This document shows, piece by piece, positions 1 through 64,000 of a stretch of 64,000 nt of DNA. Made by a program: the position numbers and the translations under genes. Under the pieces are notes generated by a model. The model was not told where the DNA came from, made no database searches, and saw nothing but the letters and a program-made list of their open reading frames with translations. Source of the DNA: a bacterium (GTDB lineage Bacteria; Margulisbacteria; Marinamargulisbacteria; JABGVJ01); NCBI GenBank assembly GCA_018646105.1, contig JABGVJ010000099.1, positions 5,387 to 69,386 on the forward strand. Reading direction: 5' to 3'. How positions within the stretch are numbered: the first letter of the stretch is position 1; every line of letters starts with the position of its first letter.

Positions 1-23
1 AGATATATGAGTTTGGTGTTGCT

Positions 24-716
24 GTGACTAATTTTCAGGAAATTATGAGTCAAAGGTTGAGCGGGCAGGGGACAGATTTAGAGTTGCGGCAATTAGGGTT
101 AGGTGATTTTTGTCATTTATGGCTTCCAGAGGAAACTGAATCTGGGCGTTTGCGTGAATTAATACCGGTTGCTGAATTTAATCCAGAAAATTTAGAGGTA
201 GCGCATGCGTTTTTAGTAGCGTTTTTAAGAAAAGGATTTCCGTTGGTTTCTTTGATAACAGAAAATTCTATTATACGTAGTATTTTTGGTAGACCACAAG
301 CTGCTGATTTGGTAACGAGTTTGCTTTGTTTTGATTTGGATAAAAAAGGCGGTGAGCTTTGGGCTTTGGTTTTAAGAAATTGGTTTTTGGCATGCGATGT
401 TAACGAGAATGAAAGCAGCTTATTGAATGATTTGAAAAAGGCTTATCCTGGTAAAACTGATCAGGAAGTGATGATGTGTTTTATCCAAGAGTGTTTAAAA
501 ACGCCGGAGTTAGGTTTTAGGGAAGATATGGTGGGTTTATTTTTAGAAAGAGCAATGAGTTTTGAGCAAGTGGTTGAGGAGGCAGAACCGGAAGCGGATT
601 CACCTGTTTTAGCAAGTTTGCTTTGGTTTTATGAACAGCGTATAGATAGTAGTAAATTAGAAGTTATGTTAAGAAGATTGGGTTTTATATCTGAGGATGA
701 TGGAGTTGCGCAATAG
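24..716 (+). CDS. Hypothetical protein. GTG start at 24, but the frame stays open upstream to the window edge, so it may be 5'-partial.
   Basis: Long ORF with core-like codon usage; no motif recognised. Confidence 0.35.
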   Translation: MTNFQEIMSQRLSGQGTDLELRQLGLGDFCHLWLPEETESGRLRELIPVAEFNPENLEVAHAFLVAFLRKGFPLVSLITENSIIRSIFGRPQAADLVTSLLCFDLDKKGGELWALVLRNWFLACDVNENESSLLNDLKKAYPGKTDQEVMMCFIQECLKTPELGFREDMVGLFLERAMSFEQVVEEAEPEADSPVLASLLWFYEQRIDSSKLEVMLRRLGFISEDDGVAQ

Positions 717-784
717 ATAATTTGGGAATAAACTTATTTTACAATAGTTTTTTATTAGATAAATTTGTAAGGAGTATGTAAAAG

Positions 785-2047
785 ATGAAATACAGTGTGG
801 TAAGAGGTACAAAAGATATTTTGCCAGATGAAGTGGAATTGTGGCAGTATATTGAAGAGACTGCGCGCAAAATTTTTGCTTATTATAATTATCAGGAAAT
901 TAGAACTCCTATTTTTGAAGTTACGGAACTATTTCAAAAAAGTTTGGGAGATACCAGTGATGTAGTTGCCAAAGAAATGTATACGTTTTTGGATAAAGGT
1001 GGACGTAGCATTAGTTTGAGGCCGGAAAGTACGGCTTCGGTAGTACGGTCCTATATTCAGCATTCGATGTATAAAACCCAGAAAGTTTCCAAACTTTATT
1101 ATTGTGGACCGATGTTTAGATATGATCGGCCGCAAGCCGGTAGGTATCGACAGTTTCACCAGATTGGCGTGGAAAATTTGGGTTCGGCAGAACCTTTTGC
1201 GGACGCGGAAATAATTTCTTTGGGGGTACATATTTTTGATGAGTTGGGTTTATCTGATTTGTCTGTAGCTCTTAATTCTTCTGGTTGCTCGGTTTGTAGA
1301 CCAGTGATTGAGGAAAGAATCAAACAGTTTTTGGGTAATAGTTTGCCGCATTTATGTAAGGATTGTCAGCGGCGATTTGAGACTAAGCCTTTACGTATTT
1401 TGGATTGTAAAAACAAGAAATGTAATAATTATTTTAGTGCGTTACCAGATATCAGAAAATCTTTGTGTCAGGAATGTAAGGATCATTTTAATTCTGTACA
1501 GGAATATTTGGATAGTTTGGGGATCGAGTTTAAAATTAATCCGCGGTTGGTAAGAGGGTTGGATTATTATAACCGTACGGTATTTGAGATTGTTTCGGAT
1601 CAGTTGGGTGCTCAGAACGCAATTTGTGGCGGTGGACGATATGATACCTTAGTGGAAAAGTTTGGCGGGCCCAAAGTCCCGGCCGTAGGTTTTGCTTTTG
1701 GGATGGAACGGACAGCTTTGGTTTTGCAGAGTTTACATGATAAAAAAGAGTTTAAAAAAGAAAATTTAAAATTATTTATTGTGGCGTTGGGTGAGATGCA
1801 ACGGACTAAAGGTTTTTACATTTTAGATGAAATGAGACGGGCTGGTATTAAAAGTGAAATGTCTTATTCTGATTCTAATTTAAAGACGCAATTGAAGTTG
1901 GCCAATAAATTAGAGGCAAACTATTGTTTGATTATTGGTGAAGATGAAGTGGAAAAAGGAATTGCGGTTTTGAAAAATATGGGAACCGGAGACCAAGAAG
2001 AATTGAGTTTGGATGATGTGGTAACTCAAGTTCAGGAAAGAATATAA
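785..2047 (+). CDS. hisS: Histidyl-tRNA synthetase
   Basis: 420 aa. Class II aaRS motifs and HisRS-typical N-terminus (RGTKDILP, MYTF.DKGGR.ISLRPE, YYCGPMFRYDRPQAGRYRQFHQ); C-terminal anticodon-binding domain. Confidence 0.9.
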   Translation: MKYSVVRGTKDILPDEVELWQYIEETARKIFAYYNYQEIRTPIFEVTELFQKSLGDTSDVVAKEMYTFLDKGGRSISLRPESTASVVRSYIQHSMYKTQKVSKLYYCGPMFRYDRPQAGRYRQFHQIGVENLGSAEPFADAEIISLGVHIFDELGLSDLSVALNSSGCSVCRPVIEERIKQFLGNSLPHLCKDCQRRFETKPLRILDCKNKKCNNYFSALPDIRKSLCQECKDHFNSVQEYLDSLGIEFKINPRLVRGLDYYNRTVFEIVSDQLGAQNAICGGGRYDTLVEKFGGPKVPAVGFAFGMERTALVLQSLHDKKEFKKENLKLFIVALGEMQRTKGFYILDEMRRAGIKSEMSYSDSNLKTQLKLANKLEANYCLIIGEDEVEKGIAVLKNMGTGDQEELSLDDVVTQVQERI

Positions 2048-2050
2048 GAA

Positions 2051-3256
2051 ATGCATTATTTTTTATTGGTAGGAATTGCGCTTTTTGCAGGATTGATGGG
2101 TGGTTTGTTTTTAAAGAAAATTAAGCTTCCTCAAGTAATTGGCTATATTGTGATTGGGTTTTTATTGGGTGCATCAGGATTGAAGTTTTTGAATGCACCA
2201 CAAATTAATTCGTTGAATTTTATTACAGATCTTACTTTAGGGTTAATTGGTTTTTTGATTGGCGGTGAATTACGTTGGGCTAGAATTAAAAAACTAGGTG
2301 TTTCTATTTTTTCTATTGCTATTTTTGAATCTTTATTCACGGCTTTTTTTGTTTTCACGGCTATATATTTATTTACTAAAAATTTGCCTTTAGCGTTATT
2401 GGTAGGGGCGATTTCTTCATCCTCGGCTCCGGGTGGAACTACGGATGTAATTAAAGAATATAGAGCAAGAGGTCCGGTTACGACTACTATTTATGGGGTT
2501 ATCGGGGTAGATGATGCGATTGGAATTATTATTTATGCTTTAATTTTTAATTTTGCTAAAACTTTTTTACATATAGGTGAAGCAACTTCTTTTTGGCATT
2601 TGACTGGTTTTGCAATTTGGGAGATTTTAGGATCTATTTTATTGGGTTTTGTTTTGAGCTTAATTATGATGTATTTGGTGCATAAGATTAAGGATGATGA
2701 CGTGACCCAGCTTTTGGCGTTAGCTGCAGTTTTTATATGTAGCGGGATTGCTATTGGGATGAATTTTTCTATGATTTTAGCGAATATGGCTTTAGGTGTG
2801 TTTTTGTGTAATTTCAGACCGCATTATACACATCGGGTTTTTGTCTTGATGAATAAGTGGACGCCACCTATTTATATTTTATTTTTTATTTTAGTTGGTG
2901 CTAGATTGGATTTTTCTTTGTTGCAAGGTATTGGTTGGTTAGTGCTGATTTATTTGCTTTTTAGATTTTTGGGTAAATATATTGGTAGCTGGTTTGGCGG
3001 ACATGTTTCTGGCGCTCCTGTTAAAGTGAAAAAATATGTGGGATTATGTTTATTGCCTCAAGCTGGTGTTGCCATAGGTTTGGCTATTGCTAGCTATAAT
3101 GAATTAGCGGCTTTTGCGGTTCCAGAGGCTGTTAAGGTTGGAGGACAGGTTATTGCTATTATTACGGTAACTACTTTTATTTTTCAGGTGATAGGTCCTT
3201 TGTTAACTAAAAAAGCTTTGGATGATGCGGGCGAAATAAAAAGAAGAGATTTTTAA
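2051..3256 (+). CDS. Cation:proton antiporter, CPA2/Na+-H+ exchanger family membrane protein
   Basis: 401 aa polytopic membrane protein. N-terminal LPQVIGYIVIGFLLGASGL matches the KefB/NapA-type signature. No KTN domain. Confidence 0.65.
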   Translation: MHYFLLVGIALFAGLMGGLFLKKIKLPQVIGYIVIGFLLGASGLKFLNAPQINSLNFITDLTLGLIGFLIGGELRWARIKKLGVSIFSIAIFESLFTAFFVFTAIYLFTKNLPLALLVGAISSSSAPGGTTDVIKEYRARGPVTTTIYGVIGVDDAIGIIIYALIFNFAKTFLHIGEATSFWHLTGFAIWEILGSILLGFVLSLIMMYLVHKIKDDDVTQLLALAAVFICSGIAIGMNFSMILANMALGVFLCNFRPHYTHRVFVLMNKWTPPIYILFFILVGARLDFSLLQGIGWLVLIYLLFRFLGKYIGSWFGGHVSGAPVKVKKYVGLCLLPQAGVAIGLAIASYNELAAFAVPEAVKVGGQVIAIITVTTFIFQVIGPLLTKKALDDAGEIKRRDF

Positions 3257-3280
3257 CAAAATAAAAAGGAAGGTAATCAT

Positions 3281-3958
3281 ATGTTTGATAAATATTTTGG
3301 TTTTTTGAATTTTGAAGATGAATATGGAGTTATAGAATCTTTTATAGAACATGGAAAAATAGGGTTTAAAGAAGTTTGTTTTTTGGTAGAGATGGTAGAT
3401 TTTTTGTGTGAAAATGAAGAACAAAAAGTTGTAGATAATTATCGAAAGATTAAAGCTTTAAATAAAGAGTCTACGAAGATTTTTCAGGATATTATGCGAC
3501 AGATTATTGAGTCTGATTTTGATTATCAAAAACAATATGATTTGTTGAGAATTTATCAGCGTACAGAAGGTATTTCTGATTATATGATTGCGAGTGCTAA
3601 ACGTATTTTGATTTTTGAAAAATTAGATGGCAAGTTCCCGGCGGAATTAAGCGATTATTTAAAAGATTTAGTACAAAAAGTTAAAGATATATATATGCTT
3701 TATATGGATTGTTTGAATTGTTATATAGATGATAAAAAATGTGTTTTAAATGTTGTGGATAAAATAGAAAATTTGGAACATGAAATAGATGGGGTTAGGT
3801 CCAGGTGTTTAGAAGTATTGTATAAATTGGCTAATGAGAAAAAAATAGCTTTGGGAGATCTTAGGGTTTTAGAGGAAATTGTAGAACATATAGAGGAAAT
3901 TTCAGATGTAGTGGAGGAAGCTGGTAAAAGCGTGGATTGGTTACTTTTAAAGGGATGA
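3281..3958 (+). CDS. DUF47 (PhoU-like, phosphate-transport-regulator-related) family protein
   Basis: 225 aa soluble helical protein with a DUF47-like repeat architecture. Family call from memory only. Confidence 0.4.
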   Translation: MFDKYFGFLNFEDEYGVIESFIEHGKIGFKEVCFLVEMVDFLCENEEQKVVDNYRKIKALNKESTKIFQDIMRQIIESDFDYQKQYDLLRIYQRTEGISDYMIASAKRILIFEKLDGKFPAELSDYLKDLVQKVKDIYMLYMDCLNCYIDDKKCVLNVVDKIENLEHEIDGVRSRCLEVLYKLANEKKIALGDLRVLEEIVEHIEEISDVVEEAGKSVDWLLLKG

Positions 3959-4710
3959 CGTTTAATCTTTTAAGATTTAAGGTGATAGATTCTACGAATA
4001 CCTATGCTTTAAAGTATTTGCATCAGTATGCAGATAAAACCGTGGTGGTGGCAGATCAGCAGACTAAGGGTAGGGGAAGATTTGATAGGCGATGGGTTTC
4101 GGACAGTGTAAATAATCTGTATATGTCGATTATTTTAAAGCCTCTTGTTTCAGACCATACAGTAGAGTCTCAGAAAAAAATTATGACGATTACGCCAATG
4201 ACAAGTTTGGCGTTGGCTGAGGTTCTGCAAAAATATTTTCAAGATACAAATTTCAAACTAAAAATTAAATGGCCAAATGATGTTTTGGTGGATGAACAAA
4301 AAATAGCTGGTATTTTGGCGGAAACAAAAGTGAAGGGGAATGTTTTTACAGGGATTGTAGTGGGGGTTGGCATTAATCTTGATATGTCAGAAAAAGATTT
4401 GGCTGAAGTAGGGCAACCGGCTACGGCTTTAAATATTTTGTTGCAGAAGAAAATCGATAAAGAGATTTTTTTAAAGGAATTTCTAGAGATTTTTGAGCGT
4501 AATTATGAACTTTTATGGAAAAAAGGGTTTGCTGAGTTTAGATCGGTATATGAACAAAAGCTACATAATCTAGGCCAAAGAATTTTTATTAAAACAAGTA
4601 AAGCCGTTTATACTGGTGTTTTAGAGGGTGTGGATGCGGAAGGCGCTCTGCAATTACGGCAGGATGATGGAAATTTGAAACTTTTATATTCTGGGGAAGA
4701 AATAGGATAG
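3955..4710 (+). CDS. birA: Biotin--[acetyl-CoA-carboxylase] ligase, group I with no HTH domain. Start moved to the ATG at 3955, which gives an ATGA overlap with the upstream stop.
   Basis: KVIDSTNTYA near the N-terminus; QTKGRGRFDRRWVS biotin-binding motif; C-terminal SH3-like domain. Confidence 0.8.
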   Translation: MTFNLLRFKVIDSTNTYALKYLHQYADKTVVVADQQTKGRGRFDRRWVSDSVNNLYMSIILKPLVSDHTVESQKKIMTITPMTSLALAEVLQKYFQDTNFKLKIKWPNDVLVDEQKIAGILAETKVKGNVFTGIVVGVGINLDMSEKDLAEVGQPATALNILLQKKIDKEIFLKEFLEIFERNYELLWKKGFAEFRSVYEQKLHNLGQRIFIKTSKAVYTGVLEGVDAEGALQLRQDDGNLKLLYSGEEIG

Positions 4711-4718
4711 GTTTTAAA

Positions 4719-4761
4719 GGCCTCACCCCCTAGCCCCCTCTCCATATTAATGGAGAGGGGG
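4719..4761. repeat. REP-like GC-rich palindromic element, copy 1 (GGCCTCACCCCCTAGCCCCCTCTCCA tattaa TGGAGAGGGGG)
   Basis: 11-bp perfect stem with a 6-nt loop. Near-identical copies at 5022-5064 and 24582-24625, and degenerate copies at 10963-11012 and 17890-18210. Confidence 0.7.
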
Positions 4762-4785
4762 AATAACTAAGGAATATTATTGGTA

Positions 4786-4814
4786 TTGACGAGCTTTTTT
4801 GTGGGTGTTATAAT
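4786..4814 (+). promoter_or_regulatory. Near-consensus sigma70-type promoter: TTGACG, 17-nt spacer, TATAAT
   Basis: -35 at 4786-4791 and -10 at 4809-4814, on the + strand. The nearest downstream ORF (MATE, 5231) is over 400 nt away. Confidence 0.45.
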
Positions 4815-5021
4815 TCCCCTTACCTAAATTTTGTGAGTGTGTAAAAATGTATAATCAAATGCTACGCTTTTTTTGTCTTTGTGTTTTTGGGCTAATCTAG
4901 CCTGAGGATATCTTTTTAATTTTTCAATTTAATTGTGAGAGAAAGAATATATTTACCGGCTTAGGCTAGGTGTGTTTTTTGGGAGTGATGTGCCCCCCCT
5001 TAGATGAGATGCAAAGGATAA

Positions 5022-5064
5022 GGCCTCACCCCCTAACCCCCTCTCCATATTAATGGAGAGGGGG
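5022..5064. repeat. REP-like palindromic element, copy 2. Its 3' tail AGAAGGGAAAAGCATAATTATGAAA runs to 5096.
   Basis: Same 11-bp stem and loop as copy 1. The tail is shared with copy 3. Confidence 0.7.
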
Positions 5065-5155
5065 AACAATAATAGAAGGGAAAAGCATAATTATGAAAGA
5101 TGGGTACAGGTTTGTGGTCATAAGGATTGAAGATTAAAAAAGGAGGTGGAGAAAA

Positions 5156-5218
5156 GTGAAGAGAAACAACAGAAGGTTTGGAATGGTTATTAAAGGAAGA
5201 TGTAATTTTTGGATGTAA
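5156..5218 (+). CDS. Upstream small ORF, 20 codons (V/M-KRNNRRFGMVIKGRCNFWM). It has the strongest SD in the region and sits just before the MATE gene.
   Basis: AAGGAGGTGG at 5140-5149, 9 nt before the GTG at 5156. Its stop (5216-5218) overlaps the weak SD of the MATE ORF. Confidence 0.3.
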   Translation: MKRNNRRFGMVIKGRCNFWM

Positions 5219-5230
5219 GGAATAAAGAAA

Positions 5231-6661
5231 ATGAGTTATTTAAAAAATTTATATAAAGAGATGGATATTAAATTGAAGTATCCATTGGAACGCATGGTTT
5301 TAAGAAAAATGCGAGGAAGAGGCGGTATTAAAGAGCTGATAAGGATTGCTTTACCTTTTGTTCTGTCAATGTTGTCGTTTACGGTATTGGGGTTTGTAGA
5401 TAGGGTCTTTTTGTCTTGGTACAGTATAGAGGCGGTAGCTGCAGCAATGCCTGCTTTGTCTTTGACGTGGCTGTTTTTTTGTATTTTTACAGGGACCGCA
5501 GGGTATATCAATACTTTTATTGCCCAATATTATGGAGCTAATGATAAGCGGCATGTGGCAAAGATGTTTTGGCAGGGAGTTTATTTTTCTCTAATGGCGA
5601 TTGTGCCGTTTTTGTTGTGTTTGCCATTGGGACGTATGTTAATTAATTATTTTCATGGGTCAGCTGGTTTTGTGGAACAGGAATTGATTTATTTTTCAAT
5701 TTTGATGCAAGGCGGGTTTCTGGCTATTTTATTGCAGGTGCCAGCTAGTTTTTTTTCTGGGTTAGGGAAAACGCATATCAATATGTACGCGACGTTTATA
5801 CAGGTGATCGTGAATCTATTATTTGATTATCTTTTGATTTTTGGGAATTTTGGGTTTCCACAAATGGGGATGGCAGGGGCTGCTTTGGCTACGGTTTTGG
5901 CATGGGCTAGTTCGGTACTATTTTATTTTGGGCTAATTTTTCAGAAGAAGTATCGTTTGAAGTTTAGAATACATAAATTGTATCAGTTTAATAAAGTGCT
6001 TTTTGTTAAATTATTAAAGTATGGATTGCCTAATGGACTGAGTTTTTTTGTTGGAGAAATGAGTTTTGCTTTTTTTAATTTGATTATTGGTTTGCTAGGA
6101 ACGGTTGCGATGGCGGCGAGTAATATTGTAATTTCTATTTATCTTTTTGCTGTTTTACCGGTTTTTGGATTTGGGTTAGCAACTTCGGTTTTGATAGGGC
6201 AGTATATTGGTAGGAAAAAGAGAAAAATTTGTGACAAAATTATTTTTAATGTTTTTATGTTAACTTTTATTTATGTTTTTTTTGTTTTATGGATGATTTT
6301 TGGATTGGAAAATGTCTTGTTGGGTGTTTTTAATAAGACCGGATTAGCGGAGTTTGAAGAGATTACGTTGATTGCTAAAAAACTTATTTTATTGTTTCCA
6401 ATTTTGTTAGTGGGGGAGATTGTATACCAGATTTATGCAAATGCCTTGAATGGTGCCGGAGATACGAAATTTAAAATGTGGGCTATTTTTGTGATCACGT
6501 TTATTTTTATGAGCTTAGAATATGTCGTGATTGTGATGTGGGGCTGGCCGATTATGTATATTTGGCTTTTGGCGGGTTTGCATTATTTTGTGATGGGACT
6601 GGTGTTATATTTTCGTTATAAGATGGGTGTTTGGAAGACTATAAATATTCATGGTGATTGA
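5231..6661 (+). CDS. MATE-family multidrug/oligosaccharidyl-lipid efflux transporter (NorM-like)
   Basis: 476 aa, 12-TM pattern with a two-repeat architecture. The true start may be an internal Met. Confidence 0.7.
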   Translation: MSYLKNLYKEMDIKLKYPLERMVLRKMRGRGGIKELIRIALPFVLSMLSFTVLGFVDRVFLSWYSIEAVAAAMPALSLTWLFFCIFTGTAGYINTFIAQYYGANDKRHVAKMFWQGVYFSLMAIVPFLLCLPLGRMLINYFHGSAGFVEQELIYFSILMQGGFLAILLQVPASFFSGLGKTHINMYATFIQVIVNLLFDYLLIFGNFGFPQMGMAGAALATVLAWASSVLFYFGLIFQKKYRLKFRIHKLYQFNKVLFVKLLKYGLPNGLSFFVGEMSFAFFNLIIGLLGTVAMAASNIVISIYLFAVLPVFGFGLATSVLIGQYIGRKKRKICDKIIFNVFMLTFIYVFFVLWMIFGLENVLLGVFNKTGLAEFEEITLIAKKLILLFPILLVGEIVYQIYANALNGAGDTKFKMWAIFVITFIFMSLEYVVIVMWGWPIMYIWLLAGLHYFVMGLVLYFRYKMGVWKTINIHGD

Positions 6662-6683
6662 TTTGTAGTATCATATTTGCAAT

Positions 6684-7526
6684 ATGATTAAATTTTTTGA
6701 TTTTTTAAGCCAAAACACCTTGTGTGTTACTAAAGAATGTATCTTACGATGTGAGCATTGCCATCTTTGGTCTAACCCGGTTTTTCAGAAAATAAAAGTC
6801 CCTAAAATAAGTGATGATGGTTTTGACTTGTTTAGGAGTTTGTCAGATCAGGAGCGAAATCGTAAATTAACGGCAGTAGGGGATGTCTCTGATTTAATTC
6901 AAGCTGGGCAGTTCTTTAAAACGTTTAAGAAGGCAAAAGTTTTTAATGTCATAGGTGGAGAGCCCTTGGTTTGCAAAGAATTGCCTTATATCCTGGGTTT
7001 TTTGCAAAAGAATAAGATTAAAGTAAGGTTGTGGACGAACGGTGTTTTTAATCTGGATGTTCTGGATCAGGTAAAAGACTTGGTAGATGAATTTTGTTTT
7101 TATTTGCCAAGTTGTGACAAAAAAGGGTATAGGCTGCTTACGGGTTTTGATGGGTTAGGAATATTAGAAGAAAATATACGTTATTTGCAAGCCGAAAAAC
7201 GGCATGTGATATTAAATCATTTTGTGACAAGATCGTCACTTCCTGATTTGCCAGAGGTTTATGAATATGCACGAAAGTTTGATTTAAGGTTATATTTAAA
7301 TTATTCGGTGCATGCCAAATTTCAAAGGGAATCAATCGCTTATATTAAACGGTTTAAAAAGGAACGTAAGGTGATGGTTTTGAGAAAGAAGAATTTCGGA
7401 CAAGATGTTTGTGCAGGGGTACATTTTGATTTATGGCCTAGACATGATTTGGAGACGATTTGGTTTCAGGGACAAAATTGTTTTCAAGAGTTCATGAGAA
7501 ATTTGGCATGGTCTTTGCATGTTTAA
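6684..7526 (+). CDS. Small radical-SAM domain protein
   Basis: CxxxCxxC (C-ILR-C-EH-C) near the N-terminus; GGEPLV motif; 280 aa. Confidence 0.5.
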   Translation: MIKFFDFLSQNTLCVTKECILRCEHCHLWSNPVFQKIKVPKISDDGFDLFRSLSDQERNRKLTAVGDVSDLIQAGQFFKTFKKAKVFNVIGGEPLVCKELPYILGFLQKNKIKVRLWTNGVFNLDVLDQVKDLVDEFCFYLPSCDKKGYRLLTGFDGLGILEENIRYLQAEKRHVILNHFVTRSSLPDLPEVYEYARKFDLRLYLNYSVHAKFQRESIAYIKRFKKERKVMVLRKKNFGQDVCAGVHFDLWPRHDLETIWFQGQNCFQEFMRNLAWSLHV

Positions 7527-7568
7527 TTGGTACCTCATGAAAAATCTCATGTTTATACAGACGTTTTT

Positions 7569-7597
7569 TTGCTTTGGAGATAGTTTTGCTTTATAAT
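7569..7597 (+). promoter_or_regulatory. Candidate sigma70 promoter for proS: TTGCTT, 17-nt spacer, TATAAT
   Basis: -35 at 7569-7574 and -10 at 7592-7597. RBS AAGAGGT at 7620-7626; ATG at 7633. Confidence 0.45.
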
Positions 7598-7632
7598 AAT
7601 AAAAAATTATTCTTAGAAAAGAGGTTTAAGTC

Positions 7633-9138
7633 ATGAAAACAGCGATTACGCCAACCAGAGACGAAGATTATGCTCAATGGTACCAGGAAGTAGTGAAAGC
7701 TTCGGATTTGGCTGAAAATTCACCGGTGAGAGGCTGTATGGTGATCAAACCGTGGGGATATGCGATTTGGGAAAATATTAGAACGATTATGGATCGGATG
7801 TTTAAAGAGTCTGGTGTAAAAAATGCTTATTTTCCTTTATTTATTCCTTTAAGTTTTTTAGAAAAAGAAGCAGAGCATGTGGAAGGGTTTGCGAAAGAAT
7901 GTGCGGTAGTAACCCATCATAGATTAGAGAAAGGGCCAAACGGAGGGTTAGTACCAGCAGGACCTTTGGCAGAGCCTTTGGTGGTACGGCCTACTTCAGA
8001 GACAATTATTGGTGATTTGTTTGCTAAATGGACTAAGAGTTATCGGGATTTACCTATTTTGATTAATCAATGGGCTAATGTTGTGAGATGGGAAATGCGG
8101 ACGCGTTTGTTTTTGAGAACAACAGAGTTTTTGTGGCAGGAAGGCCATACGGTACATAGTAGTAAAGAGGAAGCGGAAGAACGTACGTTGATGATGTTGG
8201 ATGTATACGAAAAATTTGCTCGTGATTATTTGGCGATACCGGTGATTACAGGTAGAAAAACTGCAGGGGAGAGATTTCCTGGTGCGGTAGATACGTTTTG
8301 TATGGAAGCAATGATGCAGGATCGTAAGGCCTTACAATTTGGAACGTCGCATTTTTTGGGGCAAAATTTTTCTAAAGCAGCGGAAATTAAGTTTCAAACA
8401 GTTCAGGGTACAGAAGAATATGCATGGACTACGTCTTGGGGTGTGTCTACAAGGATGATCGGTGGAATGATTATGGCACATTCTGATGATGATGGTTTGG
8501 TATTACCTCCACGGGTAGCGTCTAGTCATGTGGTTTTAATGCCGATTATTAAAAGAGAAGAAGATCGGTCTAGAGTAATGGATTATACAAAAGGTTTGGC
8601 TCAGGATTTAAAGAACAAATTTTATGTTTATCGTAATTTAGAAGTGGAAATTGATACCAGGGACGTTGGTGGTAGAGCATGGGATTGGATAAAAAAAGGG
8701 ATTCCGGTAAGAGTAGAGATTGGGCCTAAAGAAGTAGATCAAAAAACAGTTTTTGTGGGTAGGCGAGATAAAAGTCCTAAAGATAAAGCGGCCTTGGATA
8801 AAGAGGTTTTTAAAGAGCAGATACTGGATATATTAGAAGAGATACAACAAAATATTTTGGTACGAGCAAAAACATTTAAAAAGAAAAACACAGTTGTGAT
8901 AGATGAAAAACAAAAATTTTATGATTTTTTCACACCTCAAAATAAACAAAAACCAGAAATTCATGGCGGTTTTGTTCTAGCACATTGGTGTACAAATGAG
9001 GCTTGTGAAAACAAAATTAATGAAGATTTGAGTGTTACTATTAGATCAGTACCTTTAACACCAAAAACTGAAAAAGGTAAATGTATTTATTGCGGAAAAG
9101 ATAGTACGCAACGTGTGGTATTTGCTAAGGCCTATTGA
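7633..9138 (+). CDS. proS: Prolyl-tRNA synthetase, archaeal/eukaryotic type with a C-terminal zinc-binding domain
   Basis: 501 aa. Class II core; no bacterial INS editing domain. C-terminal HWCTNEACE...CIYCGK Cys cluster is typical of archaeal-type ProRS. Confidence 0.9.
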   Translation: MKTAITPTRDEDYAQWYQEVVKASDLAENSPVRGCMVIKPWGYAIWENIRTIMDRMFKESGVKNAYFPLFIPLSFLEKEAEHVEGFAKECAVVTHHRLEKGPNGGLVPAGPLAEPLVVRPTSETIIGDLFAKWTKSYRDLPILINQWANVVRWEMRTRLFLRTTEFLWQEGHTVHSSKEEAEERTLMMLDVYEKFARDYLAIPVITGRKTAGERFPGAVDTFCMEAMMQDRKALQFGTSHFLGQNFSKAAEIKFQTVQGTEEYAWTTSWGVSTRMIGGMIMAHSDDDGLVLPPRVASSHVVLMPIIKREEDRSRVMDYTKGLAQDLKNKFYVYRNLEVEIDTRDVGGRAWDWIKKGIPVRVEIGPKEVDQKTVFVGRRDKSPKDKAALDKEVFKEQILDILEEIQQNILVRAKTFKKKNTVVIDEKQKFYDFFTPQNKQKPEIHGGFVLAHWCTNEACENKINEDLSVTIRSVPLTPKTEKGKCIYCGKDSTQRVVFAKAY

Positions 9139-9149
9139 AGGTATTTTGA

Positions 9150-10922
9150 TTACAACGAAATGTCTGTTTCAATGCCTAAATCAAATTGAGTATTGGAGTA
9201 GCCTTGATTGAGGGCTACGGTAAACGGTAATTGATTAGCGGTGGGTCCGAAATATTGTCGTGGTCCCGGACTGCTAAAACAGTCGGTTTCGGCCCAATGA
9301 GATCGTCTTTCGCTAAAAAATTCGAAAGCTGGAGACTTTAAATCTACGAGCGCTTTTTGAATCACCATTTCATTTTTCCCGCTTCTTTTTTCTAGAGTGA
9401 TGAGCCCGGATAAAGGAATAGCTATAATTTGACTATTTTGATCAAGATTAGTGATAGAGGCTAGATACCCGGTATGGTGCTCTAAGGCCAAGGAACCTGC
9501 GGTTAAACCTAAATTAACAGTATAGGCAGCATCGAAGGTAGAGGGAGCGCCGCAACGTCCTTCATAGCCAAAAAAATGATGGTTTGTGGCAAATTTGAAT
9601 TTATGGATTTTTTCAATATCATCTTGATTCGCATTGATATTTAAAGCATAAAGTAATTTCTGAGGATCATTTTTGAGACTTTGAATTTTACGTTTAAGCA
9701 TTTCTATTAATAGTTGTTCAGTATCTATTTGGGAAACTTGTAGGTTACCATGCGAGTCTCTATTTAAGAGTAATTTTTCTTGAATGTTTTGTGGTAAACT
9801 GCTGAAAAGTTTAGCTGATTTCTCATTGATTTTACTAATAATTAATTCTTTTTTTTCAGAAAATAAATTTATTTGAGCAAGTTCTTTTTCTTGTTGTGCC
9901 AAGGTATTATTGAGTTCTTGGATCAGGATTTGAAATTCAGGAATAAATTCAATGAGTCCTTCGGGGACTAGGACAAGGCCGTGGTGGAGACCTTTGAAAT
10001 ATCTTTTAAGAATAATTTTTAAAATATAAGTAATAATATCGTTTAAAGACATTTTTTTCTGCGCGATTTCTTCAGAGATAAGGGTGATAGGCGGTTTGGT
10101 TTGGAGCGCAACTTCTAAGGCTACGTGACTGGCACTACGACCCATGACTTTGATGAAATGCCAATATTTGTGGGATGAAGGGGTGTCTTGCAAAATATTG
10201 CCGGTGAGTTCGGCATAGATTTTGGTAGCAGTATCAAAACCAAAAGTAATGGGTAAAAGATGATTAACTTGTAGATCGCCGTCAATAGTTTTAGGTACGC
10301 CAATAACAGCACATTTGAGGTCAAATAAGTATTCGGCTAAAATGGCCGCGTTGGTATTGGAATCATCGCCGCCAATAATAATTAGACCATCTAACTGATA
10401 TTGAAGGACTATTTTTTTTACTTTGTTAAATTGTTCAGGTGTTTTTATTTTTGTGCGGTCTGACCCTAAAAAATCAAATCCGCCTAGATTAAGGATGTGC
10501 GTAAGTTTTTGAGAAGTGATCTCAAATAACTCGCCGTTTAAAAATCCTTTAGGTCCGTTTTTGATACCGTATAAAGTATTGTTTTCACCTAAAGCGAGTT
10601 TGATGCCTACTAAGACATTGTGCCCACCGGCTGCAGGGCCGCCGGAAAAAAGTACGGCGATTTTTTTTCCTTTGATGAGTGTGGATTTAGTATTTCCTTG
10701 TAAAACCTGATTTTTATTTTGTTGTATAGTATTTTTAAAATATTGGTTTACAGCTGTGGAATTGCTGTTTAATTTTTGTGGAGTTTGAGTAAATGAGCAA
10801 GCTTGTACAGTATTGTTTTGGATAAAGGTGGGGTGAATAAATAGTTTTAGTTTTTTAAAGGTTTGTTCTAAAAAAGAATTGTTTTTTTCAGTTTGAATAA
10901 TTATTTTTTTCAGTTTATCCAT
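9150..10922 (-). CDS. pfp: Pyrophosphate--fructose-6-phosphate 1-phosphotransferase (PPi-PFK), long form
   Basis: 590 aa. LFSGGPAAGGHNV and GGDDSNTNA motifs (GGDDS rather than GGDGS indicates the PPi-dependent type); MGR motif. Confidence 0.85.
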   Translation of the reverse strand: MDKLKKIIIQTEKNNSFLEQTFKKLKLFIHPTFIQNNTVQACSFTQTPQKLNSNSTAVNQYFKNTIQQNKNQVLQGNTKSTLIKGKKIAVLFSGGPAAGGHNVLVGIKLALGENNTLYGIKNGPKGFLNGELFEITSQKLTHILNLGGFDFLGSDRTKIKTPEQFNKVKKIVLQYQLDGLIIIGGDDSNTNAAILAEYLFDLKCAVIGVPKTIDGDLQVNHLLPITFGFDTATKIYAELTGNILQDTPSSHKYWHFIKVMGRSASHVALEVALQTKPPITLISEEIAQKKMSLNDIITYILKIILKRYFKGLHHGLVLVPEGLIEFIPEFQILIQELNNTLAQQEKELAQINLFSEKKELIISKINEKSAKLFSSLPQNIQEKLLLNRDSHGNLQVSQIDTEQLLIEMLKRKIQSLKNDPQKLLYALNINANQDDIEKIHKFKFATNHHFFGYEGRCGAPSTFDAAYTVNLGLTAGSLALEHHTGYLASITNLDQNSQIIAIPLSGLITLEKRSGKNEMVIQKALVDLKSPAFEFFSERRSHWAETDCFSSPGPRQYFGPTANQLPFTVALNQGYSNTQFDLGIETDISL

Positions 10923-10962
10923 TTATTTTATTCCTTTGTTTAATAGTCGTTTAGGTTTGAAA

Positions 10963-11012
10963 AGCCTCTTAAGCCTCACCCCAAGCCCCTCTCCATAAAT
11001 GTAGAGGGGCTT
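10963..11012. repeat. Degenerate REP-like element, copy 4 (AAGCCTCACCCCAAGCCCCTCTCCA taaatg TAGAGGGGC)
   Basis: 8-bp stem. Lies in the divergent pfp/dxs promoter region. Confidence 0.55.
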
Positions 11013-11112
11013 AATTTAGTTTTTATTGAAGGCCTAAAAAACTTTTCCTAAACCTGTATTGATACGTTTGATACCCTTTATTTTACAAGGGTTTGATATT
11101 ATAATCCATATT

Positions 11113-13026
11113 ATGGAAAAACGATTGTTAGAAAATTTGAGTTTGCCCCAAGATTTAAAAAAATTATCTAAAGCTAAATTAGAACAGTTAGCCATAGAAT
11201 TAAGAGAAAAGATTATTGAAATTGGGGATGTTTGTGGCGGGCATGTAGCTTCCAATTTGGGGGTTGTGGAACTGACGTTAGCTTTACATACGGTTTTTGA
11301 TAGTCCTAAAGATCAGATTGTTTGGGATGTAGCACATCAGTGTTATTCACATAAAATGTTGACTGGTAGACAGGATAAGATTTTAACGATCAGACAGTTT
11401 AAAGGATTGTCTGGTTTTACCAAGATTAGTGAAAGTGAACATGATGTTTTTGGAGCGGGGCATTCTTCGACTTCTATTTCTGCGGCTTTAGGATTAGCGC
11501 ATGCGAGAGATTTGCAGCATAAAAAAAATGCGGTGATTGCGGTTATTGGAGATTCTTCTTTTGCTAATGGAATGGCCTTTGAAGCTTTGAATAATGTGGA
11601 AAAATTGAAAACCAATTTTATTTGTATTTTAAATGATAATGATATGTCTATTTCTAAACCCATAGGTAGTATGTCTAAATATATAACTTCTGTACGTACT
11701 TCACAGGTTTATAATAAAGCTAAAAGAAAATTTGAAAAGCTTTTTAAAAGAATTCCTAAAATAGGCGTGCCTTTAACCAGAAGAATAGAAAAAATGGTGG
11801 AAAGATTAAGACACGTAGTTCTGGATATGAAATTTGATGTTTTGTTTGAAGAATTTGGTTTTAAATATTTGGGTCCTTTGGATGGACATGATGTATTGGT
11901 TATGATGGCGGCCTTAAAGTATGCTAAGTCATATAAGGGCCCTATTATGTTGCATGTGATTACGCAAAAAGGAAAAGGGTATACTCCGGCTGAAGATAAT
12001 CCAACAAAATATCATGGGATACAACCTAAAAAAAATAAAAGGATAACAAGTAATTTAATTACATATCAAGAAGTTTTTGGTGAGGAAATGTTGAAAATAG
12101 CTAAAAAGCGAAAAGAAGTGGTAGCGATTACGCCGGCTATGACAGAAGGAAGTGGGTTAGTAGAGTTTGCTAAAAAATATGCGAAACGGTTTTATGATGT
12201 GGGCATTGCTGAAGGGCATGCTGTAACTTTTGCGGCAGGGTTGGCTAGAGGAGGATTAAAACCGGTTTTGACTATTTATTCTACTTTTTTGCAAAGAGGT
12301 TTTGATCAGGTGGTGCATGATGTATGTTTGCAAAATTTAGGGGTGGTTTTGGCTATTGATAGAGCCGGGTTTGTGGGAGCTGATGGTCCTACGCATCATG
12401 GAATTTTTGATTATAGTTATTTGTTACCAATACCTAATTTGACTATTTTAGCGCCTAAAGACGGAACAGAGTTAAGACAGATGTTGAATTGGGCTATGGA
12501 ATATAAAGGGCCTGTTTCGATTAGATATCCGCGTAGTAGAGTTCCTTTAGAAGATGGGACAGTTAATACTAAATTAAGTAAAGGTAAAGCAGAAGTGATT
12601 TTTGAAAATAGGGGAGATAAAACGAAAAAGCCGTATCAGGTTTTATTGCTGGCAGCAGGTTCTATGGTTTGGCCGGCAGTACGGGTGACGGAACGTTTGG
12701 ATGAGAAAAAGGTTTCGGTAGCAGTGATTAATTTGAGATTTATTAAACCTTTGGATATTAAGTTATTAAAAGAATATGTAGAACAGGCTAAATTGATTTA
12801 TGTTTTAGAAGAAGGTAGTGTGATCGGCGGCGTTTATGCTTATATTTTAGAACAATTAGATATAGAAGATTCAAAAGCACGGAATATGTTTAAGCAGATA
12901 GCTTTGCCTGATAAATTTTTAGAACATGGTAGTGTAGATCAATTAAAAGATAAATACGGGTTATCGGAAGAAAAAATACTTGCCCGTATTTTAGGTGATT
13001 TAAGTATTTTGCCAAAGTCCGTGTAA
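11113..13026 (+). CDS. dxs: 1-deoxy-D-xylulose-5-phosphate synthase. The start is more likely the [12 protein letters not shown] Met at 11113 than the ORF-track start at 11059.
   Basis: Thiamine-diphosphate binding GDS...NDN region ([16 protein letters not shown]...[10 protein letters not shown]); transketolase-like Pyr and C-terminal domains. Confidence 0.9.
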
Positions 13027-13377
13027 ATTACAATATGCTCTAGCGTTAAAGCTGGTAGCGGTAATGCAAAATTCTGCTTCCGGGCTATTTCCGGGTTTGA
13101 GTTGTTTCCTATAAACTTGGTTGTTTGCTAATAATTCGATCCATTCAATGAAATGTTTTTCTTCCATAGGATGAGTTGTACTTCCTACTTTGATTTTTAA
13201 ACCTTGAGCTGTTTTTTCAATTACAGGGACGTGTTTTTCCTGTGCCGCGTCTGTGGTGTTTTCTTGCATTAAGTTCATTTTTTGACCACAGCAAACTAGT
13301 TCGCCCATGGAAGCATGGACCATTTCTACGATATTGCCACAAATAGTGCATTTATAAATTTGATTTAATTTAGTCAT
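13000..13377 (-). CDS. dfx: Desulfoferrodoxin (2Fe superoxide reductase)
   Basis: 125 aa. N-terminal desulforedoxin Cys4 (CTICGN...CCGQ); C-terminal SOR domain (HVPV, His ligands, C-NLHGLW). Convergent 27-nt overlap with the dxs 3' end. Confidence 0.8.
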
Positions 13378-13450
13378 TTTGAATTACTCCTTTTGAATGT
13401 TTTTTTCGAATCGTTTCTATGAAAATATTAACATAGTTTTTGTTGGAACG

Positions 13451-13496
13451 AAAAAAAAACCACCCCGTTTTTATTACAAAAACGGGGTGTTTTAGA
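13451..13496 (-). terminator. Bidirectional intrinsic terminator (A9-CACCCCGTTTTT-attac-AAAAACGGGGTG-TTTT), downstream of hppA on the minus strand
   Basis: 12-bp GC-containing stem flanked by an A-run and a T-run. Lies between the hppA 3' end and the dfx 5' end. Confidence 0.7.
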
Positions 13497-13512
13497 TTTT
13501 AAAGAAGAAGGT

Positions 13513-15741
13513 TTAGCCTAGCAGACTATATCTAATAACAAGTCCGGCTACTACAATACTAACCATACTCATAAGTTTGATTAAGATATCAAGACTTGGT
13601 CCCGCTGTATCTTTGAATGGATCACCTACGGTATCTCCAACAATAGCTGCTTTATGAGCGTCGGAACCTTTGCCTCCATGCATACCTTGTTCAATGTGTT
13701 TTTTCGCATTATCCCAGCTACCACCGGAATTTGCTAAAAAGACGGCCATAGAAAAGCTGGTTACTAAGCCGCCTACTAAAAGACCGATAACCCCGGCTAC
13801 GCCAAGAACAAGTCCTACAATAATAGGAACCAAGAGTGCAACGACAGCTGGTAAAACCATTTGTTTTTGAGCTCCTTTGGTAGCTATTGCAATACATCTT
13901 TCATAATCTGGTTTACCTTCTCCTGTTAAAATACCTTTAATTTCTTTGAATTGACGTCTTACTTCTACGACCATCGCAAAAGCAGCTTCGCCAACGGCAT
14001 TGATAGTTAAGGCTGTAAAAACAAAAGCTAGCATCGCACCTAAAAAAGTACCGACAAGTACCGCTGGATTCATAAGTGTGACATTAAAATATTCCATAAA
14101 GTTTTCTAAAGTAGCTTGAGAGGTAAGAATAACTTGATTACCAACTTCAATGGTAGTATGACCTAGACGGATAAGTGAGTTTCTAACTTCTTCAATATAA
14201 GCTGCGATAAGTGCTAGTGCGGTTAGCGCTGCTGATCCTACGCAAAATCCTTTTCCTGTAGCAGCAGTAGTGTTGCCAAGTGAATCAAGGGCATCTGTTT
14301 TTTTTCTGACTTCAGGACCAAGCCCACTCATTTCAGCGTTACCACCAGCATTGTCCGCAATAGGACCATAAGCATCAGTGGATAGCGTAAATCCTAGAGT
14401 AGAAAGCATTCCTACAGCTGCAAAGCCGATACCATATAAACCAAGGTAAGTATGTTCGTAGCCGCCGGAAAGCCAATAAGCTAGTAAGATACTAGTACAA
14501 ATAGTAAGTACCGGAATACCAGTGGATAACATTCCGGAACCAATGCCGCCGATAATAACGGTAGCAGCGCCGGTAGTAGCATTTTTAGAGATAGCTTTGG
14601 TTGGTTCATAGTGATCAGAGGTGTAGTATTCAGTTGCTTTCCCAATAATGATACCTGCTGCTAAACCAACGATGATCGTAAGCCAAATACCTATCCAGCC
14701 GCCTATAATTTGAGTTCCTAGGATAGTATTTAGTAATAAGTAACATACGATGGCTGATAAAATAATAATAAGAATTGAAGTTACATTTACGCCGCGTTCC
14801 AAAGATTTTAAAAGTTCTTTTTGACTAGCGCCTTCTTTGGTTTTAACACTAAAAACACCGAATATAGAAAGAAAAGTACCAATACCAGCAATAATCATAG
14901 GCGCAATAACCATTAGAAAAGCAGTGGTTTCTGATCCTTGTGCAATGCTGGCTGCAGCTGCAGAACCTAGAGCCGCAGTTGCTAGAATACTACCGCAATA
15001 GCTTTCGTAAAGGTCAGCACCCATACCAGCAACATCGCCGACATTATCACCTACATTGTCCGCGATAGTAGCGGGATTTCTAGGATCGTCTTCAGGAATA
15101 TTAGCTTCTATTTTACCGACTAGGTCAGCGCCAACGTCAGCAGCTTTAGTAAAAATACCACCACCGACACGAGCAAATAAAGCCATAGATGAAGCACCAA
15201 TACCAAAACTAAGCATGGTAATAGTAACTTCAGATAAAGGTAAGTTTAAAATCATTTTTAATAAGATGAACCATAAAGAAATATCTAAAAGGCCAAGACC
15301 TACTACAGATAAACCTAAAACAGCGCCTGCTCGTAAAGCGATTTTTAGAGCATTGTTAAGACTGGTTCTAGCTGCGTGGGTAGTACGTGCACTGGCATTA
15401 GTGGCGGTTTTCATACCAATGAAACCAGCAATACCGGAAAATAAACCACCAGTTAAAAAAGCAAAAGGAACCCAGGGAGATTGTACTTTAAGAATAAAAG
15501 CTAAAAAAGAAAAGAAAAGAAAAGCAAAAACAAAATAGATAGCGACTATTTTGTATTGTTGTTTAAGGTAAGTCATAGATCCTTTACGAACATATTCAGC
15601 AATTTCTTTCATGCGAGGTGTTCCCTCGTCATTTTTCATAACATCTTTAAAAAAGTAATAAGCGAAAGCAAGAGCTAAAGAAGCTCCGACGGGCGCTATC
15701 CAAAAAAGATGTTTGAGTGTTTCCAGATTTGTTTGGTCCAT
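13513..15741 (-). CDS. hppA: Membrane-bound proton/sodium-translocating pyrophosphatase (V-PPase)
   Basis: 742 aa, about 16 TM helices. Canonical [17 protein letters not shown] motif and a second acidic motif [11 protein letters not shown]. Confidence 0.9.
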
Positions 15742-15838
15742 ATTTTTTTTCTCCTTTGTTTGATTTTTTGACCATTAAGAAGTATAGCTAATTTTCATAA
15801 GAAATGCCACTATTTTTCGGATATCCGTTTAGATTTGA

Positions 15839-15847
15839 GGGGGGGGG
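15839..15847. repeat. Poly-G tract (G9) in the divergent hppA/purE intergenic region
   Basis: Counted directly. Embedded in the inverted repeat TTGAGGG...CCCTCAA. Confidence 0.8.
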
Positions 15848-15932
15848 ATTAGCCCTCAATTTGTTGTATTATTGGAAATATAGAGGAGTTTGAAATATAA
15901 TGATATAGAAGTAAACGAAGAAGGAGAAGCTT

Positions 15933-16454
15933 ATGAAACCAGAGATGCGAAAAGCGATTGTGGAAAATAAAGGATGTGCTGTTATTTTAGCGGGTTCAGA
16001 TAGTGATGAAGAACATATTAAAAAAATCATTAAATCTTTAGAAGAATATGAAATATCTTATGAAGTAATGATTTGTTCTGCGCATAAGCAAACTGCGGAA
16101 CTTTTGCAAATCACCCAAGAATTAAATTCTATTAATGGGGCCGTAGTTTATATCGCGGTGGCTGGTGGTACGGACGCGCTTTCTGGGACATTATCTTTTT
16201 ATACGTTGGCGCCGGTGATTAGTTGTCCGCCGGATATGGCTAATACAAGTGCGTTAACTAATCCTCCTGGGAGTTCCAATGCCGTAATTGCGAATCCTAA
16301 AAATATTGGTAAATTTGTAGCGCAGATGTTTGCTTTTATAAATTCTAAGTATGTAAGATTGATTAAAGAAAGAAATGCTCAAAAGCTTACTAAATTACAG
16401 GCTAATGGTACGCGTATAAATAATAATTATGTAAAGGTATATGAAAATGACTAA
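15933..16454 (+). CDS. purE: PurE-family protein (N5-CAIR mutase/AIR carboxylase) with a C-terminal extension of about 40 aa
   Basis: ILAGSDSDEE and CSAHKQT (SAHR-like) motifs; AGGTDALSG; PVISCP. Confidence 0.65.
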   Translation: MKPEMRKAIVENKGCAVILAGSDSDEEHIKKIIKSLEEYEISYEVMICSAHKQTAELLQITQELNSINGAVVYIAVAGGTDALSGTLSFYTLAPVISCPPDMANTSALTNPPGSSNAVIANPKNIGKFVAQMFAFINSKYVRLIKERNAQKLTKLQANGTRINNNYVKVYEND

Positions 16455-17880
16455 TGCTAATATTCTGTCGGCAAGATATGCTACTTCTGAAATAAATAAT
16501 ATTTTTAGTGAAAAACAAAAAATCATTTATGAACGTGAATTGTGGCTTGCAGTGTTAAAAGCACAAAAAGAGTTAGGCCTAGATATTTCAGATAAAGAAA
16601 TAGTGAAATTTGAAAAAGCCTTGTCTAAAATAGATTTGGACTTAATTAAGAAAATAGAAGTAAAAACTAAGCATGATGTGAAAGCTAGAATTGAAGCGTA
16701 TGTGCAAACAGCGCGAGCAGGAGAATATATTCATAGAGGTATGACTTCACGTGACCTGACCGATAATGTAGAACAAATGCAGATTAAAAAAGCTCTGGAA
16801 ATTATTTTTGGTAAATTAGTGGCTATTTTAAAACAGTTTTGTGATAAGGCAGAAGAGTATCAAGGTATAGTTTTGACAGCGCGTACACATCATCAGCCAG
16901 CTCAACCCACGCTTTTAGGGCGTAGAATAGCGATGTGGGCAGAAGAGTTGATTTGGCATTTACGGGATTTGGAAAGTTTTTTAGAAAATTATCCGTTAAG
17001 AGGGATTAAAGGCCCTGTTGGTACGCAGTTTGATATGTTGAATTTATTGGGAAATAAAGAAAAGTTACGTTTGTTAGAGCAAAAACTAGCTCAAAAATTA
17101 GGGTTTAAACAGGTTTTACAGGCTACTGGTCAGGTGTATCCTAGGTCTTTGGATTATAAGTTGGGTACATGTTTGGTGGGGATAAGTGCTGCTTTGGAGA
17201 ATTTTGCTAAAGGGATGCGGTTGATGGCTGGGTATGAGCTGGTTACAGAAGGATTTAGTGCGGGGCAGGTGGGGTCTTCGGCAATGCCTCATAAGATGAA
17301 TACACGTAGTTCGGAACGAATTTGTGGTTTTTGTGAGTTATTGAAAATGTATGCGGACGGAGCTTCTAGACTGAGCGGTGATCAATGGGAAGAAGGGGAC
17401 GTGTCTTGTTCGGTAGTTAGGCGAGTTATCATACCGGATGTTTTTTATGTAATGGATGGGTTGTGTGAGACTGTTTTGACAGTGTTGAAAAATATGGGAA
17501 CATATCCGGCGATGATAGAAAAAGAATTGGAAAGATATTTACCCTTTTTAGCTAGTACAGAAATATTAATAACTGCGGTTAAAGCAGGGATAGGCCGAGA
17601 AGAAGCGCATGAACTTATTAAAAAGTATGCGGTTAAAGAAGCTTTAAAAATTAGGGATCAAGGAGCAGAAAATAATAATTTAATAAAATTATTAGCCCAA
17701 GATCCGGTTTTTAAAAATAAAGGTATTACTAAAGAAGTTTTAGATAAAATTTTAAAACATAAAAAGCATTTTATGGGTAATGCTGATCACCAGATTCAGG
17801 AAGTTGTGAAACAAGCGGAAAAGTTGTTTTTTAAAAAATATAAAAAATTTAGTTCTTATAAACCTAAAGATATTTTTTAA
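16441..17880 (+). CDS. purB: Adenylosuccinate lyase
   Basis: 479 aa. MTSRDLTDN, fumarate-lyase signature SSAMPHKMN, and the C-terminal ADSL domain. Confidence 0.85.
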   Translation: MKMTNANILSARYATSEINNIFSEKQKIIYERELWLAVLKAQKELGLDISDKEIVKFEKALSKIDLDLIKKIEVKTKHDVKARIEAYVQTARAGEYIHRGMTSRDLTDNVEQMQIKKALEIIFGKLVAILKQFCDKAEEYQGIVLTARTHHQPAQPTLLGRRIAMWAEELIWHLRDLESFLENYPLRGIKGPVGTQFDMLNLLGNKEKLRLLEQKLAQKLGFKQVLQATGQVYPRSLDYKLGTCLVGISAALENFAKGMRLMAGYELVTEGFSAGQVGSSAMPHKMNTRSSERICGFCELLKMYADGASRLSGDQWEEGDVSCSVVRRVIIPDVFYVMDGLCETVLTVLKNMGTYPAMIEKELERYLPFLASTEILITAVKAGIGREEAHELIKKYAVKEALKIRDQGAENNNLIKLLAQDPVFKNKGITKEVLDKILKHKKHFMGNADHQIQEVVKQAEKLFFKKYKKFSSYKPKDIF

Positions 17881-17889
17881 TTAAGTTTA

Positions 17890-18210
17890 ATACTCACCCC
17901 CTGTCACCTGCAGTGACATCCCTTTCTCTTAAGAATACACTAGCATCCGGAGAAATCCGCAAAAAAACAAGTGCCCTCACCCCGGCGCTTCGCGCCACCC
18001 CTCTCCCGTGGAAACAGAATAAATTACTCAGTTAGTTTATATTCGGGAGAGGGGAATTGGTTATGGATAATTTTATCAATAAATCCACAATATATTCCCC
18101 CTCTCCCGAATATATCCTTACTGAAAGATATGATAGCTTCTCCACGGGAGAGGGGGCTAGGGGGTGAGGGCATTGGTTTTTTAAATAGGAGAAGGGTGAG
18201 GCCTAAGGAA
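17890..18210. repeat. Composite head-to-head REP-like structure between convergent purB and serS. It has nested inverted repeats, arms A/A' and B/B'.
   Basis: A = CCACCCCTCTCCCGTGGAA (17997-18015) pairs with A' = TTCTCCACGGGAGAGGGGG (18138-18156). B = TATTCGGGAGAGGGGAA (18039-18055) pairs with B' = TTCCCCCTCTCCCGAATA (18095-18112). A forward core is at 17975-18010 and a reverse-complement core (GGAGAGGGGGCTAGGGGGTGAGGGC) at 18147-18172, followed by a T6 run. Confidence 0.6.
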
Positions 18211-18215
18211 ATTTT

Positions 18216-19502
18216 TTATTTAGTAGGATTTATTCTATCAAAACCAGTAAATTTATGTAGTACTTTAGGAATGAGGACTGACCCGTCAGGTTGTTGGAAT
18301 TGTTCGACAATCGCAGGTAGCAGGCGGCTGGTAGCTAAACCGGAACCGTTTAAACTATGGATAAACTCGTTTTTACCAGTTGTTTGATTTTTGAAACGAA
18401 TGTTGCCACGACGGGATTGATAGTCACAGGAATTGGAAACAGAGCTCGCTTCTTTATAATCATTCATACTGGGGATCCAAATTTCAATATCATAAGTGGT
18501 GGTCATAGCTTCGGAAACATCTGCGGCAGCGAGTTTGGAGAGTTGATAGTGTAGTCCTAATCCCTCGACAAGCCCGCAAGCTTTTTTGATGAGTTCTTGA
18601 TGCGCTTGGTTGGAATGTTCTGGTTTGGTGAATTGAAACATTTCTATTTTATTGAATTGGTGGCCGCGAATCATGCCGCGTTCTGCTGCACGGTAACTGC
18701 CTGCTTCTTTGCGATAGCATGGGGTATAGGCAAAATATTTTTTAGGTAGTTCAGTTTCTGGGATGATTTCATCACGATGATAGTTTATAAGTGCCGTTTC
18801 GGCGGTGGGTAACATAAAAGCATGATGGCCTTGCCCATCTTCTTGTTGCATCAGATAAACATCATCTTCAAATTTAGGAAATTGGCCAGCTGTATAACCG
18901 CATTGATAATTTAAAATATGCGGAGGTAAGATAAATTCATAACCGTCTTTCAAGTGGGTTTCGATAAAATAATTGAGTAACGCCCATTCTAGTTGTGCGC
19001 CAAGGCCTTTATAGAGCCAGAAACCGTTACCACCCATTTTAACGCCACGTTCATAGTCAATGAGGCCTAGATCAGTGACTAGCTGAAGATGATCTTTGGG
19101 CGTGAAATTAAATTTTGGTTTTTGACCAAAAGTAGAGAGGACCTGATTATTTTCTTTGTTGCCGGCTACTACATCATCTGCGGGGATATTGGGTAGCATG
19201 GCTAGGAAATGTTGAATTTTTGGTTCAAGTTCACATAGTTTTTCGTCTAAGGTTTTGGTTTTTTCAGAAACAATTTTCATTTTAGCTAAAAGATGTGTAA
19301 CATCTTGATTTTGTTTTTTGAGCGCAGGGATTTGACTAGATACCTGGTTTTTTTGCGCTTTTAAGGTTTCTACTTCTTGTAAAAGTTGCCGGCGTTCTTT
19401 ATCCCAAGCCAGTAACTCGGTAAAATCTATTTTATCGCCTCTTTTAAGTAGAGCTTTTTGAATTTTTTCCGGATTTTCTCTGATTTTGTTGATGTCTAGC
19501 AT
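18216..19502 (-). CDS. serS: Seryl-tRNA synthetase
   Basis: 428 aa. N-terminal coiled-coil arm and class II core (FEDDVYLM.., GHHAFMLPTAE, RGNIRF). Confidence 0.9.
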   Translation of the reverse strand: MLDINKIRENPEKIQKALLKRGDKIDFTELLAWDKERRQLLQEVETLKAQKNQVSSQIPALKKQNQDVTHLLAKMKIVSEKTKTLDEKLCELEPKIQHFLAMLPNIPADDVVAGNKENNQVLSTFGQKPKFNFTPKDHLQLVTDLGLIDYERGVKMGGNGFWLYKGLGAQLEWALLNYFIETHLKDGYEFILPPHILNYQCGYTAGQFPKFEDDVYLMQQEDGQGHHAFMLPTAETALINYHRDEIIPETELPKKYFAYTPCYRKEAGSYRAAERGMIRGHQFNKIEMFQFTKPEHSNQAHQELIKKACGLVEGLGLHYQLSKLAAADVSEAMTTTYDIEIWIPSMNDYKEASSVSNSCDYQSRRGNIRFKNQTTGKNEFIHSLNGSGLATSRLLPAIVEQFQQPDGSVLIPKVLHKFTGFDRINPTK

Positions 19503-19634
19503 AATGTATGATTGTAGTTGGTTTTTTGATGCTCGTCAAAGGGGAAAGTGGTTGCCTATTTGGGTGGATTGAAATATACTTTTGGAAGAATTAAAGGTGT
19601 ATTTTGATTTTAGAAAGTGAGTGGGATTTTAGAT

Positions 19635-20570
19635 ATGAAAAAGATTATTTTTGTTTTGTTATTAATTTTAGGTTTTTCAGGGATATTATGGGCAAATCAG
19701 GTTATTGAAGTAGGAGATACGCTTTCGTTTTATGCTGTGGATGATAAGCAAACAGATTTGATTTTGGGGTCTGTAGTTCAGGATGCGAGTTCTGTGGTTG
19801 ATAAGTTGCATGATAGGGTAGTTTCTAGTAGTGGTGAAGTATATTTGATAAATATTGGTATTTTTAAAGTAGTAGGAAGAACTATTCCAGAAGTTGAAGA
19901 CCTGGTTTTAAGAAAATTAAAAAGACATTATAAGTATGTAGAAGTTAAGGTGCTTTTAAAAAATATTAGATTGAATCGAATTTATGTTTTAGGGGAAGTA
20001 GTAAAACCAGGTCTTTATGAAATACCAGGGTATGACAAAATTAGAAATAAATTGATGAATGTTATTAATTTAGCGGGAGGGTTCAAAACCCAGGCTGATT
20101 TGAAAAATGTTTTAATGATGCGAAAAGGGGGGATTACGCATATCGCTGATTTATATAAGTTAATAAATAAAAATGATTTGAGCCAAAATTTGTCTTTAGA
20201 AGATGGGGATACGATTTTGGTTAAACGTACGTTTGTTAGTATATATATTTTGGGTCAGGTTAATAAGCCAGGAAGTTATCCCTACATACCAGATGCGAAT
20301 TTTATGGATTATCTTTCAGAAGCTGGTGGTTATACTGAAAAAGCTGATACAGGTAATGTTGGAATTGTTAGAAGAAAAAAGGAAAGAGTGGAAGTTTACA
20401 GAATAAGAGCAGATTTATTTAATTTTAATAATGATACTTTGAAATTCGCATTGCAAGAAGGTGATATTGTTTTTGTGCCGAAACATTTTTTTGCAGATTG
20501 GAAAGATATTGGCGCATTCTTAGGACTTGCAAGAAATACGATTTATTTTTATGACATGATTACGAATTAG
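19635..20570 (+). CDS. Polysaccharide export protein, Wza/KpsD-like with SLBB domains. Start set at MKKIIFVLL.
   Basis: Signal peptide; polysaccharide-export and SLBB-like segments. It is the first gene of the EPS locus. Confidence 0.65.
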   Translation: MKKIIFVLLLILGFSGILWANQVIEVGDTLSFYAVDDKQTDLILGSVVQDASSVVDKLHDRVVSSSGEVYLINIGIFKVVGRTIPEVEDLVLRKLKRHYKYVEVKVLLKNIRLNRIYVLGEVVKPGLYEIPGYDKIRNKLMNVINLAGGFKTQADLKNVLMMRKGGITHIADLYKLINKNDLSQNLSLEDGDTILVKRTFVSIYILGQVNKPGSYPYIPDANFMDYLSEAGGYTEKADTGNVGIVRRKKERVEVYRIRADLFNFNNDTLKFALQEGDIVFVPKHFFADWKDIGAFLGLARNTIYFYDMITN

Positions 20571-21248
20571 ATGATTGATATTCATAGTCATATTTTGTAC
20601 GGAATTGATGATGGAGCAGAGGCCATAGGGGATTCCGTGAAAATGGCTGTAATATATGAAGTATTAGGTTTTAAAAAAGTATATTGTTCACCGCATGTGA
20701 TGAATTTTTATTATGAAAATGATTTAAACAAAGTGGTGCAAAGATGTGCGGAATTACAAGAAGTTTTAAACAAAGAAAAAATAGAGCTAGAGTTGATACC
20801 TTTTGCAGAAGTTTATTTGGATGAGTCAGTACCCGCAAAGGTAGCGCAAAAAAAATTGCCTGTAATTAATGGTAAATTATTAGTGGAAGGACCTTTAAAT
20901 GAGTGGCCACCTTATTTGGAGGAGATTTTATTTGCGATTAAAATTTACAATGTGTGTCCTATTATCGCACATATAGAAAGAAATCGAGATTTACAAAAAA
21001 ATTTGGCTAAGATTAGGCAATTAAAAGAAGGTGGATGTTTGATCCAAGGAAATATTTTGAGTATAACAGGGTATTATGGGGCATCTGCCAAGCGTTGTTT
21101 TGAGGAATTATTAAAAGCAGATTTATATGATTTTTTAGCCACAGATATGCATAATGCAGAAAATAATGTGGCGATGTATCGAGAGGCAATGGATAAAGCG
21201 AAAAAGTTGGTGGGTGAGCAAGTTAAAGCGTTATTCAAGGAGGTTTAA
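20571..21248 (+). CDS. CpsB/YwqE-type PHP-domain protein-tyrosine phosphatase
   Basis: MIDIHSHILYGIDDGA N-terminus with a PHP His/Asp metal motif; 225 aa. Confidence 0.75.
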   Translation: MIDIHSHILYGIDDGAEAIGDSVKMAVIYEVLGFKKVYCSPHVMNFYYENDLNKVVQRCAELQEVLNKEKIELELIPFAEVYLDESVPAKVAQKKLPVINGKLLVEGPLNEWPPYLEEILFAIKIYNVCPIIAHIERNRDLQKNLAKIRQLKEGGCLIQGNILSITGYYGASAKRCFEELLKADLYDFLATDMHNAENNVAMYREAMDKAKKLVGEQVKALFKEV

Positions 21249-21252
21249 GTAA

Positions 21253-23124
21253 ATGGAAATTTTAGATTATTATTACATGTTTTTAAGAAGAAAATGGGTA
21301 TTTGGACTGGCTTTTGTCTCCTGTATATTGATTATGCTTATTTGGTTAGTTAATGCGACTCCTATTTTTAAGGCTGAGGCGAAGTTGTTGTTTCACGGGT
21401 CGGCGATTGCTAGTATTATGAATATTAGCTCTACAGATGCTACAGCTGACATATCTACTCAAATGGAGCTTATAAAGACAAGACCGATAGCTAAAGCAGT
21501 TGTTCATAAGCTTAAATTAGTGGATGAAGCAGGGAATTTTTGGGATGAAGGTGGTTTGGCAGGAGGGGTTATAGTAGAGGCGGTTAGAGGTACTTCTATT
21601 TTTATGCTTGCATATAGACATAAAAATAGAAAGTTAGTGACTGATATAGTAAATGCGTTTGCGCAAGTAGTGGTTGAGCAAAATAGAGAAGTTAATCGAG
21701 AAGAATATCAATTAGCGATACGTTTTATTGAAACGCAAATTGAGAAACGTAGAGATGGTTTTGAGCGGAGCCAACAAAAATTACTTGATTTTCTAAAACG
21801 GGAAGATTCAGTAGCAGTATCAAAAGAAACAGAAATTCTAGTTGCTCGGTTAGTTTCTTTTACAACGACTGAAGTTGATTTGGCATCAGAAATAGAAGTA
21901 GCTAATGCGAAAATGGTTGCATTAAATAAAAAGATAATACAAATGAGTAACATTAATGCTCCTTTTATTTCACAATGGAAAAACGAAGTTAATCAATTGA
22001 ATATTGGTTTAACAGGATTGAATGCACGTAAAACTTTTTTACAAAATGAGATTCTGGAAATAAAGAATGAAATTAGTAAATTGCCTCCTAAAGAATTGCT
22101 TTATGCGCAATTAGTAAGTGAATCTAATTTTGAGAATAAACTTTTAAATAATCTGTTAATTAAATTAGAAGAGACCAAAATTTTTGAAGCTGCGAAAATA
22201 GCATCTATTAGGATTGTTGAGCCGGCGATTATGCCGAAATCCCCTGTTTTTCCGAATAAAAAGAAAGTTTTACTTTTGGGTATTACTATGGGTTTAATGG
22301 CGGGCGGAGCTTTGGTATTACTTTTGGAATATTTTGATCAAGGTTTAAGAAGTCTGGATGAGGTTAAAGAAATTACAAATTGGGCTAGGCTAGGGGTAAT
22401 ACCTAAAGATAAAGACGATCAAGATTTTGAATATTTGATTACTAAGGCGCATCCCAAATCACCTATTTCGGAAAGTTATCGAGGTTTGCGTACAAATATT
22501 CATTATACGGCTGTGGATAAAGAGATCAAAAGTTTGGTGGTGACTAGTAGCGCGCCGGGAGAAGGAAAAACTACGGTAATGACGAATCTGGCGTTTACCC
22601 AAAGTATTTTAGGTAAAAAAGTTTTATTGATGGATGTGGATCTTCGAAAGCCCAAAACACATAAAAAATTTGGTTTGAAAAATACTGTGGGTTTGACCAG
22701 TGTTTTGGTGGGATCAATAGATTTAGAGAAAGTTATTCAGGAAACGGGTATTCCTAATCTTTTTGTTTTAACTGCAGGGCCGATTCCGCCAAATCCTGCA
22801 GAATTGATTGAGAGTAAGAAGTTTAGTGAAATGTTGGAACAATTAAAAAAAGAGTTTGATTTGGTGTTATTGGATTCACCACCATTTCAGGCAGTAACAG
22901 ACGCAGCGATTCTTTTTAAGAAAGTTGATGGTTATATTTTTGTGGTGGATATAGAAAAAACTACACGAGATTTATTAAAACAAACCTCAGATCATATCAA
23001 GCAAATGAATTTACCGCCATTGGGGTATGTGATTAATAATTTGGCTTTGGATAAGAATAAGTATTATGGGAAGACTTACTATTATCATTATGATTATAAT
23101 AGTAAATCTAAACCAAAGCGGTAA
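21253..23124 (+). CDS. Wzc-like polysaccharide co-polymerase fused to a BY tyrosine kinase
   Basis: Wzz-like periplasmic coiled-coil N-terminal part with two TM helices; Walker A SSAPGEGKTT; C-terminal Tyr-rich tail YYGKTYYYHYDY. Confidence 0.75.
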   Translation: MEILDYYYMFLRRKWVFGLAFVSCILIMLIWLVNATPIFKAEAKLLFHGSAIASIMNISSTDATADISTQMELIKTRPIAKAVVHKLKLVDEAGNFWDEGGLAGGVIVEAVRGTSIFMLAYRHKNRKLVTDIVNAFAQVVVEQNREVNREEYQLAIRFIETQIEKRRDGFERSQQKLLDFLKREDSVAVSKETEILVARLVSFTTTEVDLASEIEVANAKMVALNKKIIQMSNINAPFISQWKNEVNQLNIGLTGLNARKTFLQNEILEIKNEISKLPPKELLYAQLVSESNFENKLLNNLLIKLEETKIFEAAKIASIRIVEPAIMPKSPVFPNKKKVLLLGITMGLMAGGALVLLLEYFDQGLRSLDEVKEITNWARLGVIPKDKDDQDFEYLITKAHPKSPISESYRGLRTNIHYTAVDKEIKSLVVTSSAPGEGKTTVMTNLAFTQSILGKKVLLMDVDLRKPKTHKKFGLKNTVGLTSVLVGSIDLEKVIQETGIPNLFVLTAGPIPPNPAELIESKKFSEMLEQLKKEFDLVLLDSPPFQAVTDAAILFKKVDGYIFVVDIEKTTRDLLKQTSDHIKQMNLPPLGYVINNLALDKNKYYGKTYYYHYDYNSKSKPKR

Positions 23125-23157
23125 ATTTTGATTTATGCCTGGTCTAAAATCAAAATT
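23124..23157 (+). terminator. Weak AT-rich hairpin (AATTTTGATTT-loop-AAATCAAAATT) with T-rich trailer between the wzc-like gene and the sugar-transferase gene
   Basis: 10/11-bp inverted repeat immediately after the stop codon. Low stem stability. Confidence 0.25.
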
Positions 23158-23205
23158 TATTTTGTTTTGATTTGGATTAAAATTATTTTAATACGGAGTT
23201 AAGCA

Positions 23206-24582
23206 ATGCTGAGAAGATATTCGACGACGATTAGACGAAGTGAATATGTACTTGATTTTTTAATCAATGTTTTGATTTTAGGTGTTTTGATTAAATCATC
23301 GAAATATTTTGAACTTAATTTACATACTATTTTTAGTTTTGCAGTTTTATTTGTAGTAGGTCAGATTTTGATTTTTCGGGTTTTGGGTTTGTATGGGTCC
23401 AGGCGGTTTAGGTCTTTATTGCAACAATTGGTTTTAATTACTACCAGTATTTTAATTCATGCAGTATTGGTAAGTGTTTTTTATGCAGGTGCGCGTTTTT
23501 TCTTGGATTTTTCTTTAATTTCTTATATAAAATTGTTGATGACCTATTATTTAGTAGCGATGCTTTTATATTTAGTCAAAGGTTTGTTAGTGAAAAGTGT
23601 GACTTTTTATTGGCGTACTAGAGGTTATAATTCCAGGTATGTGTTATTGGTAGGGGAAGATGCGTTAGAAGAGGTGGTTTTAGATTTTGAAGAAAATAGT
23701 AAATTAGGCATAGCGATTATTGGATATATAAGTAGTAAGCCATTAACTAATTTTAAATTAACCAATTTTAAATTAAATTATTTGGGAGATTATACTGACT
23801 TTGAGCAGGTTTTGAATAACAAAGTGGTGGATCAGGTGGTTTTAGTGCCGGGTAAAGAGTATCAAGAGCAATATCAAAAAATGATGACTTTGATGAAGTT
23901 GCATGGAAAAGAATTTTATATTTATAAGGTAGAAGATAGTGAGCCATTTAAGCAAAATAGTTGTTTGTTTTGTGACAAAGTTTTTAGAATGAATAAAAGA
24001 ATTTTTGATTTAGTGGTTTCGTTGATTTTATTGTTTTTTTTAGCGCCTTTGTTGTTAGTTGTGGCCTTAGCGATTAAATTAACTTCGTCTGGACCAGTAT
24101 TTTTTAAACAAAAACGGATGGGGAAAAACCGACGTTTGTTTGTTTTATATAAATTCAGGTCAATGTGTGTGGATGCAGATAAAAAGAAAAAAGTCTTGAT
24201 GCAGTTTAATGAAATGCAGGGCCCCGCATTTAAGATGAAAAATGATCCGCGTGTCACTAAAATTGGTAGCTTTTTAAGAAAAACTAGTTTAGATGAATTA
24301 CCTCAATTAATTAATGTTTTGCGAGGTGAGATGTCTTTGGTAGGACCAAGACCGCCGTTGCCGGCAGAAGTAAAGGAATATGATGATTGGCATAATAAAA
24401 GATTGTCTATAAAACCAGGTATTACTTGTATTTGGCAGGTGTCTGGTAGAAATGAAATTCAAGATTTTGATGATTGGGTGAATTTGGATTTGGAATATAT
24501 TAAGACACGGTCGTTTAAACATGATATTAAGTTGTTGTTGAAAACTATTCCGGCGGTGTTTAAGTCTAGGGGGGCTTCTTAG
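23206..24582 (+). CDS. Undecaprenyl-phosphate sugar phosphotransferase (WbaP/CpsE-type initiating transferase)
   Basis: 458 aa. N-terminal TM helices plus a C-terminal bacterial sugar transferase domain (KFRSM, PGITCIWQVSGRNE). Confidence 0.8.
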   Translation: MLRRYSTTIRRSEYVLDFLINVLILGVLIKSSKYFELNLHTIFSFAVLFVVGQILIFRVLGLYGSRRFRSLLQQLVLITTSILIHAVLVSVFYAGARFFLDFSLISYIKLLMTYYLVAMLLYLVKGLLVKSVTFYWRTRGYNSRYVLLVGEDALEEVVLDFEENSKLGIAIIGYISSKPLTNFKLTNFKLNYLGDYTDFEQVLNNKVVDQVVLVPGKEYQEQYQKMMTLMKLHGKEFYIYKVEDSEPFKQNSCLFCDKVFRMNKRIFDLVVSLILLFFLAPLLLVVALAIKLTSSGPVFFKQKRMGKNRRLFVLYKFRSMCVDADKKKKVLMQFNEMQGPAFKMKNDPRVTKIGSFLRKTSLDELPQLINVLRGEMSLVGPRPPLPAEVKEYDDWHNKRLSIKPGITCIWQVSGRNEIQDFDDWVNLDLEYIKTRSFKHDIKLLLKTIPAVFKSRGAS

Positions 24583-24625
24583 GCCTCACCCCCTAACCCC
24601 CTCTCCATATTAATGGAGAGGGGGG
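24582..24625. repeat. REP-like palindromic element, copy 3. It starts at the stop codon of the sugar transferase gene, and its tail supplies the RBS and ATG of wecB.
   Basis: Identical core to copy 2. The tail AGAAGGAAAAAGCATAGCTATGAAA ends in the wecB start codon at 24653. Confidence 0.7.
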
Positions 24626-24652
24626 ATAAAAAAAGAAGGAAAAAGCATAGCT

Positions 24653-25768
24653 ATGAAAAAGGTATTATTTATTTTTGGGACGCGGCCAGAGGCCATAAAG
24701 ATGGCGCCGTTGGTAAAGGCTTTTCAGAAAGATACGCAAAATTTCGAAACCAAGGTTTGTGTTACGGCACAGCATAGATCAATGCTTGATCAGGTTTTGG
24801 ATTTTTTTGAGATTAAGCCTGATTATGATCTGGATTTGATGTTGCCGGGCCAAACACTTTTTGATATTACAGCGCGAGTTTTGAAGGGCTTGGAAAAAGT
24901 TTTGGATGATTGTGAGCCAGAGGTGATTTTTGTACAGGGTGATACGACCACGGTTTTTGTGGGGGCCTTGGCTGGTTTTTATAAAAAAATAAAAATAGCA
25001 CATATTGAAGCGGGTCTTAGAAGTAATAATAAGTATTCACCGTTTCCCGAGGAAATAAACCGTAAGTTAACCGGACATATGACAGATTATCATTTTGCGC
25101 CAACTGAAAAAGCAGTGAAAAGTTTGCGAAAAGAAGGTATTACAGAGAATGTGTGGCAGGTAGGAAATACAGTGATAGACGCTTTGTTTTTGGGGTTAAA
25201 AATTATTAAAGAACAAGGTGAAGATAAGTATTATGATTTTTTTAAAGACATTGATTTTAATAAAAAAATAATTTTAGTAACTAGTCATCGTAGAGAAAGT
25301 TTTGGTAAACCTTTTGAAGAAATATGCGAAGCTATTAAGGAGATTGCTGAAGCATATCCAGCTGTAGAGATCGTGTATCCGGTACATTTAAATCCTAATG
25401 TCCAAAAAACAGTAAAAAGTATTTTAAAAAATATTAAAAATGTACATTTGATAGATCCTTTAAATTACCCTTATTTAATATGGTTAATGCAAAAGGCTTA
25501 TTTGGTTTTAACTGACTCAGGAGGTATACAAGAAGAAGCTCCTTCATTAGGTAAACCGGTTTTAGTTATGCGGGATGTGACGGAACGTATGGAAGGGGTA
25601 GAAGCGGGAACCGCGAAGTTGGTGGGAACAGATAGGCAGTGTATAATAAAAAATGTCACGCAATTATTGGATGATCAAAAAGTATATGCTCAAATGGCGC
25701 AGGCGGTAAATCCTTATGGTGAGGGTACAACATCGCAACAGGTGTTAGAAATTATGAGGGAAATTTGA
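24653..25768 (+). CDS. wecB: UDP-N-acetylglucosamine 2-epimerase, non-hydrolysing (WecB/WbpI-like)
   Basis: 371 aa. KVLFIFGTRPEAIKMAP N-terminus and the characteristic DSGGIQEEAPSLGKPVLV motif. Confidence 0.85.
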   Translation: MKKVLFIFGTRPEAIKMAPLVKAFQKDTQNFETKVCVTAQHRSMLDQVLDFFEIKPDYDLDLMLPGQTLFDITARVLKGLEKVLDDCEPEVIFVQGDTTTVFVGALAGFYKKIKIAHIEAGLRSNNKYSPFPEEINRKLTGHMTDYHFAPTEKAVKSLRKEGITENVWQVGNTVIDALFLGLKIIKEQGEDKYYDFFKDIDFNKKIILVTSHRRESFGKPFEEICEAIKEIAEAYPAVEIVYPVHLNPNVQKTVKSILKNIKNVHLIDPLNYPYLIWLMQKAYLVLTDSGGIQEEAPSLGKPVLVMRDVTERMEGVEAGTAKLVGTDRQCIIKNVTQLLDDQKVYAQMAQAVNPYGEGTTSQQVLEIMREI

Positions 25769-25769
25769 A

Positions 25770-26978
25770 ATGGAAAAAAAAGTTTGTGTATTAGGCCTTG
25801 GATATATAGGGTTACCCACTGCTTCGATTTTGGCTAATAAAGGATATGACGTATTAGGTGTCGATGTGTCCAAAAAGATCGTAGATACGATTAATCGTGG
25901 CGAGATACATATTGTGGAGCCGGATCTTGATGTTTTGGTTAAGTCAGCGGTAAATTCAGGGCAATTAACAGCTTCTCTGAATCCAGCATCTGCAGATATT
26001 TTTTATATTTGTGTGCCAACGCCTTTTAAAGAAGATCATAAGCCAGATATTTCTTATGTTATATCAGCTACGGAAAGTATTTTGCCTTATGTTAAAAAAG
26101 GAAATTTAGTGATTTTAGAATCTACATCTCCACCAAAAACAACTTTAAAAGTTGCAGAAATATTAAAAAAGACCGGCTTTGCCATAGGTGAAGAGGTTTT
26201 TGTTGCGCATGCGCCGGAACGAGTATTGCCGGGGAAAATATTACATGAAGCTATTTATAATGATCGTATTATTGGTGGGATAAATGATAAATCAGCACAA
26301 ATTTGTCAGCAGTTTTATAAAACTTTTGTACAAGGAAATATTTATGTGACAGATTCGGTAACAGCGGAAATGGCAAAGCTTTGTGAAAATTCTTTTCGGG
26401 ATGTGAATATAGCATTTGCGAATGAGCTTTCGATGATTGCTGATAAGCTGGAAATTGATGTGTGGGAATTGATTGATCTGGCAAATAAACATCCTAGGGT
26501 AAATATTTTAAAGCCTGGGCCAGGAGTAGGCGGTCATTGTTTGGCTGTGGATCCCTGGTTTATTGTGGATGCAGTTCCAAAGGAGACTAAATTGATTAGG
26601 ACTGCGCGGGAAATAAATGATTTTAAACCGGATTTTATTCTGGGAAAGATTAAGCAAGCAGCTGCTAAATTTAAAAAGCCAGTGATTGGTTGTTTGGGAT
26701 TAGCTTATAAACCGGATATTGATGATTTGAGAGAGTCTCCGGCGAAAGTGATTGTGCAGAAGTTATTAAAAGAGAAAGTAGGAGAGATTTTGGTTTGTGA
26801 ACCAAATGTAAAAGAAGACGAGGTGGAGAGTATGAAGCTAAGTAGCTTGGTAGAATTGATGGAAAAAGCAGATATTGTGGTAGGGTTGGTAGGGCATAAG
26901 GAGTTTAGGGAGATGGAGAGAAGTGTTCTGGCAGAAAAGATTGTGATAGATGCATGTGGAATGTGGGAGATGATTTGA
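25770..26978 (+). CDS. wecC: UDP-N-acetyl-D-mannosamine (or UDP-GlcNAc) 6-dehydrogenase (WecC/WbpA-like)
   Basis: UDP-glucose/GDP-mannose dehydrogenase family: N-terminal GLGYIGLP Rossmann fold, catalytic Cys region GGHCL, C-terminal UDP-binding domain. Confidence 0.8.
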   Translation: MEKKVCVLGLGYIGLPTASILANKGYDVLGVDVSKKIVDTINRGEIHIVEPDLDVLVKSAVNSGQLTASLNPASADIFYICVPTPFKEDHKPDISYVISATESILPYVKKGNLVILESTSPPKTTLKVAEILKKTGFAIGEEVFVAHAPERVLPGKILHEAIYNDRIIGGINDKSAQICQQFYKTFVQGNIYVTDSVTAEMAKLCENSFRDVNIAFANELSMIADKLEIDVWELIDLANKHPRVNILKPGPGVGGHCLAVDPWFIVDAVPKETKLIRTAREINDFKPDFILGKIKQAAAKFKKPVIGCLGLAYKPDIDDLRESPAKVIVQKLLKEKVGEILVCEPNVKEDEVESMKLSSLVELMEKADIVVGLVGHKEFREMERSVLAEKIVIDACGMWEMI

Positions 26979-27029
26979 TGGATTATTTTTTGGACGAAAT
27001 GCGTATTGGGTGGGGGTATTACATTTCTA

Positions 27030-27536
27030 TTATATTAATTCCCTTAAATTTTTAATAATTTTAACCTTTTTGTTTTTAAAATAATTTTGCCAATCTAAAA
27101 ACTCAGTGTATTCTGACATAAATACAAAATCAGCTCCAATAGACTTTGCGCTTTCATAATCATATTTACTGTCTCCTATAAAAATAATAGGCGGCTTTAT
27201 TAAACCTGTTTTCAATTCTCTCTTCAAAATTTTAATTTTATTATCAGGACATCCAAATATACCATCAAGGTTAGACGTTAATCCTTTATCTTTAAATATT
27301 TTTCTAAGTTTTGTTTGCAAGCCACCTGAAACAATTATTTTTTTACTATCTGGCGATAATGCTTGTATTAATTCTTTAAACCCTTCTGTTTCCAGGCAAG
27401 CCAGTAATTTTTTTTCTAGAATTAAACTAAAAGTTTGTAAAAGTTTTTTTAAATCATCTTCATATTCTTTTTGTCCTATAATCGTGCTGAAAAAATATTC
27501 TAATTTTTCAAAGCGGGAAATGCCGCCTTCCTTCAT
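27030..27536 (-). CDS. HAD-like/KdsC-sized hydrolase homolog lacking the N-terminal DxDG nucleophile motif; possibly inactive or truncated
   Basis: 168 aa. Has HAD motifs II-IV (IIVSGG, K, FIGDSKYD) but no motif I. Confidence 0.35.
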   Translation of the reverse strand: MKEGGISRFEKLEYFFSTIIGQKEYEDDLKKLLQTFSLILEKKLLACLETEGFKELIQALSPDSKKIIVSGGLQTKLRKIFKDKGLTSNLDGIFGCPDNKIKILKRELKTGLIKPPIIFIGDSKYDYESAKSIGADFVFMSEYTEFLDWQNYFKNKKVKIIKNLRELI

Positions 27537-27625
27537 ATGATACTTTATAAAAAGTTGTGGATATTATTAATATAGGAAATACCCATATGCTTACGTGAAA
27601 TGGACTGAAAACCGTAATATGTATG

Positions 27626-28381
27626 CTATTTAATTGAATATTTGTTTTTATATAAACTATCTTTTTCCATTTCTTTTCTTACAAAAATCAAATCTTCCTT
27701 GGTATCTACACTAACAGCTTCACTTTCAACTTTAACCGCTTTAATCTTATATCCTTTTTCTAGTATTCTCAAATATTCATTGTATTCTATTTTTTCTAAT
27801 TTTGTTTTGGGCCATGCTGCATATTGCAATAAAAAAGATTTTCGAAAAGGAACAATGTGATAAGCTTTTAACATTGGCGGGTTAGGAGTTCTGGCACAAG
27901 AGGGGATATCGGCTCTAGATAAATACATAACTTCCATATTTTCATTAACCACCGCCTTTATATCTGATGGCGAATTAACTTTATTATAAGGATTGACTAA
28001 AATTGCGATATTTAGGTTAGAATTTTTCTTTAATTCGACTGTAACAGCATTAATATGATCTGGGTTTACTAAGGCTTCATCTCCTTGAATATTAACAACA
28101 ATTTCGCATTCAATTTCTTTTGCTGCCTCAGCTATCCGATCTGTCCCTGTTTGATGCTCTTTGTTTGTCATAATAGCTTTCCCGCCGTGCGACACAATAA
28201 CGTCATGAATTTCTGAGCTATCTGTTGCAACATAAACCTCATCTAATTCATTTGATAATAGACTTCTCTTGTAAACATGGACTATCATAGGCAATCCACA
28301 TATATCTACAAGAGCTTTTCTAGGAAGACGAGAAGATTCTAATCTCGCCGGAATAATACCAACTGTTTTTTGCTTTTTCAT
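27626..28381 (-). CDS. CMP-sugar synthetase of the acylneuraminate/Kdo cytidylyltransferase family
   Basis: 251 aa. N-terminal GIIPARLESSRLPRKAL nucleotide-binding signature. Confidence 0.75.
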   Translation of the reverse strand: MKKQKTVGIIPARLESSRLPRKALVDICGLPMIVHVYKRSLLSNELDEVYVATDSSEIHDVIVSHGGKAIMTNKEHQTGTDRIAEAAKEIECEIVVNIQGDEALVNPDHINAVTVELKKNSNLNIAILVNPYNKVNSPSDIKAVVNENMEVMYLSRADIPSCARTPNPPMLKAYHIVPFRKSFLLQYAAWPKTKLEKIEYNEYLRILEKGYKIKAVKVESEAVSVDTKEDLIFVRKEMEKDSLYKNKYSIK

Positions 28382-29160
28382 TATTTAGTCTCCTCTTTAA
28401 ACCATTGCTGTAATTTATTGATTGGCTTAAACAACACGGAACTATCAACATCGTATGTAATAAAATTCATCCCCATATCTAAAAGCCACTTAACATCTTT
28501 TTCTGATTGAGCGACGAAGCCACCAGCATACTTACCTGCTGATACAACTTTTCTCACACCTTCTTTCATAGTTTTTATGACACTAGCATGTTTAACATTT
28601 CCTGGCACGCCTAATGCTTGAGATAAATCGTAAGCACCAAAATAAACCACATCAATTTCTTTTATTTTTAAGATTTCATCAAGATTATTAAGACCCTCTT
28701 GTGACTCAATGATAATAGAAATAATGGTGAAATCGTTGGCTTGAGCCGCATAATTTTCTTTTCCTAAATTTGTAAATCCACCTGCTTTACTAAATGGTGT
28801 ATAACCTCTTTTACCTTGAGGAAAATATTTTACATAATTCACTATTTTTTTTGCAGATGCATAATCATCAACATGTGGGATCATGATGCCATGCACGCCT
28901 TGGTCTAACGCCTGTAAAGCCATCCAATCAGCGTTTGCCGGGATACGCACTATAGGGGTGCAGTTATGCAATTCACAACGGCTCACATAGTCCTGAACAA
29001 GGTCTAATTGAAAAGGCCCATGCTCAAAATCAATAATTAAAAAATCTAATCCTGTGTGCGCAAGCACCTCCGCGGCCATAGGAGACCCCAACGTATTCCA
29101 CATCCCTAAAACAGGCTGGCCTTTGCTCATTTTGTTTTTTAAATAGTTATTTTTAATCAT
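28381..29160 (-). CDS. HpcH/HpaI-family class II (pyruvate/2-keto-acid) aldolase
   Basis: 259 aa. LIIDFEHGP, VRIP and EIDVVYFGAYDLS motifs of the HpcH/citrate-lyase-beta fold. Confidence 0.7.
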   Translation of the reverse strand: MIKNNYLKNKMSKGQPVLGMWNTLGSPMAAEVLAHTGLDFLIIDFEHGPFQLDLVQDYVSRCELHNCTPIVRIPANADWMALQALDQGVHGIMIPHVDDYASAKKIVNYVKYFPQGKRGYTPFSKAGGFTNLGKENYAAQANDFTIISIIIESQEGLNNLDEILKIKEIDVVYFGAYDLSQALGVPGNVKHASVIKTMKEGVRKVVSAGKYAGGFVAQSEKDVKWLLDMGMNFITYDVDSSVLFKPINKLQQWFKEETK

Positions 29161-29930
29161 GCTTCTATTTTTAACTCCTCAAAAGATTTAATACATTCAC
29201 AATCTAATCCAGTAAAATCATCCAATTCTCCCAAACCAGTTAATACGCCAATATTATGTTTAACCCCACTATTTATCCCCATTTTAATATCTACTACGTG
29301 ATCCCCAAAAACAGCCGCCTTTGATATATCTACTTTGCTTTGTGCCAAAATTTTATGTGCTAAATCTGGATATGGTTTGGTGTTTTCCACTTGATCCGCA
29401 CCAATAATATATTGAAAATATCTCGATATATTTAAAGTGTCTAAGGCAACCTTAGCTCTTGAAGTTATATCCGTGGTAACAATTGCCATTTTGATATTAT
29501 GTTTAGAGCACTGCTTTATAAAATTTAAAACACTAGGTAAAAGCTTAAGATATGGGGCTAAGTTTTTAGCTGTTAAGTGATCAACTTCTTTAAATATATT
29601 TTCAACTTCTCCTTCTTTTTTACTCATGTCATACTTATTAATAACTTCAGTAACCACTTTTACTATGTAGGTACGGGGTTTTATGCCAACTGGCCCCTCT
29701 GGTTTCATACGGCCTGTTTTTAAGTCTATTCCCATTCCATCTACTAATTCATCTCTTATTTTTTGACATTGTGAGAAATTTGAAAACCATTTGTCAACAA
29801 TAATCGCTGCTCTTTTTTTAATCATAGATCCCCAATAATGGTGAATATCAATAATTGTGCCATCTTTATCAAACATAATAAGTTCTATATTGGAAGAAAT
29901 AATCTTATCTCTAATAAAAAGTTTAGCCAT
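29157..29930 (-). CDS. HAD-superfamily phosphatase
   Basis: 257 aa. Motif I MFDKDGTIID; motif IV FGDHVVDIKMG. Confidence 0.65.
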   Translation of the reverse strand: MAKLFIRDKIISSNIELIMFDKDGTIIDIHHYWGSMIKKRAAIIVDKWFSNFSQCQKIRDELVDGMGIDLKTGRMKPEGPVGIKPRTYIVKVVTEVINKYDMSKKEGEVENIFKEVDHLTAKNLAPYLKLLPSVLNFIKQCSKHNIKMAIVTTDITSRAKVALDTLNISRYFQYIIGADQVENTKPYPDLAHKILAQSKVDISKAAVFGDHVVDIKMGINSGVKHNIGVLTGLGELDDFTGLDCECIKSFEELKIEA

Positions 29931-29934
29931 TTTT

Positions 29935-30954
29935 TTATTCCTCTATGCTTTCGACAACAAGCTTTTTTGCAATACTAATGGCTGCAGATAAATTTTTAAA
30001 ATCCTTATAAAAATTATCGTTGCTAAGATATTCTCTGACAATTTTCCTGGCGTGTGTACCAATGGCGACTCCATTAAAATAAATATTACAAAGCTTTGCC
30101 ATTTTTGATGTATAACTGTTTGTGCCACCTGATAATAATATATTTAAATTCTGGAATTTAGAATCTTTCTCAATTAAGTTCTTCTGAATAACATCAGCAA
30201 TCGCAATTGCTTGCAAAGTAGTGTTATAATCATCGCTTCCCCCGCTCATAGGAACCCCATCTGCTTGAATAATAAGACGATCTCCGGCCATATTAGCTGC
30301 TTTCCTTATGCGATCAATAAGATGCGTATTTGATAGATGTTTCCGATCCAAACACATAGAAACAAAATGATTGGGCTGGATTTTATTAACTAAAGCCCAC
30401 TCTTTCATAATAGACTCATCCCCAAGCACGGCCGCATGAAGCTCAATATTTTCTGCGCCTGCTTTTAAGCATTCAGGTAAAATTTGTGCTAGTCCTTTTT
30501 CATTATGTTCATATGCTATGGCATTTACTGGGCATACTGATTCACAATGGCCACACCCAATACATAATTCCCTATTAATTACTAAGTTTGACGGTATTGC
30601 TTTTGTCGGACAAACCTCTATACATTGTTTACATTTAATGCATTTTGCAGAAATAATTTTAGCTTTCCTTACATGATGATCTCCTGGCATCCCCACACTA
30701 ACTGTAATGAAAGGACGAATTGCTATATTAATATTTAGTTCTTTAGCTAATTGATAAGCTATATCAATCCCTTTTACACACCCTTTTACTACTGCGGGGG
30801 TAGCAGACACATCAAGGCCATTAGCGCCCGCTAAAGTATAAATCACGGCTAGCTTACGAACCTCATCTACATTTTCATTCCCAGCCCCACATACTAACTT
30901 AAAATACTTCCCTTTTTGAAGTAATTCTTTCATTTCTTTGTATCGTTCATTCAT
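29935..30954 (-). CDS. Protein with two [4Fe-4S] ferredoxin-type clusters and flanking domains of unknown function
   Basis: Two CxxCxxCxxxCP motifs (CIKCKQCIEVCP, CIGCGHCESVCP); 339 aa. Confidence 0.5.
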   Translation of the reverse strand: MNERYKEMKELLQKGKYFKLVCGAGNENVDEVRKLAVIYTLAGANGLDVSATPAVVKGCVKGIDIAYQLAKELNINIAIRPFITVSVGMPGDHHVRKAKIISAKCIKCKQCIEVCPTKAIPSNLVINRELCIGCGHCESVCPVNAIAYEHNEKGLAQILPECLKAGAENIELHAAVLGDESIMKEWALVNKIQPNHFVSMCLDRKHLSNTHLIDRIRKAANMAGDRLIIQADGVPMSGGSDDYNTTLQAIAIADVIQKNLIEKDSKFQNLNILLSGGTNSYTSKMAKLCNIYFNGVAIGTHARKIVREYLSNDNFYKDFKNLSAAISIAKKLVVESIEE

Positions 30955-30984
30955 ATACTTACCTCCAAAAAATTTAAATTATAT

Positions 30985-32619
30985 TTATAATAAACTGTAA
31001 ACAGAACAAACTGGTATATTGTAATTTGTTGGTAAAATTGAAGCTATTTTTTTATCTTCTGTATATTTACTATTTAACAAAATATCCCAAAAATCCTGCA
31101 TTTCTTTGCCTTCTTCTCTATTATCTCCATCTTGAAAACCATCAAAACCAGCCACATAAATATTCTTAGGCTTAGATAAAAGAGCTATACCAACAGCAAA
31201 AATCCCAACCAAATATGAAGTTAAGATTACTTTTTCATTATTAATCTCAAAATTATTTGCCTCTAAGCTATAATTTAAGCTCTTTAAATTTTCTTTCTGA
31301 AAAAATTCAGGTGCTTTTTTTAATCCGGTTACAATTTCTTTGACCTTTACTAAAATATTTTTATCTTTTAATTCTGATAAACGAACTTTGTTTAAAACCG
31401 CAATTGTTCTTGGAATATCCTTTAAAACCTCTACATTATTACATTCTATAACTAAAGGCTGCTGTTTATTAATAAATGCTTTTAGGGCATTTTCATGCTC
31501 TTTAATCGAAGGCCCTTTGGCAACTATTAATACTGACTCAGCCCCCTGCGCTTTGTATTTGGGAATTACAAACGTATCGTTTTGTTCAACGGTTTCTTTT
31601 CTTAAAACTTTATTACTAACTTCAACAAGTTTTGAAGCGTTATACTTTTCTCTGTTTTCTTTAGGAATACCTCTTAAAATTTCATTAACCTGGGCCATTG
31701 TATATTGATGTGCTGATCTTAATTTTTGACAATATGTTGGATGAAGATTTTCCAGCCCACTTAACATATAACTTAAATTCCAACCCCATCTGTATTTATT
31801 ATTAAGGGGAATAAAGTGTTTTTCTATAACGTCTAATAAAGAAAAGGCATTAAAATTTTTCCTGTCATTATTAAAATACATTGCCAATATAATTTGCTCT
31901 AATTTAAGATTACCAGCCCCCCTCCCCATGCCAGTTACGGTAGCATCAATAAAACTGATGCCTTCTTCAATAGCGCTCAACGTATTAGCATATGCTAAAC
32001 CTTGACTATCATGTGCATGGAATCCAATTTCACCTTTAAAATAAGTGCTAAATAATTTTTTGTAATAAGCGATATTTTTTACTGAAAAATTACCAAATGA
32101 ATCAGCAAAGTACAAAACTTTAAAAGGCGCATCTTTGATTTTTTTTAAGCCATCAATAATTTGACTTTCATTTAATAACGACACTCCCATAAAATTAAAA
32201 ACAACCTGATATCCTAATTCGGAAAGTAAACATGCTAACTTATTGGCTCCCTCAATTGTTTCATAATACGAAGCAACACGGCACCAATGAAAAACAGAAT
32301 CTTTTTGTGATTTTACAATACTATATAGTGCTTCTTTATTGATTTGACCATCAGCCAGTAAAAACTCTTTAGCATCTAGCATAAAAGCATATTCCATATT
32401 AGGGTATCTTTTAAGAAATTGAAGTTGGCTTTCACTACAATATTTACATAATCCGTAAAACTGATTTGTATTAAGAGACTTATACCCCATTTCAACGATA
32501 TCAACGCCACTTTTACTGAGCGCGTCAATAAGTTTTTCTATCAAATTTAGATCAAAATTCCAATTATTATAATAACCACCGTCTCTTAAAGTGCAATCTA
32601 AAATAGTTGTTTTTTTCAT
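30985..32619 (-). CDS. DRE-TIM metallolyase (HMGL-like/4-hydroxy-2-oxovalerate-aldolase-like) fused to a C-terminal domain of about 280 aa, possibly MptE/DUF115-like
   Basis: N-terminal ILDCTLRDGGY and HAHD metal motif; C-terminal domain with GPS and VAGFDGF motifs; 544 aa. Confidence 0.55.
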   Translation of the reverse strand: MKKTTILDCTLRDGGYYNNWNFDLNLIEKLIDALSKSGVDIVEMGYKSLNTNQFYGLCKYCSESQLQFLKRYPNMEYAFMLDAKEFLLADGQINKEALYSIVKSQKDSVFHWCRVASYYETIEGANKLACLLSELGYQVVFNFMGVSLLNESQIIDGLKKIKDAPFKVLYFADSFGNFSVKNIAYYKKLFSTYFKGEIGFHAHDSQGLAYANTLSAIEEGISFIDATVTGMGRGAGNLKLEQIILAMYFNNDRKNFNAFSLLDVIEKHFIPLNNKYRWGWNLSYMLSGLENLHPTYCQKLRSAHQYTMAQVNEILRGIPKENREKYNASKLVEVSNKVLRKETVEQNDTFVIPKYKAQGAESVLIVAKGPSIKEHENALKAFINKQQPLVIECNNVEVLKDIPRTIAVLNKVRLSELKDKNILVKVKEIVTGLKKAPEFFQKENLKSLNYSLEANNFEINNEKVILTSYLVGIFAVGIALLSKPKNIYVAGFDGFQDGDNREEGKEMQDFWDILLNSKYTEDKKIASILPTNYNIPVCSVYSLL

Positions 32620-32717
32620 TTTTGTTCCTTTACTGTAAAGTATTATATCATTTTTTCAAATTTGAACGAACGTCTGTTATCATATTTTTTTTTAGTTTAG
32701 CTGTTTTCTGTATAGGA

Positions 32718-32745
32718 TTGACAGCTCTGCTATACGAATTATAAA
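32718..32745 (+). promoter_or_regulatory. Candidate sigma70 promoter (TTGACA, 16-nt spacer, TATAAA) driving the plus-strand island genes
   Basis: Sits in the divergent region between the minus-strand aldolase operon and the 32814 ORF. Confidence 0.35.
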
Positions 32746-32813
32746 ATGTCTTATGTTAAAATACTTAACAAAAAATAGATAATTTAGGTTTTTAGTAGGA
32801 GATATTTATTTTC

Positions 32814-34142
32814 GTGTTTTTATTAAATTTAAATTATTTATTAAGGAAATATAAGATGAAAAAATATAAAACACTTATATTTTTAATGAATTTTATTTTA
32901 GGAAGACCTCCTAAAATAGGGGAAATAAAATCAGTTTGTAATAGAATAAAAAAACAATATTTTTTACAACTTAATACAAAAGATATTTTTTTGGATAGAG
33001 TAAAATTATTTCTTCATATATTAATTTTTCCATTTAAGTTTTCTTTTAATTTAAATAAGTCTAAAGCAAAAATATTTATATATGATATAGAAAAAAAAGA
33101 TATAAGAAAAAGGTTTGTGCAATATTATCGACAAAAAGAAGGCCAAAATTTAGATTTAAAAGATATTGAAATTTTTCGAAGTAATGAATTTTATTATAAC
33201 GATATAAGCGTAAAAACAATATTTTTTTTAATTAAAATATGGGTAATATTTTTAGGATGTAGTTTTTTTTCTTTTTTCGATCGTACTAGCTGTTCATATT
33301 TATGGCTTTTATGTGTATTAAATAATATTGCTAATGCGATTTTTACCAATAAGGGCGTTTCTGAATTATATTTTTCTTATCTATATAATATACAATCATA
33401 TTTTTCTGTTTTACTAATTAGTAATATATTAGAAAATCAAATTTATTTAATTTCTGGGAATAGTATGCTTTATACAATTAATAGATATACTAGTGCAGAA
33501 AAATGCAATTTTATTTTATGTTCTAAATATCAGGAAGAAGAAGCTAATAATTTTATAAATTTGCATTGGATAAAAGTGAAGAGTATTAAATTGTGGGGGT
33601 TAGATGGGGCTTCATTTTATGAAGATTTAAAACCACAAAATTTTTTATATGATGTAGGTATTTATAGCAGTGTTTCTTGGGCCAGGGTAGATGGCGTTTG
33701 GCGAGCAAATGATATAAAGGCAATAAAAAATTATAAGTATATAAAAAATGAACGATATGCTAATTTTTTAAAAATTTTGGACGAAATTATAGAACTGAAA
33801 AAAAAAACAGGGATAAAAGTTAAGTTTTATTTGCATCCTTTTGAAAGATATTTATATAAAGTTCATAAAATAAAGCCTCCTTATTTTTCTATTTTAGTTA
33901 AAGAAGGTATAGCTGTTGATTTTAAAGATGATAATTCAATTAAAAAAATGTATGAGGCTAAAGTAGGAGTTACTTTATGTTCGACAATTATTTTTGATAG
34001 ATTACATTATGGTTTAGAGGGCTTTATTTATGCTGAATGGCCTCAACACAAAATGTTTAATCCTAAATTTATGGGGAAATATCAAGCTAATATTTTTTAT
34101 AATTTTGATGAGCTTCAAGCAAAAATAAAAAAAGCTTTATAA
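32814..34142 (+). CDS. Hypothetical protein; very AT-rich and Asn/Lys/Ile-rich. The probable start is the MKKYKT Met at 32856.
   Basis: ORF only. Contains an A10 tract at 33798-33807. Confidence 0.3.
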   Translation: MFLLNLNYLLRKYKMKKYKTLIFLMNFILGRPPKIGEIKSVCNRIKKQYFLQLNTKDIFLDRVKLFLHILIFPFKFSFNLNKSKAKIFIYDIEKKDIRKRFVQYYRQKEGQNLDLKDIEIFRSNEFYYNDISVKTIFFLIKIWVIFLGCSFFSFFDRTSCSYLWLLCVLNNIANAIFTNKGVSELYFSYLYNIQSYFSVLLISNILENQIYLISGNSMLYTINRYTSAEKCNFILCSKYQEEEANNFINLHWIKVKSIKLWGLDGASFYEDLKPQNFLYDVGIYSSVSWARVDGVWRANDIKAIKNYKYIKNERYANFLKILDEIIELKKKTGIKVKFYLHPFERYLYKVHKIKPPYFSILVKEGIAVDFKDDNSIKKMYEAKVGVTLCSTIIFDRLHYGLEGFIYAEWPQHKMFNPKFMGKYQANIFYNFDELQAKIKKAL

Positions 34143-34161
34143 AAAGAAATTATAAATAATT

Positions 34162-35649
34162 ATGACTAAATATATTCATTCAGGTAGCCATATAAAAACA
34201 CTTTTAAAAAATTCTTCTTGGTATTTTATATCCTCCATTTTATCAAAAGGCTTAGGCATAATTCTTATGCCAATTATGACGCGTTTGTTAACTACGACAG
34301 ATTATGGGCTTTTATCAAATTTAAATGCGATAATTGGTTTTGTTACTGTGTTCATTTCATTATATATTGACAGTGCTTTTAATCGATTTTATTTTGAGCA
34401 CAATGAAAGTCAAAAATCGCTTAAGGAATATATCAGTACATTTTTTTGGTTTGTAACTTTTTGGGGGGCATTTGTAACTTTTATTTTAATAATAGTTAGT
34501 AAATTTTACTTAGCTTCATTATATTCAATAAAATTTTTCCCTCTTCTTTTTGGAGCTTCAATCATTCCATTATTTATTCAGCTAGCCGCGTTTGGCTCAC
34601 ATTATTTAAGAAATAATCTTAAAATAAAATTAATTGTTATTCCTAATTTAGTTATATCTATACTAACAATTATCGTAAGTATCTTTTTGATTATTAAATT
34701 TGATTTAGGAGTTGTAGGTAGATTTTATGGTATTTTATTAGGTGTTTTCTTGTCGTTTATATATTTTACTTTTATTTTAATTCAAAAAAAGTTAATCATA
34801 TTTTATTTAGATAAAAAGTTAATCATAGCTGGGTTGAAATACTCTCTTCCTCTTGTTCCTTTAGCTCTTTCTTCTTGGATAACGCAATTAAGTGATCGTA
34901 TTATTCTTACTTATTATACAGATTTTTCAGAAACAGGTTTGTATGATGTTGCATATAAAGCCTCTTTAACTTTAAGAATATTTACAGAATCAATATTTCA
35001 GGTTTATTCTCCAATGATGATATCAATGTATACTCATGATAAAGAAGCGTTTAGAAGTAAGTTAAAGAAGTTTATTCCTCAGTTTAATTGGATAATGCTT
35101 TTTGCTGCTTTTTATTTGGCTATTTTATCAAAAGAAATAATTATAATATTGACAGGTAGTAAATTTCATAGCGCCTATACTTTGGTTCCTATTATTGTTT
35201 TTGCCTATTATATTAGTTCGCATCAAAAATATTTTGGGTCAATTTTTGGATTAAAGAAAAAGACATATTTAAGCACAGTTGGATATTTTTTGCAGGCGTT
35301 GATTAATTTAACATTAAATATTATTTTTATTCCAATTTTAGGAAAAGTTGCTGCCGCATGGTCTACTTTTTTTTCATTATTCTTTTTAACGATATGGAGT
35401 GGTTTTTGGTTTTTTAAATGGGAGAGTGTTAAAATAGAATGGAATAAGATTATCAAGACTTTTTTGATTTTGATCATAGTTTATATAGTATATTTAGGCA
35501 TTAATACTGTTTTTAAGTATACAGCAGTGCCAATGTTCTTTATTAAATTATTAATAACAGCTCCGGTTATTCTTTTCTTTACTTATAAATTTGAGATTAT
35601 TAACATCAAAGGAATCATGGGCATATTTAACAAAAAAGGATTTAAATAA
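34162..35649 (+). CDS. Wzx-type oligosaccharide flippase (MOP superfamily)
   Basis: 495 aa, 12-14 TM helices, polysaccharide-biosynthesis-protein pattern. Confidence 0.7.
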   Translation: MTKYIHSGSHIKTLLKNSSWYFISSILSKGLGIILMPIMTRLLTTTDYGLLSNLNAIIGFVTVFISLYIDSAFNRFYFEHNESQKSLKEYISTFFWFVTFWGAFVTFILIIVSKFYLASLYSIKFFPLLFGASIIPLFIQLAAFGSHYLRNNLKIKLIVIPNLVISILTIIVSIFLIIKFDLGVVGRFYGILLGVFLSFIYFTFILIQKKLIIFYLDKKLIIAGLKYSLPLVPLALSSWITQLSDRIILTYYTDFSETGLYDVAYKASLTLRIFTESIFQVYSPMMISMYTHDKEAFRSKLKKFIPQFNWIMLFAAFYLAILSKEIIIILTGSKFHSAYTLVPIIVFAYYISSHQKYFGSIFGLKKKTYLSTVGYFLQALINLTLNIIFIPILGKVAAAWSTFFSLFFLTIWSGFWFFKWESVKIEWNKIIKTFLILIIVYIVYLGINTVFKYTAVPMFFIKLLITAPVILFFTYKFEIINIKGIMGIFNKKGFK

Positions 35650-35658
35650 AAATTTCAT

Positions 35659-36804
35659 ATGAAAATTATTTTTACAGGAGATTTATCAGCAAGCGGGATT
35701 TTTTATTCAAAAATAAAAAATAGTGAAAATGTTTTTTCTCAAGAAATAACTTCTTTTTTTAATCAAGCTAATTTTGTTCATGTTAATTTAGAAAATCCGA
35801 TTACGAATCAGCCATTTAGAAAAGATAAAAGAGGAGCAGCTTTAAGAGCTCCTTTGGAAGTTGTTAATTTATTGCAAAAAAATAATATAAATATTTGTTT
35901 ATTAGCCAACAATCATATTGTTGATTGTGGAAAGGCAGGTTTATTAGACACAATTTCAATTTTAAATAAAAATAATATTTTATACTATGGAATTTCAAAT
36001 AAACCTAAATATATTATTCTTAAAAAAGAAAATATGAGAATAGCTTTAATATCTTCTGCTCATATAGAAGGTCCGATGGGAAATGAAAATAGATTAGGGC
36101 CCTATTTTTTAAATAATAGAAGAATTAAAAAAATAATAGAGGAAATTAAAAAAAATGAAAATGTAGATAGCATAATATATAATTATCATGGAGGAACAGA
36201 ATATAATATTATTCCAGAACCTCAGAGAAGAAGGTTTTTTAAAGAACTTATTAATTATGGAGTAGATATAGTTTTTGGGCATCACGCACATGTTCCTCAA
36301 GGAGTTGAAAGACATAAAAATGGTATTATATTTTATGGTTTAGGAAATTTGGTGTTTGATTTGAAATCACAAAAAGATAAAGCATATACGAATTTATCTT
36401 ATTTTATAGAATTGAATTTTAAAAAAAATAAGCCTGTAGAGTTTATGGAGCATTTTTATTATATTGATTATAAAATGGGTAGAATTATTTTGCTTCAAGA
36501 TGATTCTATTAAAAAACGTATAAAAAACAAAATACAGGTTTTTAAAGATGAGGAAGAATATAAACAAGCCTGGTTAGAAGAATCTTATAGAGTTTATTTA
36601 TTTAATAGAAAAATAGATTTTTTTTCATCTAATTTACCTAATAATGAAATAAACAAAAATAATAATAAACAAAAAAAAAGAAATATATTAAATAGAATTT
36701 TAAGTTTAATAAAAAGATTAAGCTTAGATAGTATAAAATCAAATAAAAGGCCTTTTGTTATTGGCGCTATAAAAAGGGGTTTAAAATATGGAGTTAGGAG
36801 GTGA
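35659..36804 (+). CDS. CapA/PGA_cap-family metallophosphatase-like protein
   Basis: N-terminal GDLS...HVNLENPIT and LANNHIVDCG motifs of the CapA family. Confidence 0.55.
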   Translation: MKIIFTGDLSASGIFYSKIKNSENVFSQEITSFFNQANFVHVNLENPITNQPFRKDKRGAALRAPLEVVNLLQKNNINICLLANNHIVDCGKAGLLDTISILNKNNILYYGISNKPKYIILKKENMRIALISSAHIEGPMGNENRLGPYFLNNRRIKKIIEEIKKNENVDSIIYNYHGGTEYNIIPEPQRRRFFKELINYGVDIVFGHHAHVPQGVERHKNGIIFYGLGNLVFDLKSQKDKAYTNLSYFIELNFKKNKPVEFMEHFYYIDYKMGRIILLQDDSIKKRIKNKIQVFKDEEEYKQAWLEESYRVYLFNRKIDFFSSNLPNNEINKNNNKQKKRNILNRILSLIKRLSLDSIKSNKRPFVIGAIKRGLKYGVRR

Positions 36805-36862
36805 ATAATAATTTGATTGTTTTTAGATTATTATGATTGAAATATTTAATTAAGGAGAGATT

Positions 36863-37579
36863 ATGAAAAGGTTTTTTTATAAAATTTTAGAGAAAATCGG
36901 CTTGTATTGTAACAATAAATGTTTGAAATATATTTATTTTAATAAGAAAAAATCAAATTATTTATATGAAAGAGTAATTGAATTTGCTTTTACATTGGAG
37001 AAATTAAGTGAAAATAAAATTCTTAATGTATTAGATGTAGGAACTGGCACCAATTCTTTTTCTTCCACGTTAGAACATTGTGGATTTAATGTTACTGCTA
37101 GTGATTTGATGGGTAGTTATTGGTCTTTTTTTCAAAATAGACATATATTTGTTTATAAAGATGATATTACGAAATCGAAGTTTGAATCAGAAAAATTTGA
37201 TGCAGTAACTTGTATTTCAACTTTAGAACATATTGAAGATTATAATGCGGCAATTAAACAGATGGTAAGAATTATTAAAAGTAAAGGGTTGTTAATTTTG
37301 ACTTTTCCGTACTCTTGTGATGAATTTTGTGAAAATGTTTATAAACTTAAAACAGCAGATAAAATGGCGCAAGGTTTTAGATATATTGCAAGGTCATTTT
37401 GTGATGATCAAATTGAAGAATGGTGTTCTAGATTTAATATAGAGATAGCTGATAAAAAATATATAAGAGGTTGGGACGGAAAGTTTTGGAGAAGTGGGAA
37501 AAGGATCGATTTTCCATATGAAGTTAAAGAAAAAGAAAAAGCCAATGCTATATGCCTAGTTTTTAAAAAAAGAATGTGA
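36863..37579 (+). CDS. Class I SAM-dependent methyltransferase
   Basis: LDVGTGTNSFS motif I; 238 aa. Confidence 0.6.
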   Translation: MKRFFYKILEKIGLYCNNKCLKYIYFNKKKSNYLYERVIEFAFTLEKLSENKILNVLDVGTGTNSFSSTLEHCGFNVTASDLMGSYWSFFQNRHIFVYKDDITKSKFESEKFDAVTCISTLEHIEDYNAAIKQMVRIIKSKGLLILTFPYSCDEFCENVYKLKTADKMAQGFRYIARSFCDDQIEEWCSRFNIEIADKKYIRGWDGKFWRSGKRIDFPYEVKEKEKANAICLVFKKRM

Positions 37580-37595
37580 AAATTGGAGTTAATAG

Positions 37596-39305
37596 GTGAA
37601 TAATAATTTGATCATTTCTGAACTAAAATCAGGATGGAAATCTTTTAAGAAAAAAAATATCTGTTTGCGATGGACCGGAAAGATAATTATAAATAATAAA
37701 TTTATGGATTCTCCAATAGAATTATATGATTTATTTGAAAAAATTAATTTTGACGATGATATAGCTATAAAAAAAATATTGGAAAGGCTTGATGGCTTTT
37801 TTACAATAATATATGAAACAGAAAATAATATAATAGCAATTAATGATCGTCTTCGTTCTTATCCAATTTATTTTTATCATAAAGCAAATCAATTATTTAT
37901 ATCAGATAACGCATATTTAATTAAAGAAAAATTCAATTTAAATATTCAAAATAATAATGGAAGTGTAGAATTTTTATTAAGCGGATACGTCACAGGAAAT
38001 GAAACTTTATATAAAGATTTATTACAATTATTACCAGGTCAATATTTGTCTTATGATAAAAAATTGCATAGATTTAAGATAAAGGAGTATTTTAAATATT
38101 ATCCAAATACTAATAATAATTTAGAACTAAGCTTAGAGAATAAAGTAAAAGAATATAAAGAATTAATATATAGTTCATTTGAAAGATTGAAAGATTATAT
38201 TATTAAAAATAAGTATCAGCCAATTATTCCGCTTAGTGGAGGAAGAGATTCTAGATTGATGGCTGTAATGTTAAAAGAAGTGGGGATAGAAAATTCTATA
38301 GCTTTTACTTATGGGACTAAAGAGCATAAAGAGGTTATTAAAAGTAAAGAAATAGCAGGGGAATTAGGGGTAGATTGGTTTTTTTGCTCTTATACAAAAG
38401 AAAAATGGCATAAAGAATATAATAATTCTATAGTAAAAAAATATTTTAATTATGCAGACGGGCTTTCTGTAAGACCACATGTCCTAGATTATATTGCAGT
38501 TAAAGAATTATTTTCAAAGAAAAAAGAAAAATTATTATTTTTGTCTGGACATAGTTTAGATTTTATAGCAGGTAGCCATATTCCTGCATCATTATTTATG
38601 TTAAACAAACCTTCAAAAAATAATTTATATGAAGCGATTTTAGCAAAACATTTTTCATTTCATTATATTTATAAAAAAGAACGAGCTATGCTTATCGAAA
38701 GAATAAGTTCTTCTCTAGATTTTTTGCCGCAAGCTACATTTGATGAAATTATTTCGGCTTTTGAATATTGGGATTGGCGCGAAAGGCAAGGAAAATTTAT
38801 TTTAAATGCACTTAATGTATATGATTTTTTTAATTTTGATTGGTATTTGCCTTTTTGGGAAAGGCAATGGATGAATTTTTTTATGCAATTACCTTGTGAA
38901 TGGCGTTATAAACAAAATTTTCAAAGATATGCTCTTCATAAATTATTTCCAAATTATTTTGAAAAAGAAGAATGGTTTTGTGAGAAAGAAACTAAAAAAG
39001 AAGAAATAAAGAGAAAATTTAAACGTAATCTCAAAAAAATTATTTTAAAAATACCATTGAGCTCATATTATTTCAGGAGAAATAATTATGCTGGTGTTGC
39101 TAGTAATTATGGGGTAGAAAGATATGGGGCATTTGATGTTAATGTTAACTCATTAGAAGAGTTTGCTAAAAAATATACTGCCGAAACAGATATAAGTAGA
39201 ATATTTTATTTTTTTACTTTGCACTATTTATTAAAAAACAATTTCAATTTAAATTTTTTAGATAGTAAATATAAGAAAATAATGGAATTAATAAATTATG
39301 AATAA
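37596..39305 (+). CDS. Asparagine-synthase-family (PP-loop ATP pyrophosphatase) amidotransferase lacking the N-terminal Cys nucleophile (WbpS/WbpG-like)
   Basis: PLSGGRDSRLMAV (SGGxDS PP-loop). The N-terminus is MNNN with no MCG. Confidence 0.6.
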   Translation: MNNNLIISELKSGWKSFKKKNICLRWTGKIIINNKFMDSPIELYDLFEKINFDDDIAIKKILERLDGFFTIIYETENNIIAINDRLRSYPIYFYHKANQLFISDNAYLIKEKFNLNIQNNNGSVEFLLSGYVTGNETLYKDLLQLLPGQYLSYDKKLHRFKIKEYFKYYPNTNNNLELSLENKVKEYKELIYSSFERLKDYIIKNKYQPIIPLSGGRDSRLMAVMLKEVGIENSIAFTYGTKEHKEVIKSKEIAGELGVDWFFCSYTKEKWHKEYNNSIVKKYFNYADGLSVRPHVLDYIAVKELFSKKKEKLLFLSGHSLDFIAGSHIPASLFMLNKPSKNNLYEAILAKHFSFHYIYKKERAMLIERISSSLDFLPQATFDEIISAFEYWDWRERQGKFILNALNVYDFFNFDWYLPFWERQWMNFFMQLPCEWRYKQNFQRYALHKLFPNYFEKEEWFCEKETKKEEIKRKFKRNLKKIILKIPLSSYYFRRNNYAGVASNYGVERYGAFDVNVNSLEEFAKKYTAETDISRIFYFFTLHYLLKNNFNLNFLDSKYKKIMELINYE

Positions 39306-40557
39306 CCAAAAAGAAATAATAGTTATAGCCTTTAAATTTCCGCCAATGGGCGGAATTGGGAGCAGAAGATGGGCTAAATTTGTTAAATATTTGGCTAATA
39401 AAGGTTATATAGTTCATGTGATTACTATTAAATATTCCTATAAAGATAAGATTAATTGGACAAGAGATGTTGAAGATAATGAAAATATAATAATCCATCG
39501 GTTGCCATCTTGCTTTCCTGTTTTTTTCTTAAAAGAAAATAAAAGTAATTTATTATTGTTATTGGAAAAAATATTTAATAAGACTATAAAAAAGCTCTTT
39601 TTTTATTTAGATATAGCGCAGGGTTGGGAGAAAAAGTTAATTCCTTATGCAAGAAATTTGATTAGGGAGAAAAACATTAAAAATGTGATAGTCACAGGGC
39701 CGCCTAGTTCTTTACATTATATTGCTACCTATCTAAAAATTGAAAATCCGTTAATTAATTTAATTCAAGATTATAGAGACCTTTGGAATTGCGATATAGA
39801 TTATGAATATAAAACCACCTTAACTAACTTTAGACAAAAGGAGAAAGCTGCGTATATGGAGTTTTTTACGATTGCACATGCAGATAAAGTTGTTTTTATT
39901 ACAGAAGATGCAAAGAACATGATGGGTAATTTGTATAAAGAATTTTGTCATAAATTTTGTTGTATCTATAATGGTTTTGATCAAGACGATAAAAAAATAT
40001 TAGAAAATACTAAAGATATTTCGAGAAAATTCAATATGATATATACAGGTAATTTGGGTCTAGGCCGAGAAAAAACTTTGGTATTGTTAGCAAGAGCAAT
40101 CGCGGAATTAAATGATAGTTTTATTAATGATAATTTAATGATTGATGTTTATTCTACTTTAAACCTAAAGTATTATGTGAAAAATAAATATTATGATATT
40201 TTGCAAAAGAATTTTAGATTTCATACTAAAGTGGAGCAAAAGGAAGTGTTAAATATCACTAATGAATATTATGTTTGTTTATCAATTAATGCTCCTATTT
40301 ATCCTTATACTATTGGAGCTAAGATATTTGATTATATGTTGTTAAATAAAAGGATTTTTCATATTTCCGAATTAGGAGAATTTAGTAGGTTATTAAAATC
40401 CAAGAAACAGTTTGTCGCGGATTATAATTTGGATACAATAAAAGAACAATTGATAAAAATAAAAGCAGATTTTTTAGCAAATAAGCGAGATAAATTTGAT
40501 TATTCAGAATTCGATCTTGAAAGATTAGTTGGAAAATTTGAGGGCTTGTTGATATAA
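39298..40557 (+). CDS. Glycosyltransferase, GT-B fold (GT4-like)
   Basis: FKFPPMGGIGSRRW N-terminal GT4-like pattern; 419 aa. Confidence 0.45.
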   Translation: MNNQKEIIVIAFKFPPMGGIGSRRWAKFVKYLANKGYIVHVITIKYSYKDKINWTRDVEDNENIIIHRLPSCFPVFFLKENKSNLLLLLEKIFNKTIKKLFFYLDIAQGWEKKLIPYARNLIREKNIKNVIVTGPPSSLHYIATYLKIENPLINLIQDYRDLWNCDIDYEYKTTLTNFRQKEKAAYMEFFTIAHADKVVFITEDAKNMMGNLYKEFCHKFCCIYNGFDQDDKKILENTKDISRKFNMIYTGNLGLGREKTLVLLARAIAELNDSFINDNLMIDVYSTLNLKYYVKNKYYDILQKNFRFHTKVEQKEVLNITNEYYVCLSINAPIYPYTIGAKIFDYMLLNKRIFHISELGEFSRLLKSKKQFVADYNLDTIKEQLIKIKADFLANKRDKFDYSEFDLERLVGKFEGLLI

Positions 40558-40571
40558 CTTGAAGGGAATAA

Positions 40572-41663
40572 TTGAATAAACAGTTTTTAATTGATATTTT
40601 TTTACCACCTTTTTTTGAAAAAAAAGAGTTCGATATTAAGAGGCTTAATAAATTAACTAATAAAAATTTTATTTATGCTTCTAAAGGTAGATATGCTTTT
40701 TACCATGCTTTGAAAGCATTAGCCCTTAAAGATAAAATTTTAGTACCTGTATACATTTGTAGATCTGTTTTAGAATCTTTGGAAATTTTAAAAATAACTC
40801 CGATATTTTATGATTTAGATAAAGAAGATTTAAATGCGAGCATAGATTCCATTAGATTTTTGGCGGAGAAATATAGTGTAAAAGCACTTTTAGTTGCAAG
40901 TATGTATGGCAATCCAGCAAATTTAGTTGAAATTGAAAGATATTGTAAGCAAAATAATATATTACTTATTGATGACGCAGCGCAGAGTTTTGGGGCTAAA
41001 TTAGATGAGCGGATGTTAGGAACTTTTGGTGACGCCGGCTTTTTTTCTTTTTCACCAGGTAAGCCTACCGCTGGGCATATGGGGGCTTTTTTTTGGACAA
41101 ATAATCCACAATATAGGTTTAAAAAAACAACACACAATTTTTTACATTTTTTGACTTATTTAGATTTCTATTTTAATCGTTTTAAAATTTATCAATATAG
41201 AAAGTATAAAATTTTTAATTTTTTTTCTTTATTAAAAAGAATATATGAAAAATATATTGATATTACTTTTGATAAAATGGAAAATTTTGAAGAAGAAATA
41301 CTAGGTGGGGTTTTAGAAGCAGCTATAGGTTCTAAGTTTGATTTTAGACAAAAATATGTCCAGGAATTTAAAGATAGATTTAGGGGAAATAGTTATTTTA
41401 GAGTTATTAGAAGTATTCGAGGGGAAGCTCGTCCTCATAAATTTGTGATAATGGCAAAAGGTGAAAATTTGGCAAAAGATTTAATGGTTTATTTAAAAGA
41501 TAATAAAATATATTGTTCTAATGGGTATCAATTATTGACCAATGATTTGCGTTACTTGCCAAATGCTGAGAAAATAAATAAGAGAATTATTGAAATTCCT
41601 ATTGAAAATAATCGGGGTAAAATGGATTATTTGTTTGAAATTTTGCAGAAATTTAGAGCCTAA
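40572..41663 (+). CDS. DegT/DnrJ/EryC1/StrS-family PLP-dependent sugar aminotransferase/dehydratase
   Basis: DDAAQSFGAK and the FSFSPGKP Lys motif; 363 aa. Confidence 0.65.
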   Translation: MNKQFLIDIFLPPFFEKKEFDIKRLNKLTNKNFIYASKGRYAFYHALKALALKDKILVPVYICRSVLESLEILKITPIFYDLDKEDLNASIDSIRFLAEKYSVKALLVASMYGNPANLVEIERYCKQNNILLIDDAAQSFGAKLDERMLGTFGDAGFFSFSPGKPTAGHMGAFFWTNNPQYRFKKTTHNFLHFLTYLDFYFNRFKIYQYRKYKIFNFFSLLKRIYEKYIDITFDKMENFEEEILGGVLEAAIGSKFDFRQKYVQEFKDRFRGNSYFRVIRSIRGEARPHKFVIMAKGENLAKDLMVYLKDNKIYCSNGYQLLTNDLRYLPNAEKINKRIIEIPIENNRGKMDYLFEILQKFRA

Positions 41664-41676
41664 AAAGGGATAAAAG

Positions 41677-43812
41677 ATGTTACAAGCAATAGTAAAAAAA
41701 GGTAAAGTTTTTGCTGAGAAAGTTTCTGCACCAGTTGTATCTAAAAATATGGTTTTAATAAAAGTAGTGAATAGTTGTATTTCAGCTGGAACTGAAATTA
41801 GCGGAGTTAAAGATAGTGGGACATCCCTAATTAAAAAGGTTTTAGACAAGCCGGAGCAATTAGCAAAGGTCGTGGATATGGTTAGACAGCAAGGATTTTG
41901 GGATACATATGAAAAGATTAAAGGGAAATTAGAGATAGGTGTGCCTACAGGATATTCGATTTCTGGGGTTGTTATGGGAGTGGGCGAAGGTGTGTCTGGA
42001 TTTAAAACCGGAGATGAAGTAGCGGCCGCAGGTGCGGGATTAGCTAATCATGCTGAATATGTAAATATTCCAGAAAATTTGGTGATGAAAATGCCTAAAG
42101 GAATGAACTTTAAAGAAGCATCTACAGTGACTTTGGGTGGGATAGCAATGCAGGGAGTGAGAAGAGTAGATTTGAGATTGGGGGAATATGCGGTTGTGGT
42201 TGGGGCTGGTATTTTAGGGCTTTTAAGCATCCAGATGTTAAAGTTAGCGGGAGTTAGGGTAGCAGTAATTGATTTAGATGAAAAAAGGCTAGAGATTGCT
42301 AAGGAATTAGGAGCTGAAATAATTTTAGATCCGGTTAAGACAGATACGGTGAAAGAAATTGAAAATTGGGCTAATGGATATGGGGCGGATGCCGTTTTGT
42401 TTACAGCGGCGACTTCTAGTAATGAACCATTATCCCAAGCTTTTCAAATGTGTAGAAAAAAAGGGAAAGTGGTTCTAGTAGGTGTGTCTGGAATGGAAAT
42501 TAAAAGAGAAGATATTTATGCTAAGGAACTTGATTTCCAAGTTTCTACCTCATATGGTCCTGGAAGGTATGATAAAAATTATGAAGAAAAAGGTCTTGAT
42601 TATCCATATGCTTATGTGAGGTGGACGGAAAATCGTAATATGAGAGAATATTTAAGGCTAGTACGAGATGGACATATTAAATTAGATAAAATGATTAATG
42701 CGGTTTATCCAATAGAGAAAGTAACTGAAGCATTTGAATCTTTGCAGGATAAGGCGAATAAACCGTTAATGGTTATTTTGGATTATGGACAGGTAGATAA
42801 AGAAAAAATTAATAGTTATTTAAAACAGGATAGAAAAATTTTTGTAAATAATATACCACTTAAAAAAGACATTATAAATGTGGCGCTTGTGGGAGCAGGT
42901 GGGTTTGCTACCGGAATGCATTTACCTAATATACGAAAGTTGAAAGATAAATATAGATTATATTGTGTAATGAACAGAACAGGGCATAAAGCAAAAGCTG
43001 TAGCTGAACAATATAAAGCGAATTATGCAACCACGAATTATGAAGATGTATTGAAAGATAAAAATGTAGATTTAGTGTTAATAGCTACCAGGCATGACAG
43101 TCACGCAGATTTAACAATAAAGGCGCTGAAAGCAGGTAAACATGTTTTTGTAGAAAAACCTTTAGCAACCACGCAAGAGGAATTGGAAAGAATAATTGCT
43201 TTTTATGACAGTAACGAATTTAAGTGCAAGCCAGTTTTGTTAACGGGCTTTAACAGAAGGTTTAGTAAATATGCACAAGAAATAAAGAAATATACAGATA
43301 AAAGGATAAACCCTTTATTTATTAGTTATAGAATGAATGCTGGTTTTATACCTTTGGATCATTGGGTACATGAAGATGGCGGTAGAATTGTAGGTGAAGG
43401 ATGTCATATTATTGATTTGATGAGTTTCTTTACAGGATCTAAGATAGTTTCTATTAGTTGCGAAGAAATAACTCCAGTAAATGAGGCAATCAGTTTTAGT
43501 GATAATAAAGCGATTATATTGAAATATGAAGATGGTTCTGTAGCTAATATTAATTATTTTGCTATTGGTAGTAAAGAATATCCTAAAGAGTATATGGAAG
43601 TGCATTTTGATCAAAAAACAATTGTGCTTGATGATTATAAAGCATTGAAAGGATATGGTGTTAAAATTAAAGAAATAACAACAGCCCAAAGTGAAAAAGG
43701 TCAGTTTGAAGAGTTGGAAAGATTATACGAAATATTAAGAGGAGATAAGCAAGATTGGCCTATAGAGTTGTGGGATATGGAGCAGACAACGAGGGTGGGG
43801 ACTTTTAAATGA
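41677..43812 (+). CDS. Two-domain oxidoreductase: N-terminal Zn-dependent MDR alcohol/polyol dehydrogenase fused to a C-terminal Gfo/Idh/MocA NAD(P)-oxidoreductase
   Basis: GVVMGVGEGV and GAGILGLLSIQMLKLAG (MDR family), then VALVGAGGFATGMHLPNI (Gfo/Idh/MocA Rossmann fold); 711 aa. GC is visibly higher than in its neighbours. Confidence 0.65.
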   Translation: MLQAIVKKGKVFAEKVSAPVVSKNMVLIKVVNSCISAGTEISGVKDSGTSLIKKVLDKPEQLAKVVDMVRQQGFWDTYEKIKGKLEIGVPTGYSISGVVMGVGEGVSGFKTGDEVAAAGAGLANHAEYVNIPENLVMKMPKGMNFKEASTVTLGGIAMQGVRRVDLRLGEYAVVVGAGILGLLSIQMLKLAGVRVAVIDLDEKRLEIAKELGAEIILDPVKTDTVKEIENWANGYGADAVLFTAATSSNEPLSQAFQMCRKKGKVVLVGVSGMEIKREDIYAKELDFQVSTSYGPGRYDKNYEEKGLDYPYAYVRWTENRNMREYLRLVRDGHIKLDKMINAVYPIEKVTEAFESLQDKANKPLMVILDYGQVDKEKINSYLKQDRKIFVNNIPLKKDIINVALVGAGGFATGMHLPNIRKLKDKYRLYCVMNRTGHKAKAVAEQYKANYATTNYEDVLKDKNVDLVLIATRHDSHADLTIKALKAGKHVFVEKPLATTQEELERIIAFYDSNEFKCKPVLLTGFNRRFSKYAQEIKKYTDKRINPLFISYRMNAGFIPLDHWVHEDGGRIVGEGCHIIDLMSFFTGSKIVSISCEEITPVNEAISFSDNKAIILKYEDGSVANINYFAIGSKEYPKEYMEVHFDQKTIVLDDYKALKGYGVKIKEITTAQSEKGQFEELERLYEILRGDKQDWPIELWDMEQTTRVGTFK

Positions 43813-44234
43813 ATATAGGCGTTAATTTGAAAGTTTTTTTAATAAAGATGGGAAAGCAGTTTGTTAAATTTTCTATTAATGGGGGGTTTTGTGCAGGTGT
43901 TGAATTTTTAGGGTTTTGGTTTTTTATATATTTTGGAAAAAATTATATGGTTTCTCAAATTTTTTCGTATAGTATTAGTATGTCGCTAAATTTCATTTTA
44001 AATCGATTTTGGACCTTTTCGTTACGAGCGGAGATTAAACAATTAGAAGCTTTTAAATTTTTAGTAGTGAATATAATAACTATGGTATCAATGCTTTTTT
44101 TAATATATATTTTTAAGGATAGAATGAATTTAAATTTATTTGCTAGTAAGATTTTAGCTACAAGTATTTTGATGTTTTTTAATTTTTTTTGCTATAAATT
44201 TTGGGTTTTTAAAAGAAATTTTGTAGAAGGGTAA
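43809..44234 (+). CDS. GtrA-family small membrane protein
   Basis: 141 aa, 4 TM helices, GtrA-like. Confidence 0.55.
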   Translation: MNIGVNLKVFLIKMGKQFVKFSINGGFCAGVEFLGFWFFIYFGKNYMVSQIFSYSISMSLNFILNRFWTFSLRAEIKQLEAFKFLVVNIITMVSMLFLIYIFKDRMNLNLFASKILATSILMFFNFFCYKFWVFKRNFVEG

Positions 44235-45440
44235 ATGTTTATGTTTTCTTTACAAACTAAAAAGTCTATGGCAAAGGCTTTATTAACAAAAAATTCTCCT
44301 TTTTATATTCAATTTTATATTTCTAAATATTGTCATTTAAAATGTAAAATGTGTAATATTGTGGAAGCTAATGCAGATGTTACGCCTTTTAAAAAAGAAC
44401 ATATAGAAAAAATAGCAGATAATTTAGTTAAAATAGGGGCAGGTGTGATCCTTTTGACAGGAGGAGAACCTTTTTTACGGCCAGATATTGATGAAATTGT
44501 GAGGGTTTTTAAAAGCAAAAATTTAGATGTGAGAATGCAAACAGCTGGATTAATTGAACAAAAAGCAAAAATTGAAAAATGTGTGGAAAATGGAGCGAGA
44601 GATATAAATATTAGTTTAGATTCTTTAGATGAAAATTTATCTGATTATATTAATGGAGTGAAAGGTTCTTGGAAAAAGGCTATACAATCTATTTCTTTAG
44701 TGTCTAAAACGTTTCCCAAAAAAGATTCTGTGTGTGCGCTTGGTTGTGTTTTGTCTAATTATAATATAGATGAAATTGAAGCAGTTTTGGAATTTGCTAC
44801 TAAGATTGGTTGGTGGCTATCATTAGTACCAGTACATATTAATGAAGAAGACTACCCCTTGAATTTTAGAGGTTATGATAAATATTTTAAAATTCCGGAA
44901 AGCAAATTTTTTCAATTAAAAGCTTTAATTGAAAGATTGAAAAAGAAAAAAAGAGCAGGATTTAATTTGTTTGATTCAGATGATTATTTGGATTCTATTT
45001 ATCATTTTATAACAACTGGACATCCTAATTGGCGGCACAAAGGCGTTTGCGATACTCCTAATTTGTATTTTGTTATATTACCCGATGGTAGGTTTGCTCC
45101 TTGTTGTGATTATAGGTTTGACGAGGATATTTATGTGTATGATGAAGATTTTCCTGAAATTTATAAAAGTAAAGGATTTAGAAAAAAAATAAAAGCAATT
45201 GCGAAAAAATGTCCAGGGTGTAATTTTGGCAGTTTTCCGGAAATGACTTTGTCAGCAAGGTCTTTTTCAACAATTAAGGAACGTATTTTGTTACAAAGCA
45301 AAGCAAAAAAAGCTGGTTTAAGACCATTGCAAGAGAAAGCAGTTTTAGAGATTATTGCGAATATTAAAGGAAAATATGAGATTTATCATAAAAAAAATTA
45401 TTCTAAATTTAGAGATAAAAAAGTATGTATCAAAAATTAA
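44235..45440 (+). CDS. Radical-SAM enzyme with a Cys-rich C-terminal (SPASM/twitch-like) domain
   Basis: CHLKCKMC (CxxxCxxC), LTGGEPFLRPD, and a C-terminal Cys cluster (C..PCC...CPGC). Confidence 0.65.
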   Translation: MFMFSLQTKKSMAKALLTKNSPFYIQFYISKYCHLKCKMCNIVEANADVTPFKKEHIEKIADNLVKIGAGVILLTGGEPFLRPDIDEIVRVFKSKNLDVRMQTAGLIEQKAKIEKCVENGARDINISLDSLDENLSDYINGVKGSWKKAIQSISLVSKTFPKKDSVCALGCVLSNYNIDEIEAVLEFATKIGWWLSLVPVHINEEDYPLNFRGYDKYFKIPESKFFQLKALIERLKKKKRAGFNLFDSDDYLDSIYHFITTGHPNWRHKGVCDTPNLYFVILPDGRFAPCCDYRFDEDIYVYDEDFPEIYKSKGFRKKIKAIAKKCPGCNFGSFPEMTLSARSFSTIKERILLQSKAKKAGLRPLQEKAVLEIIANIKGKYEIYHKKNYSKFRDKKVCIKN

Positions 45441-47866
45441 CCTCTATCATTAAATATATTAAAAATAAAGAAGTGTCTTTTGCACAGGCTGTAATAAAGC
45501 ATTATATAGTGCCTCAAGATGTTTTGGTTAAGAATATACCATCGGATGCGGTGGTATTAGATATAGGATGTGGAGAGGGAATTTTACTAAATGTTGTTGG
45601 GTATATGTTGTCTAAAAGTAAATGTATAGGTATTGATATTGATCGAAAAAAAATAGATATAGCTAAAAGAAATGCTAATCAAAATGTGGAGTTTAGGTGC
45701 CAGAATTTTTTTGACTTGGATTCTGATTTTAAAGTTGATGTAGTAATCATGAATGATTTTGTGCATCATTTTTCTTATTCTAAACAATTAGAGCTAATGG
45801 ATAACGTTGTAAGAAGAATTAAGCCAGGTGGTAAATTATTTTTAAAGGAAGTAGATCAATTAGATAAGCTAGATAGGGGTGTAACTACGTTTTTTGATAA
45901 AAAGCTTTATCCTAATGATGATTTATCTTATAGAACGAAAGATGAATGGTTAGTTTTTTTAAAGAGGTTAGGGATAACAAATGTTAAGGTAGAAAAAATA
46001 AAAAAAATGTGGCCGGCATCTAATACTTTATTGATAGCTAAATTACCGTTAGATAGAGATGTCGGATATGTTGATAATACAAAAAAAATTCAAGAAAGAA
46101 CGTTAGCTGCTAGAAAAAATAAACTAAAAACGGTTTTTGTAACAGGGGCAACAGGGTTTATTGGTAAATATGTTATAGACTATCTTTTAGAAAAAGGAAT
46201 GGCTGGAAATTCTGTAAGCTTAGTTTTGTTAACTAGAAATATGGATAACATTCCCAAAAAATATTTACATAATGAAAATATTGAGTGGCTAGTAGGGGAT
46301 TTGCATGATATGGAGCCACTTAAAGAATGTTTAGTGGAAATCGATTATGTTTTTCATTTAGCTGCAGAGGTTAAATTTTTTAAAGGTGCGGATGTTTGGA
46401 AAAATAATTATTACGGTACACTTTGTTTACTAGAAGCTTTAAAGGAAGTGAAGATAGAGCGATTTGTATTTGCAAGTACGATAGGCGCTTTTGATCGATT
46501 ACCGTCAGACTCTTGTACTCAACCATTAGATGAAAAGGCCGAGCCTAATCCGTTATCGGAATACGGTAAGTCAAAACTTGAAGCAGAAAGAGCGGTTAGA
46601 AATTCTGGTTTGAATTATACTATCGTGAGGATTCCTTGGGCGTATGGGAAAGGAATGACGCCGGATACCCATGTTAGAAATTTGATGCAGGCAGTGTATC
46701 AAAAGAAAATAGCTACCTGGTTTAATTTCCCAGGTAAAGTAAGTATAGTTGCAGCTCGAGATTTAGCAAGAGCTTTCATTTTTTTAGCAGAAAATAAGAA
46801 AGCTTTAAATGAGATATATTTTGTAACTGATGGGCAACCTGTTTCTTTAGGTGATTTATTTAAATTAATGGGAGATATTATTGGGACAAAAGCTGGATTT
46901 ATAAATATACCTAAAATTATTACTAAAATAGCACAGAGATTAAGGCGTTTTTTTCCCTTAGTTATTCAAAATTTAAATAGTGATGTTTTAACTGCTACAA
47001 ATGAAAAGGTTTTTAATGTTGGGTTTCAGATTGAAACTAGTAAAAGAGAAGGTTTACAGATTTTAGCGGAAGATGTCGGTATATTATCATCGGTTTTAAG
47101 AGAAAATGAAAAGCTGATAACTATTGTAACCGGAGCAGCCTCTGGTATCGGCAAGGCTTTGGCATCTAAGTTATCAGAATTAGGGCATCGCTTATTATTG
47201 ATAGATGTTCAAAAAATTAATGTTGAAAATTTTTCTAATCAGGTAAGGGTGGATTTTTTAAATTTAGATCTAACTAAAGTAGAATCATTAAATTTTATAG
47301 CAGATTATTTACAGAAAAATAAATATGTGGTGGACTGGGTTTTTAACAATGCAGGTATTGGCATACGAGGAGAGTTTGCAGAATTGAAATTTGAAGCACA
47401 GAAAAAAGTAATAGATTTGAATTGCGTGGTGCCTACTTTTTTATCTCATTTAGCTTTAAATCATTTTAAAAAATTTAATAGAGGTAGAATTATTAATATA
47501 GCCTCTTCTTCTGCTGTACAACCTCTTCCTTTGATGAGTGTTTATGCGGCCTCTAAATCTTATATTAAATCTTTTACGGAAAGTATAACCGGAGAAATGT
47601 TGGCTAAAAAAAATATTAGAATAACGACTGTTATTCCTTCTGGTACAGATACGGGGTTTCAAAAGGCTTCTGGTGTTAAAAAGAATGAAAATGAAAAATT
47701 GATGTCGGCAGAAGAAGTTTCTCGAAAAATTATAGATGCTGTTTTTAAAAATAAAAATATTGTTTACGTTGGTTTTCTAGGTAAAATAATGGCGATTTTA
47801 GCGAATATTTTACCGATTAATTGGCAAATTAAACTATGGTATACATTAATGAAAAAAATGAGGTGA
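45425..47866 (+). CDS. Tri-domain fusion: class I SAM methyltransferase, then NAD-dependent epimerase/dehydratase (extended SDR), then classical SDR
   Basis: LDIGCGEG motif; VFVTGATGFIGKYV with YGKSK (YxxxK); VTGAASGIGKAL with YAASK (YxxxK); 813 aa. Confidence 0.65.
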   Translation: MYQKLTSIIKYIKNKEVSFAQAVIKHYIVPQDVLVKNIPSDAVVLDIGCGEGILLNVVGYMLSKSKCIGIDIDRKKIDIAKRNANQNVEFRCQNFFDLDSDFKVDVVIMNDFVHHFSYSKQLELMDNVVRRIKPGGKLFLKEVDQLDKLDRGVTTFFDKKLYPNDDLSYRTKDEWLVFLKRLGITNVKVEKIKKMWPASNTLLIAKLPLDRDVGYVDNTKKIQERTLAARKNKLKTVFVTGATGFIGKYVIDYLLEKGMAGNSVSLVLLTRNMDNIPKKYLHNENIEWLVGDLHDMEPLKECLVEIDYVFHLAAEVKFFKGADVWKNNYYGTLCLLEALKEVKIERFVFASTIGAFDRLPSDSCTQPLDEKAEPNPLSEYGKSKLEAERAVRNSGLNYTIVRIPWAYGKGMTPDTHVRNLMQAVYQKKIATWFNFPGKVSIVAARDLARAFIFLAENKKALNEIYFVTDGQPVSLGDLFKLMGDIIGTKAGFINIPKIITKIAQRLRRFFPLVIQNLNSDVLTATNEKVFNVGFQIETSKREGLQILAEDVGILSSVLRENEKLITIVTGAASGIGKALASKLSELGHRLLLIDVQKINVENFSNQVRVDFLNLDLTKVESLNFIADYLQKNKYVVDWVFNNAGIGIRGEFAELKFEAQKKVIDLNCVVPTFLSHLALNHFKKFNRGRIINIASSSAVQPLPLMSVYAASKSYIKSFTESITGEMLAKKNIRITTVIPSGTDTGFQKASGVKKNENEKLMSAEEVSRKIIDAVFKNKNIVYVGFLGKIMAILANILPINWQIKLWYTLMKKMR

Positions 47867-47875
47867 TCAAGTTCT

Positions 47876-48823
47876 ATGAATAAAGAAAAATTAGATATAG
47901 TTGTTCCTGTTTATAATGAGGAAGAAAGTATAGAAGAGTTATTAAAGCGTTTGTTTGTTTTAAAAGAGAAAATGAATTTTCTCGATATAAATTTTATTTT
48001 TATTAATGATGGGTCTAAAGATCGCACTTTGGAAATTTTAAATAAATATGCGCAACAAAATAATTTTGTAAAAATTATTAATTTTAGTAGGAATTTTGGG
48101 CATCAGTTTGCGTTAACAGCAGGAGTGGATCATTCAGAAGCTGATTTTGTAGCGATCATTGATGCTGATTTGCAAGATCCTCCAGAATTGATTGAAGATA
48201 TGTATAATGAGGCTAAAAAAGGTTGTGACATAGTTTATGGGAAAAGGTTAGAAAGAAAAGGGGAAACTATTTTTAAAAAAATTACAGCCAAGTGTTTCTA
48301 TAAATTTATGAGAATGATGGTAGATGTGGATATTCCGGCTGATACCGGAGATTTTAGATTAATAAACAATAAGGTGCTTAATTATTTAAAGCAGATGCAG
48401 GAAAAGCATAGATTTATTAGAGGAATGGTTCCATGGATAGGTTTTAACAGTACGCCTTTATACTATAATCGAGATATTAGGTATGCTGGAGAAACAAAGT
48501 ATCCTTTAAACAAAATGTTGAAATTTGCTTTGGATGCAATATTTTCTTTTTCTAATAAGCCATTAAAACTAGCTAATCATATAGGTTTTTTTGCTATATT
48601 TATAGGTGTTTTTGGTAGTTTTTTGATGTTGTATTTTTTCTTTTTTACTGATTTTAAAGTACCTGGTATTACAACTACTATTTTAACCATACTTATTATG
48701 GGTGGTATTCAGATTTTAATGTTGGGTATTATAGGTGAATATATTGGTCGGATTTTTGAGGAAGTAAAAGCGCGACCTTTATATGTAATAGAAAGTACTA
48801 AAAATTTTATAAAAAGAGGATAA
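47876..48823 (+). CDS. GT2-family polyprenyl-phosphate glycosyltransferase (GtrB/ArnC/DPM1-like)
   Basis: LDIVVPVYNEE, DGSKD and DADLQDPP motifs; C-terminal TM helices. Confidence 0.75.
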   Translation: MNKEKLDIVVPVYNEEESIEELLKRLFVLKEKMNFLDINFIFINDGSKDRTLEILNKYAQQNNFVKIINFSRNFGHQFALTAGVDHSEADFVAIIDADLQDPPELIEDMYNEAKKGCDIVYGKRLERKGETIFKKITAKCFYKFMRMMVDVDIPADTGDFRLINNKVLNYLKQMQEKHRFIRGMVPWIGFNSTPLYYNRDIRYAGETKYPLNKMLKFALDAIFSFSNKPLKLANHIGFFAIFIGVFGSFLMLYFFFFTDFKVPGITTTILTILIMGGIQILMLGIIGEYIGRIFEEVKARPLYVIESTKNFIKRG

Positions 48824-48826
48824 TCA

Positions 48827-49642
48827 ATGAAAAAAGTTAACTCTGGAGAAAAAATATTACATAAGGAAGAATCTTTTCATGATGATTGGGCGGCTAGTGT
48901 GGATATTGATAGAGTTGCAGTTGATGAGTTTTTTGAGGCTTGTACGGCTCCTGAAAATAGATACATCATGCAAAAATTGGGAGACTTGAATGGAAAAAGA
49001 ATATTGGAAGTTGGTTGCGGTTTAGGCGAGGCTTCTGTATATTTCGCTAAAAAAGGTGCGGATGTAGTTGCTACAGATATTTCTTCTGGAATGCTTGAGG
49101 TAGTAAAAAAATTAGCGGCTTTACATAACGTATCCTTGACCACTAAACAGGCTTATTCGCATGAATTAGATTTTGTTGATAATTCATTTGATGTTGTGTA
49201 TGCAGCAAATCTTTTACATCATATAGACTTAGAACCGACTTTAAAGGAAGTGAAAAGAGTTTTAAAAAAAGGGGGCGTATTTATATCTTGGGATCCATTA
49301 GCGCATAATCCGATGATTAATGTATATAGAAAAATGGCTATGAAAGTAAGAACTGATGATGAACATCCGATACAAATGAAACAATTAAAAATTTTCAAAC
49401 AATTTTTTTCTAAAATAGATATTAAAACGACTTGGTTTTTTACTTTATGGATTTTTTTAAAGTTTTATTTTATTGATAGAGTTGATCCAAATAAAGAGCG
49501 ATATTGGAAGAAAATAATAACAGATCATAAAAAACTAGAAAAAATGTATTATAGGCTGGAGAAGATAGATAATTTATTTTTGAAACTTTTTCCTTTTATG
49601 AGAAGGTTTTGTTGGAATATTGTGGTAATAGGAGAGAAATAG
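48827..49642 (+). CDS. Class I SAM-dependent methyltransferase
   Basis: ILEVGCGLGEASVYFAKKGADVVATDIS motifs; 271 aa. Confidence 0.65.
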   Translation: MKKVNSGEKILHKEESFHDDWAASVDIDRVAVDEFFEACTAPENRYIMQKLGDLNGKRILEVGCGLGEASVYFAKKGADVVATDISSGMLEVVKKLAALHNVSLTTKQAYSHELDFVDNSFDVVYAANLLHHIDLEPTLKEVKRVLKKGGVFISWDPLAHNPMINVYRKMAMKVRTDDEHPIQMKQLKIFKQFFSKIDIKTTWFFTLWIFLKFYFIDRVDPNKERYWKKIITDHKKLEKMYYRLEKIDNLFLKLFPFMRRFCWNIVVIGEK

Positions 49643-49644
49643 AT

Positions 49645-50949
49645 ATGAATTTTTTAAAAAGTAATAATTTTTTTACTCTTTGTGCTATTTTGTTTTTTGG
49701 TGTATTTTTTTTCTTTTTTGTTAATATTTTTTTTACGCATAAATATAATCCGGAAAAATATTTGAACTCAAATTTAATAGAAATTGCAAAACAAAAATTT
49801 ATTGATAAAGGCTATGAAAATATTCATTTTGGATTGATGCCGGCAAGATATAGAACCTTAATTAAGGCTGTTAATGGATATGCGTCTTCAAAAATTTATT
49901 TGGTAGTTAAAGATAAAAAAAGTTTTAAGGCTTTAAATTTAGCAGATGATAAGGGCTTTTATTTTTTTGTTATAGTTTTGATGAATATTTTTAATCTGTC
50001 TTTAAATAAAGCTATAGATGTATTTTTTATTTTTTTATTTGCAGGGGCTTCAATTTCGGGAATGATAGGTGGAATGTTTCTGTACAAAAAATGGTTGTTA
50101 AGAATGATTTATTTAAGTAGTTTGATGTTTATTAATTTTATTGCAATTAGGGTAGGGGGGTTATATGTCATAAATGCTTTATTGGTAGTTGCTTTTTTTC
50201 CTTGGGTATTATGGCTTTTTGAAAGAAATAAAATAGATAAAATAACTTTTATAGTATTGTCTGCTATTGTTTTTTTTATTTCGATAGCTCATTTTGTGCG
50301 AGTTTATTCAGGTGTTGGGCTATTATTATTTATGCTAATTTTATTATTTTATTTTGTTAAGAGCTCTTTGAAAAAAAAATGTTTGTTAATTTTTATTCTT
50401 CTTATGTTCGGTTTGCTTCCTGTGTTATTTTTTAATTCGTTGTTTAGTGAAAGAGATCTTTTTTTGAGAAAAAATGTAGCTAATTATACAAAACAAACAA
50501 ATATTGAAGGACATTATTTTTGGCATAATGCATATATAGGATTGGGATATCTTGAGAATCCTTATGTGTCAGCATATAAGGATGAAGTTGGTATAGCTAA
50601 AATCAAATCAGTAGATCCAAACGTTATTTTTGCATCTATGCAGCATCAAAAAATTTTAAAAGAAGCTTTTTTTGAATTAATTTTTAAACATCCACTATTT
50701 TTTATGCGTAATGTTTTTGCAAAATTTGGAGTTATTTTATTTTATTTTTTGGCTTCCGCAAATATTGGTTTATTTTTTGCTTATTTTTATAGGAAATCTA
50801 AAATACTTGAAGTTAGTTTTTTGGTAGCTTTGGGATTTAATGCTTTATTCGGAATATTGATAGTTCCATATTCAACTTATTTGCTTGGATTCATAGCTTT
50901 TGCCACTATGTATGGAATGGTAAGTATAAATTATTATTTAGAACAATGA
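49645..50949 (+). CDS. Polytopic membrane protein; possibly a GtrC-like/polymerase-like glycosyl-modifying membrane protein. Start set at MNFLKS.
   Basis: About 11 hydrophobic helices; no motif recognised. Confidence 0.3.
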   Translation: MNFLKSNNFFTLCAILFFGVFFFFFVNIFFTHKYNPEKYLNSNLIEIAKQKFIDKGYENIHFGLMPARYRTLIKAVNGYASSKIYLVVKDKKSFKALNLADDKGFYFFVIVLMNIFNLSLNKAIDVFFIFLFAGASISGMIGGMFLYKKWLLRMIYLSSLMFINFIAIRVGGLYVINALLVVAFFPWVLWLFERNKIDKITFIVLSAIVFFISIAHFVRVYSGVGLLLFMLILLFYFVKSSLKKKCLLIFILLMFGLLPVLFFNSLFSERDLFLRKNVANYTKQTNIEGHYFWHNAYIGLGYLENPYVSAYKDEVGIAKIKSVDPNVIFASMQHQKILKEAFFELIFKHPLFFMRNVFAKFGVILFYFLASANIGLFFAYFYRKSKILEVSFLVALGFNALFGILIVPYSTYLLGFIAFATMYGMVSINYYLEQ

Positions 50950-51953
50950 AAATAAAAGAGATAGAGCTAAAAAAGGATAACAAGTCACCTGTTTTTGCCT
51001 TCCCAAAGTATCTTGATTTTTGTTCCTCTGCTTATGGTTGGGTAGGGGGGGGGGTAAACAATGAGTTGAAATTTATTTTGCCATATACTTTAAAATCTAA
51101 ACTATGTTTTCGTTGGGTTATGTTTTATACGGCTACAATTTGTTTGGATGAAAATTTAACTATAGATCAGGAAAAAGATTTTTTAAATAGTGTAGTTGAG
51201 TTTTTTAAAGCTGAAAAAAAAATTGATTTTATATGTTCTCCGCCTGTTAATGCTGTTTTTAATGTTTATCCTAGTGAAGCAGTATCTGCTGCTTTTGGAA
51301 CATATCTTATTGATTTGAGTTTATCTGAAGAGATTTTATGGGATAAATTGCATTCTAAGCATCGGAATGTAATTAGAAAGGCTATGAAGGATCAAGTAAA
51401 TATAAAGAGAGGGAAAGAATATCTAGATTTAGCTTATAAACTTATCAAAGAAACACAGTTACGATCAGATAAAGGATTTTCTAGTATAGAAAAATTTAAA
51501 GAATTAATAAATTCTTTAGAAAATAACGTTGAAATATTTGTTTCATTTTATAAAGATAAACCACAAGGCTGCGCTGTTTTTTTGTATAGTGATTATGCTG
51601 TTTACTATCGTCATGGAGGAAGCATAGAGAGGCCTTTTACAGGTTCGTTAAATTTGCTTCATTGGGAAGCAATTAAGTATTTTAAGGCAAAAGGTGTGTT
51701 GAGATATGATTTTCTTGGCGCGAGAATAAAACCAGACAAAGGTTCTAAGTTAGAAGGCATACAACGATTTAAAAGTCGGTTTGGCGGAGAATTAAGGCAA
51801 GGGTATTTATGGAAATTGGTTGTAAGAAAATGGAAATATAGGTTATTTCAATTTATTTTTGCTATTAAAAATGGGACGTTTGAAGAAGATATTATTGATC
51901 AAGAAATAAAAAAGGCTAAGAAAGACAATGAAAAAAATATTGCTGACTTGTGA
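50946..51953 (+). CDS. FemAB-family (GNAT-fold) transferase-like protein, PEP-CTERM-locus-type. It contains an internal G10 tract.
   Basis: Size (335 aa) and pattern resemble FemAB-related polysaccharide-locus proteins. G10 at 51045-51054 is read as GGG GGG GGG. Confidence 0.4.
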   Translation: MKIKEIELKKDNKSPVFAFPKYLDFCSSAYGWVGGGVNNELKFILPYTLKSKLCFRWVMFYTATICLDENLTIDQEKDFLNSVVEFFKAEKKIDFICSPPVNAVFNVYPSEAVSAAFGTYLIDLSLSEEILWDKLHSKHRNVIRKAMKDQVNIKRGKEYLDLAYKLIKETQLRSDKGFSSIEKFKELINSLENNVEIFVSFYKDKPQGCAVFLYSDYAVYYRHGGSIERPFTGSLNLLHWEAIKYFKAKGVLRYDFLGARIKPDKGSKLEGIQRFKSRFGGELRQGYLWKLVVRKWKYRLFQFIFAIKNGTFEEDIIDQEIKKAKKDNEKNIADL

Positions 51954-52896
51954 TACGGAAGTAGGATTGCTTGAAGTTCCTATTAGGAAGGATGCTTTTG
52001 AAGTTTTTATTGAAGGAAAAATAAATTCTGAAGAAGTAGGCTATAAATTTATAAATAAAATTGCTTCAAAATATAAAGCTAAGGTTGAGCATTTTGTAGA
52101 TATTTATGCTTATGAAAAAGTTGGAGAAAAAAAGTTTGCAAATCTTTGTAATAATATTTTAGAAATGGGGCATAATATTTCCTTACATACGCATCCTTCT
52201 CATAAATATGACAGCAAAAGAAAATTTATGCATCAATATAGCTTGGCTGAACAAAAAGAGATTATTGAACATGGCAAAGAAAAAATTCATGAGTGGACTA
52301 AAAAAGAAGTAAGAGTGCATAGAGCTGGTGGTTATGGTATGAATTTAAATACGTTAAGAGCATTAAAATGCCATGATTTTAAAATAGATTGTTCTTATTT
52401 TAAAGGTCATCAAAATTGTTTGTATCAAAAAAAAGTATTTAATAGGCTGTTTTTACAAGAAGGTATTTTAGAAATACCAGTAAGCGTTTTTCAGAATAAT
52501 ATTAATTATTGGCCAGGAGCGATAAAGAGAAAAGTGATGACTAAGTTAGATTTTCGTTATGGGGCTGATACAAATCAAATTTTGAGAGTGATAGAGCAGG
52601 CGCCTGATAATGTTTTGATAGTGTTGTTTTTACATAGTTTTAATTTTTTGAATAGATTTTATGATTTTAAGTTAAAAAGGTTTAAGAGAATTACCATAAA
52701 TAGAAAACTTATTATAGAATATGAGAAACTTTTGGCTGGCATTAAAGATAGGCTTGATTGTGAATTTATAAGTTTAGATCAAATAGATAATTCTGATTAT
52801 GCAGATGACTATTTAGTTGATATTAATACAGCTAGATTTATGGGGAATGCTTTATTAGGTAAAGTAAATAATTTATTTCGGAATAGATATGTTTGA
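51928..52896 (+). CDS. Putative polysaccharide deacetylase-like (divergent CE4/DUF3473-like) protein
   Basis: N-terminal LLTCDTEVG and His-rich HNISLHTHPSH motif. Weak evidence. Confidence 0.3.
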   Translation: MKKILLTCDTEVGLLEVPIRKDAFEVFIEGKINSEEVGYKFINKIASKYKAKVEHFVDIYAYEKVGEKKFANLCNNILEMGHNISLHTHPSHKYDSKRKFMHQYSLAEQKEIIEHGKEKIHEWTKKEVRVHRAGGYGMNLNTLRALKCHDFKIDCSYFKGHQNCLYQKKVFNRLFLQEGILEIPVSVFQNNINYWPGAIKRKVMTKLDFRYGADTNQILRVIEQAPDNVLIVLFLHSFNFLNRFYDFKLKRFKRITINRKLIIEYEKLLAGIKDRLDCEFISLDQIDNSDYADDYLVDINTARFMGNALLGKVNNLFRNRYV

Positions 52897-54130
52897 AAAT
52901 TCGAGAATTTTATATTTACGAACTGTTTATTGGTTTGATTTAAAATGCGGAGGATCTGTAGGCCATACAGCGGGAGTTATCAATGCTTTGGATAAAAAGA
53001 TTGAATTAGATGTTGTTTCCAATGATGTATTATCAGAAGTAAAAAGAGAAATTGAAATTATTAAACCCATTAAATTGAAATTGGGTATTGATAAATTATT
53101 TAATTTGAGTGAAATTTTGTATTCAATAAAAATAATTAAATTTTTTAAAAAACCGGCGCTAAAAAAATATAAAGCTATTTATCAAAGATATTCGGGATAT
53201 TCCTTTGCAGGAGCTTATTTAGCTAAGAAATATCATATTCCTTTAATTTTGGAATTCAATTCTTCAGATGTTTGGAAAATAAAAAATTGGACAACCAAAA
53301 CTAATATTTGGCGATCGTTACTAAGAAATTTAATCCGGAAATTTATTAGGTTACCTATAGTTAAATGTATTGAAAGTTACAATATTAGAAATGCGAATTT
53401 AATTGTGGTTGTTTCCCAGGTTTTAAAGGGTTTTTTAGTGGATTATGGAGTTAAGCCAACTAAAATATTAGTCAATCCAAATGGTATTAACCCGGAAATT
53501 TATACGCCAGAGATAAATGGAGGCAAAATAAGAAAAAAATATTTTTTGGAAGATAAAATAATAATAGGATTTATAGGTACTTTTGGACAATGGCATGGTG
53601 TTTGCGAAATGGCTAGGGCGATTATTAGGTTTTATGAGAAAAATCTTGAAAAAGCAGATAATACCAAGTTTTTATTAATTGGGGATGGTATTTTGTTTAA
53701 TGAAGTGCAGAATCTAATAAATAACTCTCCATATAAAGATAGTGTTATTTTTACAAGGGGCGTGCCACAAGAAGAAGCACCAAAATATTTGGCAGCTTGT
53801 GATATTTTTTTATCGCCGCATATAAAAAATCCAGATGGTTCTAAATTTTTTGGTAGCCCTACAAAGTTATTTGAATATATGGGTATGGGTAAAGCAATTA
53901 TTGCCAGTGATTTGGATCAAATTGGCGAAATTTTAGAACATAAGAAAACGGCTTATTTGGTTGAGCCAGGAAATATTGAGCAGTTAGCAGATGCTATTAA
54001 TATTTTATGTGAAGATGTAAAACTAAGAGATAGTTTAGGAGAAAATGCAAGAGAAGAAGTTGTGGCTAAACATACTTGGGATAAACACGCAGAGAATATT
54101 TTAGAGAAAATAAAAGGGTTAGAAAAATAG
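52889..54130 (+). CDS. GT4-family glycosyltransferase
   Basis: C-terminal GT-B donor-binding motif EYMGMGKAIIASD...GEIL...G; 413 aa. Confidence 0.7.
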   Translation: MFENSRILYLRTVYWFDLKCGGSVGHTAGVINALDKKIELDVVSNDVLSEVKREIEIIKPIKLKLGIDKLFNLSEILYSIKIIKFFKKPALKKYKAIYQRYSGYSFAGAYLAKKYHIPLILEFNSSDVWKIKNWTTKTNIWRSLLRNLIRKFIRLPIVKCIESYNIRNANLIVVVSQVLKGFLVDYGVKPTKILVNPNGINPEIYTPEINGGKIRKKYFLEDKIIIGFIGTFGQWHGVCEMARAIIRFYEKNLEKADNTKFLLIGDGILFNEVQNLINNSPYKDSVIFTRGVPQEEAPKYLAACDIFLSPHIKNPDGSKFFGSPTKLFEYMGMGKAIIASDLDQIGEILEHKKTAYLVEPGNIEQLADAINILCEDVKLRDSLGENAREEVVAKHTWDKHAENILEKIKGLEK

Positions 54131-56251
54131 ATGAATGTTTTAGAAAAAATTGTTAGAACGCCAATGCCAATATTAATAAATAAATTGTCACATAAATTAT
54201 TTTTTAAATTTTTTGAATATAGAGATTTATATTTTGATACAAGGATTAGTTTTGATGTAGAAAAAATTCAAAAAAACTATATTGATATTTCAAAGTTGGA
54301 TTTTTCTAAAATAGATAAAAAAGTAGTTAAATATTTAATAGATATGTATTTAAATCATAGATTTGATTTTTTGGGTAGTGGTTGGGTGACAAATAGTTAT
54401 GATTCAAAAGTTTTGGGTCTTGAGCAGTATAGATATGAAATGAATGTGGAAATAGAAAGGTTTGATAAGGAAGGAAAGTGGCTTAATAAAATTATTTTGT
54501 CAAAACATTTGAAAAGGAGTAAAAAAATTTGGCAACAAGTTTCTGAAAATTATATTCCAATTGATTGGCAGAAAGATTATAAGAGTGGCTTTCGGTGGGA
54601 TGCTAGAAAATGGTATAAAAATCAGCAGATAGGAGATAAATTAGGATCTGATATTAAAGTTCCTTGGGAATTAGCGAGATTACAACATTTACCGCAAATG
54701 GCCATATTTTCATTGGTTTTACCTAATAAGAAAGATCAATTGATATTGGAATTTAAAAATCAAATTTTGGATTTTATAGCTACAAATCCCCCAAGAATGG
54801 GTTGTAATTGGACTTGCGCAATGGATGTTGGTATTCGAGTAGCTAATATGCTTGTGGCTTATGATATGTTTTTACAAATAGATAACAATGGAATTTTAGA
54901 TAATAAATTTAAACAGATTTTTGCTAATTCAGTATATGAGCATGGGGTTCATATAATGAGTAATTTGGAGAATGGACTAATCACCTATAATCATTATTTA
55001 GCAAACATAGTTGGCTTATTATTCGTTGTTGCTTACTTAGAGAAAACTAAAATAGTTGATCGGTGGTTAGGTTTTGCAGTTAAGGAACTAATAAGAGAGT
55101 TTGATAAACAGTTTTATGAAGATGGTAGTAATTTTGAAGCGTCAACTAATTATCATAGATTAAGTGGTGAATTGATGATATATGGGGCAGCTTTTGTTTT
55201 AGGATTAGAGAAAGATAAAGCGGAAAATGTTTTTCCAGAATGGTTTTGGGAAAGATTATGGCGGGTAGGGAAGTTTACAGTAGACCTCACAAAAAAAACA
55301 GGTGAAATTTCTCAAATTGGAGATAATGATAGTGGTCGTTTTTTTAGGTTTTCACCAAGTGGGCTGTTTTTAACAAATAAACAGGCTGAAGAACAATATC
55401 TAAATTTAGAAGGTTATAATAAACTGATTAATAAACCAGCAGAACTTTTTTGGGATAAAAATATTTTAAATCATGCTACATTTGTGTCAGCTATAGATGG
55501 TTTATTTAATGATGAAAACTTTCAGAATTATAGTCATAATTTCCCTTTGGAAAAAAGTATCATAGAGGCTTTGGCAAAAGGTAAAAAGGTAAAGATTAAA
55601 GATGTAAAAGAAAGAGAAGTTAAGATTGAAAGCCAGGGGCTAGATTTAGAGAAATATGAATATCATAAAGAAACAGTTATTAAGCCATCCAGCAAGAAAA
55701 AGACTTCTTTAGATCAGAATTTAGTTTTAATTTCATATTCTGATACAGGTATTTATATTTTTAAATCAGATAGAATTCATATGACAATTTCAGCAGGACC
55801 AAATGGGCAAAATGGTAATGGTGGGCATGCGCATAATGACAAATTATCTTTTGAGCTTAATATAGATGGCGAAGATTTATTTGTGGATCCTGGTACGTAT
55901 CTTTATACGCCTTTACCAGAAAGAAGAAATGAGTTTAGAAGCGTGAAAGTTCATAATACTTTGGTGGTGGCTGATGAAGAACAGAATGATTTTAGAGATC
56001 TTTTTGGCTTAGTGAAAGAAGCTGAATGTATCATAAGGAAAATAAGCAATAAGGAAATAATAATAGAATTAAATTATAAAGATGTTATTTGTTTGAGAAA
56101 AATATGTATTATGGAAGATAAAATTTTAGTAAATGATTTTGCTAATAAAGAATTTAAAGTTAATTTTGTTGATGATTATTTATATTCTAATGGATATGGT
56201 AAGTTTTTTAAAAAAAGGAATGAGTTTGAAAAAAATATTATTTGTAACTAA
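54131..56251 (+). CDS. Heparinase II/III-like (alginate-lyase-superfamily) protein
   Basis: NWTCAMDVGIRVANM and the C-terminal GHAHNDKLSFEL heparinase II/III motif; 706 aa. Confidence 0.55.
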   Translation: MNVLEKIVRTPMPILINKLSHKLFFKFFEYRDLYFDTRISFDVEKIQKNYIDISKLDFSKIDKKVVKYLIDMYLNHRFDFLGSGWVTNSYDSKVLGLEQYRYEMNVEIERFDKEGKWLNKIILSKHLKRSKKIWQQVSENYIPIDWQKDYKSGFRWDARKWYKNQQIGDKLGSDIKVPWELARLQHLPQMAIFSLVLPNKKDQLILEFKNQILDFIATNPPRMGCNWTCAMDVGIRVANMLVAYDMFLQIDNNGILDNKFKQIFANSVYEHGVHIMSNLENGLITYNHYLANIVGLLFVVAYLEKTKIVDRWLGFAVKELIREFDKQFYEDGSNFEASTNYHRLSGELMIYGAAFVLGLEKDKAENVFPEWFWERLWRVGKFTVDLTKKTGEISQIGDNDSGRFFRFSPSGLFLTNKQAEEQYLNLEGYNKLINKPAELFWDKNILNHATFVSAIDGLFNDENFQNYSHNFPLEKSIIEALAKGKKVKIKDVKEREVKIESQGLDLEKYEYHKETVIKPSSKKKTSLDQNLVLISYSDTGIYIFKSDRIHMTISAGPNGQNGNGGHAHNDKLSFELNIDGEDLFVDPGTYLYTPLPERRNEFRSVKVHNTLVVADEEQNDFRDLFGLVKEAECIIRKISNKEIIIELNYKDVICLRKICIMEDKILVNDFANKEFKVNFVDDYLYSNGYGKFFKKRNEFEKNIICN

Positions 56252-57362
56252 AGATTTTTTACCAGCGATAGGTGGTGGGATTAGAAGAATAGAAGCTCTT
56301 TATAAGGCTTTTTTGGTGAATAAAGGGCTTACTTTAGAAGTAGTGACGGCTGAAAGTAGAGCGCAAGGGCGATACAAGGATGTGCAGTATATCTCACAAT
56401 TATTATTTAAGGATAAGATATCATCTGGAGGTGGATTATCGAGGTTAAATAATAAAGTTAAGATTAAGTTTTTTGATAAAGCTTTAATTGGTTGGTTACC
56501 AAATGTTATTTTTAGAATTTTTTATAAAAAATATGATTTGGTTTATTGTACGGTTCCTACTTTTACTAATTTATTAATAGGTTTTTTATATAAATTGGTA
56601 AGAATGAATAAGCCTAAGTTGATAGTTGAGTATCGAGATATGTATAGTTTTAATCCTGAATATAAAGATGGTTTTAGTAAGAAGTTTTTGCAAATTATAG
56701 AAAAATTAATTTTAAGAAATTGTGACTATATTGTAGTTACTACTCAGGGGATGAAAAATGTTTTTTCTGCTTTTATAGAAGATAATAAGATATGGATGAT
56801 GAGAAATTATGTAAGCAAAGATGATTTAAATATTATTAAAAAATTAGATAGAGATGAGTATGATAAGCGTTATTTTCATATTGGTTATGTAGGTACTTTG
56901 AATACAGGTCGCCATCCAGAAGTTTTTTTAGGTATGTTGAGGCTGAAAGTAAAGAACAAAGAAAGTGTTTTGCATTTTGTAGGAATAACAGAAGCTCAAA
57001 AGAAGGGCGTTTTAGAAATAATGGAAAACCGTGGCTTAGATAATACGAAAGTGATTTTTCATGGTAAAGTAAGTCGCTTAATTGCTTTGAAATATATGAA
57101 GTCCTTGGACGCTCTTTTTTTGATAATTAATAAGAAGGCTTTAATTAAAGATGGCTATGGTATTCCAGGGAAATTGTATGATTATATTCAAGCAAATAAT
57201 AATTTGTTTGCGGATTCAGTTACTTTTGACAATTTAAGTAGTGAGTTTAATTTAGAAATTATTGAACAGTATGATGATTATATTAATTTTTCTTTAAACG
57301 ATAGTACCTTATTGAATGATAAGTTGGAAATGTTTATAGATAAATTGGTTAAGGAGCTTTAG
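56220..57362 (+). CDS. GT4-like glycosyltransferase. Start set at MSLKKILFV (ATG at 56220, RBS AAGGAA); it overlaps the previous gene by 32 nt.
   Basis: FLPAIGGGIRR N-terminal GT4 pattern. Confidence 0.55.
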   Translation: MSLKKILFVTKDFLPAIGGGIRRIEALYKAFLVNKGLTLEVVTAESRAQGRYKDVQYISQLLFKDKISSGGGLSRLNNKVKIKFFDKALIGWLPNVIFRIFYKKYDLVYCTVPTFTNLLIGFLYKLVRMNKPKLIVEYRDMYSFNPEYKDGFSKKFLQIIEKLILRNCDYIVVTTQGMKNVFSAFIEDNKIWMMRNYVSKDDLNIIKKLDRDEYDKRYFHIGYVGTLNTGRHPEVFLGMLRLKVKNKESVLHFVGITEAQKKGVLEIMENRGLDNTKVIFHGKVSRLIALKYMKSLDALFLIINKKALIKDGYGIPGKLYDYIQANNNLFADSVTFDNLSSEFNLEIIEQYDDYINFSLNDSTLLNDKLEMFIDKLVKEL

Positions 57363-57365
57363 TGT

Positions 57366-58556
57366 ATGTTAGATAGAAATATAGTTAGATATCATTTTTT
57401 ATATCTTTTTATTTTTTTAAGTCCTTTTGTGAATAATATTAATGGATTTATGATGAAATTTTATAGTTTTAGTTTCGTAGGTCCGCTGTTTTATGCGATT
57501 TCTTTTTTATTTTTTGGTTTTAATATTTTACTTTATAGAAAAAAAGAAGTGTTATTAATAATTTTAGGGTTATTTTTCTATTTTTTGATTTTAGTTTTAA
57601 CGAATAGGTCTCCTTTTTCTAGCTTTGTTGTTTATATTAAATTAATTAACCCGATTATTATTTATTTTTATGTAAGGCATATGGTATTTGATAAGGATAA
57701 AATGAAGAAGATTATTCAAGTGATGATACTGTCAGCAGTATTGTATAGTAGTTTTATTGTTTTATCTGTTTTAACGGGTTTTACTTATTATGAAGGGAAG
57801 GGCTATATTGGGGCTATTCATGCAATTAATGCTCTTACTATGTATTATTTAGTGGTATTTTTCTTCTTGAGTATACTTAAGAGATCAGTTTCTAACAGTG
57901 AATTGTTTATATTTGTGGCTTATGTACTAATTAAAAGTAAGACGATCTTAATTTTTATGCCTATTTATATATATAGATTATTTAAATATGTATTAAAGAA
58001 TTGGAGTTTAGGTTTTAGATTATTAGGTTTTTTTGGGGGTATTATATTTAGCTATAAATATTTTTACGAATGGTTTATTTTGAAATTTCAGCAAAGTTTT
58101 ATAGATTTGTATTCTATGAGAGATTTATTTTTTTATTATACTTTAGACCAAGTATTAAATTTTTTGACTTTTGGCCGCTGGACTATATGGTTGTTGGTTT
58201 TGCAAAATTACAATAAAACTTTTTTAGATGTGATAATAGGTAGTGGATATTATGGAGCTAAATATTTGACAGGGGGGAAGATTGGGATAGAGATGGATGT
58301 ATTAAATGCTTTTAATGTATATGGAATGGTCGGCGTTTTTTTAATTTTTCTTTTTTACTATGTTCCTATTTTTAAGTTTAAAATTTCTAATTATAGTAAA
58401 TTATTATTTTTTGTTGTACTGGTATCTGCTTTTTTTGGAGGGCATTTGGCAGTAGGTCCAATAGCGAATACTATGTATGGTGTTGTTTTGGGGCTTTTGT
58501 ATAATAACGATAAAAAATTAGTGGGAGAATTTTTTGAAATACGTAATGGTGACTAA
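57366..58556 (+). CDS. Wzy-type polymerase/O-antigen-ligase-like membrane protein
   Basis: About 10-11 TM helices with one larger periplasmic loop; 396 aa. Confidence 0.45.
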   Translation: MLDRNIVRYHFLYLFIFLSPFVNNINGFMMKFYSFSFVGPLFYAISFLFFGFNILLYRKKEVLLIILGLFFYFLILVLTNRSPFSSFVVYIKLINPIIIYFYVRHMVFDKDKMKKIIQVMILSAVLYSSFIVLSVLTGFTYYEGKGYIGAIHAINALTMYYLVVFFFLSILKRSVSNSELFIFVAYVLIKSKTILIFMPIYIYRLFKYVLKNWSLGFRLLGFFGGIIFSYKYFYEWFILKFQQSFIDLYSMRDLFFYYTLDQVLNFLTFGRWTIWLLVLQNYNKTFLDVIIGSGYYGAKYLTGGKIGIEMDVLNAFNVYGMVGVFLIFLFYYVPIFKFKISNYSKLLFFVVLVSAFFGGHLAVGPIANTMYGVVLGLLYNNDKKLVGEFFEIRNGD

Positions 58557-59652
58557 TATTCCGGCACCTTATCGGGAAAAGGTCCATGAAAATGTGTCAA
58601 AATATTTTTGGGATGAATATTTGGTGGTTTATGCAGATAAGAAAGAATCAAATAGAGAATGGCAGTTTGATGATGGTAATTATAAAAAAATATTTTTAAA
58701 AAAGTTTTTATTTGAATATAAAGAGAAATTTATTCATATAAATTTTGATGTTTGGACTATATTAAATAAATATAATCCTCAAGTAGTCATAACCTGTGGT
58801 TTTAATCCTACTTTTTTAATGGCTTTTTTATGGGCTAAATTGAAACATAAAAAACATATCTGTATGACTGATGGCGGGGTTGGCTCAGAGAAGAGATTAA
58901 GTTTTTTGCATAGATTAGTAAGAAAAGTAGTTTATAAGTATTCAGATGCCTTTATAGGGGCGAGTGATAAAAGTTTAGATTTGTATAGATGTTATAGGTG
59001 TGATGAAAACAAATTATTTAAAAGTTGTTTGTGTATTGATAATGATTACTACGCTAAATTTATAAAGAAAATGGAAGATAGAAAATATGATATTATGTTT
59101 TCCGGTCGTTTTGTTGATGGTAAAATGCCCATGTTTTTTGCGGAAATTTGTGATGAATTAAATAAGAAAATAATAGATTTGAAAGTGTTAATTATTGGAG
59201 ATGGAGAATTAAAGTCTGTTTTTCTAGATAAATTACAAGAATATAAAATAAATTTTGATTATCCTGGATTTATAGATCAAAAAAAATTACCGTTATATTA
59301 TGCTGACAGCAAAATTTTGTTGTTTCCTACGAAGACGGATACTTGGGGTATAGTGGCTAATGAAGCTTGCGCTGTAGGGACCCCGGTAATTACGATGGAA
59401 TCCGCGGGAGTATCTGGAGAATTAGTAAAACATGATTATAATGGATATATTCTTGATTTGAATATTGAAACTTGGGCTAAATATAGTGAGTCACTCTTAA
59501 AAGACAATAAACTTCATAGTATTTTTTCTAAGAATAGTTTGGAAGAAGTAAAAAATTATAGTTATAGAAGGGCGGCTAAAGGAATTATAGATGCGATTAA
59601 TTATGTTAAAATTAAAAATAAAAAGAGGAGTAAAAAACGATGGATAAATTAG
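58534..59652 (+). CDS. GT4-family glycosyltransferase
   Basis: EACAVGTPVITMESAGVSGELV GT-B motif; 372 aa. Confidence 0.7.
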   Translation: MKYVMVTNIPAPYREKVHENVSKYFWDEYLVVYADKKESNREWQFDDGNYKKIFLKKFLFEYKEKFIHINFDVWTILNKYNPQVVITCGFNPTFLMAFLWAKLKHKKHICMTDGGVGSEKRLSFLHRLVRKVVYKYSDAFIGASDKSLDLYRCYRCDENKLFKSCLCIDNDYYAKFIKKMEDRKYDIMFSGRFVDGKMPMFFAEICDELNKKIIDLKVLIIGDGELKSVFLDKLQEYKINFDYPGFIDQKKLPLYYADSKILLFPTKTDTWGIVANEACAVGTPVITMESAGVSGELVKHDYNGYILDLNIETWAKYSESLLKDNKLHSIFSKNSLEEVKNYSYRRAAKGIIDAINYVKIKNKKRSKKRWIN

Positions 59653-60332
59653 GTATGACTTTTGAGCAATTTTTAGCAAATACGAGTCCAAATATAGCTT
59701 TAGGGAGTTTTGTATTTGATCTGTTATTAACGTTTTTATTAACTTTGCTATTAGGATATGTATATATAAAGTTTGGGCATGCGTTATCTAATCGTAAATC
59801 GTTTGCTAGAAATTTTGTTTTGATTACTATGACCACGATGTTGATTATTACAGTGGTTAAATCATCTTTGGCCTTATCTTTAGGTTTAGTGGGAGCTTTG
59901 TCTATTGTGAGGTTTAGGACAGCTTTAAAAGAGCCAGAAGAGTTAGCGTATACCTTTTTTGCGATAGCCCTAGGTTTGGGATTTGGTGCGAATCAAAGAG
60001 TGCTTACCATTGTTGCTTTTATAATCATTGTGGGTTTGGTTATAGCTAGAAGTTATTTTTCAAAACAAGGTGGAGCTCATCATAATTTGCATTTAACTAT
60101 TTCTAGTCATAAGCCGGAAAAGGTTAAGTTGACAGAAATAGTAGAGGTTTTGAAAGAGCATAGTGAAGCCGTAGATATGAAACGTTTAACAGAAGGTGAA
60201 GGTACATTAGATGTTTCTTTGTATGTAGAGTTTAATACTTTTGAACAATTAAATAAGGCTAAAGAAGCATTGCAAAGAATAGATAAATCTATAAACTTGA
60301 ATTTTTTTGATAACGCAGGGATTATGGCGTGA
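59640..60332 (+). CDS. DUF4956-family membrane protein
   Basis: SLGLVGALSIVRFRTALKEPEEL matches the DUF4956 conserved core (VGALSIVRFRT) as recalled; 230 aa. Confidence 0.5.
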   Translation: MDKLGMTFEQFLANTSPNIALGSFVFDLLLTFLLTLLLGYVYIKFGHALSNRKSFARNFVLITMTTMLIITVVKSSLALSLGLVGALSIVRFRTALKEPEELAYTFFAIALGLGFGANQRVLTIVAFIIIVGLVIARSYFSKQGGAHHNLHLTISSHKPEKVKLTEIVEVLKEHSEAVDMKRLTEGEGTLDVSLYVEFNTFEQLNKAKEALQRIDKSINLNFFDNAGIMA

Positions 60333-62908
60333 AGCTTAAAAGGCATCAGGTAAGATTAAAGATACCTCAAATAATAAATAAATTTTGGCAATCTTTGTTA
60401 AAAAGAAAAGTTTTATTAGGAGTAATAGTTGGTTTAGTAAGCTTGTTGGTTTTTTTGTTTTATAGTTTGTATATGGTTTATGTTGGGATTAATTTACATA
60501 AAACACAAAAAGCTCAGTCCCTAAAGGAAATAGTACATAATGTAGTTGCTAGAAAAATAGAATTTATTCCAAATTATTTTAAAGGGGTAGCAACTTCTAA
60601 ACCAACTCAAATAAGACTGGATATTAAGTTTAAAGATTATCAAAAAATGACATATTACAGAAAAGTTGCGCTTAGCAACTACACAATCCCTCCTTTTATT
60701 AAAGAAGAAGAGTTTTCTGCTGAGTTGATCTCTGATGGGCAGGTTATTCCAGTTAAATTAAAATTAATGGGCTTTAATTTGGATCATATCGGGGATTATG
60801 ATAAATGGTCGTTTAGAGTAAAGGCTAAAAAAAATAATACATTTTTTGGTATGAAGAAATTTTCGTTATTAGTGCCGCAATCACGTGGGTATCTTTCTGA
60901 ATGGATATATCATATGTTGAAAAAAAGAGAGGGTTTAATTTCTTTAAGATATGATTTTGTTGATGTGACAATTAATGGTAAACATAGAGGGTTATATGTA
61001 ATTGAAGAGCATTTTGATAAACGGTTGATAGAAAATAATAATTTAAGAGAAGGTGTATTATTTAAACCAGGGTTAGATAAGGTAGATGTTTATAATAAAA
61101 ATAAGATAAAGCAAAATCCAGTATTAAAAAAACAGTTGAATTTACTTAATAAATTATGGCAAGCTTTTTTAGTTGGTCAGATTCCGGCTAATAAATTGTT
61201 TGATATTGATAAATTAGCAAAATTTTATGCTATTACAGATTCAATTAATGGGCATCATTCTTTGTTAATATCAGATGGATATTGGAATTTAAATACCAAT
61301 TTAAATTTTTATTTTAACCCGATAACAAATTTGATAGAACCTATAGGCAGGGAAGGCAATTTGTTGCGTTATAGCGATAGAAGAGCTTCTTCAGTTTTTA
61401 TTAGTGCAGCTAGTAATTTTAGATTTCATAGGAAAGTATTTAATGATAGTGGTTTTGTTAATAAGTATATTCAAGCATTAGATAAGATTTCTAAAACGGA
61501 ATATTTAGATAATTTTTTTGAAAATATTGATAAAGAAATGCAAAAAAAGCTTAATATAATTTATAAATACAATCCCTTTTATGCGTACCCTAAAGAATTT
61601 TTGTATGAAAATCAAAAATATATAAGATCTGAATTATATTCTAAAAAAGTAGAGTTAGCGGTGTATTATCAGCAAAAGAATAAAAAAAGATTGCAGTTAA
61701 GGGTGGAAAATTTGCAAGTTTTACCTATAAAAATTATATCTGCTAAATTTGGAGATTTAATTTTAGAATCAGCGACAGAAATTGTTTTATCAGCAAAAGA
61801 AGCTAAGAAAGTGGGTTTTATAATTCCGTCAGATTTTGTTTGGCCTAAGACTGATGAGAATTTGGAGATAGGATATAAAGTATTAGGGCTAGATGATGTT
61901 AGAACCGCTATAGTTTTTCCTTGGTCGCACAAAAAAATAGAGCCGTTTAACTATAATCCAACTAAACAAGAACCTAATTATAAAAAGTTTAATTTAAAAG
62001 TAAATGAGAAATTAAAAACTATAGAGGTTAAAAAGAAGTTAATTTTAAGTAAAGATTTGGTTATACCGGCTGGCTATACGTTGATAGCTGGGCCAGGCAG
62101 TCGGATAAATTTGATAAATCAAGCTAAGCTTATTTTATATTCGCCACTTAAATTTATAGGATCTAAAAAAGCTCCCATTAAAATTTATTCTTCTGATTCC
62201 AAAGGGCAGGGGATTGTGGTGATGAATGCTAAAGAAGAATCGGTGTTGGAATATGTACAATTTAATAATTTATCTAATCCAGCACAAGCAGGCTGGTCGT
62301 TAACTGGCGCGGTAAATTTTTATGAGTCACCAGTAGTAATTAGTAATTGTTTGTTTAATAAAAATAGGTCTGAAGATGCGTTAAATATTATTCGTTCTAA
62401 ATTTGAAATCAAGGATACCTTGTTTGAGAAAATAAAGTCAGATGCTTTTGATTCGGATTTTTCTAATGGAATAATCAAAAACACATCATTTATTAATTGT
62501 GGGAATGATGCCATAGATGTATCTGGAAGTTTTGTGGAAGTGGAAGATGTGTTGATTGATGGGGTAGGAGATAAAGGAATAAGTGCGGGTGAAGGCAGTC
62601 AAATGATTGTAAAAAATATTGAAATAAAAAATGCGGAAATAGCAGTGGCCAGTAAGGATAGTTCTAGGATAGATTTGCAGGATAGTAAAATAAGTAAGAG
62701 TAAAGTAGGGTTTGCAGTTTTTCAAAAAAAATCTGAATTTGGACCTGGAATTATAGAGGCTTTAAATATAAAATTGAAAAAAGTCAAAGTGCCATATTTA
62801 GTAGAGAAAAAATCAACTTTATTGATTGATGGTAAAAAGAAGAAGTCAAAACAGAAAAAAGTTAAAGAAATTTTATATGGGAATGAATATGGTAAAAGCA
62901 GCAAATAA
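60329..62908 (+). CDS. CotH-kinase-family-like protein with a C-terminal parallel beta-helix repeat region
   Basis: Central region has a CotH-like pattern (LSLRYDFVDVTINGKHRGLYVIEEHF). C-terminal repeats (NAIDVSGSFVEV..DGVGDKGISAGEGS..) look like a right-handed beta-helix. The adjacent DUF4956 supports the call. Confidence 0.4.
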   Translation: MKLKRHQVRLKIPQIINKFWQSLLKRKVLLGVIVGLVSLLVFLFYSLYMVYVGINLHKTQKAQSLKEIVHNVVARKIEFIPNYFKGVATSKPTQIRLDIKFKDYQKMTYYRKVALSNYTIPPFIKEEEFSAELISDGQVIPVKLKLMGFNLDHIGDYDKWSFRVKAKKNNTFFGMKKFSLLVPQSRGYLSEWIYHMLKKREGLISLRYDFVDVTINGKHRGLYVIEEHFDKRLIENNNLREGVLFKPGLDKVDVYNKNKIKQNPVLKKQLNLLNKLWQAFLVGQIPANKLFDIDKLAKFYAITDSINGHHSLLISDGYWNLNTNLNFYFNPITNLIEPIGREGNLLRYSDRRASSVFISAASNFRFHRKVFNDSGFVNKYIQALDKISKTEYLDNFFENIDKEMQKKLNIIYKYNPFYAYPKEFLYENQKYIRSELYSKKVELAVYYQQKNKKRLQLRVENLQVLPIKIISAKFGDLILESATEIVLSAKEAKKVGFIIPSDFVWPKTDENLEIGYKVLGLDDVRTAIVFPWSHKKIEPFNYNPTKQEPNYKKFNLKVNEKLKTIEVKKKLILSKDLVIPAGYTLIAGPGSRINLINQAKLILYSPLKFIGSKKAPIKIYSSDSKGQGIVVMNAKEESVLEYVQFNNLSNPAQAGWSLTGAVNFYESPVVISNCLFNKNRSEDALNIIRSKFEIKDTLFEKIKSDAFDSDFSNGIIKNTSFINCGNDAIDVSGSFVEVEDVLIDGVGDKGISAGEGSQMIVKNIEIKNAEIAVASKDSSRIDLQDSKISKSKVGFAVFQKKSEFGPGIIEALNIKLKKVKVPYLVEKKSTLLIDGKKKKSKQKKVKEILYGNEYGKSSK

Positions 62909-63110
62909 GGACGTGACGCAAAATAGAATTTGGCGTTATGAACGGAAATTTTTTATTTCTGAACATAGTCGGTATGAAATAGAAAGTAATATTAAGTTGC
63001 ATCCAGCGTTTTTTTCTGAAATATATCATCAAAGATATGTGAATAATATTTATTTTGATTCTGTGAATATGGAAGATTATGTTTCTGGTGTTCAGGTTGT
63101 TTATGGCTAA
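62886..63110 (+). pseudogene. Truncated VTC/triphosphate-tunnel (TTM)-like ORF fragment. About 75 aa remain of an expected ~230 aa.
   Basis: RYERKFFI resembles the N-terminal ExExK(Y/F) strand of the TTM/VTC family. The ORF stops at 63110, and the next gene begins in a different frame. Confidence 0.3.
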
Positions 63111-64000
63111 TATTTTACTAATACATAATTATTATAAAATCAGAGGTGGGGAAGATGTTGTATTTGAGCAGGAAGCTGAAGCGTTGGAAAAGCGCGGACA
63201 TAAGGTAATCAAATATACCAGGCATAATGAAGAAATTGATCAATATGGGTTTTGGGAAAAGATAAGTTTTTTTTGGCGGGCGATTAGTAATCAGCGTACA
63301 AAAAGAGAATTGGAAGCACTTTTAGAAAAACATAAAATTGAGATTGCGCATGTTCACAATGTTTTTCCTTTGATTTCACCAATAATTTATAAAATATTGC
63401 ATAAACATAAAATAAAAGTTGTGCAGACGTTGCATAATTATCGTTTTTTGTGTCCTAACGGGCTTTTTTATAGAAATAAACAAATTTGTCAGAGATGTAG
63501 TAAGGGTGATTTTTGGTCTTGTGTTATTCATAAATGCTATAAGGACTCATTTATTTTTTCATTATTATATGCATTTATAATTAAACTTAATCAGAAGAAT
63601 TTTAAAAAGAATATAGATGGCTATATTGCTTTAACTCAATTTGCGAAAAATATATTTATTGATAATGGTTTTAAAGAAAAAAAGGTTTATGTAAAAGATA
63701 ATGGTTTTTTTGATCCGAAAAAGAGTCAAGAAGCATCAGAAGGGTATTTTTTGTATCTGGGTAGAATATCTGAGGAAAAAGGGCTTGATTTTTTATTAGC
63801 TAGTTTTGCTAAAATGCCGGAATACAAGCTAAAAGTGGCTGGCGCAGGATTTGATTTGGCTTGTTATAAAGAGAAATATCAGAATTTTGTAAATATTAAG
63901 TTTATGGGTAGAGTCGAAGGTGAAAAAAAAGATGTGCTGATACAGAAAACAGAAGCGTTGTTGATGCCTTCGGTTTGTTTTGAAAATTATCCTTTAGCGA
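63103..64000 (+). CDS. GT4-family glycosyltransferase, 3'-partial (runs off the window)
   Basis: MANILLIHNYYKIRGGEDVVFEQEAEALEKRGHKV N-terminal GT4 pattern. The frame is open to base 64000. Not in the supplied ORF track because no stop falls inside the window. Confidence 0.6.
   Translation, partial: MANILLIHNYYKIRGGEDVVFEQEAEALEKRGHKVIKYTRHNEEIDQYGFWEKISFFWRAISNQRTKRELEALLEKHKIEIAHVHNVFPLISPIIYKILHKHKIKVVQTLHNYRFLCPNGLFYRNKQICQRCSKGDFWSCVIHKCYKDSFIFSLLYAFIIKLNQKNFKKNIDGYIALTQFAKNIFIDNGFKEKKVYVKDNGFFDPKKSQEASEGYFLYLGRISEEKGLDFLLASFAKMPEYKLKVAGAGFDLACYKEKYQNFVNIKFMGRVEGEKKDVLIQKTEALLMPSVCFENYPLA

Follow-up and report, generated by a model that had tools for sequence, protein, structure and literature searches.

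Intergenic repeats of an AT-rich uncultured bacterium, filed with the BoxC/PIT/TM triplex family, as possible gene-less derivatives of a DUF559-associated element

The BoxC and PIT repeats were reportedly the subject of earlier work by Bachellier et al. in the 1990s and by Hoyne et al. in 2000. REPs are lineage-specific and carry no third mirror block, and EDxHD/Vsr-like homing endonucleases are selfish genes that spread via DNA breaks and their repair. The TMECO repeats of Escherichia coli conform to the pattern CCCTCNCCC-N3-6-GGGNGAGGG-N3-GGGNGAGGG, in which the second loop is TTA or CCG (PMC4666352); they occur in intergenic DNA as solos and inverted pairs, and triplex formation was demonstrated by CD and NMR (Holder et al. 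2015, PMC4666352). The isolated strand of the E. coli repeat forms a stable triplex in vitro, and in the same study DMS footprinting revealed no triplex in vivo, nor did the duplex form yield one in vitro (PMC4666352). Here, we analyze a window of 64,000 nucleotides (the whole stretch of DNA under study) that contains one element of 41–45 nt as four solos, one inverted doublet, and two remnants, with zero copies predicted by chance. On the basis of sequence, we file these units as a register variant of the BoxC/PIT/TM intrastrand-triplex repeat family and not as REPs; the copies are a previously undescribed member of a known repeat family.

Each unit consists of an outer C-rich block (CCTCACCCCC), a 3-nt linker, and then two arms, one C-rich (CCCCCTCTCC) and one G-rich (GGAGAGGGGG), which are separated by a free loop and pair into a hairpin. 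The linker is weakly constrained, being TAA or TAG in the window and CGG, TGG, or CAG in GC-rich genomes. The 11-bp stem described in the initial annotation was recovered and lengthens on folding to 12 bp, closed by a 4-nt loop (−25 to −33 kcal/mol, z −2.9 to −4.5); no T-tract or U-tract follows it on either strand, in agreement with the earlier view that these are not canonical terminators. The 5′ segment CCTCACCCC, previously handled as mere flank, in fact repeats the stem arm in mirror image, and this relation places the element in the BoxC/PIT/TM family. Since the outer block mirrors the C-arm, the opposite strand reads pyrimidine arm, purine arm, TTA, and mirror purine block (GGGGGTGAGG), and every position of this third block would be compatible with a G·G-C, A·A-T, or T·A-T triple with the stem. 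We examined the mirror relation in 52 distinct asymmetric purine arms near DUF559 genes, scoring the 3′ neighbor in mirror versus direct register. The neighbor was perfectly triple-compatible in mirror register for 20 of the 52 arms, almost always with a 3-nt linker, as against only two in direct register and a mean of 2.1 (maximum 6) in 1000 trials of shuffled pairings. The mirror relation thus covaries over at least 20 sequence variants.

Read on the G-rich strand, the units share with BoxC/PIT/TMECO the order of pyrimidine arm, loop, purine arm, 3-nt loop, and mirror purine block, the core letters GAGAGGG ... GGGTGAG, and a second loop of TTA, or CCG in GC-rich hosts. Both have blocks of 9–10 nt, lie between genes in tens of near-identical copies as solos and inverted pairs, and have no assigned function. 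The register, however, differs: the window units follow 2G-A-G-A-5G / 5G-T-G-A-2G, whereas the E. coli repeats follow 3G-A-G-A-3G / 3G-T-G-A-3G, and owing to this shift the window units fail the published TMECO pattern. Further differences are the host, an uncultured bacterium of 32% GC, the 39–40 nt loops and linker mini-hairpin of the window doublet, a transcription-sense bias not seen among the 23 copies of Holder et al., and an association with DUF559, where those authors reported no mobility gene (PMC4666352). H-DNA-forming homopurine/homopyrimidine mirror repeats likewise possess a purine/pyrimidine tract with mirror symmetry and a link to instability; the present units, in contrast, combine a mirror repeat with an inverted repeat, so that one strand can fold into a hairpin plus third strand while a long duplex stays paired.

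The exact 23-mer CCTCACCCCCTARCCCCCTCTCC occurs at 4721(+), 5024(+), 24584(+), and 18147(−), where shuffles (n = 100) predict none, and CCCCTCTCC is found 11 times in the window against 0.16 expected. In a window of 32% GC, these counts bear out the dispersed, intergenic, GC-rich palindromes of the initial annotation; whole solo units have 60–63% GC and not the approximately 70% given there, because the loop is AT. The solo at 4719–4761 (+), preceded at 9 nt by the birA stop codon, comprises an outer C-block (4721–4730), a TAG linker (4731–4733), a C-arm (4734–4743), a loop (4744–4751), and a G-arm (4752–4761). The solo at 5022–5064 (+), with a MatE gene downstream, has its outer block at 5024–5033, a TAA linker, and arms at 5037–5046 and 5055–5064. 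Its likeness to the copy at 24581 extends to 5098, and a 78-nt segmental copy in the window includes one unit. In the solo at 24582–24625 (+), the first base is the last base of a sugar-transferase stop codon, with the wecB start 28 nt on; the outer block (24584–24593) is followed by a TAA linker, a C-arm (24597–24606), and a G-arm (24615–24624). A degenerate copy previously placed at 10963–11012 is real but starts at 10972: this solo (10972–11012, +), in the spacer of the divergent PFK and dxs genes, has 9-nt blocks, an AAG linker, and one stem mismatch (GTAGAGGGG).

The fifth site, 17890–18210, had been counted as a composite of the same roughly 43-nt unit. Repeats are present, but they resolve into an inverted doublet in the convergent purB/serS spacer, accompanied by two remnants. 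In the left unit (17973–18056, +), an outer block (CCCTCACCCC) is joined by a 13-nt GC mini-hairpin, which replaces the linker, to a C-arm, a 39-nt loop, and a G-arm; the right unit (18096–18172, −) reads CCCTCACCCCC-TAG-CCCCCTCTCC, a 40-nt loop, and GGAGAGGGG on the minus strand. One remnant (17892–17935, +) retains ACTCACCCCC, resembling an outer block, a mini-hairpin, and a decayed C-arm without a G-arm, and the other (18186–18203, −) is GGCCTCACCCTTCTCC, an outer block fused with a decayed arm. All window units lie within 4.7–24.6 kb; none was found in the 25–64 kb portion of the window, or in 6 kb upstream and 6.7 kb downstream of it on near-identical public contigs.

Beyond the window, the 23-nt core recurs exactly in at least 10 phyla (Chloroflexota, Bacteroidota, Cyanobacteria, Gemmatimonadota, Planctomycetota, Acidobacteriota, Armatimonadota, Ignavibacteria, Melainabacteria, and Proteobacteria) and in 97 stretches of viral contigs. 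The G-arm is kept in 123 of approximately 135 copies, the outer block on both sides in only seven. With gene calls in foreign loci made by a crude GC3-based heuristic, sense orientation prevails over antisense at 31:13 in genome loci (p = 0.0096) and at 54:12 in viral contigs (p = 2e-7), many of which are interrelated so that their counts are not independent. Overall, the C-rich strand is transcribed at 85:25, gene 3′ ends are favored with a median distance of 26–36 nt from stop codon to unit, and convergent spacers exceed divergent ones by 21:9. In the window, all six of six units are sense to the adjacent upstream gene.

DUF559 is the sole recurrent gene seen between inverted units. In approximately 1.8 Mb of motif-selected loci, each of the five DUF559 genes has a unit no more than 150 nt away, and four show the layout outer-arm-loop-arm, gene, arm-loop-arm-outer. 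The spacing of facing units is bimodal, with 37 doublets at 10–111 nt and a second cluster at 387–458 nt, all DUF559. Of 80 metagenome loci for which DUF559 protein similarity was the only selection criterion, canonical-like units lie within 260 nt in 45. A purine-arm hairpin lies within 200 nt of DUF559 in 76 of 85 loci, and such hairpins number 4.96 per kb close to the gene versus 0.21 per kb farther off on the same contigs (24-fold). The flanking arrangement recurs in S. meliloti pSymB, Pseudanabaena, Azospirillum, Deinococcus, and N. gonorrhoeae, and in E. coli K-12 TMECO #9 lies 168 nt 3′ of ycjD while a truncated TM overlaps the ycjD stop codon (chance ~0.002). Four viral-contig homologues and the DUF559 gene of PCC 7002 pAQ6 have no flanking units. 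The unit-adjacent proteins match PF04480 (E 1e-29 to 1e-36), PDB 3hrl (8e-28), and, at 7e-7, the homing endonuclease I-Bth0305I (3r3p); judged from such matches, DUF559 is a nuclease fold, Vsr-like PD-(D/E)xK. They share this fold and an E-x-D-G-x-x-H region with EDxHD/Vsr-like homing endonucleases and Vsr, but are free-standing, repeat-bracketed genes of ~110–130 aa outside introns and inteins, with no known activity or target. Protein similarity tracks the repeat variant weakly (p ~0.01; nearest neighbor 26/56 versus 18 expected), which argues against tight protein–DNA co-evolution. In the literature searched, we found no report of DUF559 flanked by two inverted units, or of ycjD as a neighbor of TMECO #9. 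The window and ~13 kb adjoining it (~77 kb sampled) contain no DUF559 gene, and the association, seen in other bacteria, gives a testable clue to the spread of the family. As a whole, we consider it reasonably probable that the units are triplex-family repeats, gene-less derivatives of a DUF559-associated selfish element, and passengers in this genome.

The initial annotation had instead suggested REP/BIME elements linked to a REP-associated tyrosine transposase (RAYT), an identity that now appears highly improbable. The units do resemble REPs and REPINs as short GC-rich intergenic palindromes in solos and inverted doublets, and REPIN-RAYT systems likewise combine a single small nuclease-type gene bracketed by inverted repeats with hundreds of scattered gene-less copies. 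A genome-specific REP was rejected because the core is exact across at least 10 phyla and viral contigs, whereas REP cores are species-specific; moreover, the units add a mirror block, 2.2 Mb of fetched loci held no RayT homologue, and the gene enclosed at 387–458 nt is always the PD-(D/E)xK DUF559, never an HUH Y1 transposase. An Rfam check, which the annotation had proposed, matched no family. Less improbable, yet unlikely, is an RNA element under host selection at mRNA 3′ ends, whose hairpin would block 3′ exonucleases or aid termination and whose link to DUF559 would be incidental. The highly stable hairpin, the sense bias, the proximity to stop codons, and the convergent excess fit such an element, and the bias at gene 3′ ends means that the units could act as mRNA stabilizers. 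The same bias, however, follows equally well from selection that keeps the G-rich strand from being non-template or lagging-strand template; one quarter of copies are antisense, the hairpin has no U-tract, and a mere hairpin would not need exact cross-phylum conservation. An RNA element would allow a pyrimidine-motif triple helix from the 5′ C-block. A run of five consecutive C+·G-C triples, as this would entail, is unfavorable at neutral pH. According to work cited in PMC4666352, pyrimidine-motif triplexes are possible in RNA, and the E. coli PIT relatives reportedly have neither promoter nor terminator activity (Hoyne & Maher 2002, as cited there).

Possible, if tentative, is that the units are independent and that DUF559 is a free-standing homing-type nuclease targeting them, cutting gene-less doublets and being copied in by repair. 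The units would then be homology arms, and the nuclease would explain the location of the gene, not the spread of the repeat. Relatedness to the EDxHD enzyme I-Bth0305I, the position of the gene exactly between two facing units in place of the 10–111 nt spacer, the excess of units over DUF559 genes, the weak co-variation, and the persistence of units in ycjD-negative E. coli (12 TMECO-like copies in O157:H7) all accord with homing. It nevertheless leaves repeat origin and cross-phylum identity unexplained, the ~40-nt arms offer little length for RecA-dependent homing, and no empty/filled pair was observed. Quite unlikely, finally, is non-mobile structural DNA, a triplex/H-DNA-prone sequence kept for raising local recombination and variation, as Holder et al. 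speculated. TMECO loci are more variable among E. coli strains (PMC4666352), ycjD and its TM lie between fabI and sapF in a hot spot of replacement, and the 78-nt segmental copy includes a unit; but second-order selection for variability is weak, and identical sequence in distant phyla, inverted pairs, and the enclosed nuclease gene all go unexplained.

The preferred derivation from a DUF559-associated selfish element starts from other bacteria, in which two inverted units and the ~110–130 aa endonuclease gene that they bracket together form a 0.46–0.54 kb unit. Gene-less doublets and solos far outnumber gene-bearing units and are therefore read as its derivatives. DUF559 may spread or maintain the repeats, which might be copied or homogenized when the nuclease provokes repair or recombination where the repeat is folded; a PD-(D/E)xK nuclease by itself is not known to act as a transposase. 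Entry into this AT-rich lineage was probably horizontal and followed by local spread, and the window units would be gene-boundary passengers, tolerated for the most part immediately after stop codons and oriented so that the transcript has the C-rich sequence while the G-rich strand, prone to triplex formation, is the template. Direct signs of mobility were absent: no clean empty/filled site pair or target-site duplication was seen. Also against mobility by DUF559, the 12 TMECO-like copies of E. coli O157:H7 persist although ycjD is missing there. Units are absent from 21 kb of a relative with 31% GC whose SerRS is 70% identical, and in one with 98% SerRS identity the serS-purB spacer is, from gene coordinates only, shorter by 204 nt, which roughly matches the 200-nt length of the doublet. 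MITEs and the in-frame palindromic elements Correia/NEMIS and Rickettsia RPE are similarly gene-less, multicopy, and located at gene boundaries with terminal inverted repeats; the units differ in having neither a DDE transposase parent nor direct target duplication, and one-ended solos are their commonest form. Some viral-contig copies lie in frame inside ORFs, as Rickettsia RPE do.

The GC-rich palindromes that the initial annotation had picked out as a family are genuine repeats of 41-45 nt. The 23-mer CCTCACCCCCTARCCCCCTCTCC occurs in the window in four exact copies (4721+, 5024+, 24584+ and 18147-), with none expected by chance, and its 9-mer core is found at 11 sites where 0.16 would be expected. 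Direct sequence reading combined with a tolerant pattern scan of the window yielded solo units on the + strand at 4719-4761, 5022-5064 and 24582-24625, one degenerate solo unit, also on the + strand, at 10972-11012, and a doublet, i.e., two inverted units without a gene between them, whose left unit spans 17973-18056 (+) and whose right unit spans 18096-18172 (-). Two decayed remnants lie beside it at 17892-17935 (+) and 18186-18203 (-). All window units are intergenic, as had been claimed, and sit between housekeeping genes (birA / MatE transporter, PPi-PFK / dxs, purB / serS, and sugar transferase / wecB). Solo units have a GC content of 60-63% vs 32% for the window. Units are absent from the 6 kb before and the 6.7 kb after the window, as read from near-identical public contigs, and from the low-GC polysaccharide locus at 32-64 kb.

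Each unit is composed of three 10-nt blocks plus linker and loop: an outer C-block (O5, CCTCACCCCC), a 3-nt linker, a C-arm (I5, CCCCCTCTCC), a loop, and a G-arm (I3, GGAGAGGGGG). The hairpin stem of 11-12 bp, at a predicted -25 to -33 kcal/mol, agrees with the 11-bp stem reported initially and is very stable in fold prediction. O5, earlier taken for mere flank, mirrors I5 except that one T has become A; on the - strand each unit thus reads CCCCCTCTCC-loop-GGAGAGGGGG-TTA/CTA-GGGGGTGAGG. The first loop measures 8 nt, 4 of which pair in the fold prediction for solos to leave a 4-nt loop, and a second loop of 3 nt is shared by the solos and the doublet's right unit. The doublet is exceptional in its first loops of 39-40 nt and in the 13-nt mini-hairpin that serves as linker of its left unit.

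This anatomy is that of the BoxC/PIT/TM repeats, which have been on record since the 1990s and occur in large numbers in enterobacteria and cyanobacteria as well as in many further groups. To our knowledge, neither their function nor their origin or mechanism of spreading has ever been found. The underlying class II intrastrand triplex motif was named BoxC in E. coli, then PIT (Hoyne et al. 2000), and then TM, with TMECO as the E. coli subtype (Holder et al. 2015, PMC4666352). As in TM elements, a pyrimidine arm and a purine arm of the window units pair by Watson-Crick rules and are followed by a third G-rich block on one strand. When this third block is laid antiparallel on the purine arm, only G.G-C, A.A-T, and T.A-T triples arise, at 10/10 positions of the window core. 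The loops are short, the doublet excepted, and the units are multicopy, intergenic, and arranged as solos and inverted pairs (four solos and one inverted pair in the window). Core letters and loop are shared with TMECO; the register differs. The exact TMECO pattern, CCCTCNCCC N3-6 GGGNGAGGG N3 GGGNGAGGG, is not matched, since the window blocks GGAGAGGGGG / GGGGGTGAGG stand in a shifted register. Because of this shift, the units are, judged by their sequence, assigned to the wider G/C-rich TM family as a new member and not to TMECO proper.

TMECO has a second loop of TTA or CCG, and E. coli K-12 carries it at 23 intergenic sites, of which five belong to inverted pairs (PMC4666352). Holder et al. 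demonstrated a stable triplex for the isolated TMECO strand, a different variant from that of the window, by CD and NMR, and did not see the triplex in vivo with DMS (PMC4666352). They tie the motif to local instability, cite work in which promoter and terminator activity were both absent, and never found transposase or integrase remnants near the motif (PMC4666352).

The family crosses phylum boundaries. A scan of 185,579 species genomes with the core pattern CCTCACCCC-N4-CCCCCTCTCC returned at least 118 stretches, and the matches listed include Chloroflexota, Bacteroidota, Cyanobacteria, Gemmatimonadota, Planctomycetota, Acidobacteriota, Armatimonadota, Ignavibacteria, Melainabacteria, and several proteobacterial classes. 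The exact 23-nt core is present in at least 10 phyla, and viral contigs of IMG/VR contributed 97 further stretches with the core. An exact scan of IMG/VR for the window variant (stem plus ATATTAAT loop) gave no match. A literature search by sequence string retrieved only eukaryotic primers and promoters. Of about 135 copies, 123 have the G-arm behind a free loop of 3-23 nt, and only 7 have an outer block on both sides. Core-bearing loci range from 33% to 78% GC. Linkers occur in the order CGG > TGG, CAG > TAG/TAA, with other third bases also present and with the AT-most forms in the window; the linker is therefore under weak constraint, and its composition follows that of the host. The window extends the family to an uncultured AT-rich lineage in which the GC-rich core is almost unchanged. 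One Bacteroidales locus (L010, positions 1-260; MAG contig CAIWMX010000024.1) holds a tandem array of 78-nt repeats with one triplex-type unit per copy. A CRISPR-like reading of its three copies with 78-nt period was rejected, as the whole 78 nt repeats and the locus is therefore a plain tandem array.

The units are associated, statistically and in their architecture, with genes for DUF559 (PF04480), a Vsr-like PD-(D/E)xK nuclease. In the searchable literature we found no report linking DUF559 or a Vsr-like nuclease to these repeats. In a Hymenobacter locus, a DUF559 ORF is enclosed by two facing units, i.e., an inverted pair, 454 nt apart. A forward test covered about 1.8 Mb of motif-selected loci, in which five DUF559 genes were recovered by both tblastn and an HMM built from 80 relatives; all five have a unit at most 150 nt away (about 1e-7 by chance for the five cases), and four show the layout [O5-I5-loop-I3] gene [I5-loop-I3-O3]. 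The gaps between facing units are bimodal, with 37 doublets at 10-111 nt and a second cluster at 387-458 nt that contains DUF559 in every case. The reverse test started from 80 metagenome loci picked by DUF559 protein similarity alone. Canonical-like units occur within 260 nt of the gene in 45 of these, and many of the remaining loci show divergent unit variants in an identical layout. Across 85 DUF559 loci, 76 have a purine-arm hairpin within 200 nt, and where hairpins flank the gene on both sides, one variant class is shared in 30/46. On these contigs, hairpins number 4.96 per kb near DUF559 and 0.21 per kb away from it. Among named records, hairpins are close to DUF559 in five of six checked (S. 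meliloti pSymB, Pseudanabaena, Azospirillum, Deinococcus, and N. gonorrhoeae), with varying layout. The unit-associated proteins match PF04480 strongly; they also show similarity to PDB 3hrl and a more remote one to the EDxHD homing endonuclease I-Bth0305I. Two other candidate cargoes between facing units were dismissed. A 654-nt stretch in L153 has no DUF559 match and on visual inspection resembles a phage head-tail connector gene; the units around it are read as two independent solos. Likewise, the 468-aa ORF between units 1.8 kb apart in L069, which we take to be Hen1-like, appears to lie between independent solos at gene ends.

The hairpins adjoining DUF559 genes also revealed how the third block relates to the stem. 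In 52 distinct asymmetric purine arms from this set, the 3' neighbor is perfectly triple-compatible in mirror register for 20 and in direct register for 2, and the spacing from arm to mirror neighbor is almost always exactly 3 nt. Shuffled arm pairings gave a mean of 2.1 and a maximum of 6 of 52 in 1000 trials. Examples are GGAGAAGGGG-ctg-GGGGATGAGG, GGAAAGGGGG-cag-GGGGGATAGG, and GGGAAAGG-aaa-GGATAGGG. At the level of the sequences compared, the mirror-type third block thus co-varies with the stem across many variants.

In E. coli K-12, too, the repeats adjoin a DUF559 gene, ycjD (L309, NC_000913.3 1,351,040-1,351,830). TMECO #9 follows ycjD on its 3' side at a distance of 168 nt, oriented as expected, and the stop codon of the gene is overlapped by a truncated TM; such a placement has a chance of about 0.002. 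That a small nuclease gene is repeatedly bracketed by the repeats, including next to ycjD, is among the facts newly added here. Between the truncated TM and TMECO #9 lies a partial duplicate of the ycjD 3' end, and upstream of ycjD is a palindrome with 16-bp arms (CACCTCATTCTGACAA...). Of 5426 complete E. coli genomes, 3378 (62%) have the gene, which occupies the fabI-sapF site, where other phylogroups have the eef efflux operon (eefRABCD island). TMECO-like 36-mers number from 1 to 27 per complete E. coli genome (median 15). Strains with 1-4 copies include LF82, M1/5, and LS999560.1, with ycjD absence confirmed only for LS999560.1. We discarded copy number as support for a link to ycjD, as it is confounded by phylogroup and O157:H7, without ycjD, has 12 TMECO-like copies.

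Several known element types were weighed against the units. The REP/BIME reading of the initial annotation captures their character as dispersed intergenic palindromes but fails on the RAYT link and on genome-specific sequence: a REPIN-type system of REP elements and a REP-associated tyrosine transposase (RAYT) predicts a species- or genus-specific repeat, at odds with an exact core in so many phyla, and the genes between facing units encode DUF559, not RAYT. A tblastn search with E. coli RayT, a single-sequence query of limited sensitivity, found no match at E<=0.01 in 2.2 Mb including the window. Rho-independent terminators are disfavored by the lack of a U/T tract after the hairpin, a point already made in the initial annotation; a terminator scan was empty at the units, and 94 of 123 copies continue after the G-arm with AG, AA, or GA. 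A G-quadruplex on the G-rich strand could form in some variants (GGGGGAGGG-ccg-GGGTGGGGG), but it does not predict the position-by-position mirror covariation, and long G-runs number only two in the canonical core. For the C-block, anti-Shine-Dalgarno, Era-site, and Rho rut-site roles were considered and set aside. Nor do the units match a known structured RNA, with no gathering-level Rfam match in the window or four foreign loci and only weak RsaJ matches (E=0.16) in an E-value scan around 4500-5300.

How the units spread is a more tentative matter. We consider it possible, though somewhat short of probable, that DUF559, as a Vsr-like / EDxHD-type PD-(D/E)xK enzyme, is the partner of the BoxC/PIT/TM repeats in a nuclease-driven system of at least 10 phyla, analogous to REP-RAYT and mechanistically distinct from it, with the folded hairpin plus third strand as the recognized structure and the solos and doublet of the window as gene-less offspring. 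Solos and doublets would derive from a selfish unit bracketing DUF559 and might be copied or homogenized when the nuclease triggers repair at the folded repeat. Just as plausible is the alternative that DUF559 merely homes into pre-existing doublets. Against a firm claim stand the weak co-variation between protein and repeat variants, the persistence of units in ycjD-negative E. coli, the lack of a DUF559 gene in the window and its adjoining 13 kb (the sampled part of the source genome), and the facts that DUF559 by itself is not known to act as a transposase and that no mobility events were seen. Flank BLAST among 320 loci returned mostly repeat-to-repeat matches, with variants in related viral contigs and no clean empty site. 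A MITE derived from a DDE transposon would have terminal inverted repeats and a direct target-site duplication. No DDE transposase was seen between units; the doublets do have inverted ends, and their flanks are often mutually complementary over 1-14 nt and not directly repeated (L077, L113, L119, L112, L226, and others), reflecting either a palindrome that runs into the flank or doublets that insert into, or are fold-back copied from, existing palindromes. The most valuable outcome is that the DUF559 association makes the origin and spread of the family experimentally testable, conveniently in E. coli K-12.

Placement and orientation of the units are biased. In each of the six complete units of the window, the C-rich strand has the sense of the neighboring transcription unit. 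For foreign loci, genes were called with a crude GC3-based finder that reproduces the genes of the window. In co-directional spacers, sense outnumbers antisense by 31:13 in genomes (p=0.0096) and by 54:12 in viral contigs (p=2e-7); convergent spacers with units outnumber divergent ones by 21:9, and the median distance from stop codon to unit is 26-36 nt. This bias fits an RNA-level role of the C-rich strand and fits equally a selection against the triplex-prone G-rich strand as non-template or lagging-strand template; transcription and replication directions coincide in the window (GC skew about +0.3). The skew is +0.25 to +0.45 over almost the whole window and reversed only at 28-32 kb, where genes are on the - strand. 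In related IMG/VR contigs (L125, L142, L145, L151, L199, and L202), units lie in frame within ORFs (...PSPPSPLSQGGEGE...). L151 additionally has an extra outer-block copy and a 15-37 nt insert ending in CCCCGGAG directly 5' of two units, which suggests that the outer block is a hot spot for insertion or duplication.

GCA_018657345.1 and several ENA assemblies contain near-identical contigs of the source bacterium, whose nearest relatives among database proteins are distant. One relative, with 31% GC and 70% SerRS identity, lacks units over 21 kb. In the only close one, at 98% SerRS identity with the next ones at about 70%, the serS-purB spacer measures 131 nt vs 335 nt here, and this difference of 204 nt, known from gene coordinates only, approximates the size of the 200-nt doublet. 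The polysaccharide-biosynthesis locus at 32000-64000 (flippase, epimerase/dehydrogenase fusions, heparinase II/III-like protein, CotH/beta-helix protein; 25-30% GC) may be a recently acquired, variable island, and its lack of units is weakly in line with spread within resident DNA.

Within the window, no tRNA, rRNA, or other Rfam family was detected over the 64 kb. The 260-nt spacer between two direct units (4762-5021) contains a near-consensus sigma-70 promoter at 4786-4814 (TTGACG-17-TATAAT with TG upstream, 11/12 matches) and a terminator-like hairpin at 4881-4911, without an Rfam match in the spacer; the two could belong to a small transcript or to the MatE promoter. Segments 5021-5098 and 24581-24658 are 91% identical over 78 nt, 35 nt past the unit; the copied segment exceeds the unit itself. 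It includes a Shine-Dalgarno sequence and ATGAAA, whose ATG at 24653 is the wecB start and at 5094 opens only a 14-codon ORF. The 138-aa ORF at 17971-18387 (+), called as a gene in public assemblies, is a translation of the doublet that overlaps the serS 3' end, has no Pfam match, and is almost certainly spurious, an example for annotators of the false ORFs to which these units give rise.

What the first reader, a model, noticed from the sequence alone, without database searches (positions are those of the whole stretch)
27030..32619. Minus-strand operon pairing two unrelated pyruvate-type aldolases with HAD phosphatases, a di-[4Fe-4S] protein and a CMP-sugar synthetase: candidate undescribed CMP-ulosonic-acid pathway
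Six genes are packed tightly, with 1-4 nt overlaps and gaps of 4-30 nt. In operon order they are a DRE-TIM metallolyase with an extra C-terminal domain, a two-cluster Fe-S protein, a HAD phosphatase, an HpcH/HpaI class II aldolase, an acylneuraminate/Kdo-type cytidylyltransferase, and a HAD-like protein lacking its nucleophile. The canonical route to CMP-Kdo or CMP-sialic acid uses a PEP-dependent synthase (KdsA or NeuB), then a HAD phosphatase, then a cytidylyltransferase. Here the synthase step appears to be replaced by pyruvate-dependent class II aldolase(s). The operon sits immediately after wecB/wecC. That suggests a route of pyruvate plus an aldose or amino-sugar phosphate, giving a 3-deoxy-2-ulosonate phosphate, then the free ulosonate, then the CMP-ulosonate for the capsule. 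The Fe-S protein has no counterpart in known nonulosonate pathways.
Basis: partly seen in the sequence, partly recalled or inferred. Interest (0 to 1): 0.7.

Follow-up and report, generated by a model that had tools for sequence, protein, structure and literature searches.

The report
Conserved cassette for an unknown CMP-sugar acid
Five tightly packed genes in a surface-polysaccharide locus form a cassette, conserved in many bacteria and some archaea and never characterised, that most likely builds and CMP-activates a Kdo/sialic-acid-like sugar acid from pyruvate without the usual PEP-dependent synthase.

Summary
The six ORFs and all six domain assignments are confirmed. Five genes form a real, conserved unit: a DRE-TIM aldolase fused to a Maf/MptE-like domain, an LdpA-family Fe-S protein, a HAD phosphatase, an HpcH aldolase and a KdsB-like cytidylyltransferase. 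The same set, mostly in the same order, recurs in over 60 bacterial, archaeal and metagenomic loci.

New points:
- The sixth gene is a 5'-truncated relic of a different HAD.
- The fused aldolase always travels with a cytidylyltransferase and a HAD. LdpA-HAD-HpcH looks like a sub-module inserted into that trio.
- The Fe-S protein is a phosphate-binding-type TIM barrel with a two-cluster ferredoxin insert, so probably an enzyme rather than a plain electron carrier.
- The extra C-terminal domain resembles Maf flagellin glycosyltransferases, which use CMP-ulosonates.
- wecB/wecC are convergent and not conserved partners.

No NeuB, KdsA or PEP mutase was found in the window, and no paper characterising the cassette turned up. 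The best reading is a PEP-independent route to a CMP-activated 3-deoxy-2-ulosonic acid. The product and the order of steps are unresolved. This is a new variant of a known kind, of moderately high interest.

The parts
31600..32619 (-). Gene 1, residues 1 to about 340: DRE-TIM metallolyase barrel plus helical domain, predicted to be a pyruvate aldolase.
30985..31599 (-). Gene 1, residues about 341 to 544: divergent MptE-like / Maf_flag10-like nucleotide-binding domain, fused to the aldolase.
29935..30954 (-). Gene 2: LdpA-family protein, a (beta/alpha)8 barrel with a 2x[4Fe-4S] ferredoxin module inserted after strand 3.
29157..29930 (-). Gene 3: HAD-IA (C1-cap) phosphatase, called HAD1 here.
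   Evidence: Pfam HAD_2 7.5e-23 and Hydrolase 7.8e-22. Motif I is FDKDGT, with both Asp residues present (alignment). Nearest PDB entries are phosphoglycolate and sugar phosphatases, and the matches are weak. There is no KdsC-type match. It lies directly downstream of the LdpA-like gene in 57 of 66 metagenomic loci with enough flank.
28381..29160 (-). Gene 4: HpcH/HpaI-family class II (metal-dependent) pyruvate aldolase.
   Evidence: Pfam E 6e-34. HpaI, GarL and RhmA equivalog models score 136-162 bits, well below their cutoffs. PDB YfaU 3e-37 and HpaI 6e-36. In the printed YfaU alignment the query motifs IDFEHGP, PIVRIP, IIIESQ and GAYDLS match YfaU's; I identify these from memory as the catalytic His, Arg, Glu and Asp (H46, R72, E152, D178).
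27626..28381 (-). Gene 5: KdsB-like CMP-ulosonate synthetase (cytidylyltransferase), PRK13368 subfamily.
   Evidence: CTP_transf_3 1e-49. NF009905 scores 255.6 against a cutoff of 255; TIGR00466 kdsB scores 165.3 against 155.2. E. coli K-CKS 1gq9 E 1.8e-43. Motifs differ from KdsB: EYNEYLR where KdsB has E.LEQLR, and KAYHIVPF where KdsB has RHVGIYAY.
27030..27536 (-). Gene 6: 5'-truncated relic of the HAD hydrolase that belongs to the sister (type A) cassette. It lacks about 50 N-terminal residues, including the FDxDGV nucleophile motif.
   Evidence: Alignment with seven full-length homologues, and no coding potential for the missing part in the 89-nt upstream gap. Full-length copies accompany type B cassettes in L099, L153 and L157.
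32620..32813 (.). 194-bp divergent intergenic region between gene 1 and the plus-strand 442-aa ORF. This is the presumed promoter region of the cassette.
   Evidence: ORF map. It holds the best sigma-70-like match in the scanned region, on the plus strand at 32718-32747 (11 of 12), and a weaker minus-strand match at 32659-32632. These are consensus matches only.

Best explanation
Genes 1 to 5 are one transcription unit that encodes a self-contained, PEP-independent route to a CMP-activated 3-deoxy-2-ulosonic (alpha-keto) sugar acid for the surrounding Wzx/Wzy-type polysaccharide locus.

Shown by sequence and structure comparison:
- Two metal-dependent pyruvate-aldolase-type enzymes, DRE-TIM and HpcH, both with intact catalytic residues. 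Their characterised relatives make 4-hydroxy-2-oxo acids, which is the 3-deoxy-2-ulosonate skeleton.
- A DxD-type HAD phosphatase.
- A KdsB-family cytidylyltransferase.

Inferred steps:
1. A phosphorylated aldehyde is condensed with pyruvate.
2. The LdpA-family barrel, which has a phosphate-binding-type fold and takes or gives electrons through its two [4Fe-4S] clusters, performs a redox tailoring step on a phosphorylated intermediate.
3. HAD1, its almost invariable neighbour, removes the phosphate.
4. The second aldolase either makes the aldehyde partner or extends the chain.
5. The KdsB-like enzyme forms the CMP-ester.
6. The Maf/CstII-like domain fused to the DRE-TIM aldolase binds the CMP-sugar. 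It acts either as the transferase that installs it or as an end-product feedback sensor on the first committed enzyme, as the C-terminal regulatory domains of other DRE-TIM synthases do.

In evolutionary terms, the constant core is aldolase-Maf fusion + cytidylyltransferase + HAD. LdpA-HAD1-HpcH is an inserted sub-module whose HAD made the old one redundant, hence the truncated sixth gene.
For: - Domain and catalytic-residue checks.
- The same five genes occur in a Methanomicrobiaceae archaeon and in diverse bacteria.
- With the Fe-S gene as the only anchor in metagenomes, and counting only loci with enough flank: HAD1 directly downstream in 57 of 66, HpcH downstream in 40 of 56 (it lies upstream in others), the DRE-TIM fusion upstream in 40 of 52, the cytidylyltransferase in 37 of 44.
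- In the related loci examined by Pfam or phmmer, the DRE-TIM fusion is accompanied by a CTP_transf_3 enzyme and a HAD. Those cytidylyltransferases fall in the KdsB-like PRK13368 model or are PseF-like. To my knowledge, every characterised member of this enzyme family activates a 2-keto-3-deoxy sugar acid.
- The cassettes sit in glycan loci. About a quarter lie next to NeuB/Leg-type nonulosonate genes. Two lie next to KpsC-type Kdo transferases, one of them with a GT29-like sialyltransferase.
- The C-terminal domain matches Maf, whose family uses CMP-Pse, CMP-Leg, CMP-Neu5Ac and CMP-Kdo as donors (PMC11339370).
- The window lacks NeuB, KdsA and PEP mutase.
- The relic HAD and the hybrid locus L085 support the insertion model.
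- In an NJ tree of the fusion protein, type B cassettes fall in at least four places among type A.
Against: - No product, substrate or order of steps is established.
- Two aldolases are more than a simple KdsA-type scheme needs.
- DmpG-type aldolases normally take small aldehydes, and the His that acts as base in DmpG is Tyr here.
- HAD1 is not of the KdsC or Kdn-9-P phosphatase type.
- The MptE-like domain is below the Pfam threshold. It could instead be a kinase or pyrophosphokinase, and it has no conserved His like the CstII base.
- The rest of the genome is unseen, so KdsA or NeuB may exist elsewhere.
- The literature search covers open-access papers only.
Confidence: 0.5

Rival explanations
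1. The product is ordinary Kdo. The cassette would be a non-orthologous, capsule-dedicated replacement for KdsD, KdsA and KdsC, plus a KpsU-like CMP-Kdo synthetase. One aldolase would condense pyruvate with arabinose-5-phosphate, the LdpA-like phosphate-binding barrel would supply or isomerise the pentose phosphate, and HAD1 would act as Kdo-8-P phosphatase.
For: Gene 5 passes the TIGR00466 kdsB equivalog cutoff (165.3 against 155.2) and two KdsB subfamily models. Its best PDB match is the capsule CMP-Kdo synthetase K-CKS. Sister cassettes lie beside KpsC-type Kdo transferases in Methylobacillus flagellatus and Idiomarina aquatica. An archaeon without LPS carries the whole set, which fits a self-sufficient module.
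Against: The score is only marginally above the cutoff, and type A homologues fall below it. Motifs that are constant in the two true KdsB sequences aligned (RHVGIYAY, E.LEQLR) are replaced throughout the cassette enzymes. An isomerase would not need two [4Fe-4S] clusters. One aldolase would be superfluous. HAD1 is unrelated to KdsC. KpsC is a neighbour in only 2 of the roughly 165 loci scanned.
Confidence: 0.15
2. The cassette does not make a sugar acid from scratch. Instead it tailors or extends a nonulosonic acid (Leg or Pse type) made by NeuB elsewhere. [quoted passage not shown] In this reading the Maf-like domain holds the CMP-NulO.
For: NeuB, NeuC, PtmE, PtmF, PtmA and LegF homologues flank about a quarter of the cassettes. 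B12-binding radical SAM enzymes and methyltransferases are frequent neighbours. A Magnetospirillum MAG (L034) has the sister cassette beside NeuB and LegF. CMP-linked C10 alpha-keto acids of unknown origin exist in M. gryphiswaldense (bioRxiv 10.64898/2026.04.20.719630).
Against: The window and many other loci have no NeuB or Leg genes within reach. The cassette carries its own cytidylyltransferase even where LegF is present. Two pyruvate aldolases and a phosphatase fit de novo synthesis better than tailoring. No link between these genes and the Magnetospirillum compounds has been shown.
Confidence: 0.15
3. The CMP-activated product is not a sugar-like ulosonate. It would be a small or branched hydroxy/keto acid, or another phosphorylated metabolite, used as a non-carbohydrate substituent of the glycan. 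The MptE-like domain would act as a kinase or pyrophosphokinase that creates the phosphorylated intermediate handled by the HAD enzyme.
For: Characterised DmpG-type and HpcH-type aldolases prefer C1-C4 aldehydes (my knowledge of these families). HAD1 resembles phosphatases for small substrates such as phosphoglycolate. PF01973 is named after a pyrophosphokinase. No conserved catalytic His is visible in the C-terminal domain.
Confidence: 0.12
4. The gene order is coincidental. The aldolases and the Fe-S protein would belong to a catabolic (meta-cleavage-type) pathway that merely sits next to a kdsB gene.
For: Both aldolase families are best known from aromatic and sugar-acid catabolism.
Against: The same genes stay together, overlapping or a few nucleotides apart, in more than 60 loci from unrelated bacteria and an archaeon, always inside glycan loci. 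No DmpF-type dehydrogenase, hydratase or ring-cleavage gene was seen among the called neighbours of the Pfam-annotated loci.
Confidence: 0.02

Closest known systems
CMP-Kdo pathway (KdsD, KdsA, KdsC, KdsB; capsule copies KpsF, KpsU)
   Same: It ends with a KdsB-family cytidylyltransferase (K-CKS E 1.8e-43), includes a phosphatase step, and sits in a surface-polysaccharide locus. Its likely product class is a 3-deoxy-2-ulosonic acid.
   Different: There is no KdsA-type PEP-dependent synthase and no SIS-domain isomerase. The phosphatase is a capped HAD-IA, not the capless KdsC type. The cassette adds two class II pyruvate aldolases and a Fe-S barrel. The cytidylyltransferase motifs differ from those of KdsB.
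CMP-sialic acid, CMP-legionaminic/pseudaminic acid and CMP-Kdn pathways (NeuB/LegI/PseI synthase, phosphatase where needed, NeuA/LegF/PseF)
   Same: The logic is the same: make a keto-acid sugar, then CMP-activate it. Related cassettes are often physically next to these genes. Some variants use a PseF-like cytidylyltransferase.
   Different: There is no NeuB-family synthase in the cassette or the window. The carbon-carbon bond would be made from pyruvate by metal-dependent aldolases. A redox Fe-S enzyme is present, which has no counterpart in those pathways.
DmpG/BphI/AmnG 4-hydroxy-2-oxovalerate aldolases (DRE-TIM)
   Same: These are the closest characterised relatives of gene 1 by sequence and fold, including the helical domain after the barrel. 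The metal ligands and the Arg are the same.
   Different: Scores are far below the equivalog cutoffs. Tyr replaces the catalytic His21. There is no partner acylating aldehyde dehydrogenase, and the protein is fused to a Maf/MptE-like domain instead. The context is biosynthetic glycan genes rather than catabolism.
Maf flagellin nonulosonic-acid glycosyltransferases and CstII-type (GT42) sialyltransferases; archaeal MptE
   Different: It is below the Pfam threshold. It has no Maf N- or C-terminal domains, no evident catalytic His, and it is mainly found fused to an aldolase. Whether it transfers, senses or phosphorylates is unknown.
Cyanobacterial LdpA (circadian redox-sensing Fe-S protein) and DUF561/Ycf23
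   Same: Gene 2 aligns over its full length with the LdpA model, with the same barrel-plus-ferredoxin architecture.
   Different: It scores 157 bits against a cutoff of 450, so it is not an orthologue. It is embedded in a sugar-acid operon next to a phosphatase, and it is extremely conserved (61-68% identity) with an enzyme-like set of invariant polar residues.

Membership tests
DRE-TIM metallolyase superfamily (Pfam HMGL-like) | A (beta/alpha)8 barrel with the Asp-Arg-Glu signature and Asp plus His-x-His metal ligands. | tested here: met
4-hydroxy-2-oxovalerate aldolase (DmpG/BphI equivalog) | Score above the curated equivalog cutoff, the catalytic His21, and a partner acylating aldehyde dehydrogenase (DmpF). 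| tested here: not met
   TIGR03217 scores 91.5 against 286, and NF006049 scores 105 against 229. Tyr16 aligns with DmpG His21. No aldehyde dehydrogenase is in the operon.
HpcH/HpaI class II aldolase family | The Pfam domain plus the catalytic His, Arg and the Glu/Asp metal ligands. | tested here: met
   PF03328 scores 117.7 against 25. H46, R72, E152 and D178 align with the YfaU/HpaI motifs, which I identify as catalytic from memory. It is not a member of the HpaI, GarL or RhmA equivalogs (136-162 bits against cutoffs of 369-441).
KdsB (CMP-Kdo synthetase) | Score above the curated model cutoff. | tested here: met
   TIGR00466 scores 165.3 against 155.2, NF009905 scores 255.6 against 255, and NF003952 scores 244.9 against 193. 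The pass is marginal. Sister-cassette enzymes fall below the TIGR00466 cutoff.
KdsB (CMP-Kdo synthetase) | Conservation of the sugar-pocket motifs and a functional partnership with KdsA and KdsC. | tested here: inconclusive
   RHVGIYAY and E.LEQLR in the two true KdsB sequences aligned are replaced by KAYHIVPF and EYNEYLR in all type B enzymes. That these motifs contact Kdo is my recollection and was not tested here. No KdsA or KdsC is in the window, and the rest of the genome is unseen.
HAD phosphatase superfamily (gene 3) | Motif I DxD nucleophile and acid pair, plus motifs II to IV. | tested here: met
   FDKDGT, the TT motif, K-P and GDhvvD are present. HAD_2 scores 82 bits against 23.8.
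KdsC / Kdn-9-P phosphatase (capless HAD-IIIA '8KDO' type) | A match to the KdsC-type models and absence of a cap domain. | tested here: not met
   No KdsC model appears among the 25 best NCBIfam hits. HAD-SF-IIIA scores 27.9 against 44.6.
HAD phosphatase superfamily (gene 6) | Motif I nucleophile Asp. | tested here: not met
   The ORF starts about 50 residues after the FDxDGV motif of its seven full-length homologues, and the upstream 89 nt do not encode it.
LdpA (circadian clock Fe-S protein) | Score above the equivalog cutoff. | tested here: not met
   NF045992 scores 156.8 against 450. The Pfam LdpA_C (42.4 against 22.2) and LdpA_Fe-S-bd (37.7 against 27.6) domains do pass. It is therefore a family relative, not an orthologue.
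MptE-like / Maf_flag10 (PF01973) | Pfam gathering score, and the Maf/CstII-like fold. | tested here: inconclusive
Canonical PEP-dependent ulosonate synthase pathways (NeuB, KdsA) | Presence of a NeuB or DAHP_synth_1-type synthase in the unit. | tested here: not met
   phmmer with a NeuB query found none in the window. Pfam scans of 46 window ORFs of at least 150 aa show no NeuB or KdsA domain.
Phosphonate pathways (PEP mutase, FrbC/RhiG HMGL-like enzymes, PntC cytidylyltransferase) | PEP mutase encoded in the neighbourhood. | tested here: not met
   The HpcH-like protein matches only HpcH-type aldolases in the PDB, with no PEP mutase or ICL match. No PEP_mutase domain is in the window. Classification criteria are from bioRxiv 10.1101/2021.04.07.438883.

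The most novel reading that the evidence does not exclude
The cassette encodes a previously undescribed, PEP-independent pathway to a new CMP-activated ulosonic acid, possibly deoxygenated or chain-extended. In it, an LdpA-family Fe-S TIM-barrel enzyme carries out a redox step on a phosphorylated sugar-acid intermediate. That would be the first enzymatic function for the LdpA/DUF561 family. The aldolase-fused Maf-like domain would be a new kind of CMP-ulosonate transferase or end-product sensor. The pathway would be shared by many uncultured bacteria, Leptospira-type O-antigen loci and methanogenic archaea.
Probability: 0.35. Interest if true: 0.8.

Novelty: new variant of a known kind. Interest (0 to 1): 0.66.

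Why it matters
Acidic keto-sugars such as Kdo, sialic, legionaminic and pseudaminic acids are key determinants of bacterial surfaces, immune evasion and phage recognition. To my knowledge, every known route to them uses a PEP-dependent NeuB- or KdsA-type synthase. A widespread cassette that replaces this step with pyruvate aldolases and adds a Fe-S redox enzyme would do four things:
- Reveal a new sugar or a new route.
- Give an enzymatic role to the enigmatic LdpA family.
- Help explain unassigned CMP-linked keto acids now being seen by mass spectrometry.
- Supply aldolase, cytidylyltransferase and possibly transferase parts for glycoengineering.

It would also correct automatic annotations that currently call these genes '4-hydroxy-2-oxovalerate aldolase', 'ferredoxin' and 'CMP-Kdo synthetase'.

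Tried and rejected
- Eight full-text searches looked for a published characterisation, using combinations of HpcH, cytidylyltransferase, HMGL-like, LdpA, ulosonic, Leptospira rfb, Maf and 3DXI. None described the cassette. The 3DXI search returned only ultrasound papers.
- A phosphonate reading was rejected: there is no PEP mutase, and the HpcH protein is a true HpcH-type aldolase.
- A catabolic meta-cleavage reading was rejected on synteny and context.
- The wecB/wecC (ManNAc) link was rejected: those genes are convergent and are not conserved next to the cassette.
- The promoter and terminator scan was uninformative in this AT-rich DNA: 39 promoter-like sites against 32 expected, and no terminators.
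- A sequence-profile search of the C-terminal domain against the PDB gave nothing significant.
- The divergent 442-aa ORF gave no match in Pfam, NCBIfam or the PDB, and it has no homologue in the related loci, so it could not be tied to the cassette.
- KpsC-type neighbours were found in only two loci, so they do not generalise.

Full report
**Observation.**
The six minus-strand ORFs exist exactly where stated. Genes 1 to 5 (30985-32619, 29935-30954, 29157-29930, 28381-29160, 27626-28381) are separated by 30 nt, 4 nt, a 4-nt overlap and a 1-nt overlap. Gene 6 (27030-27536) follows after 89 nt.

Pfam and NCBIfam confirm every domain call:
- Gene 1 is an HMGL-like DRE-TIM with an extra C-terminal domain.
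- Gene 2 is a protein with two CxxCxxCxxxCP motifs.
- Gene 3 is a HAD hydrolase.
- Gene 4 is HpcH/HpaI.
- Gene 5 is CTP_transf_3.
- Gene 6 is a HAD-like protein that matches the HAD profile only from position 46 onwards.

The unit lies in a polysaccharide locus of about 44 kb, from 19617 to at least 62908. On one side are Wza-like, CpsB, Wzc-like, an initiating transferase, WecB and WecC. On the other are Wzx, a PGA_cap protein, methyltransferases, an AsnB-like protein, aminotransferase, glycosyltransferases and more. wecB and wecC are on the other strand and converge on the cassette, so they are not co-transcribed with it.

**It is a conserved cassette, not a chance arrangement.**
The window protein is identical to 'hypothetical protein HOC37_01800 [bacterium]'. 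Homologues of gene 1 have the same length of about 540 aa in bacteria and archaea.

I read neighbourhoods for individual homologues. I also scanned 80 species-representative genomes, followed by phmmer with the six window proteins. Two main cassette types emerged.
- Type B is the window's type: DRE-TIM fusion, LdpA-like, HAD1, HpcH, cytidylyltransferase. It occurs mostly in that order in a Methanomicrobiaceae archaeon, Nitrosomonadales, Ca. Microthrix, Omnitrophota, Bdellovibrionales, Deltaproteobacteria and others.
- Type A is commoner and is found in cultured Alteromonas, Idiomarina, Marinobacter, Methylobacillus, Rossellomorea and Cobetia. It has the same fusion protein, a cytidylyltransferase, and a 210-220-aa HAD of a different kind.

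As an independent check I anchored on the Fe-S gene alone in metagenome contigs. Among loci with enough flank:

| Neighbour | Loci with it / loci with enough flank |
|---|---|
| HAD1 directly downstream | 57 / 66 |
| HpcH downstream (upstream in others) | 40 / 56 |
| Fusion protein upstream | 40 / 52 |
| Cytidylyltransferase | 37 / 44 |

**The sixth gene.**
Its homologues are the type A HADs. Aligned with seven of them, it lacks the first 50 or so residues, including the FDxDGV nucleophile motif, and the 89-nt gap cannot encode them.
- Full-length copies accompany type B cassettes in three metagenomic loci.
- Locus L085 is a hybrid: the fusion protein, a type-B-like cytidylyltransferase and a type A HAD.
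- In an NJ tree of the fusion protein, type B loci fall in at least four places among type A.

Together these suggest a constant core of fusion protein, cytidylyltransferase and HAD. LdpA-HAD1-HpcH would have been inserted into it repeatedly as a three-gene sub-module. The window's gene 6 is the decaying, now redundant, original HAD.

**Gene 1.**

**Gene 2.**
It aligns over its whole length with the cyanobacterial LdpA model but far below the cutoff (157 against 450 bits). The AlphaFold model (pLDDT 88) is a (beta/alpha)8 barrel with the two-cluster ferredoxin module inserted after strand 3.

The family is unusually conserved: 61-68% identity among the top 120 of 2821 hits. Even with archaeal and distant bacterial members, these stay invariant:
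- the eight ferredoxin cysteines;
- four further cysteines (C22, C162, C201, C289);
- K19, N26, E27, D48, D92, H94, R96, K97, E168, E171, H173, D203, R204, Q230, D232, D241 and D242;
- the SGGTN loop after strand 7 and R303 (GT.AR loop) after strand 8.

This is the pattern of an enzyme active site with a standard phosphate-binding site. It is not the pattern of a simple electron carrier. The tight pairing with HAD1 agrees with a phosphorylated substrate.

**Genes 3 to 5.**
- HAD1 has the DxD motif of phosphatases and mutases and a C1 cap. It is not KdsC-like.
- The HpcH protein aligns with YfaU and HpaI over its full length and keeps H46, R72, E152 and D178. It is below the cutoffs of the HpaI, GarL and RhmA equivalogs.
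- The cytidylyltransferase is KdsB-like. K-CKS gives E 1.8e-43. It scores just above the PRK13368 and TIGR00466 cutoffs, and type A enzymes also fall in PRK13368.
- All cassette cytidylyltransferases replace the RHVGIYAY and E.LEQLR motifs of the two true KdsB sequences aligned. I recall these motifs as lining the Kdo pocket, but that is a lead and was not tested here.

**What it most likely does.**
Both aldolase families make 4-hydroxy-2-oxo acids from pyruvate and an aldehyde, which is the skeleton of 3-deoxy-2-ulosonic acids. The only characterised substrates of the KdsB/NeuA family are such acids. The cassettes sit in glycan loci. About a quarter lie beside Leg-type nonulosonate genes. Two lie beside KpsC-type Kdo transferases, one of them with a GT29-like protein. 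The window has no NeuB, KdsA or PEP mutase.

I therefore favour a PEP-independent route to a CMP-activated ulosonic acid, with confidence about 0.5. The assignments of the second aldolase (making the aldehyde partner or extending the chain), of the Fe-S barrel (redox tailoring of a phosphorylated intermediate) and of the Maf-like domain (transferase, or end-product sensor like the regulatory domains of other DRE-TIM synthases) are inferences.

The rivals are:
- ordinary Kdo by a non-orthologous route (0.15);
- tailoring of NeuB-made nonulosonates, perhaps related to the unassigned CMP-linked C10 keto acids of Magnetospirillum (bioRxiv 10.64898/2026.04.20.719630; L034 is a Magnetospirillum MAG with the sister cassette) (0.15);
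- a non-sugar acid, with the C-terminal domain acting as a kinase (0.12);
- coincidence (0.02).

**Known or new.**
No paper in the searchable library characterises the cassette. A Leptospira preprint lists an HpcH-type aldolase, a KdsB-like enzyme and NeuB upstream of the rfb locus, without assigning a function (bioRxiv 10.1101/771931). The Pfam families named after Leptospira O-antigen proteins (LIC12162, Lept_O_ant_chp1) are neighbours in several loci.

By kind, this is a nucleotide-sugar pathway for a keto-acid sugar, which is a known kind. It appears to use non-homologous synthases and an added Fe-S enzyme, so I class it as a new variant of a known kind.

Four details do not:
- the wecB/wecC link;
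- the functional status of gene 6;
- the description of the Fe-S protein as 'just a di-cluster protein';
- the unrecognised nature of the C-terminal domain.

Noticed in passing
window 32814-34142 (+): A 442-aa ORF, divergent from the cassette and just upstream of the Wzx flippase gene. It has no match in Pfam, NCBIfam or the PDB and no homologue in any of the related loci. It may be an orphan glycosyltransferase or polymerase, and it contains an 'HP' dipeptide motif reminiscent of bacterial sialyltransferases (from memory only).
   Followed up: partly
window 32001-42000 compared with the rest: G+C drops to 24-28% across the genes downstream of the cassette. The cassette itself is at 33-34% and the housekeeping genes at 1-19500 are at 32-39%. 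The serotype-specific part of the locus looks compositionally foreign, and the cassette does not.
   Followed up: no
window 45425-47866 (+): An 813-aa triple fusion of a SAM methyltransferase, an NAD-dependent epimerase/dehydratase and a short-chain dehydrogenase. It is preceded by a radical SAM/SPASM protein (44235-45440). Parts of both, and the GT2 at 47876-48823, have close homologues in locus L008 (Oligoflexia), which carries the sister cassette.
   Followed up: partly
window 35659-36804, 37596-39305, 50946-51953 (+): A PGA_cap (CapA-like) protein, an asparagine-synthase-like amidotransferase and a FemAB-like protein sit inside the polysaccharide locus. This hints at amino-acid or amide decoration of the polymer.
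   Followed up: no
window 54131-56251 and 60329-62908 (+): A heparinase II/III-like protein, and an 859-aa CotH-kinase plus beta-helix protein, are encoded at the distal end of the locus. These are unusual companions for a capsule cluster.
   Followed up: no
related loci L002, L084, L086, L087, L091, L097, L114, L138 and others: B12-binding radical SAM enzymes (about 500-550 aa) often follow the cytidylyltransferase of type B cassettes directly. In L086 and L087 they are followed by an unannotated protein of 570-630 aa. LIC12162-family proteins (about 600 aa) often precede the cassette. These may be tailoring enzymes and transferases for the same product.
   Followed up: partly
L017 (Idiomarina aquatica) 9986-14696; L043 (Cobetia crustatorum) 9291-12270: These are further cassette variants. 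L017 has the fusion protein, HpcH, a PseF-like cytidylyltransferase, an epimerase and a type A HAD, without the Fe-S protein. L043 has a PseF-like cytidylyltransferase upstream of the fusion protein. The module is evidently combinatorial.
   Followed up: partly
window, whole length: GC skew is strongly positive on the plus strand everywhere except 28-32 kb, where the cassette lies on the minus strand. Nearly all other genes are on the plus strand, so the cassette is an inverted island in a co-oriented region.
   Followed up: no
window 9150-10922 (-) and 13513-15741 (-): A long (590-aa) phosphofructokinase-family protein and a membrane H+-pyrophosphatase are encoded among the housekeeping genes. 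This suggests pyrophosphate-based energy metabolism in this low-GC uncultured bacterium.
   Followed up: no

What the first reader, a model, noticed from the sequence alone, without database searches (positions are those of the whole stretch)
43809..45440. Radical-SAM/SPASM-like enzyme translationally coupled to GtrA inside a glycan-decoration block
GtrA overlaps the preceding gene by an ATGA. The radical-SAM gene starts 1 nt after the GtrA stop. This radical-SAM protein (CHLKCKMC, GGEPF, C-terminal Cys cluster) is not a standard EPS-locus component. In this context it could catalyse radical C-methylation, epimerisation or deoxygenation of a lipid-linked sugar. Alternatively it could be an anSME-like maturase, although no sulfatase is present.
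Basis: inference. Interest (0 to 1): 0.55.

Follow-up and report, generated by a model that had tools for sequence, protein, structure and literature searches.

The report
Radical SAM enzyme in sugar-carrier cassette
An uncharacterised iron-sulfur radical enzyme sits in a gene set, conserved across distant bacteria and archaea, that loads a sugar onto a membrane lipid carrier, methylates it and probably transfers it to a surface polysaccharide; this suggests a radical tailoring step for lipid-linked sugars that has not been described.

Summary
GtrA (43809-44234) overlaps the upstream gene by ATGA. A radical SAM gene follows immediately, and its real start is probably ATG 44241, not 44235. This tight spacing is not special: all 22 junctions of the 30 kb operon are 58 nt or less, or overlap.

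The protein has CX3CXMC, GGEP and a four-Cys CX12GX4C...CX2C tail. That is twitch-like (one auxiliary cluster), not a full seven-Cys SPASM domain. No curated family reaches its cut-off, so it is not MoaA, QueE, PflA or anSME. Its best fold match is BlsE, a sugar-acid radical decarboxylase that shares the unusual CxxxCxMC motif.

Homologues are 60-75% identical from Methanoperedens to candidate-phyla-radiation bacteria (CPR) and Gammaproteobacteria, all from metagenome assemblies. In 25 informative loci the constant neighbours are:
- a dedicated methyltransferase (22/25)
- a GtrB-type polyprenyl-phosphate glycosyltransferase (21/25)
- usually an epimerase-SDR fusion (18/25)
- GtrA only occasionally (3/25), once fused to the methyltransferase

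A variable polytopic, GT-C-like membrane protein follows.

Best reading: a sugar-tailoring radical enzyme inside an elaborated Gtr-type three-component glycan-decoration system. The actual reaction is unknown. I found no literature on this cassette.

The parts
43809..44234 (+). GtrA-family small membrane protein (141 aa), the candidate flippase for the polyprenyl-phosphate-linked sugar
   Evidence: Pfam GtrA_DPMS_TM 69.8 bits, E 2.9e-19. ATGA overlap with the upstream gene. GtrA also lies directly upstream of the cassette methyltransferase in L035 and is fused to it in P0204/L043.
44241..45440 (+). Radical SAM enzyme with a twitch-like C-terminal domain (399 aa; the alternative start at 44235 gives 401 aa). 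This is the subject of the finding.
   Evidence: Pfam Radical_SAM 85.1 bits, SPASM 22.1. No NCBIfam model reaches its cut-off. Invariant Cys in 401-aa numbering: C33/C37/C40, C116, C167, C171, C272, C290, C291, C326, C329. AF2 pLDDT 92.2. Best fold match BlsE 7vob. Start at 44241.
45425..47866 (+). Three-domain protein (813 aa): class I methyltransferase (about residues 35-190), GalE-like extended SDR 'epimerase' (about 235-500), and classical SDR (about 562-800). It overlaps the radical SAM stop by 16 nt.
   Evidence: Pfam Methyltransf_25, Epimerase 133.7 bits, adh_short 137.4 bits. TGxxGxxG/YxxxK and TGxxxGxG/NNAG/YxxxK motifs are readable in the translation. PDB sequence hits are UDP-Glc and UDP-GlcA 4-epimerases and ketoreductases. 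An SDR homologue lies next to the radical SAM gene in 18/25 loci.
47876..48823 (+). GtrB-type polyprenyl-phosphate glycosyltransferase (GT2 catalytic domain plus C-terminal membrane anchor, 315 aa)
   Evidence: phmmer against PDB: GtrB sll0501 (5ekp) E 4e-87, 296 bits over residues 5-306; ArnC about 1e-36. NCBIfam PgfS 282 bits, ArnC 151 bits, both below their equivalog cut-offs. Present in 21/25 loci.
48827..49642 (+). Cassette-specific class I SAM methyltransferase ('MT-B', 271 aa) with a conserved aromatic/hydrophobic C-terminal extension
   Evidence: Pfam Methyltransf_11 84.4 bits. Homologues are 55-71% identical across phyla and lie next to the radical SAM gene in 22/25 loci. The conserved C-terminal TWFFTLWIF...PNKERYWKKI...PF..R.CWNI is shown in A4. 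Best PDB hit is phosphoethanolamine N-methyltransferase, 7e-18 over 183 residues. A GtrA::MT-B fusion exists, P0204.
49645..50949 (+). Polytopic membrane protein (434 aa), the candidate GT-C-type transferase that would use the flipped lipid-linked sugar
   Evidence: No Pfam or NCBIfam hit. About 10-12 hydrophobic segments. Only 8 homologues, and the three whose loci were read (L036-L038) carry epimerase, GT2 and methyltransferase genes — directly upstream in L036 and L037, within a few kb in L038. Invariant DD at residues 101-102 in the loop after the first helix. AF2 pLDDT 80.7. The top 10 Foldseek hits are all GT-C enzymes, but with E 0.08-1.3 and TM 0.26-0.40.

Best explanation
The gene at 44241-45440 encodes a member of an uncharacterised, highly conserved radical SAM family with one predicted auxiliary (twitch-type) Fe-S cluster. 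It acts as a sugar-tailoring enzyme in an elaborated Gtr-type 'three-component' glycan-decoration cassette.

Proposed sequence of events:
1. The GalE-like domain of the 813-aa protein provides or reshapes the UDP-hexose (inferred).
2. The GtrB-type GT2 transfers the hexose to undecaprenyl phosphate on the cytoplasmic face. This rests on strong homology to the structurally and biochemically characterised GtrB.
3. The radical SAM enzyme cleaves SAM at its CX3CXMC cluster. The 5'-deoxyadenosyl radical abstracts a ring hydrogen of the sugar, C5 by analogy with BlsE. The auxiliary cluster then handles the substrate-radical electron. The result is an oxidised, decarboxylated or epimerised sugar (inferred; the specific reaction is unknown).
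4. Where present, the classical SDR domain reduces a keto intermediate. The dedicated methyltransferase (48827-49642) and a second methyltransferase domain methylate the product (inferred).
5. GtrA flips the tailored lipid-linked sugar. In other loci an LPG_synthase_TM protein or an ABC transporter would do this (inferred).
6. The polytopic GT-C-like protein (49645-50949) transfers the sugar onto the exopolysaccharide made by the surrounding Wzx/Wzy-type locus (inferred).
For: **Enzyme class**
- Radical_SAM at 85 bits, and a CX12GX4C...CX2C tail with invariant Cys.
- Confident model, pLDDT 92.
- The closest structure is BlsE, the cytosylglucuronate decarboxylase: E 2.4e-12, TM 0.63/0.75. Other nucleoside- and sugar-acting enzymes (MoaA, viperins, AbmM, DesII) follow in the list.
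- BlsE has the same unusual CxxxCxMC motif at the same positions, C31/C35/M37/C38 with GGEP at 73-76. Here they are C31/C35/M37/C38 with GGEP at 74-77 when counted from 44241, and the Met is invariant in the family.

**Context**
- In 25 informative distinct loci from bacteria and archaea, the radical SAM gene lies within a few kb of MT-B (22), a GtrB-like GT2 (21) and an SDR (18).
- The GT2 scores 296 bits against GtrB sll0501.
- GtrA is present in the window and in L035. It is fused to MT-B in P0204.
- Other loci carry different candidate flippases at the cassette: ABC in L001, LPG_synthase_TM in L003 and L017.
- In several loci a polytopic membrane protein with no Pfam family follows the cassette; the five compared are mostly not alignable to one another. 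The window's own one gives only GT-C enzymes as its top 10 fold hits and has an invariant DD in the first loop.
- Five more distant relatives of the radical SAM domain are fused to GT2 glycosyltransferase domains. The one examined in detail (P0358) has a polysaccharide-type GT2.
- The cassettes sit in polysaccharide loci.
Against: - No biochemical or genetic data exist for any member, and no paper on the cassette was found.
- Fold similarity to BlsE is moderate (17% identity, rmsd 4.2 A). SPASM peptide maturases (SuiB, CteB, SkfB, anSME) score nearly as well.
- The SDR is missing from at least four loci that have full flanks (L017, L018, L020, L027). An obligatory 'oxidise then reduce' scheme therefore cannot be general.
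- The GtrB-like GT2 is missing near the cassette in L003, L017, L018 and L043.
- The GT-C assignment rests on non-significant Foldseek E-values.
- Nothing shows whether the substrate is the lipid-linked sugar or the nucleotide sugar.
- GtrA detection in other loci used tblastn and precomputed Pfam calls only, so 3/25 is a lower bound.
Confidence: 0.6

Rival explanations
1. The same enzyme class, but acting on the soluble nucleotide sugar (for example a UDP-hexuronate or UDP-hexose) before GtrB loads it on the lipid. This is what BlsE and DesII do with nucleoside- or nucleotide-linked sugars. The cassette would then simply supply an unusual UDP-sugar.
For: - The best structural analogues (BlsE, viperin, DesII, AbmM, MoaA) all act on soluble nucleoside- or nucleotide-linked substrates.
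- The protein has no predicted membrane segment.
- The adjacent GalE-like domain is of a kind that acts on UDP-sugars.
- UDP-glucose dehydrogenase genes lie near the cassette in L017 and near the related module in L038.
Against: - The most constant partner, MT-B, has a conserved hydrophobic C-terminal extension and is fused to GtrA in one lineage. This points to chemistry at the membrane.
- The radical SAM gene keeps company with GtrB rather than with nucleotide-sugar synthases.
- Neither point bears directly on the radical SAM enzyme's own substrate.
Confidence: 0.25
2. A lipid-modifying radical SAM enzyme that reshapes a lipid-bound head group or the lipid itself. One example would be ring contraction of a lipid-bound hexose to a carbocycle, as proposed for calditol synthase Cds and for HpnJ. 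The product would be a membrane lipid rather than a glycan donor.
For: - The only full-length NCBIfam alignment among the top hits is to the archaeal PTO1314 family (residues 10-352 against profile positions 10-322 of 332).
- Cds and HpnJ are precedents for radical SAM chemistry on lipid-bound hexoses.
- The cassette occurs in archaea and in CPR/DPANN organisms, and some loci lack an obvious GT-C.
- LPG_synthase_TM and HpnA-like hits echo hopanoid-type clusters.
Against: - The PTO1314 score is 75 bits against a cut-off of 306, and I could not establish that PTO1314 is Cds.
- HpnH, HpnA and HpnB scores are far below their cut-offs.
- Most loci, including the window, are embedded in polysaccharide loci with GT4/GT2 genes, Wzx and export genes.
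- The GT2 is a GtrB orthologue, whose product is a donor and not an end product.
Confidence: 0.08
3. A SPASM/twitch peptide or protein maturase: an anSME-like formylglycine generator, or a RiPP enzyme such as a sactipeptide synthase.
For: - Pfam SPASM just passes its threshold (22.1 against 21.5).
- SuiB, CteB, SkfB, PqqE and anSME are among the top fold matches.
- In principle, GT2-radical SAM fusions could belong to glycosylated RiPP pathways.
Against: - Only four or five of the seven SPASM Cys are present.
- No sulfatase was found among 40 ORFs scanned in the window.
- There is no room for a conserved precursor-peptide gene in the tightly packed cassette.
- No peptidase or RiPP recognition element appears among the neighbours.
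- All peptide-maturase NCBIfam models score far below their cut-offs.
- The GT2 part of the one fused relative examined (P0358) resembles polysaccharide GT2s.
Confidence: 0.04
4. A housekeeping radical SAM enzyme (MoaA, QueE, PflA, a heme or PQQ enzyme) that merely happens to lie in the EPS operon.
For: MoaA, NirJ, AhbD and PqqE models give E-values of 1e-16 to 1e-20 on the radical SAM core, and MoaA is a PDB sequence hit.
Against: - Every score is 3- to 9-fold below the curated cut-off, and apart from the uncharacterised PTO1314 and TIGR04133 models, which align full length, the alignments shown cover only the N-terminal half.
- Synteny elsewhere is with GtrB, MT-B and SDR genes, never with molybdopterin, queuosine or pyruvate formate-lyase genes.
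Confidence: 0.01

Closest known systems
Gtr-type three-component glycan modification systems: GtrA flippase, GtrB polyprenyl-phosphate glycosyltransferase and a GtrC/GT-C transferase. Relatives include CsbB/GtcA/YfhO, PgfS/PgfE/PgfM, and the pentofuranose systems of Kelly et al. 2024 (PMC11127046).
   Same: - The window encodes a GtrA and a close GtrB homologue, 296 bits to sll0501.
- A polytopic GT-C-like protein lies directly downstream.
- All of this sits inside a Wzx/Wzy-type polysaccharide locus.
- An SDR epimerase acting on the lipid-linked donor has a precedent in ORF13 and DprE1/E2.
   Different: - Known systems flip the sugar as loaded, or after one simple step such as deformylation, deacetylation or epimerisation.
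- Here a radical SAM enzyme, two methyltransferase activities and two SDR domains are inserted between GtrA and GtrB and are conserved as a unit across phyla.
- No radical SAM component is mentioned in the three-component literature I could search.
- The flippase is interchangeable: GtrA, LPG_synthase_TM or ABC.
BlsE (with MilG and ArgF): radical SAM cytosylglucuronate decarboxylase of blasticidin S biosynthesis (PDB 7VOB; PMC3715490)
   Same: - Best structural match: E 2.4e-12, TM 0.63 by query and 0.75 by target.
- It is also a PDB sequence hit, E 4.7e-9.
- The unusual CxxxCxMC motif, with Met in place of the usual aromatic residue, is at the same positions, and GGEP sits about 35 residues later.
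- The substrate is a pyranose ring.
   Different: - Only 17% identity, and sequence similarity is confined to the core (residues 26-152).
- BlsE's C-terminal Cys motif is CxCxxC at 317-322. Here it is CX12GX4C(C)...CX2C.
- BlsE sits in a nucleoside-antibiotic cluster, not with GtrB or MT-B.
- No uronate-forming dehydrogenase is a conserved part of this cassette.
Twitch-domain radical SAM enzymes acting on sugars or cyclitols: the BtrN dehydrogenase and the NeoN epimerase (from my own knowledge of the family)
   Same: - One auxiliary-cluster motif of four Cys, spaced C...GX4C...CX2C, which is the truncated SPASM pattern.
- A carbohydrate-type pathway context.
- Conserved extra Cys in the core (C116, C167, C171) that could act as hydrogen-atom donors, as in radical epimerases.
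   Different: - BtrN and NeoN were not among the top 50 Foldseek hits, and neither was among the 11 PDB sequence hits.
- Cluster content has not been tested.
- Those enzymes act on soluble aminoglycoside intermediates.
Calditol synthase Cds and HpnJ: radical SAM enzymes proposed to contract a lipid-bound hexose ring (review PMC13459092)
   Same: They are the known precedents for radical SAM chemistry on a hexose already attached to a lipid. The archaeal PTO1314 family gives the best and full-length NCBIfam alignment.
   Different: - The score is far below the cut-off (75 against 306).
- No link between PTO1314 and Cds could be verified.
- HpnJ has a B12-binding-like N-terminal domain (my own knowledge), which this protein lacks.
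- This cassette makes a polyprenyl-phosphate donor, not a membrane core lipid.

Membership tests
Radical SAM superfamily (PF04055) | CX3CX2C cluster motif, a GGE-type SAM-binding motif, and a Pfam score above the gathering threshold | tested here: met
   C33-X3-C37-X2-C40 and G76-G77-E78-P79 are invariant in 14 homologues. Pfam 85.1 bits against 29.5. The AF2 model has alternating strands and helices, consistent with a partial barrel.
SPASM domain (two auxiliary clusters) | Seven-Cys motif CX9-15GX4C-gap-CX2CX5CX3C-gap-C | tested here: not met
   Only C272-X12-G285-X4-C290(C291) and C326-X2-C329 are present and conserved. No Cys follows C329. Pfam SPASM is borderline, 22.1 against 21.5 bits.
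Twitch domain (one auxiliary cluster) | Truncated SPASM with four Cys (C...GX4C...CX2C) that bind one [4Fe-4S] cluster | tested here: inconclusive
   The sequence pattern is met and is invariant.
anSME (anaerobic sulfatase-maturing enzyme) | Seven-Cys SPASM domain, a sulfatase substrate gene nearby, and a match to the anSME family model | tested here: not met
   The motif is incomplete. There is no sulfatase among 40 ORFs scanned. anSME is not among the best 25 NCBIfam hits. It appears only as a mid-rank fold hit with rmsd 12 A.
MoaA (GTP 3',8-cyclase) | NCBIfam equivalog score above the cut-off over the full length, with molybdopterin-gene synteny | tested here: not met
   72.5-73.4 bits against cut-offs of 231-284, with only residues 28-207 aligned. 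The neighbours are GtrB, methyltransferase and SDR genes.
BlsE-like radical SAM sugar-acid decarboxylases | CxxxCxMC motif, BlsE fold, a C-terminal CxCxxC motif, and a hexuronate substrate | tested here: inconclusive
   The motif and the fold resemblance are met. The C-terminal Cys motif differs, and identity is 17%. The substrate is not testable here. The enzyme works like a relative of BlsE, but membership is not shown.
PTO1314 family radical SAM protein (TIGR03961) | Score at or above the curated cut-off of 306 bits | tested here: not met
   74.9 bits, although the alignment is full length, residues 10-352.
B12-dependent (class B) radical SAM methylases | N-terminal cobalamin-binding domain (PF02310) | tested here: not met
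   There is no B12-binding hit in this protein. Separate B12 radical SAM genes do occur in L035 and next to the distant relatives in L029 and L031.
Gtr-type three-component glycosylation system | GtrB-type polyprenyl-phosphate GT2 | tested here: met
   47876-48823 against GtrB sll0501: E 4e-87 over residues 5-306.
Gtr-type three-component glycosylation system | GtrA-family flippase | tested here: met
   43809-44234, Pfam PF04138 at 69.8 bits. Flipping activity is not testable here.
Gtr-type three-component glycosylation system | GT-C fold transferase with an acidic motif in the first external loop | tested here: inconclusive
   For 49645-50949: polytopic and an invariant DD at residues 101-102 between helix 1 and the next membrane helices. 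The top 10 Foldseek hits are all GT-C enzymes, but with E 0.076-1.3 and TM 0.26-0.40.

The most novel reading that the evidence does not exclude
The radical SAM enzyme and its inseparable methyltransferase together make a kind of sugar not yet known on a polyprenyl-phosphate carrier. H-5 of the lipid-linked hexose would be abstracted, as in BlsE. The auxiliary cluster would oxidise the resulting radical. The C5 cation or hexos-5-ulose would then be either trapped as a methyl ketal by the methyltransferase or rearranged to a ring-contracted carbasugar, as proposed for Cds. This would be the first radical tailoring of a lipid-linked glycosyl donor. It is spread by horizontal transfer between archaea, CPR bacteria and diderm bacteria.
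Probability: 0.1. Interest if true: 0.8.

Novelty: new variant of a known kind. Interest (0 to 1): 0.55.

Why it matters
Few enzymes are known to modify a sugar after it has been loaded on undecaprenyl or decaprenyl phosphate: ArnD, NaxD, DprE1/E2 and ORF13. The 2024 work on three-component systems states that epimerases in such side-chain systems were otherwise unknown.

A radical SAM step conserved with GtrB and a dedicated methyltransferase would add radical chemistry to that short list. It would also point to an undescribed surface sugar, because the cassette occurs from Methanoperedens and Woesearchaeota to CPR bacteria, Omnitrophota, Planctomycetota and Gammaproteobacteria.

The family is compact and easy to test. 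The radical SAM enzyme and the methyltransferase are each 60-75% identical across phyla, the cassette has four to six genes, and the substrates can be synthesised. This makes it a good target for assigning a function to one of the many unannotated radical SAM families.

Tried and rejected
1. **Curated family assignment.** NCBIfam gave 58 hits, none near its cut-off.
2. **PDB by sequence.** A profile search found only radical SAM core matches. A search with the C-terminal Cys region alone returned only chance hits to TFB4.
3. **Literature.** Searches for radical SAM together with GtrA, GtrB, GT-C/undecaprenyl, polyprenyl phosphate or lipid-linked sugars, and for PTO1314, found nothing on this cassette. 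The two hits that mention both GtrA and radical SAM are unrelated.
4. **Homology between downstream membrane proteins.** phmmer found no similarity among the nine compared. Separately, tblastn showed that the L043 601-aa protein matches L006's at 31%.
5. **GtrA in other loci.** phmmer with the window GtrA found none. This search is insensitive for such short, divergent membrane proteins, so I relied on precomputed Pfam calls and on tblastn with three GtrA queries.
6. **'Radical dehydrogenase plus obligatory SDR reductase' as the general mechanism (a DprE1/E2 analogue).** Weakened because four full-length loci lack the SDR.
7. **The methyltransferase as a phosphoethanolamine N-methyltransferase.** The PDB hit (7e-18 over 183 residues) is suggestive, but no phosphoethanolamine transferase is part of the cassette. 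I left this as a lead.
8. **Organism identification.** The window equals NCBI GCA_018644845.1 contig JABGPR010000035.1, labelled only 'bacterium'. The radical SAM protein itself is not returned by the homologue search (best hit 75%), although its neighbour is found at 100%.

Full report
**1. What is in the sequence**

The window (GC 31.7%) carries housekeeping genes at its left end: HisRS, ProRS, PPi-PFK, DXS, H+-PPase and SerRS. From about 19.6 kb it holds a Wza/Wzc/initiating-transferase/Wzx-type exopolysaccharide locus. That locus continues as one + strand block from 32814 to 62908.

Inside the block, ATG 43809 of a 141-aa GtrA-family protein (Pfam 69.8 bits) overlaps the TGA of the upstream 711-aa ADH_zinc/GFO_IDH_MocA fusion. 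The GtrA stop (44232-44234) is followed directly by ATG 44235 and by a second ATG at 44241. Three things favour 44241 as the real start of the radical SAM gene:
- Homologues start MF[ST]xQTK.
- AGAAGGG at 44225-44231 is well spaced for 44241 and too close to 44235.
- Public gene calls on the identical contig give a 399-aa product that starts there.

The tight spacing is not distinctive. All 22 gene junctions of the block are 58 nt or less, and 10 overlap.

**2. What kind of radical SAM enzyme it is**

Pfam gives Radical_SAM at 85 bits, Fer4_12, and a borderline SPASM hit at 22.1 against 21.5. In alignments of 14 and 36 homologues, the following Cys are invariant or nearly so (401-aa numbering):
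- C33, C37 and C40 (the SAM cluster), with GGEP at 76-79
- C116, C167 and C171 in the core
- C272, C290, C291, C326 and C329 in the C-terminal region

The C-terminal pattern C272-X12-G-X4-C290 ... C326-X2-C329 is the first half of the SPASM motif. The remaining three Cys are absent. By sequence this is a twitch-like domain with one auxiliary cluster (inference; cluster content untested).

No NCBIfam model approaches its cut-off:
- The best, PTO1314, scores 75 against 306, although the alignment is full length.
- MoaA models score 72-73 against 231-284 and align only to the N-terminal half.
- HpnH, Tes, PqqE, NirJ and the peptide-maturase models all score far below their cut-offs.
- There is no B12-binding domain.

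A profile search of PDB sequences finds only core similarity to MoaA, AbmM, SkfB, BlsE, GDGT-MAS, PqqE and the viperins.

**3. Structure**

An AlphaFold2 model built from 36 homologues is confident (pLDDT 92.2, pTM 0.91). Foldseek against the PDB ranks BlsE, the radical SAM cytosylglucuronate decarboxylase, first (E 2.4e-12; TM 0.63 by query and 0.75 by target; rmsd 4.2 A). SuiB, CteB, SkfB, MoaA, PqqE, anSME, the viperins, AbmM and DesII follow.

The BlsE paper reports an unusual CxxxCxMC motif (C31, C35, M37, C38) and GGEP at 73-76. Counted from 44241, the window protein has C31, C35, M37 and C38, with GGEP at 74-77. The Met is invariant in the family. This is a resemblance, not membership. 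Identity is 17%, and the C-terminal Cys motifs differ.

**4. Relatives and their neighbourhoods**

The homologue search returns 1125 proteins. The top 120 are 60-75% identical and are named only 'radical SAM protein'. A scan of one genome per species finds 26 loci, all in metagenome-assembled or single-cell genomes. They include uncultured Gammaproteobacteria, Shapirobacteria, Parcubacteria, Omnitrophota, Woesearchaeota, Methanoperedens/Methanosarcinales, Spirochaetaceae, Planctomycetota, Thermodesulfobacteriota, Oligoflexia, Gemmatimonadota and a Ruminococcus MAG. Such high identity across domains, combined with a patchy distribution, implies strong constraint and horizontal spread (inference).

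There are 25 informative distinct loci whose radical SAM protein is at least 47% identical. Their neighbours within a few kb are (Pfam views):

| Neighbour | Loci |
|---|---|
| Homologue of the methyltransferase at 48827-49642 ('MT-B') | 22 |
| GtrB-like GT2 | 21 |
| Classical SDR, usually fused behind a GalE-like domain | 18 |
| GtrA | 3 |

A second methyltransferase comes in two non-alignable forms:
- fused at the N-terminus of the epimerase-SDR protein, as in the window, L001 and L033 (encoded separately in L009)
- a separate gene of about 300 aa between the SDR and the GT2, in L003, L007, L010, L015, L016, L022, L024, L034 and L043

The minimal unit is the radical SAM gene plus MT-B (L017, L018). 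Relatives at 39-41% identity keep the cassette (L025, L026). Those at 34-37% (L028, L029, L031) do not; L029 and L031 sit beside B12-binding radical SAM genes, and L029 also beside GT2 and GT4 genes.

**5. The partners**

- *GT2.* The GT2 at 47876-48823 matches GtrB sll0501 at E 4e-87 over its whole length, and ArnC at about 1e-36. It is a polyprenyl-phosphate glycosyltransferase.
- *MT-B.* This is a class I methyltransferase whose conserved C-terminal extension is rich in aromatic and hydrophobic residues. Its best PDB hit is a phosphoethanolamine N-methyltransferase (7e-18 over 183 residues), and the other hits are generic. In P0204/L043 it is fused behind a GtrA domain, and in L035 a GtrA gene lies directly upstream of it. 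Other loci have LPG_synthase_TM (L003, L017) or an ABC transporter (L001) at the cassette, which fits interchangeable flippases.
- *813-aa protein.* It has intact cofactor and catalytic motifs in both SDR domains. Its PDB hits are UDP-hexose and UDP-hexuronate 4-epimerases and ketoreductases.
- *Downstream membrane protein.* In several loci the gene after the cassette encodes a polytopic membrane protein with no Pfam family. The five compared are mostly unrelated to one another; L006 and L043 share one. The window's protein (49645-50949) has only 8 homologues; the three loci read (L036-L038) carry epimerase, GT2 and methyltransferase genes, directly upstream in two, and have no radical SAM gene in the stretch read. 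It has an invariant DD in the loop after its first helix. Its AF2 model (pLDDT 80.7) gives ArnT, AglB, ALG3, Emb, AftA and AftB as its top ten fold hits, but at non-significant E-values. A GT-C role is likely but not shown.

**6. Further support for a glycan role**

A profile search of 1.84 billion cluster representatives finds 163 clusters at E of 1e-30 or better. Five of these are large proteins in which related radical SAM/SPASM domains are fused to GT2 domains (P0358, P0365, P0373, P0392, P0393). In P0358, the one checked, the GT2 part resembles polysaccharide GT2s and the radical SAM part again hits SkfB and BlsE best.

**7. Mechanism**

Shown:
- The enzyme class.
- Conserved synteny with a GtrB orthologue and a dedicated methyltransferase.
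- Recurrent links to flippase-type proteins.
- Location in polysaccharide loci.

Inferred:
- The GT2 loads a hexose on undecaprenyl phosphate.
- The radical SAM enzyme abstracts a ring hydrogen and, with its auxiliary cluster, yields an oxidised, decarboxylated or epimerised sugar.
- The SDR, where present, reduces a keto intermediate.
- The methyltransferases methylate the product.
- GtrA flips the donor.
- The GT-C-like protein transfers it to the polymer.

I put 0.6 on the general statement that this is a sugar-tailoring radical SAM enzyme of a GtrB-centred cassette. Any single reaction type gets no more than about 0.2.

The main rival is action on the nucleotide sugar before loading (0.25). 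It cannot be separated from the lipid-linked reading with sequence data. The GtrA::MT-B fusion and the hydrophobic tail of MT-B favour membrane-level chemistry for the methyltransferase only.

The other rivals are poorly supported or refuted:
- lipid head-group remodelling, as in Cds and HpnJ (0.08)
- peptide or protein maturation (0.04)
- a housekeeping role (0.01)

**8. Comparison with what is known, and novelty**

The system works like a Gtr-type three-component glycosylation system and contains two of its three defining parts. What is new is the conserved block of radical SAM, methyltransferase and SDR genes. None of the searchable literature describes this block. Kelly et al. 2024 note that even simple epimerases are exceptional in such systems.

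I rate it a new variant of a known kind, with interest 0.55. It is a coherent, testable and probably new tailoring step, but it is supported so far only by comparative genomics and a predicted fold.

Noticed in passing
L035:9001-15481 (contig of P0095): Translation with table 11 puts stop codons inside the GtrA gene. P0095 shows W at positions where every other homologue has an invariant G. The locus therefore seems to read TGA as Gly (code 25, Gracilibacteria/Absconditabacteria type). Its cassette also contains a B12-binding radical SAM gene.
   Followed up: partly
L043:4249-5466 (P0204): A single 405-aa protein fuses a GtrA domain to the cassette methyltransferase. The cassette order is radical SAM, Epi-SDR, MT, GtrA::MT, then a 601-aa membrane protein, with no GtrB-like GT2 nearby.
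   Followed up: partly
L003:12404-15846 and L017:4120-6968: A SAM synthetase gene lies within a few kb of the cassette in a Methanoperedens MAG and directly upstream of it in a Shapirobacteria MAG, and both loci also carry an LPG_synthase_TM membrane protein. This fits a SAM-hungry pathway. L017 also has a UDP-glucose dehydrogenase downstream.
   Followed up: no
proteins P0358, P0365, P0373, P0392, P0393: These are large proteins of 1038-1493 aa that combine a GT2 glycosyltransferase domain with two or three related radical SAM domains, each protein also carrying SPASM domain(s). No function is known to me, and their genomic context could not be looked up.
   Followed up: partly
L029:899-6468 and L031:5455-9137: Distant relatives of the radical SAM protein in Omnitrophota (34-37% identity) lack the cassette. 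Each sits next to a B12-binding radical SAM gene and two small proteins of 169-188 aa with no Pfam family; L029 also has GT2 and GT4 genes alongside.
   Followed up: partly
window 27030-32619 (- strand): A block of six minus-strand genes interrupts the + strand polysaccharide locus. It includes a 4Fe-4S/LdpA-like protein and an HMGL-like protein. Four of the six ORFs were not scanned.
   Followed up: no
window 32814-62908 versus 1-19500: Genes of the polysaccharide block have 22-35% GC, most of them 23-31%. The housekeeping left end has 36%. This fits a horizontally acquired or fast-evolving surface-glycan island.
   Followed up: no
window 35659-36804, 37596-39305, 50946-51953, 54131-56251, 59640-62908: The same operon has several unusual accessories: a PGA_cap (CapA-like) protein, a divergent asparagine-synthase-like protein, a FemAB-family protein directly after the GT-C-like gene, a heparinase II/III-like protein, and a DUF4956 protein followed by a CotH-kinase/beta-helix protein.
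   Followed up: no
window 41677-43812: This is a 711-aa fusion of a zinc-type alcohol dehydrogenase domain and a GFO/IDH/MocA oxidoreductase domain. It is preceded by a DegT-type aminotransferase and overlaps the GtrA start. It is not part of the conserved cassette elsewhere.
   Followed up: no
window 44241-45440 versus 48827-49642 (database behaviour): The homologue search returns the window's methyltransferase at 100% identity (P0129, 16 contigs; NCBI GCA_018644845.1). The best hit for the radical SAM protein is only 75%, although the same public contigs encode it. The exact protein seems to be absent from, or withheld in, that search index.
   Followed up: partly
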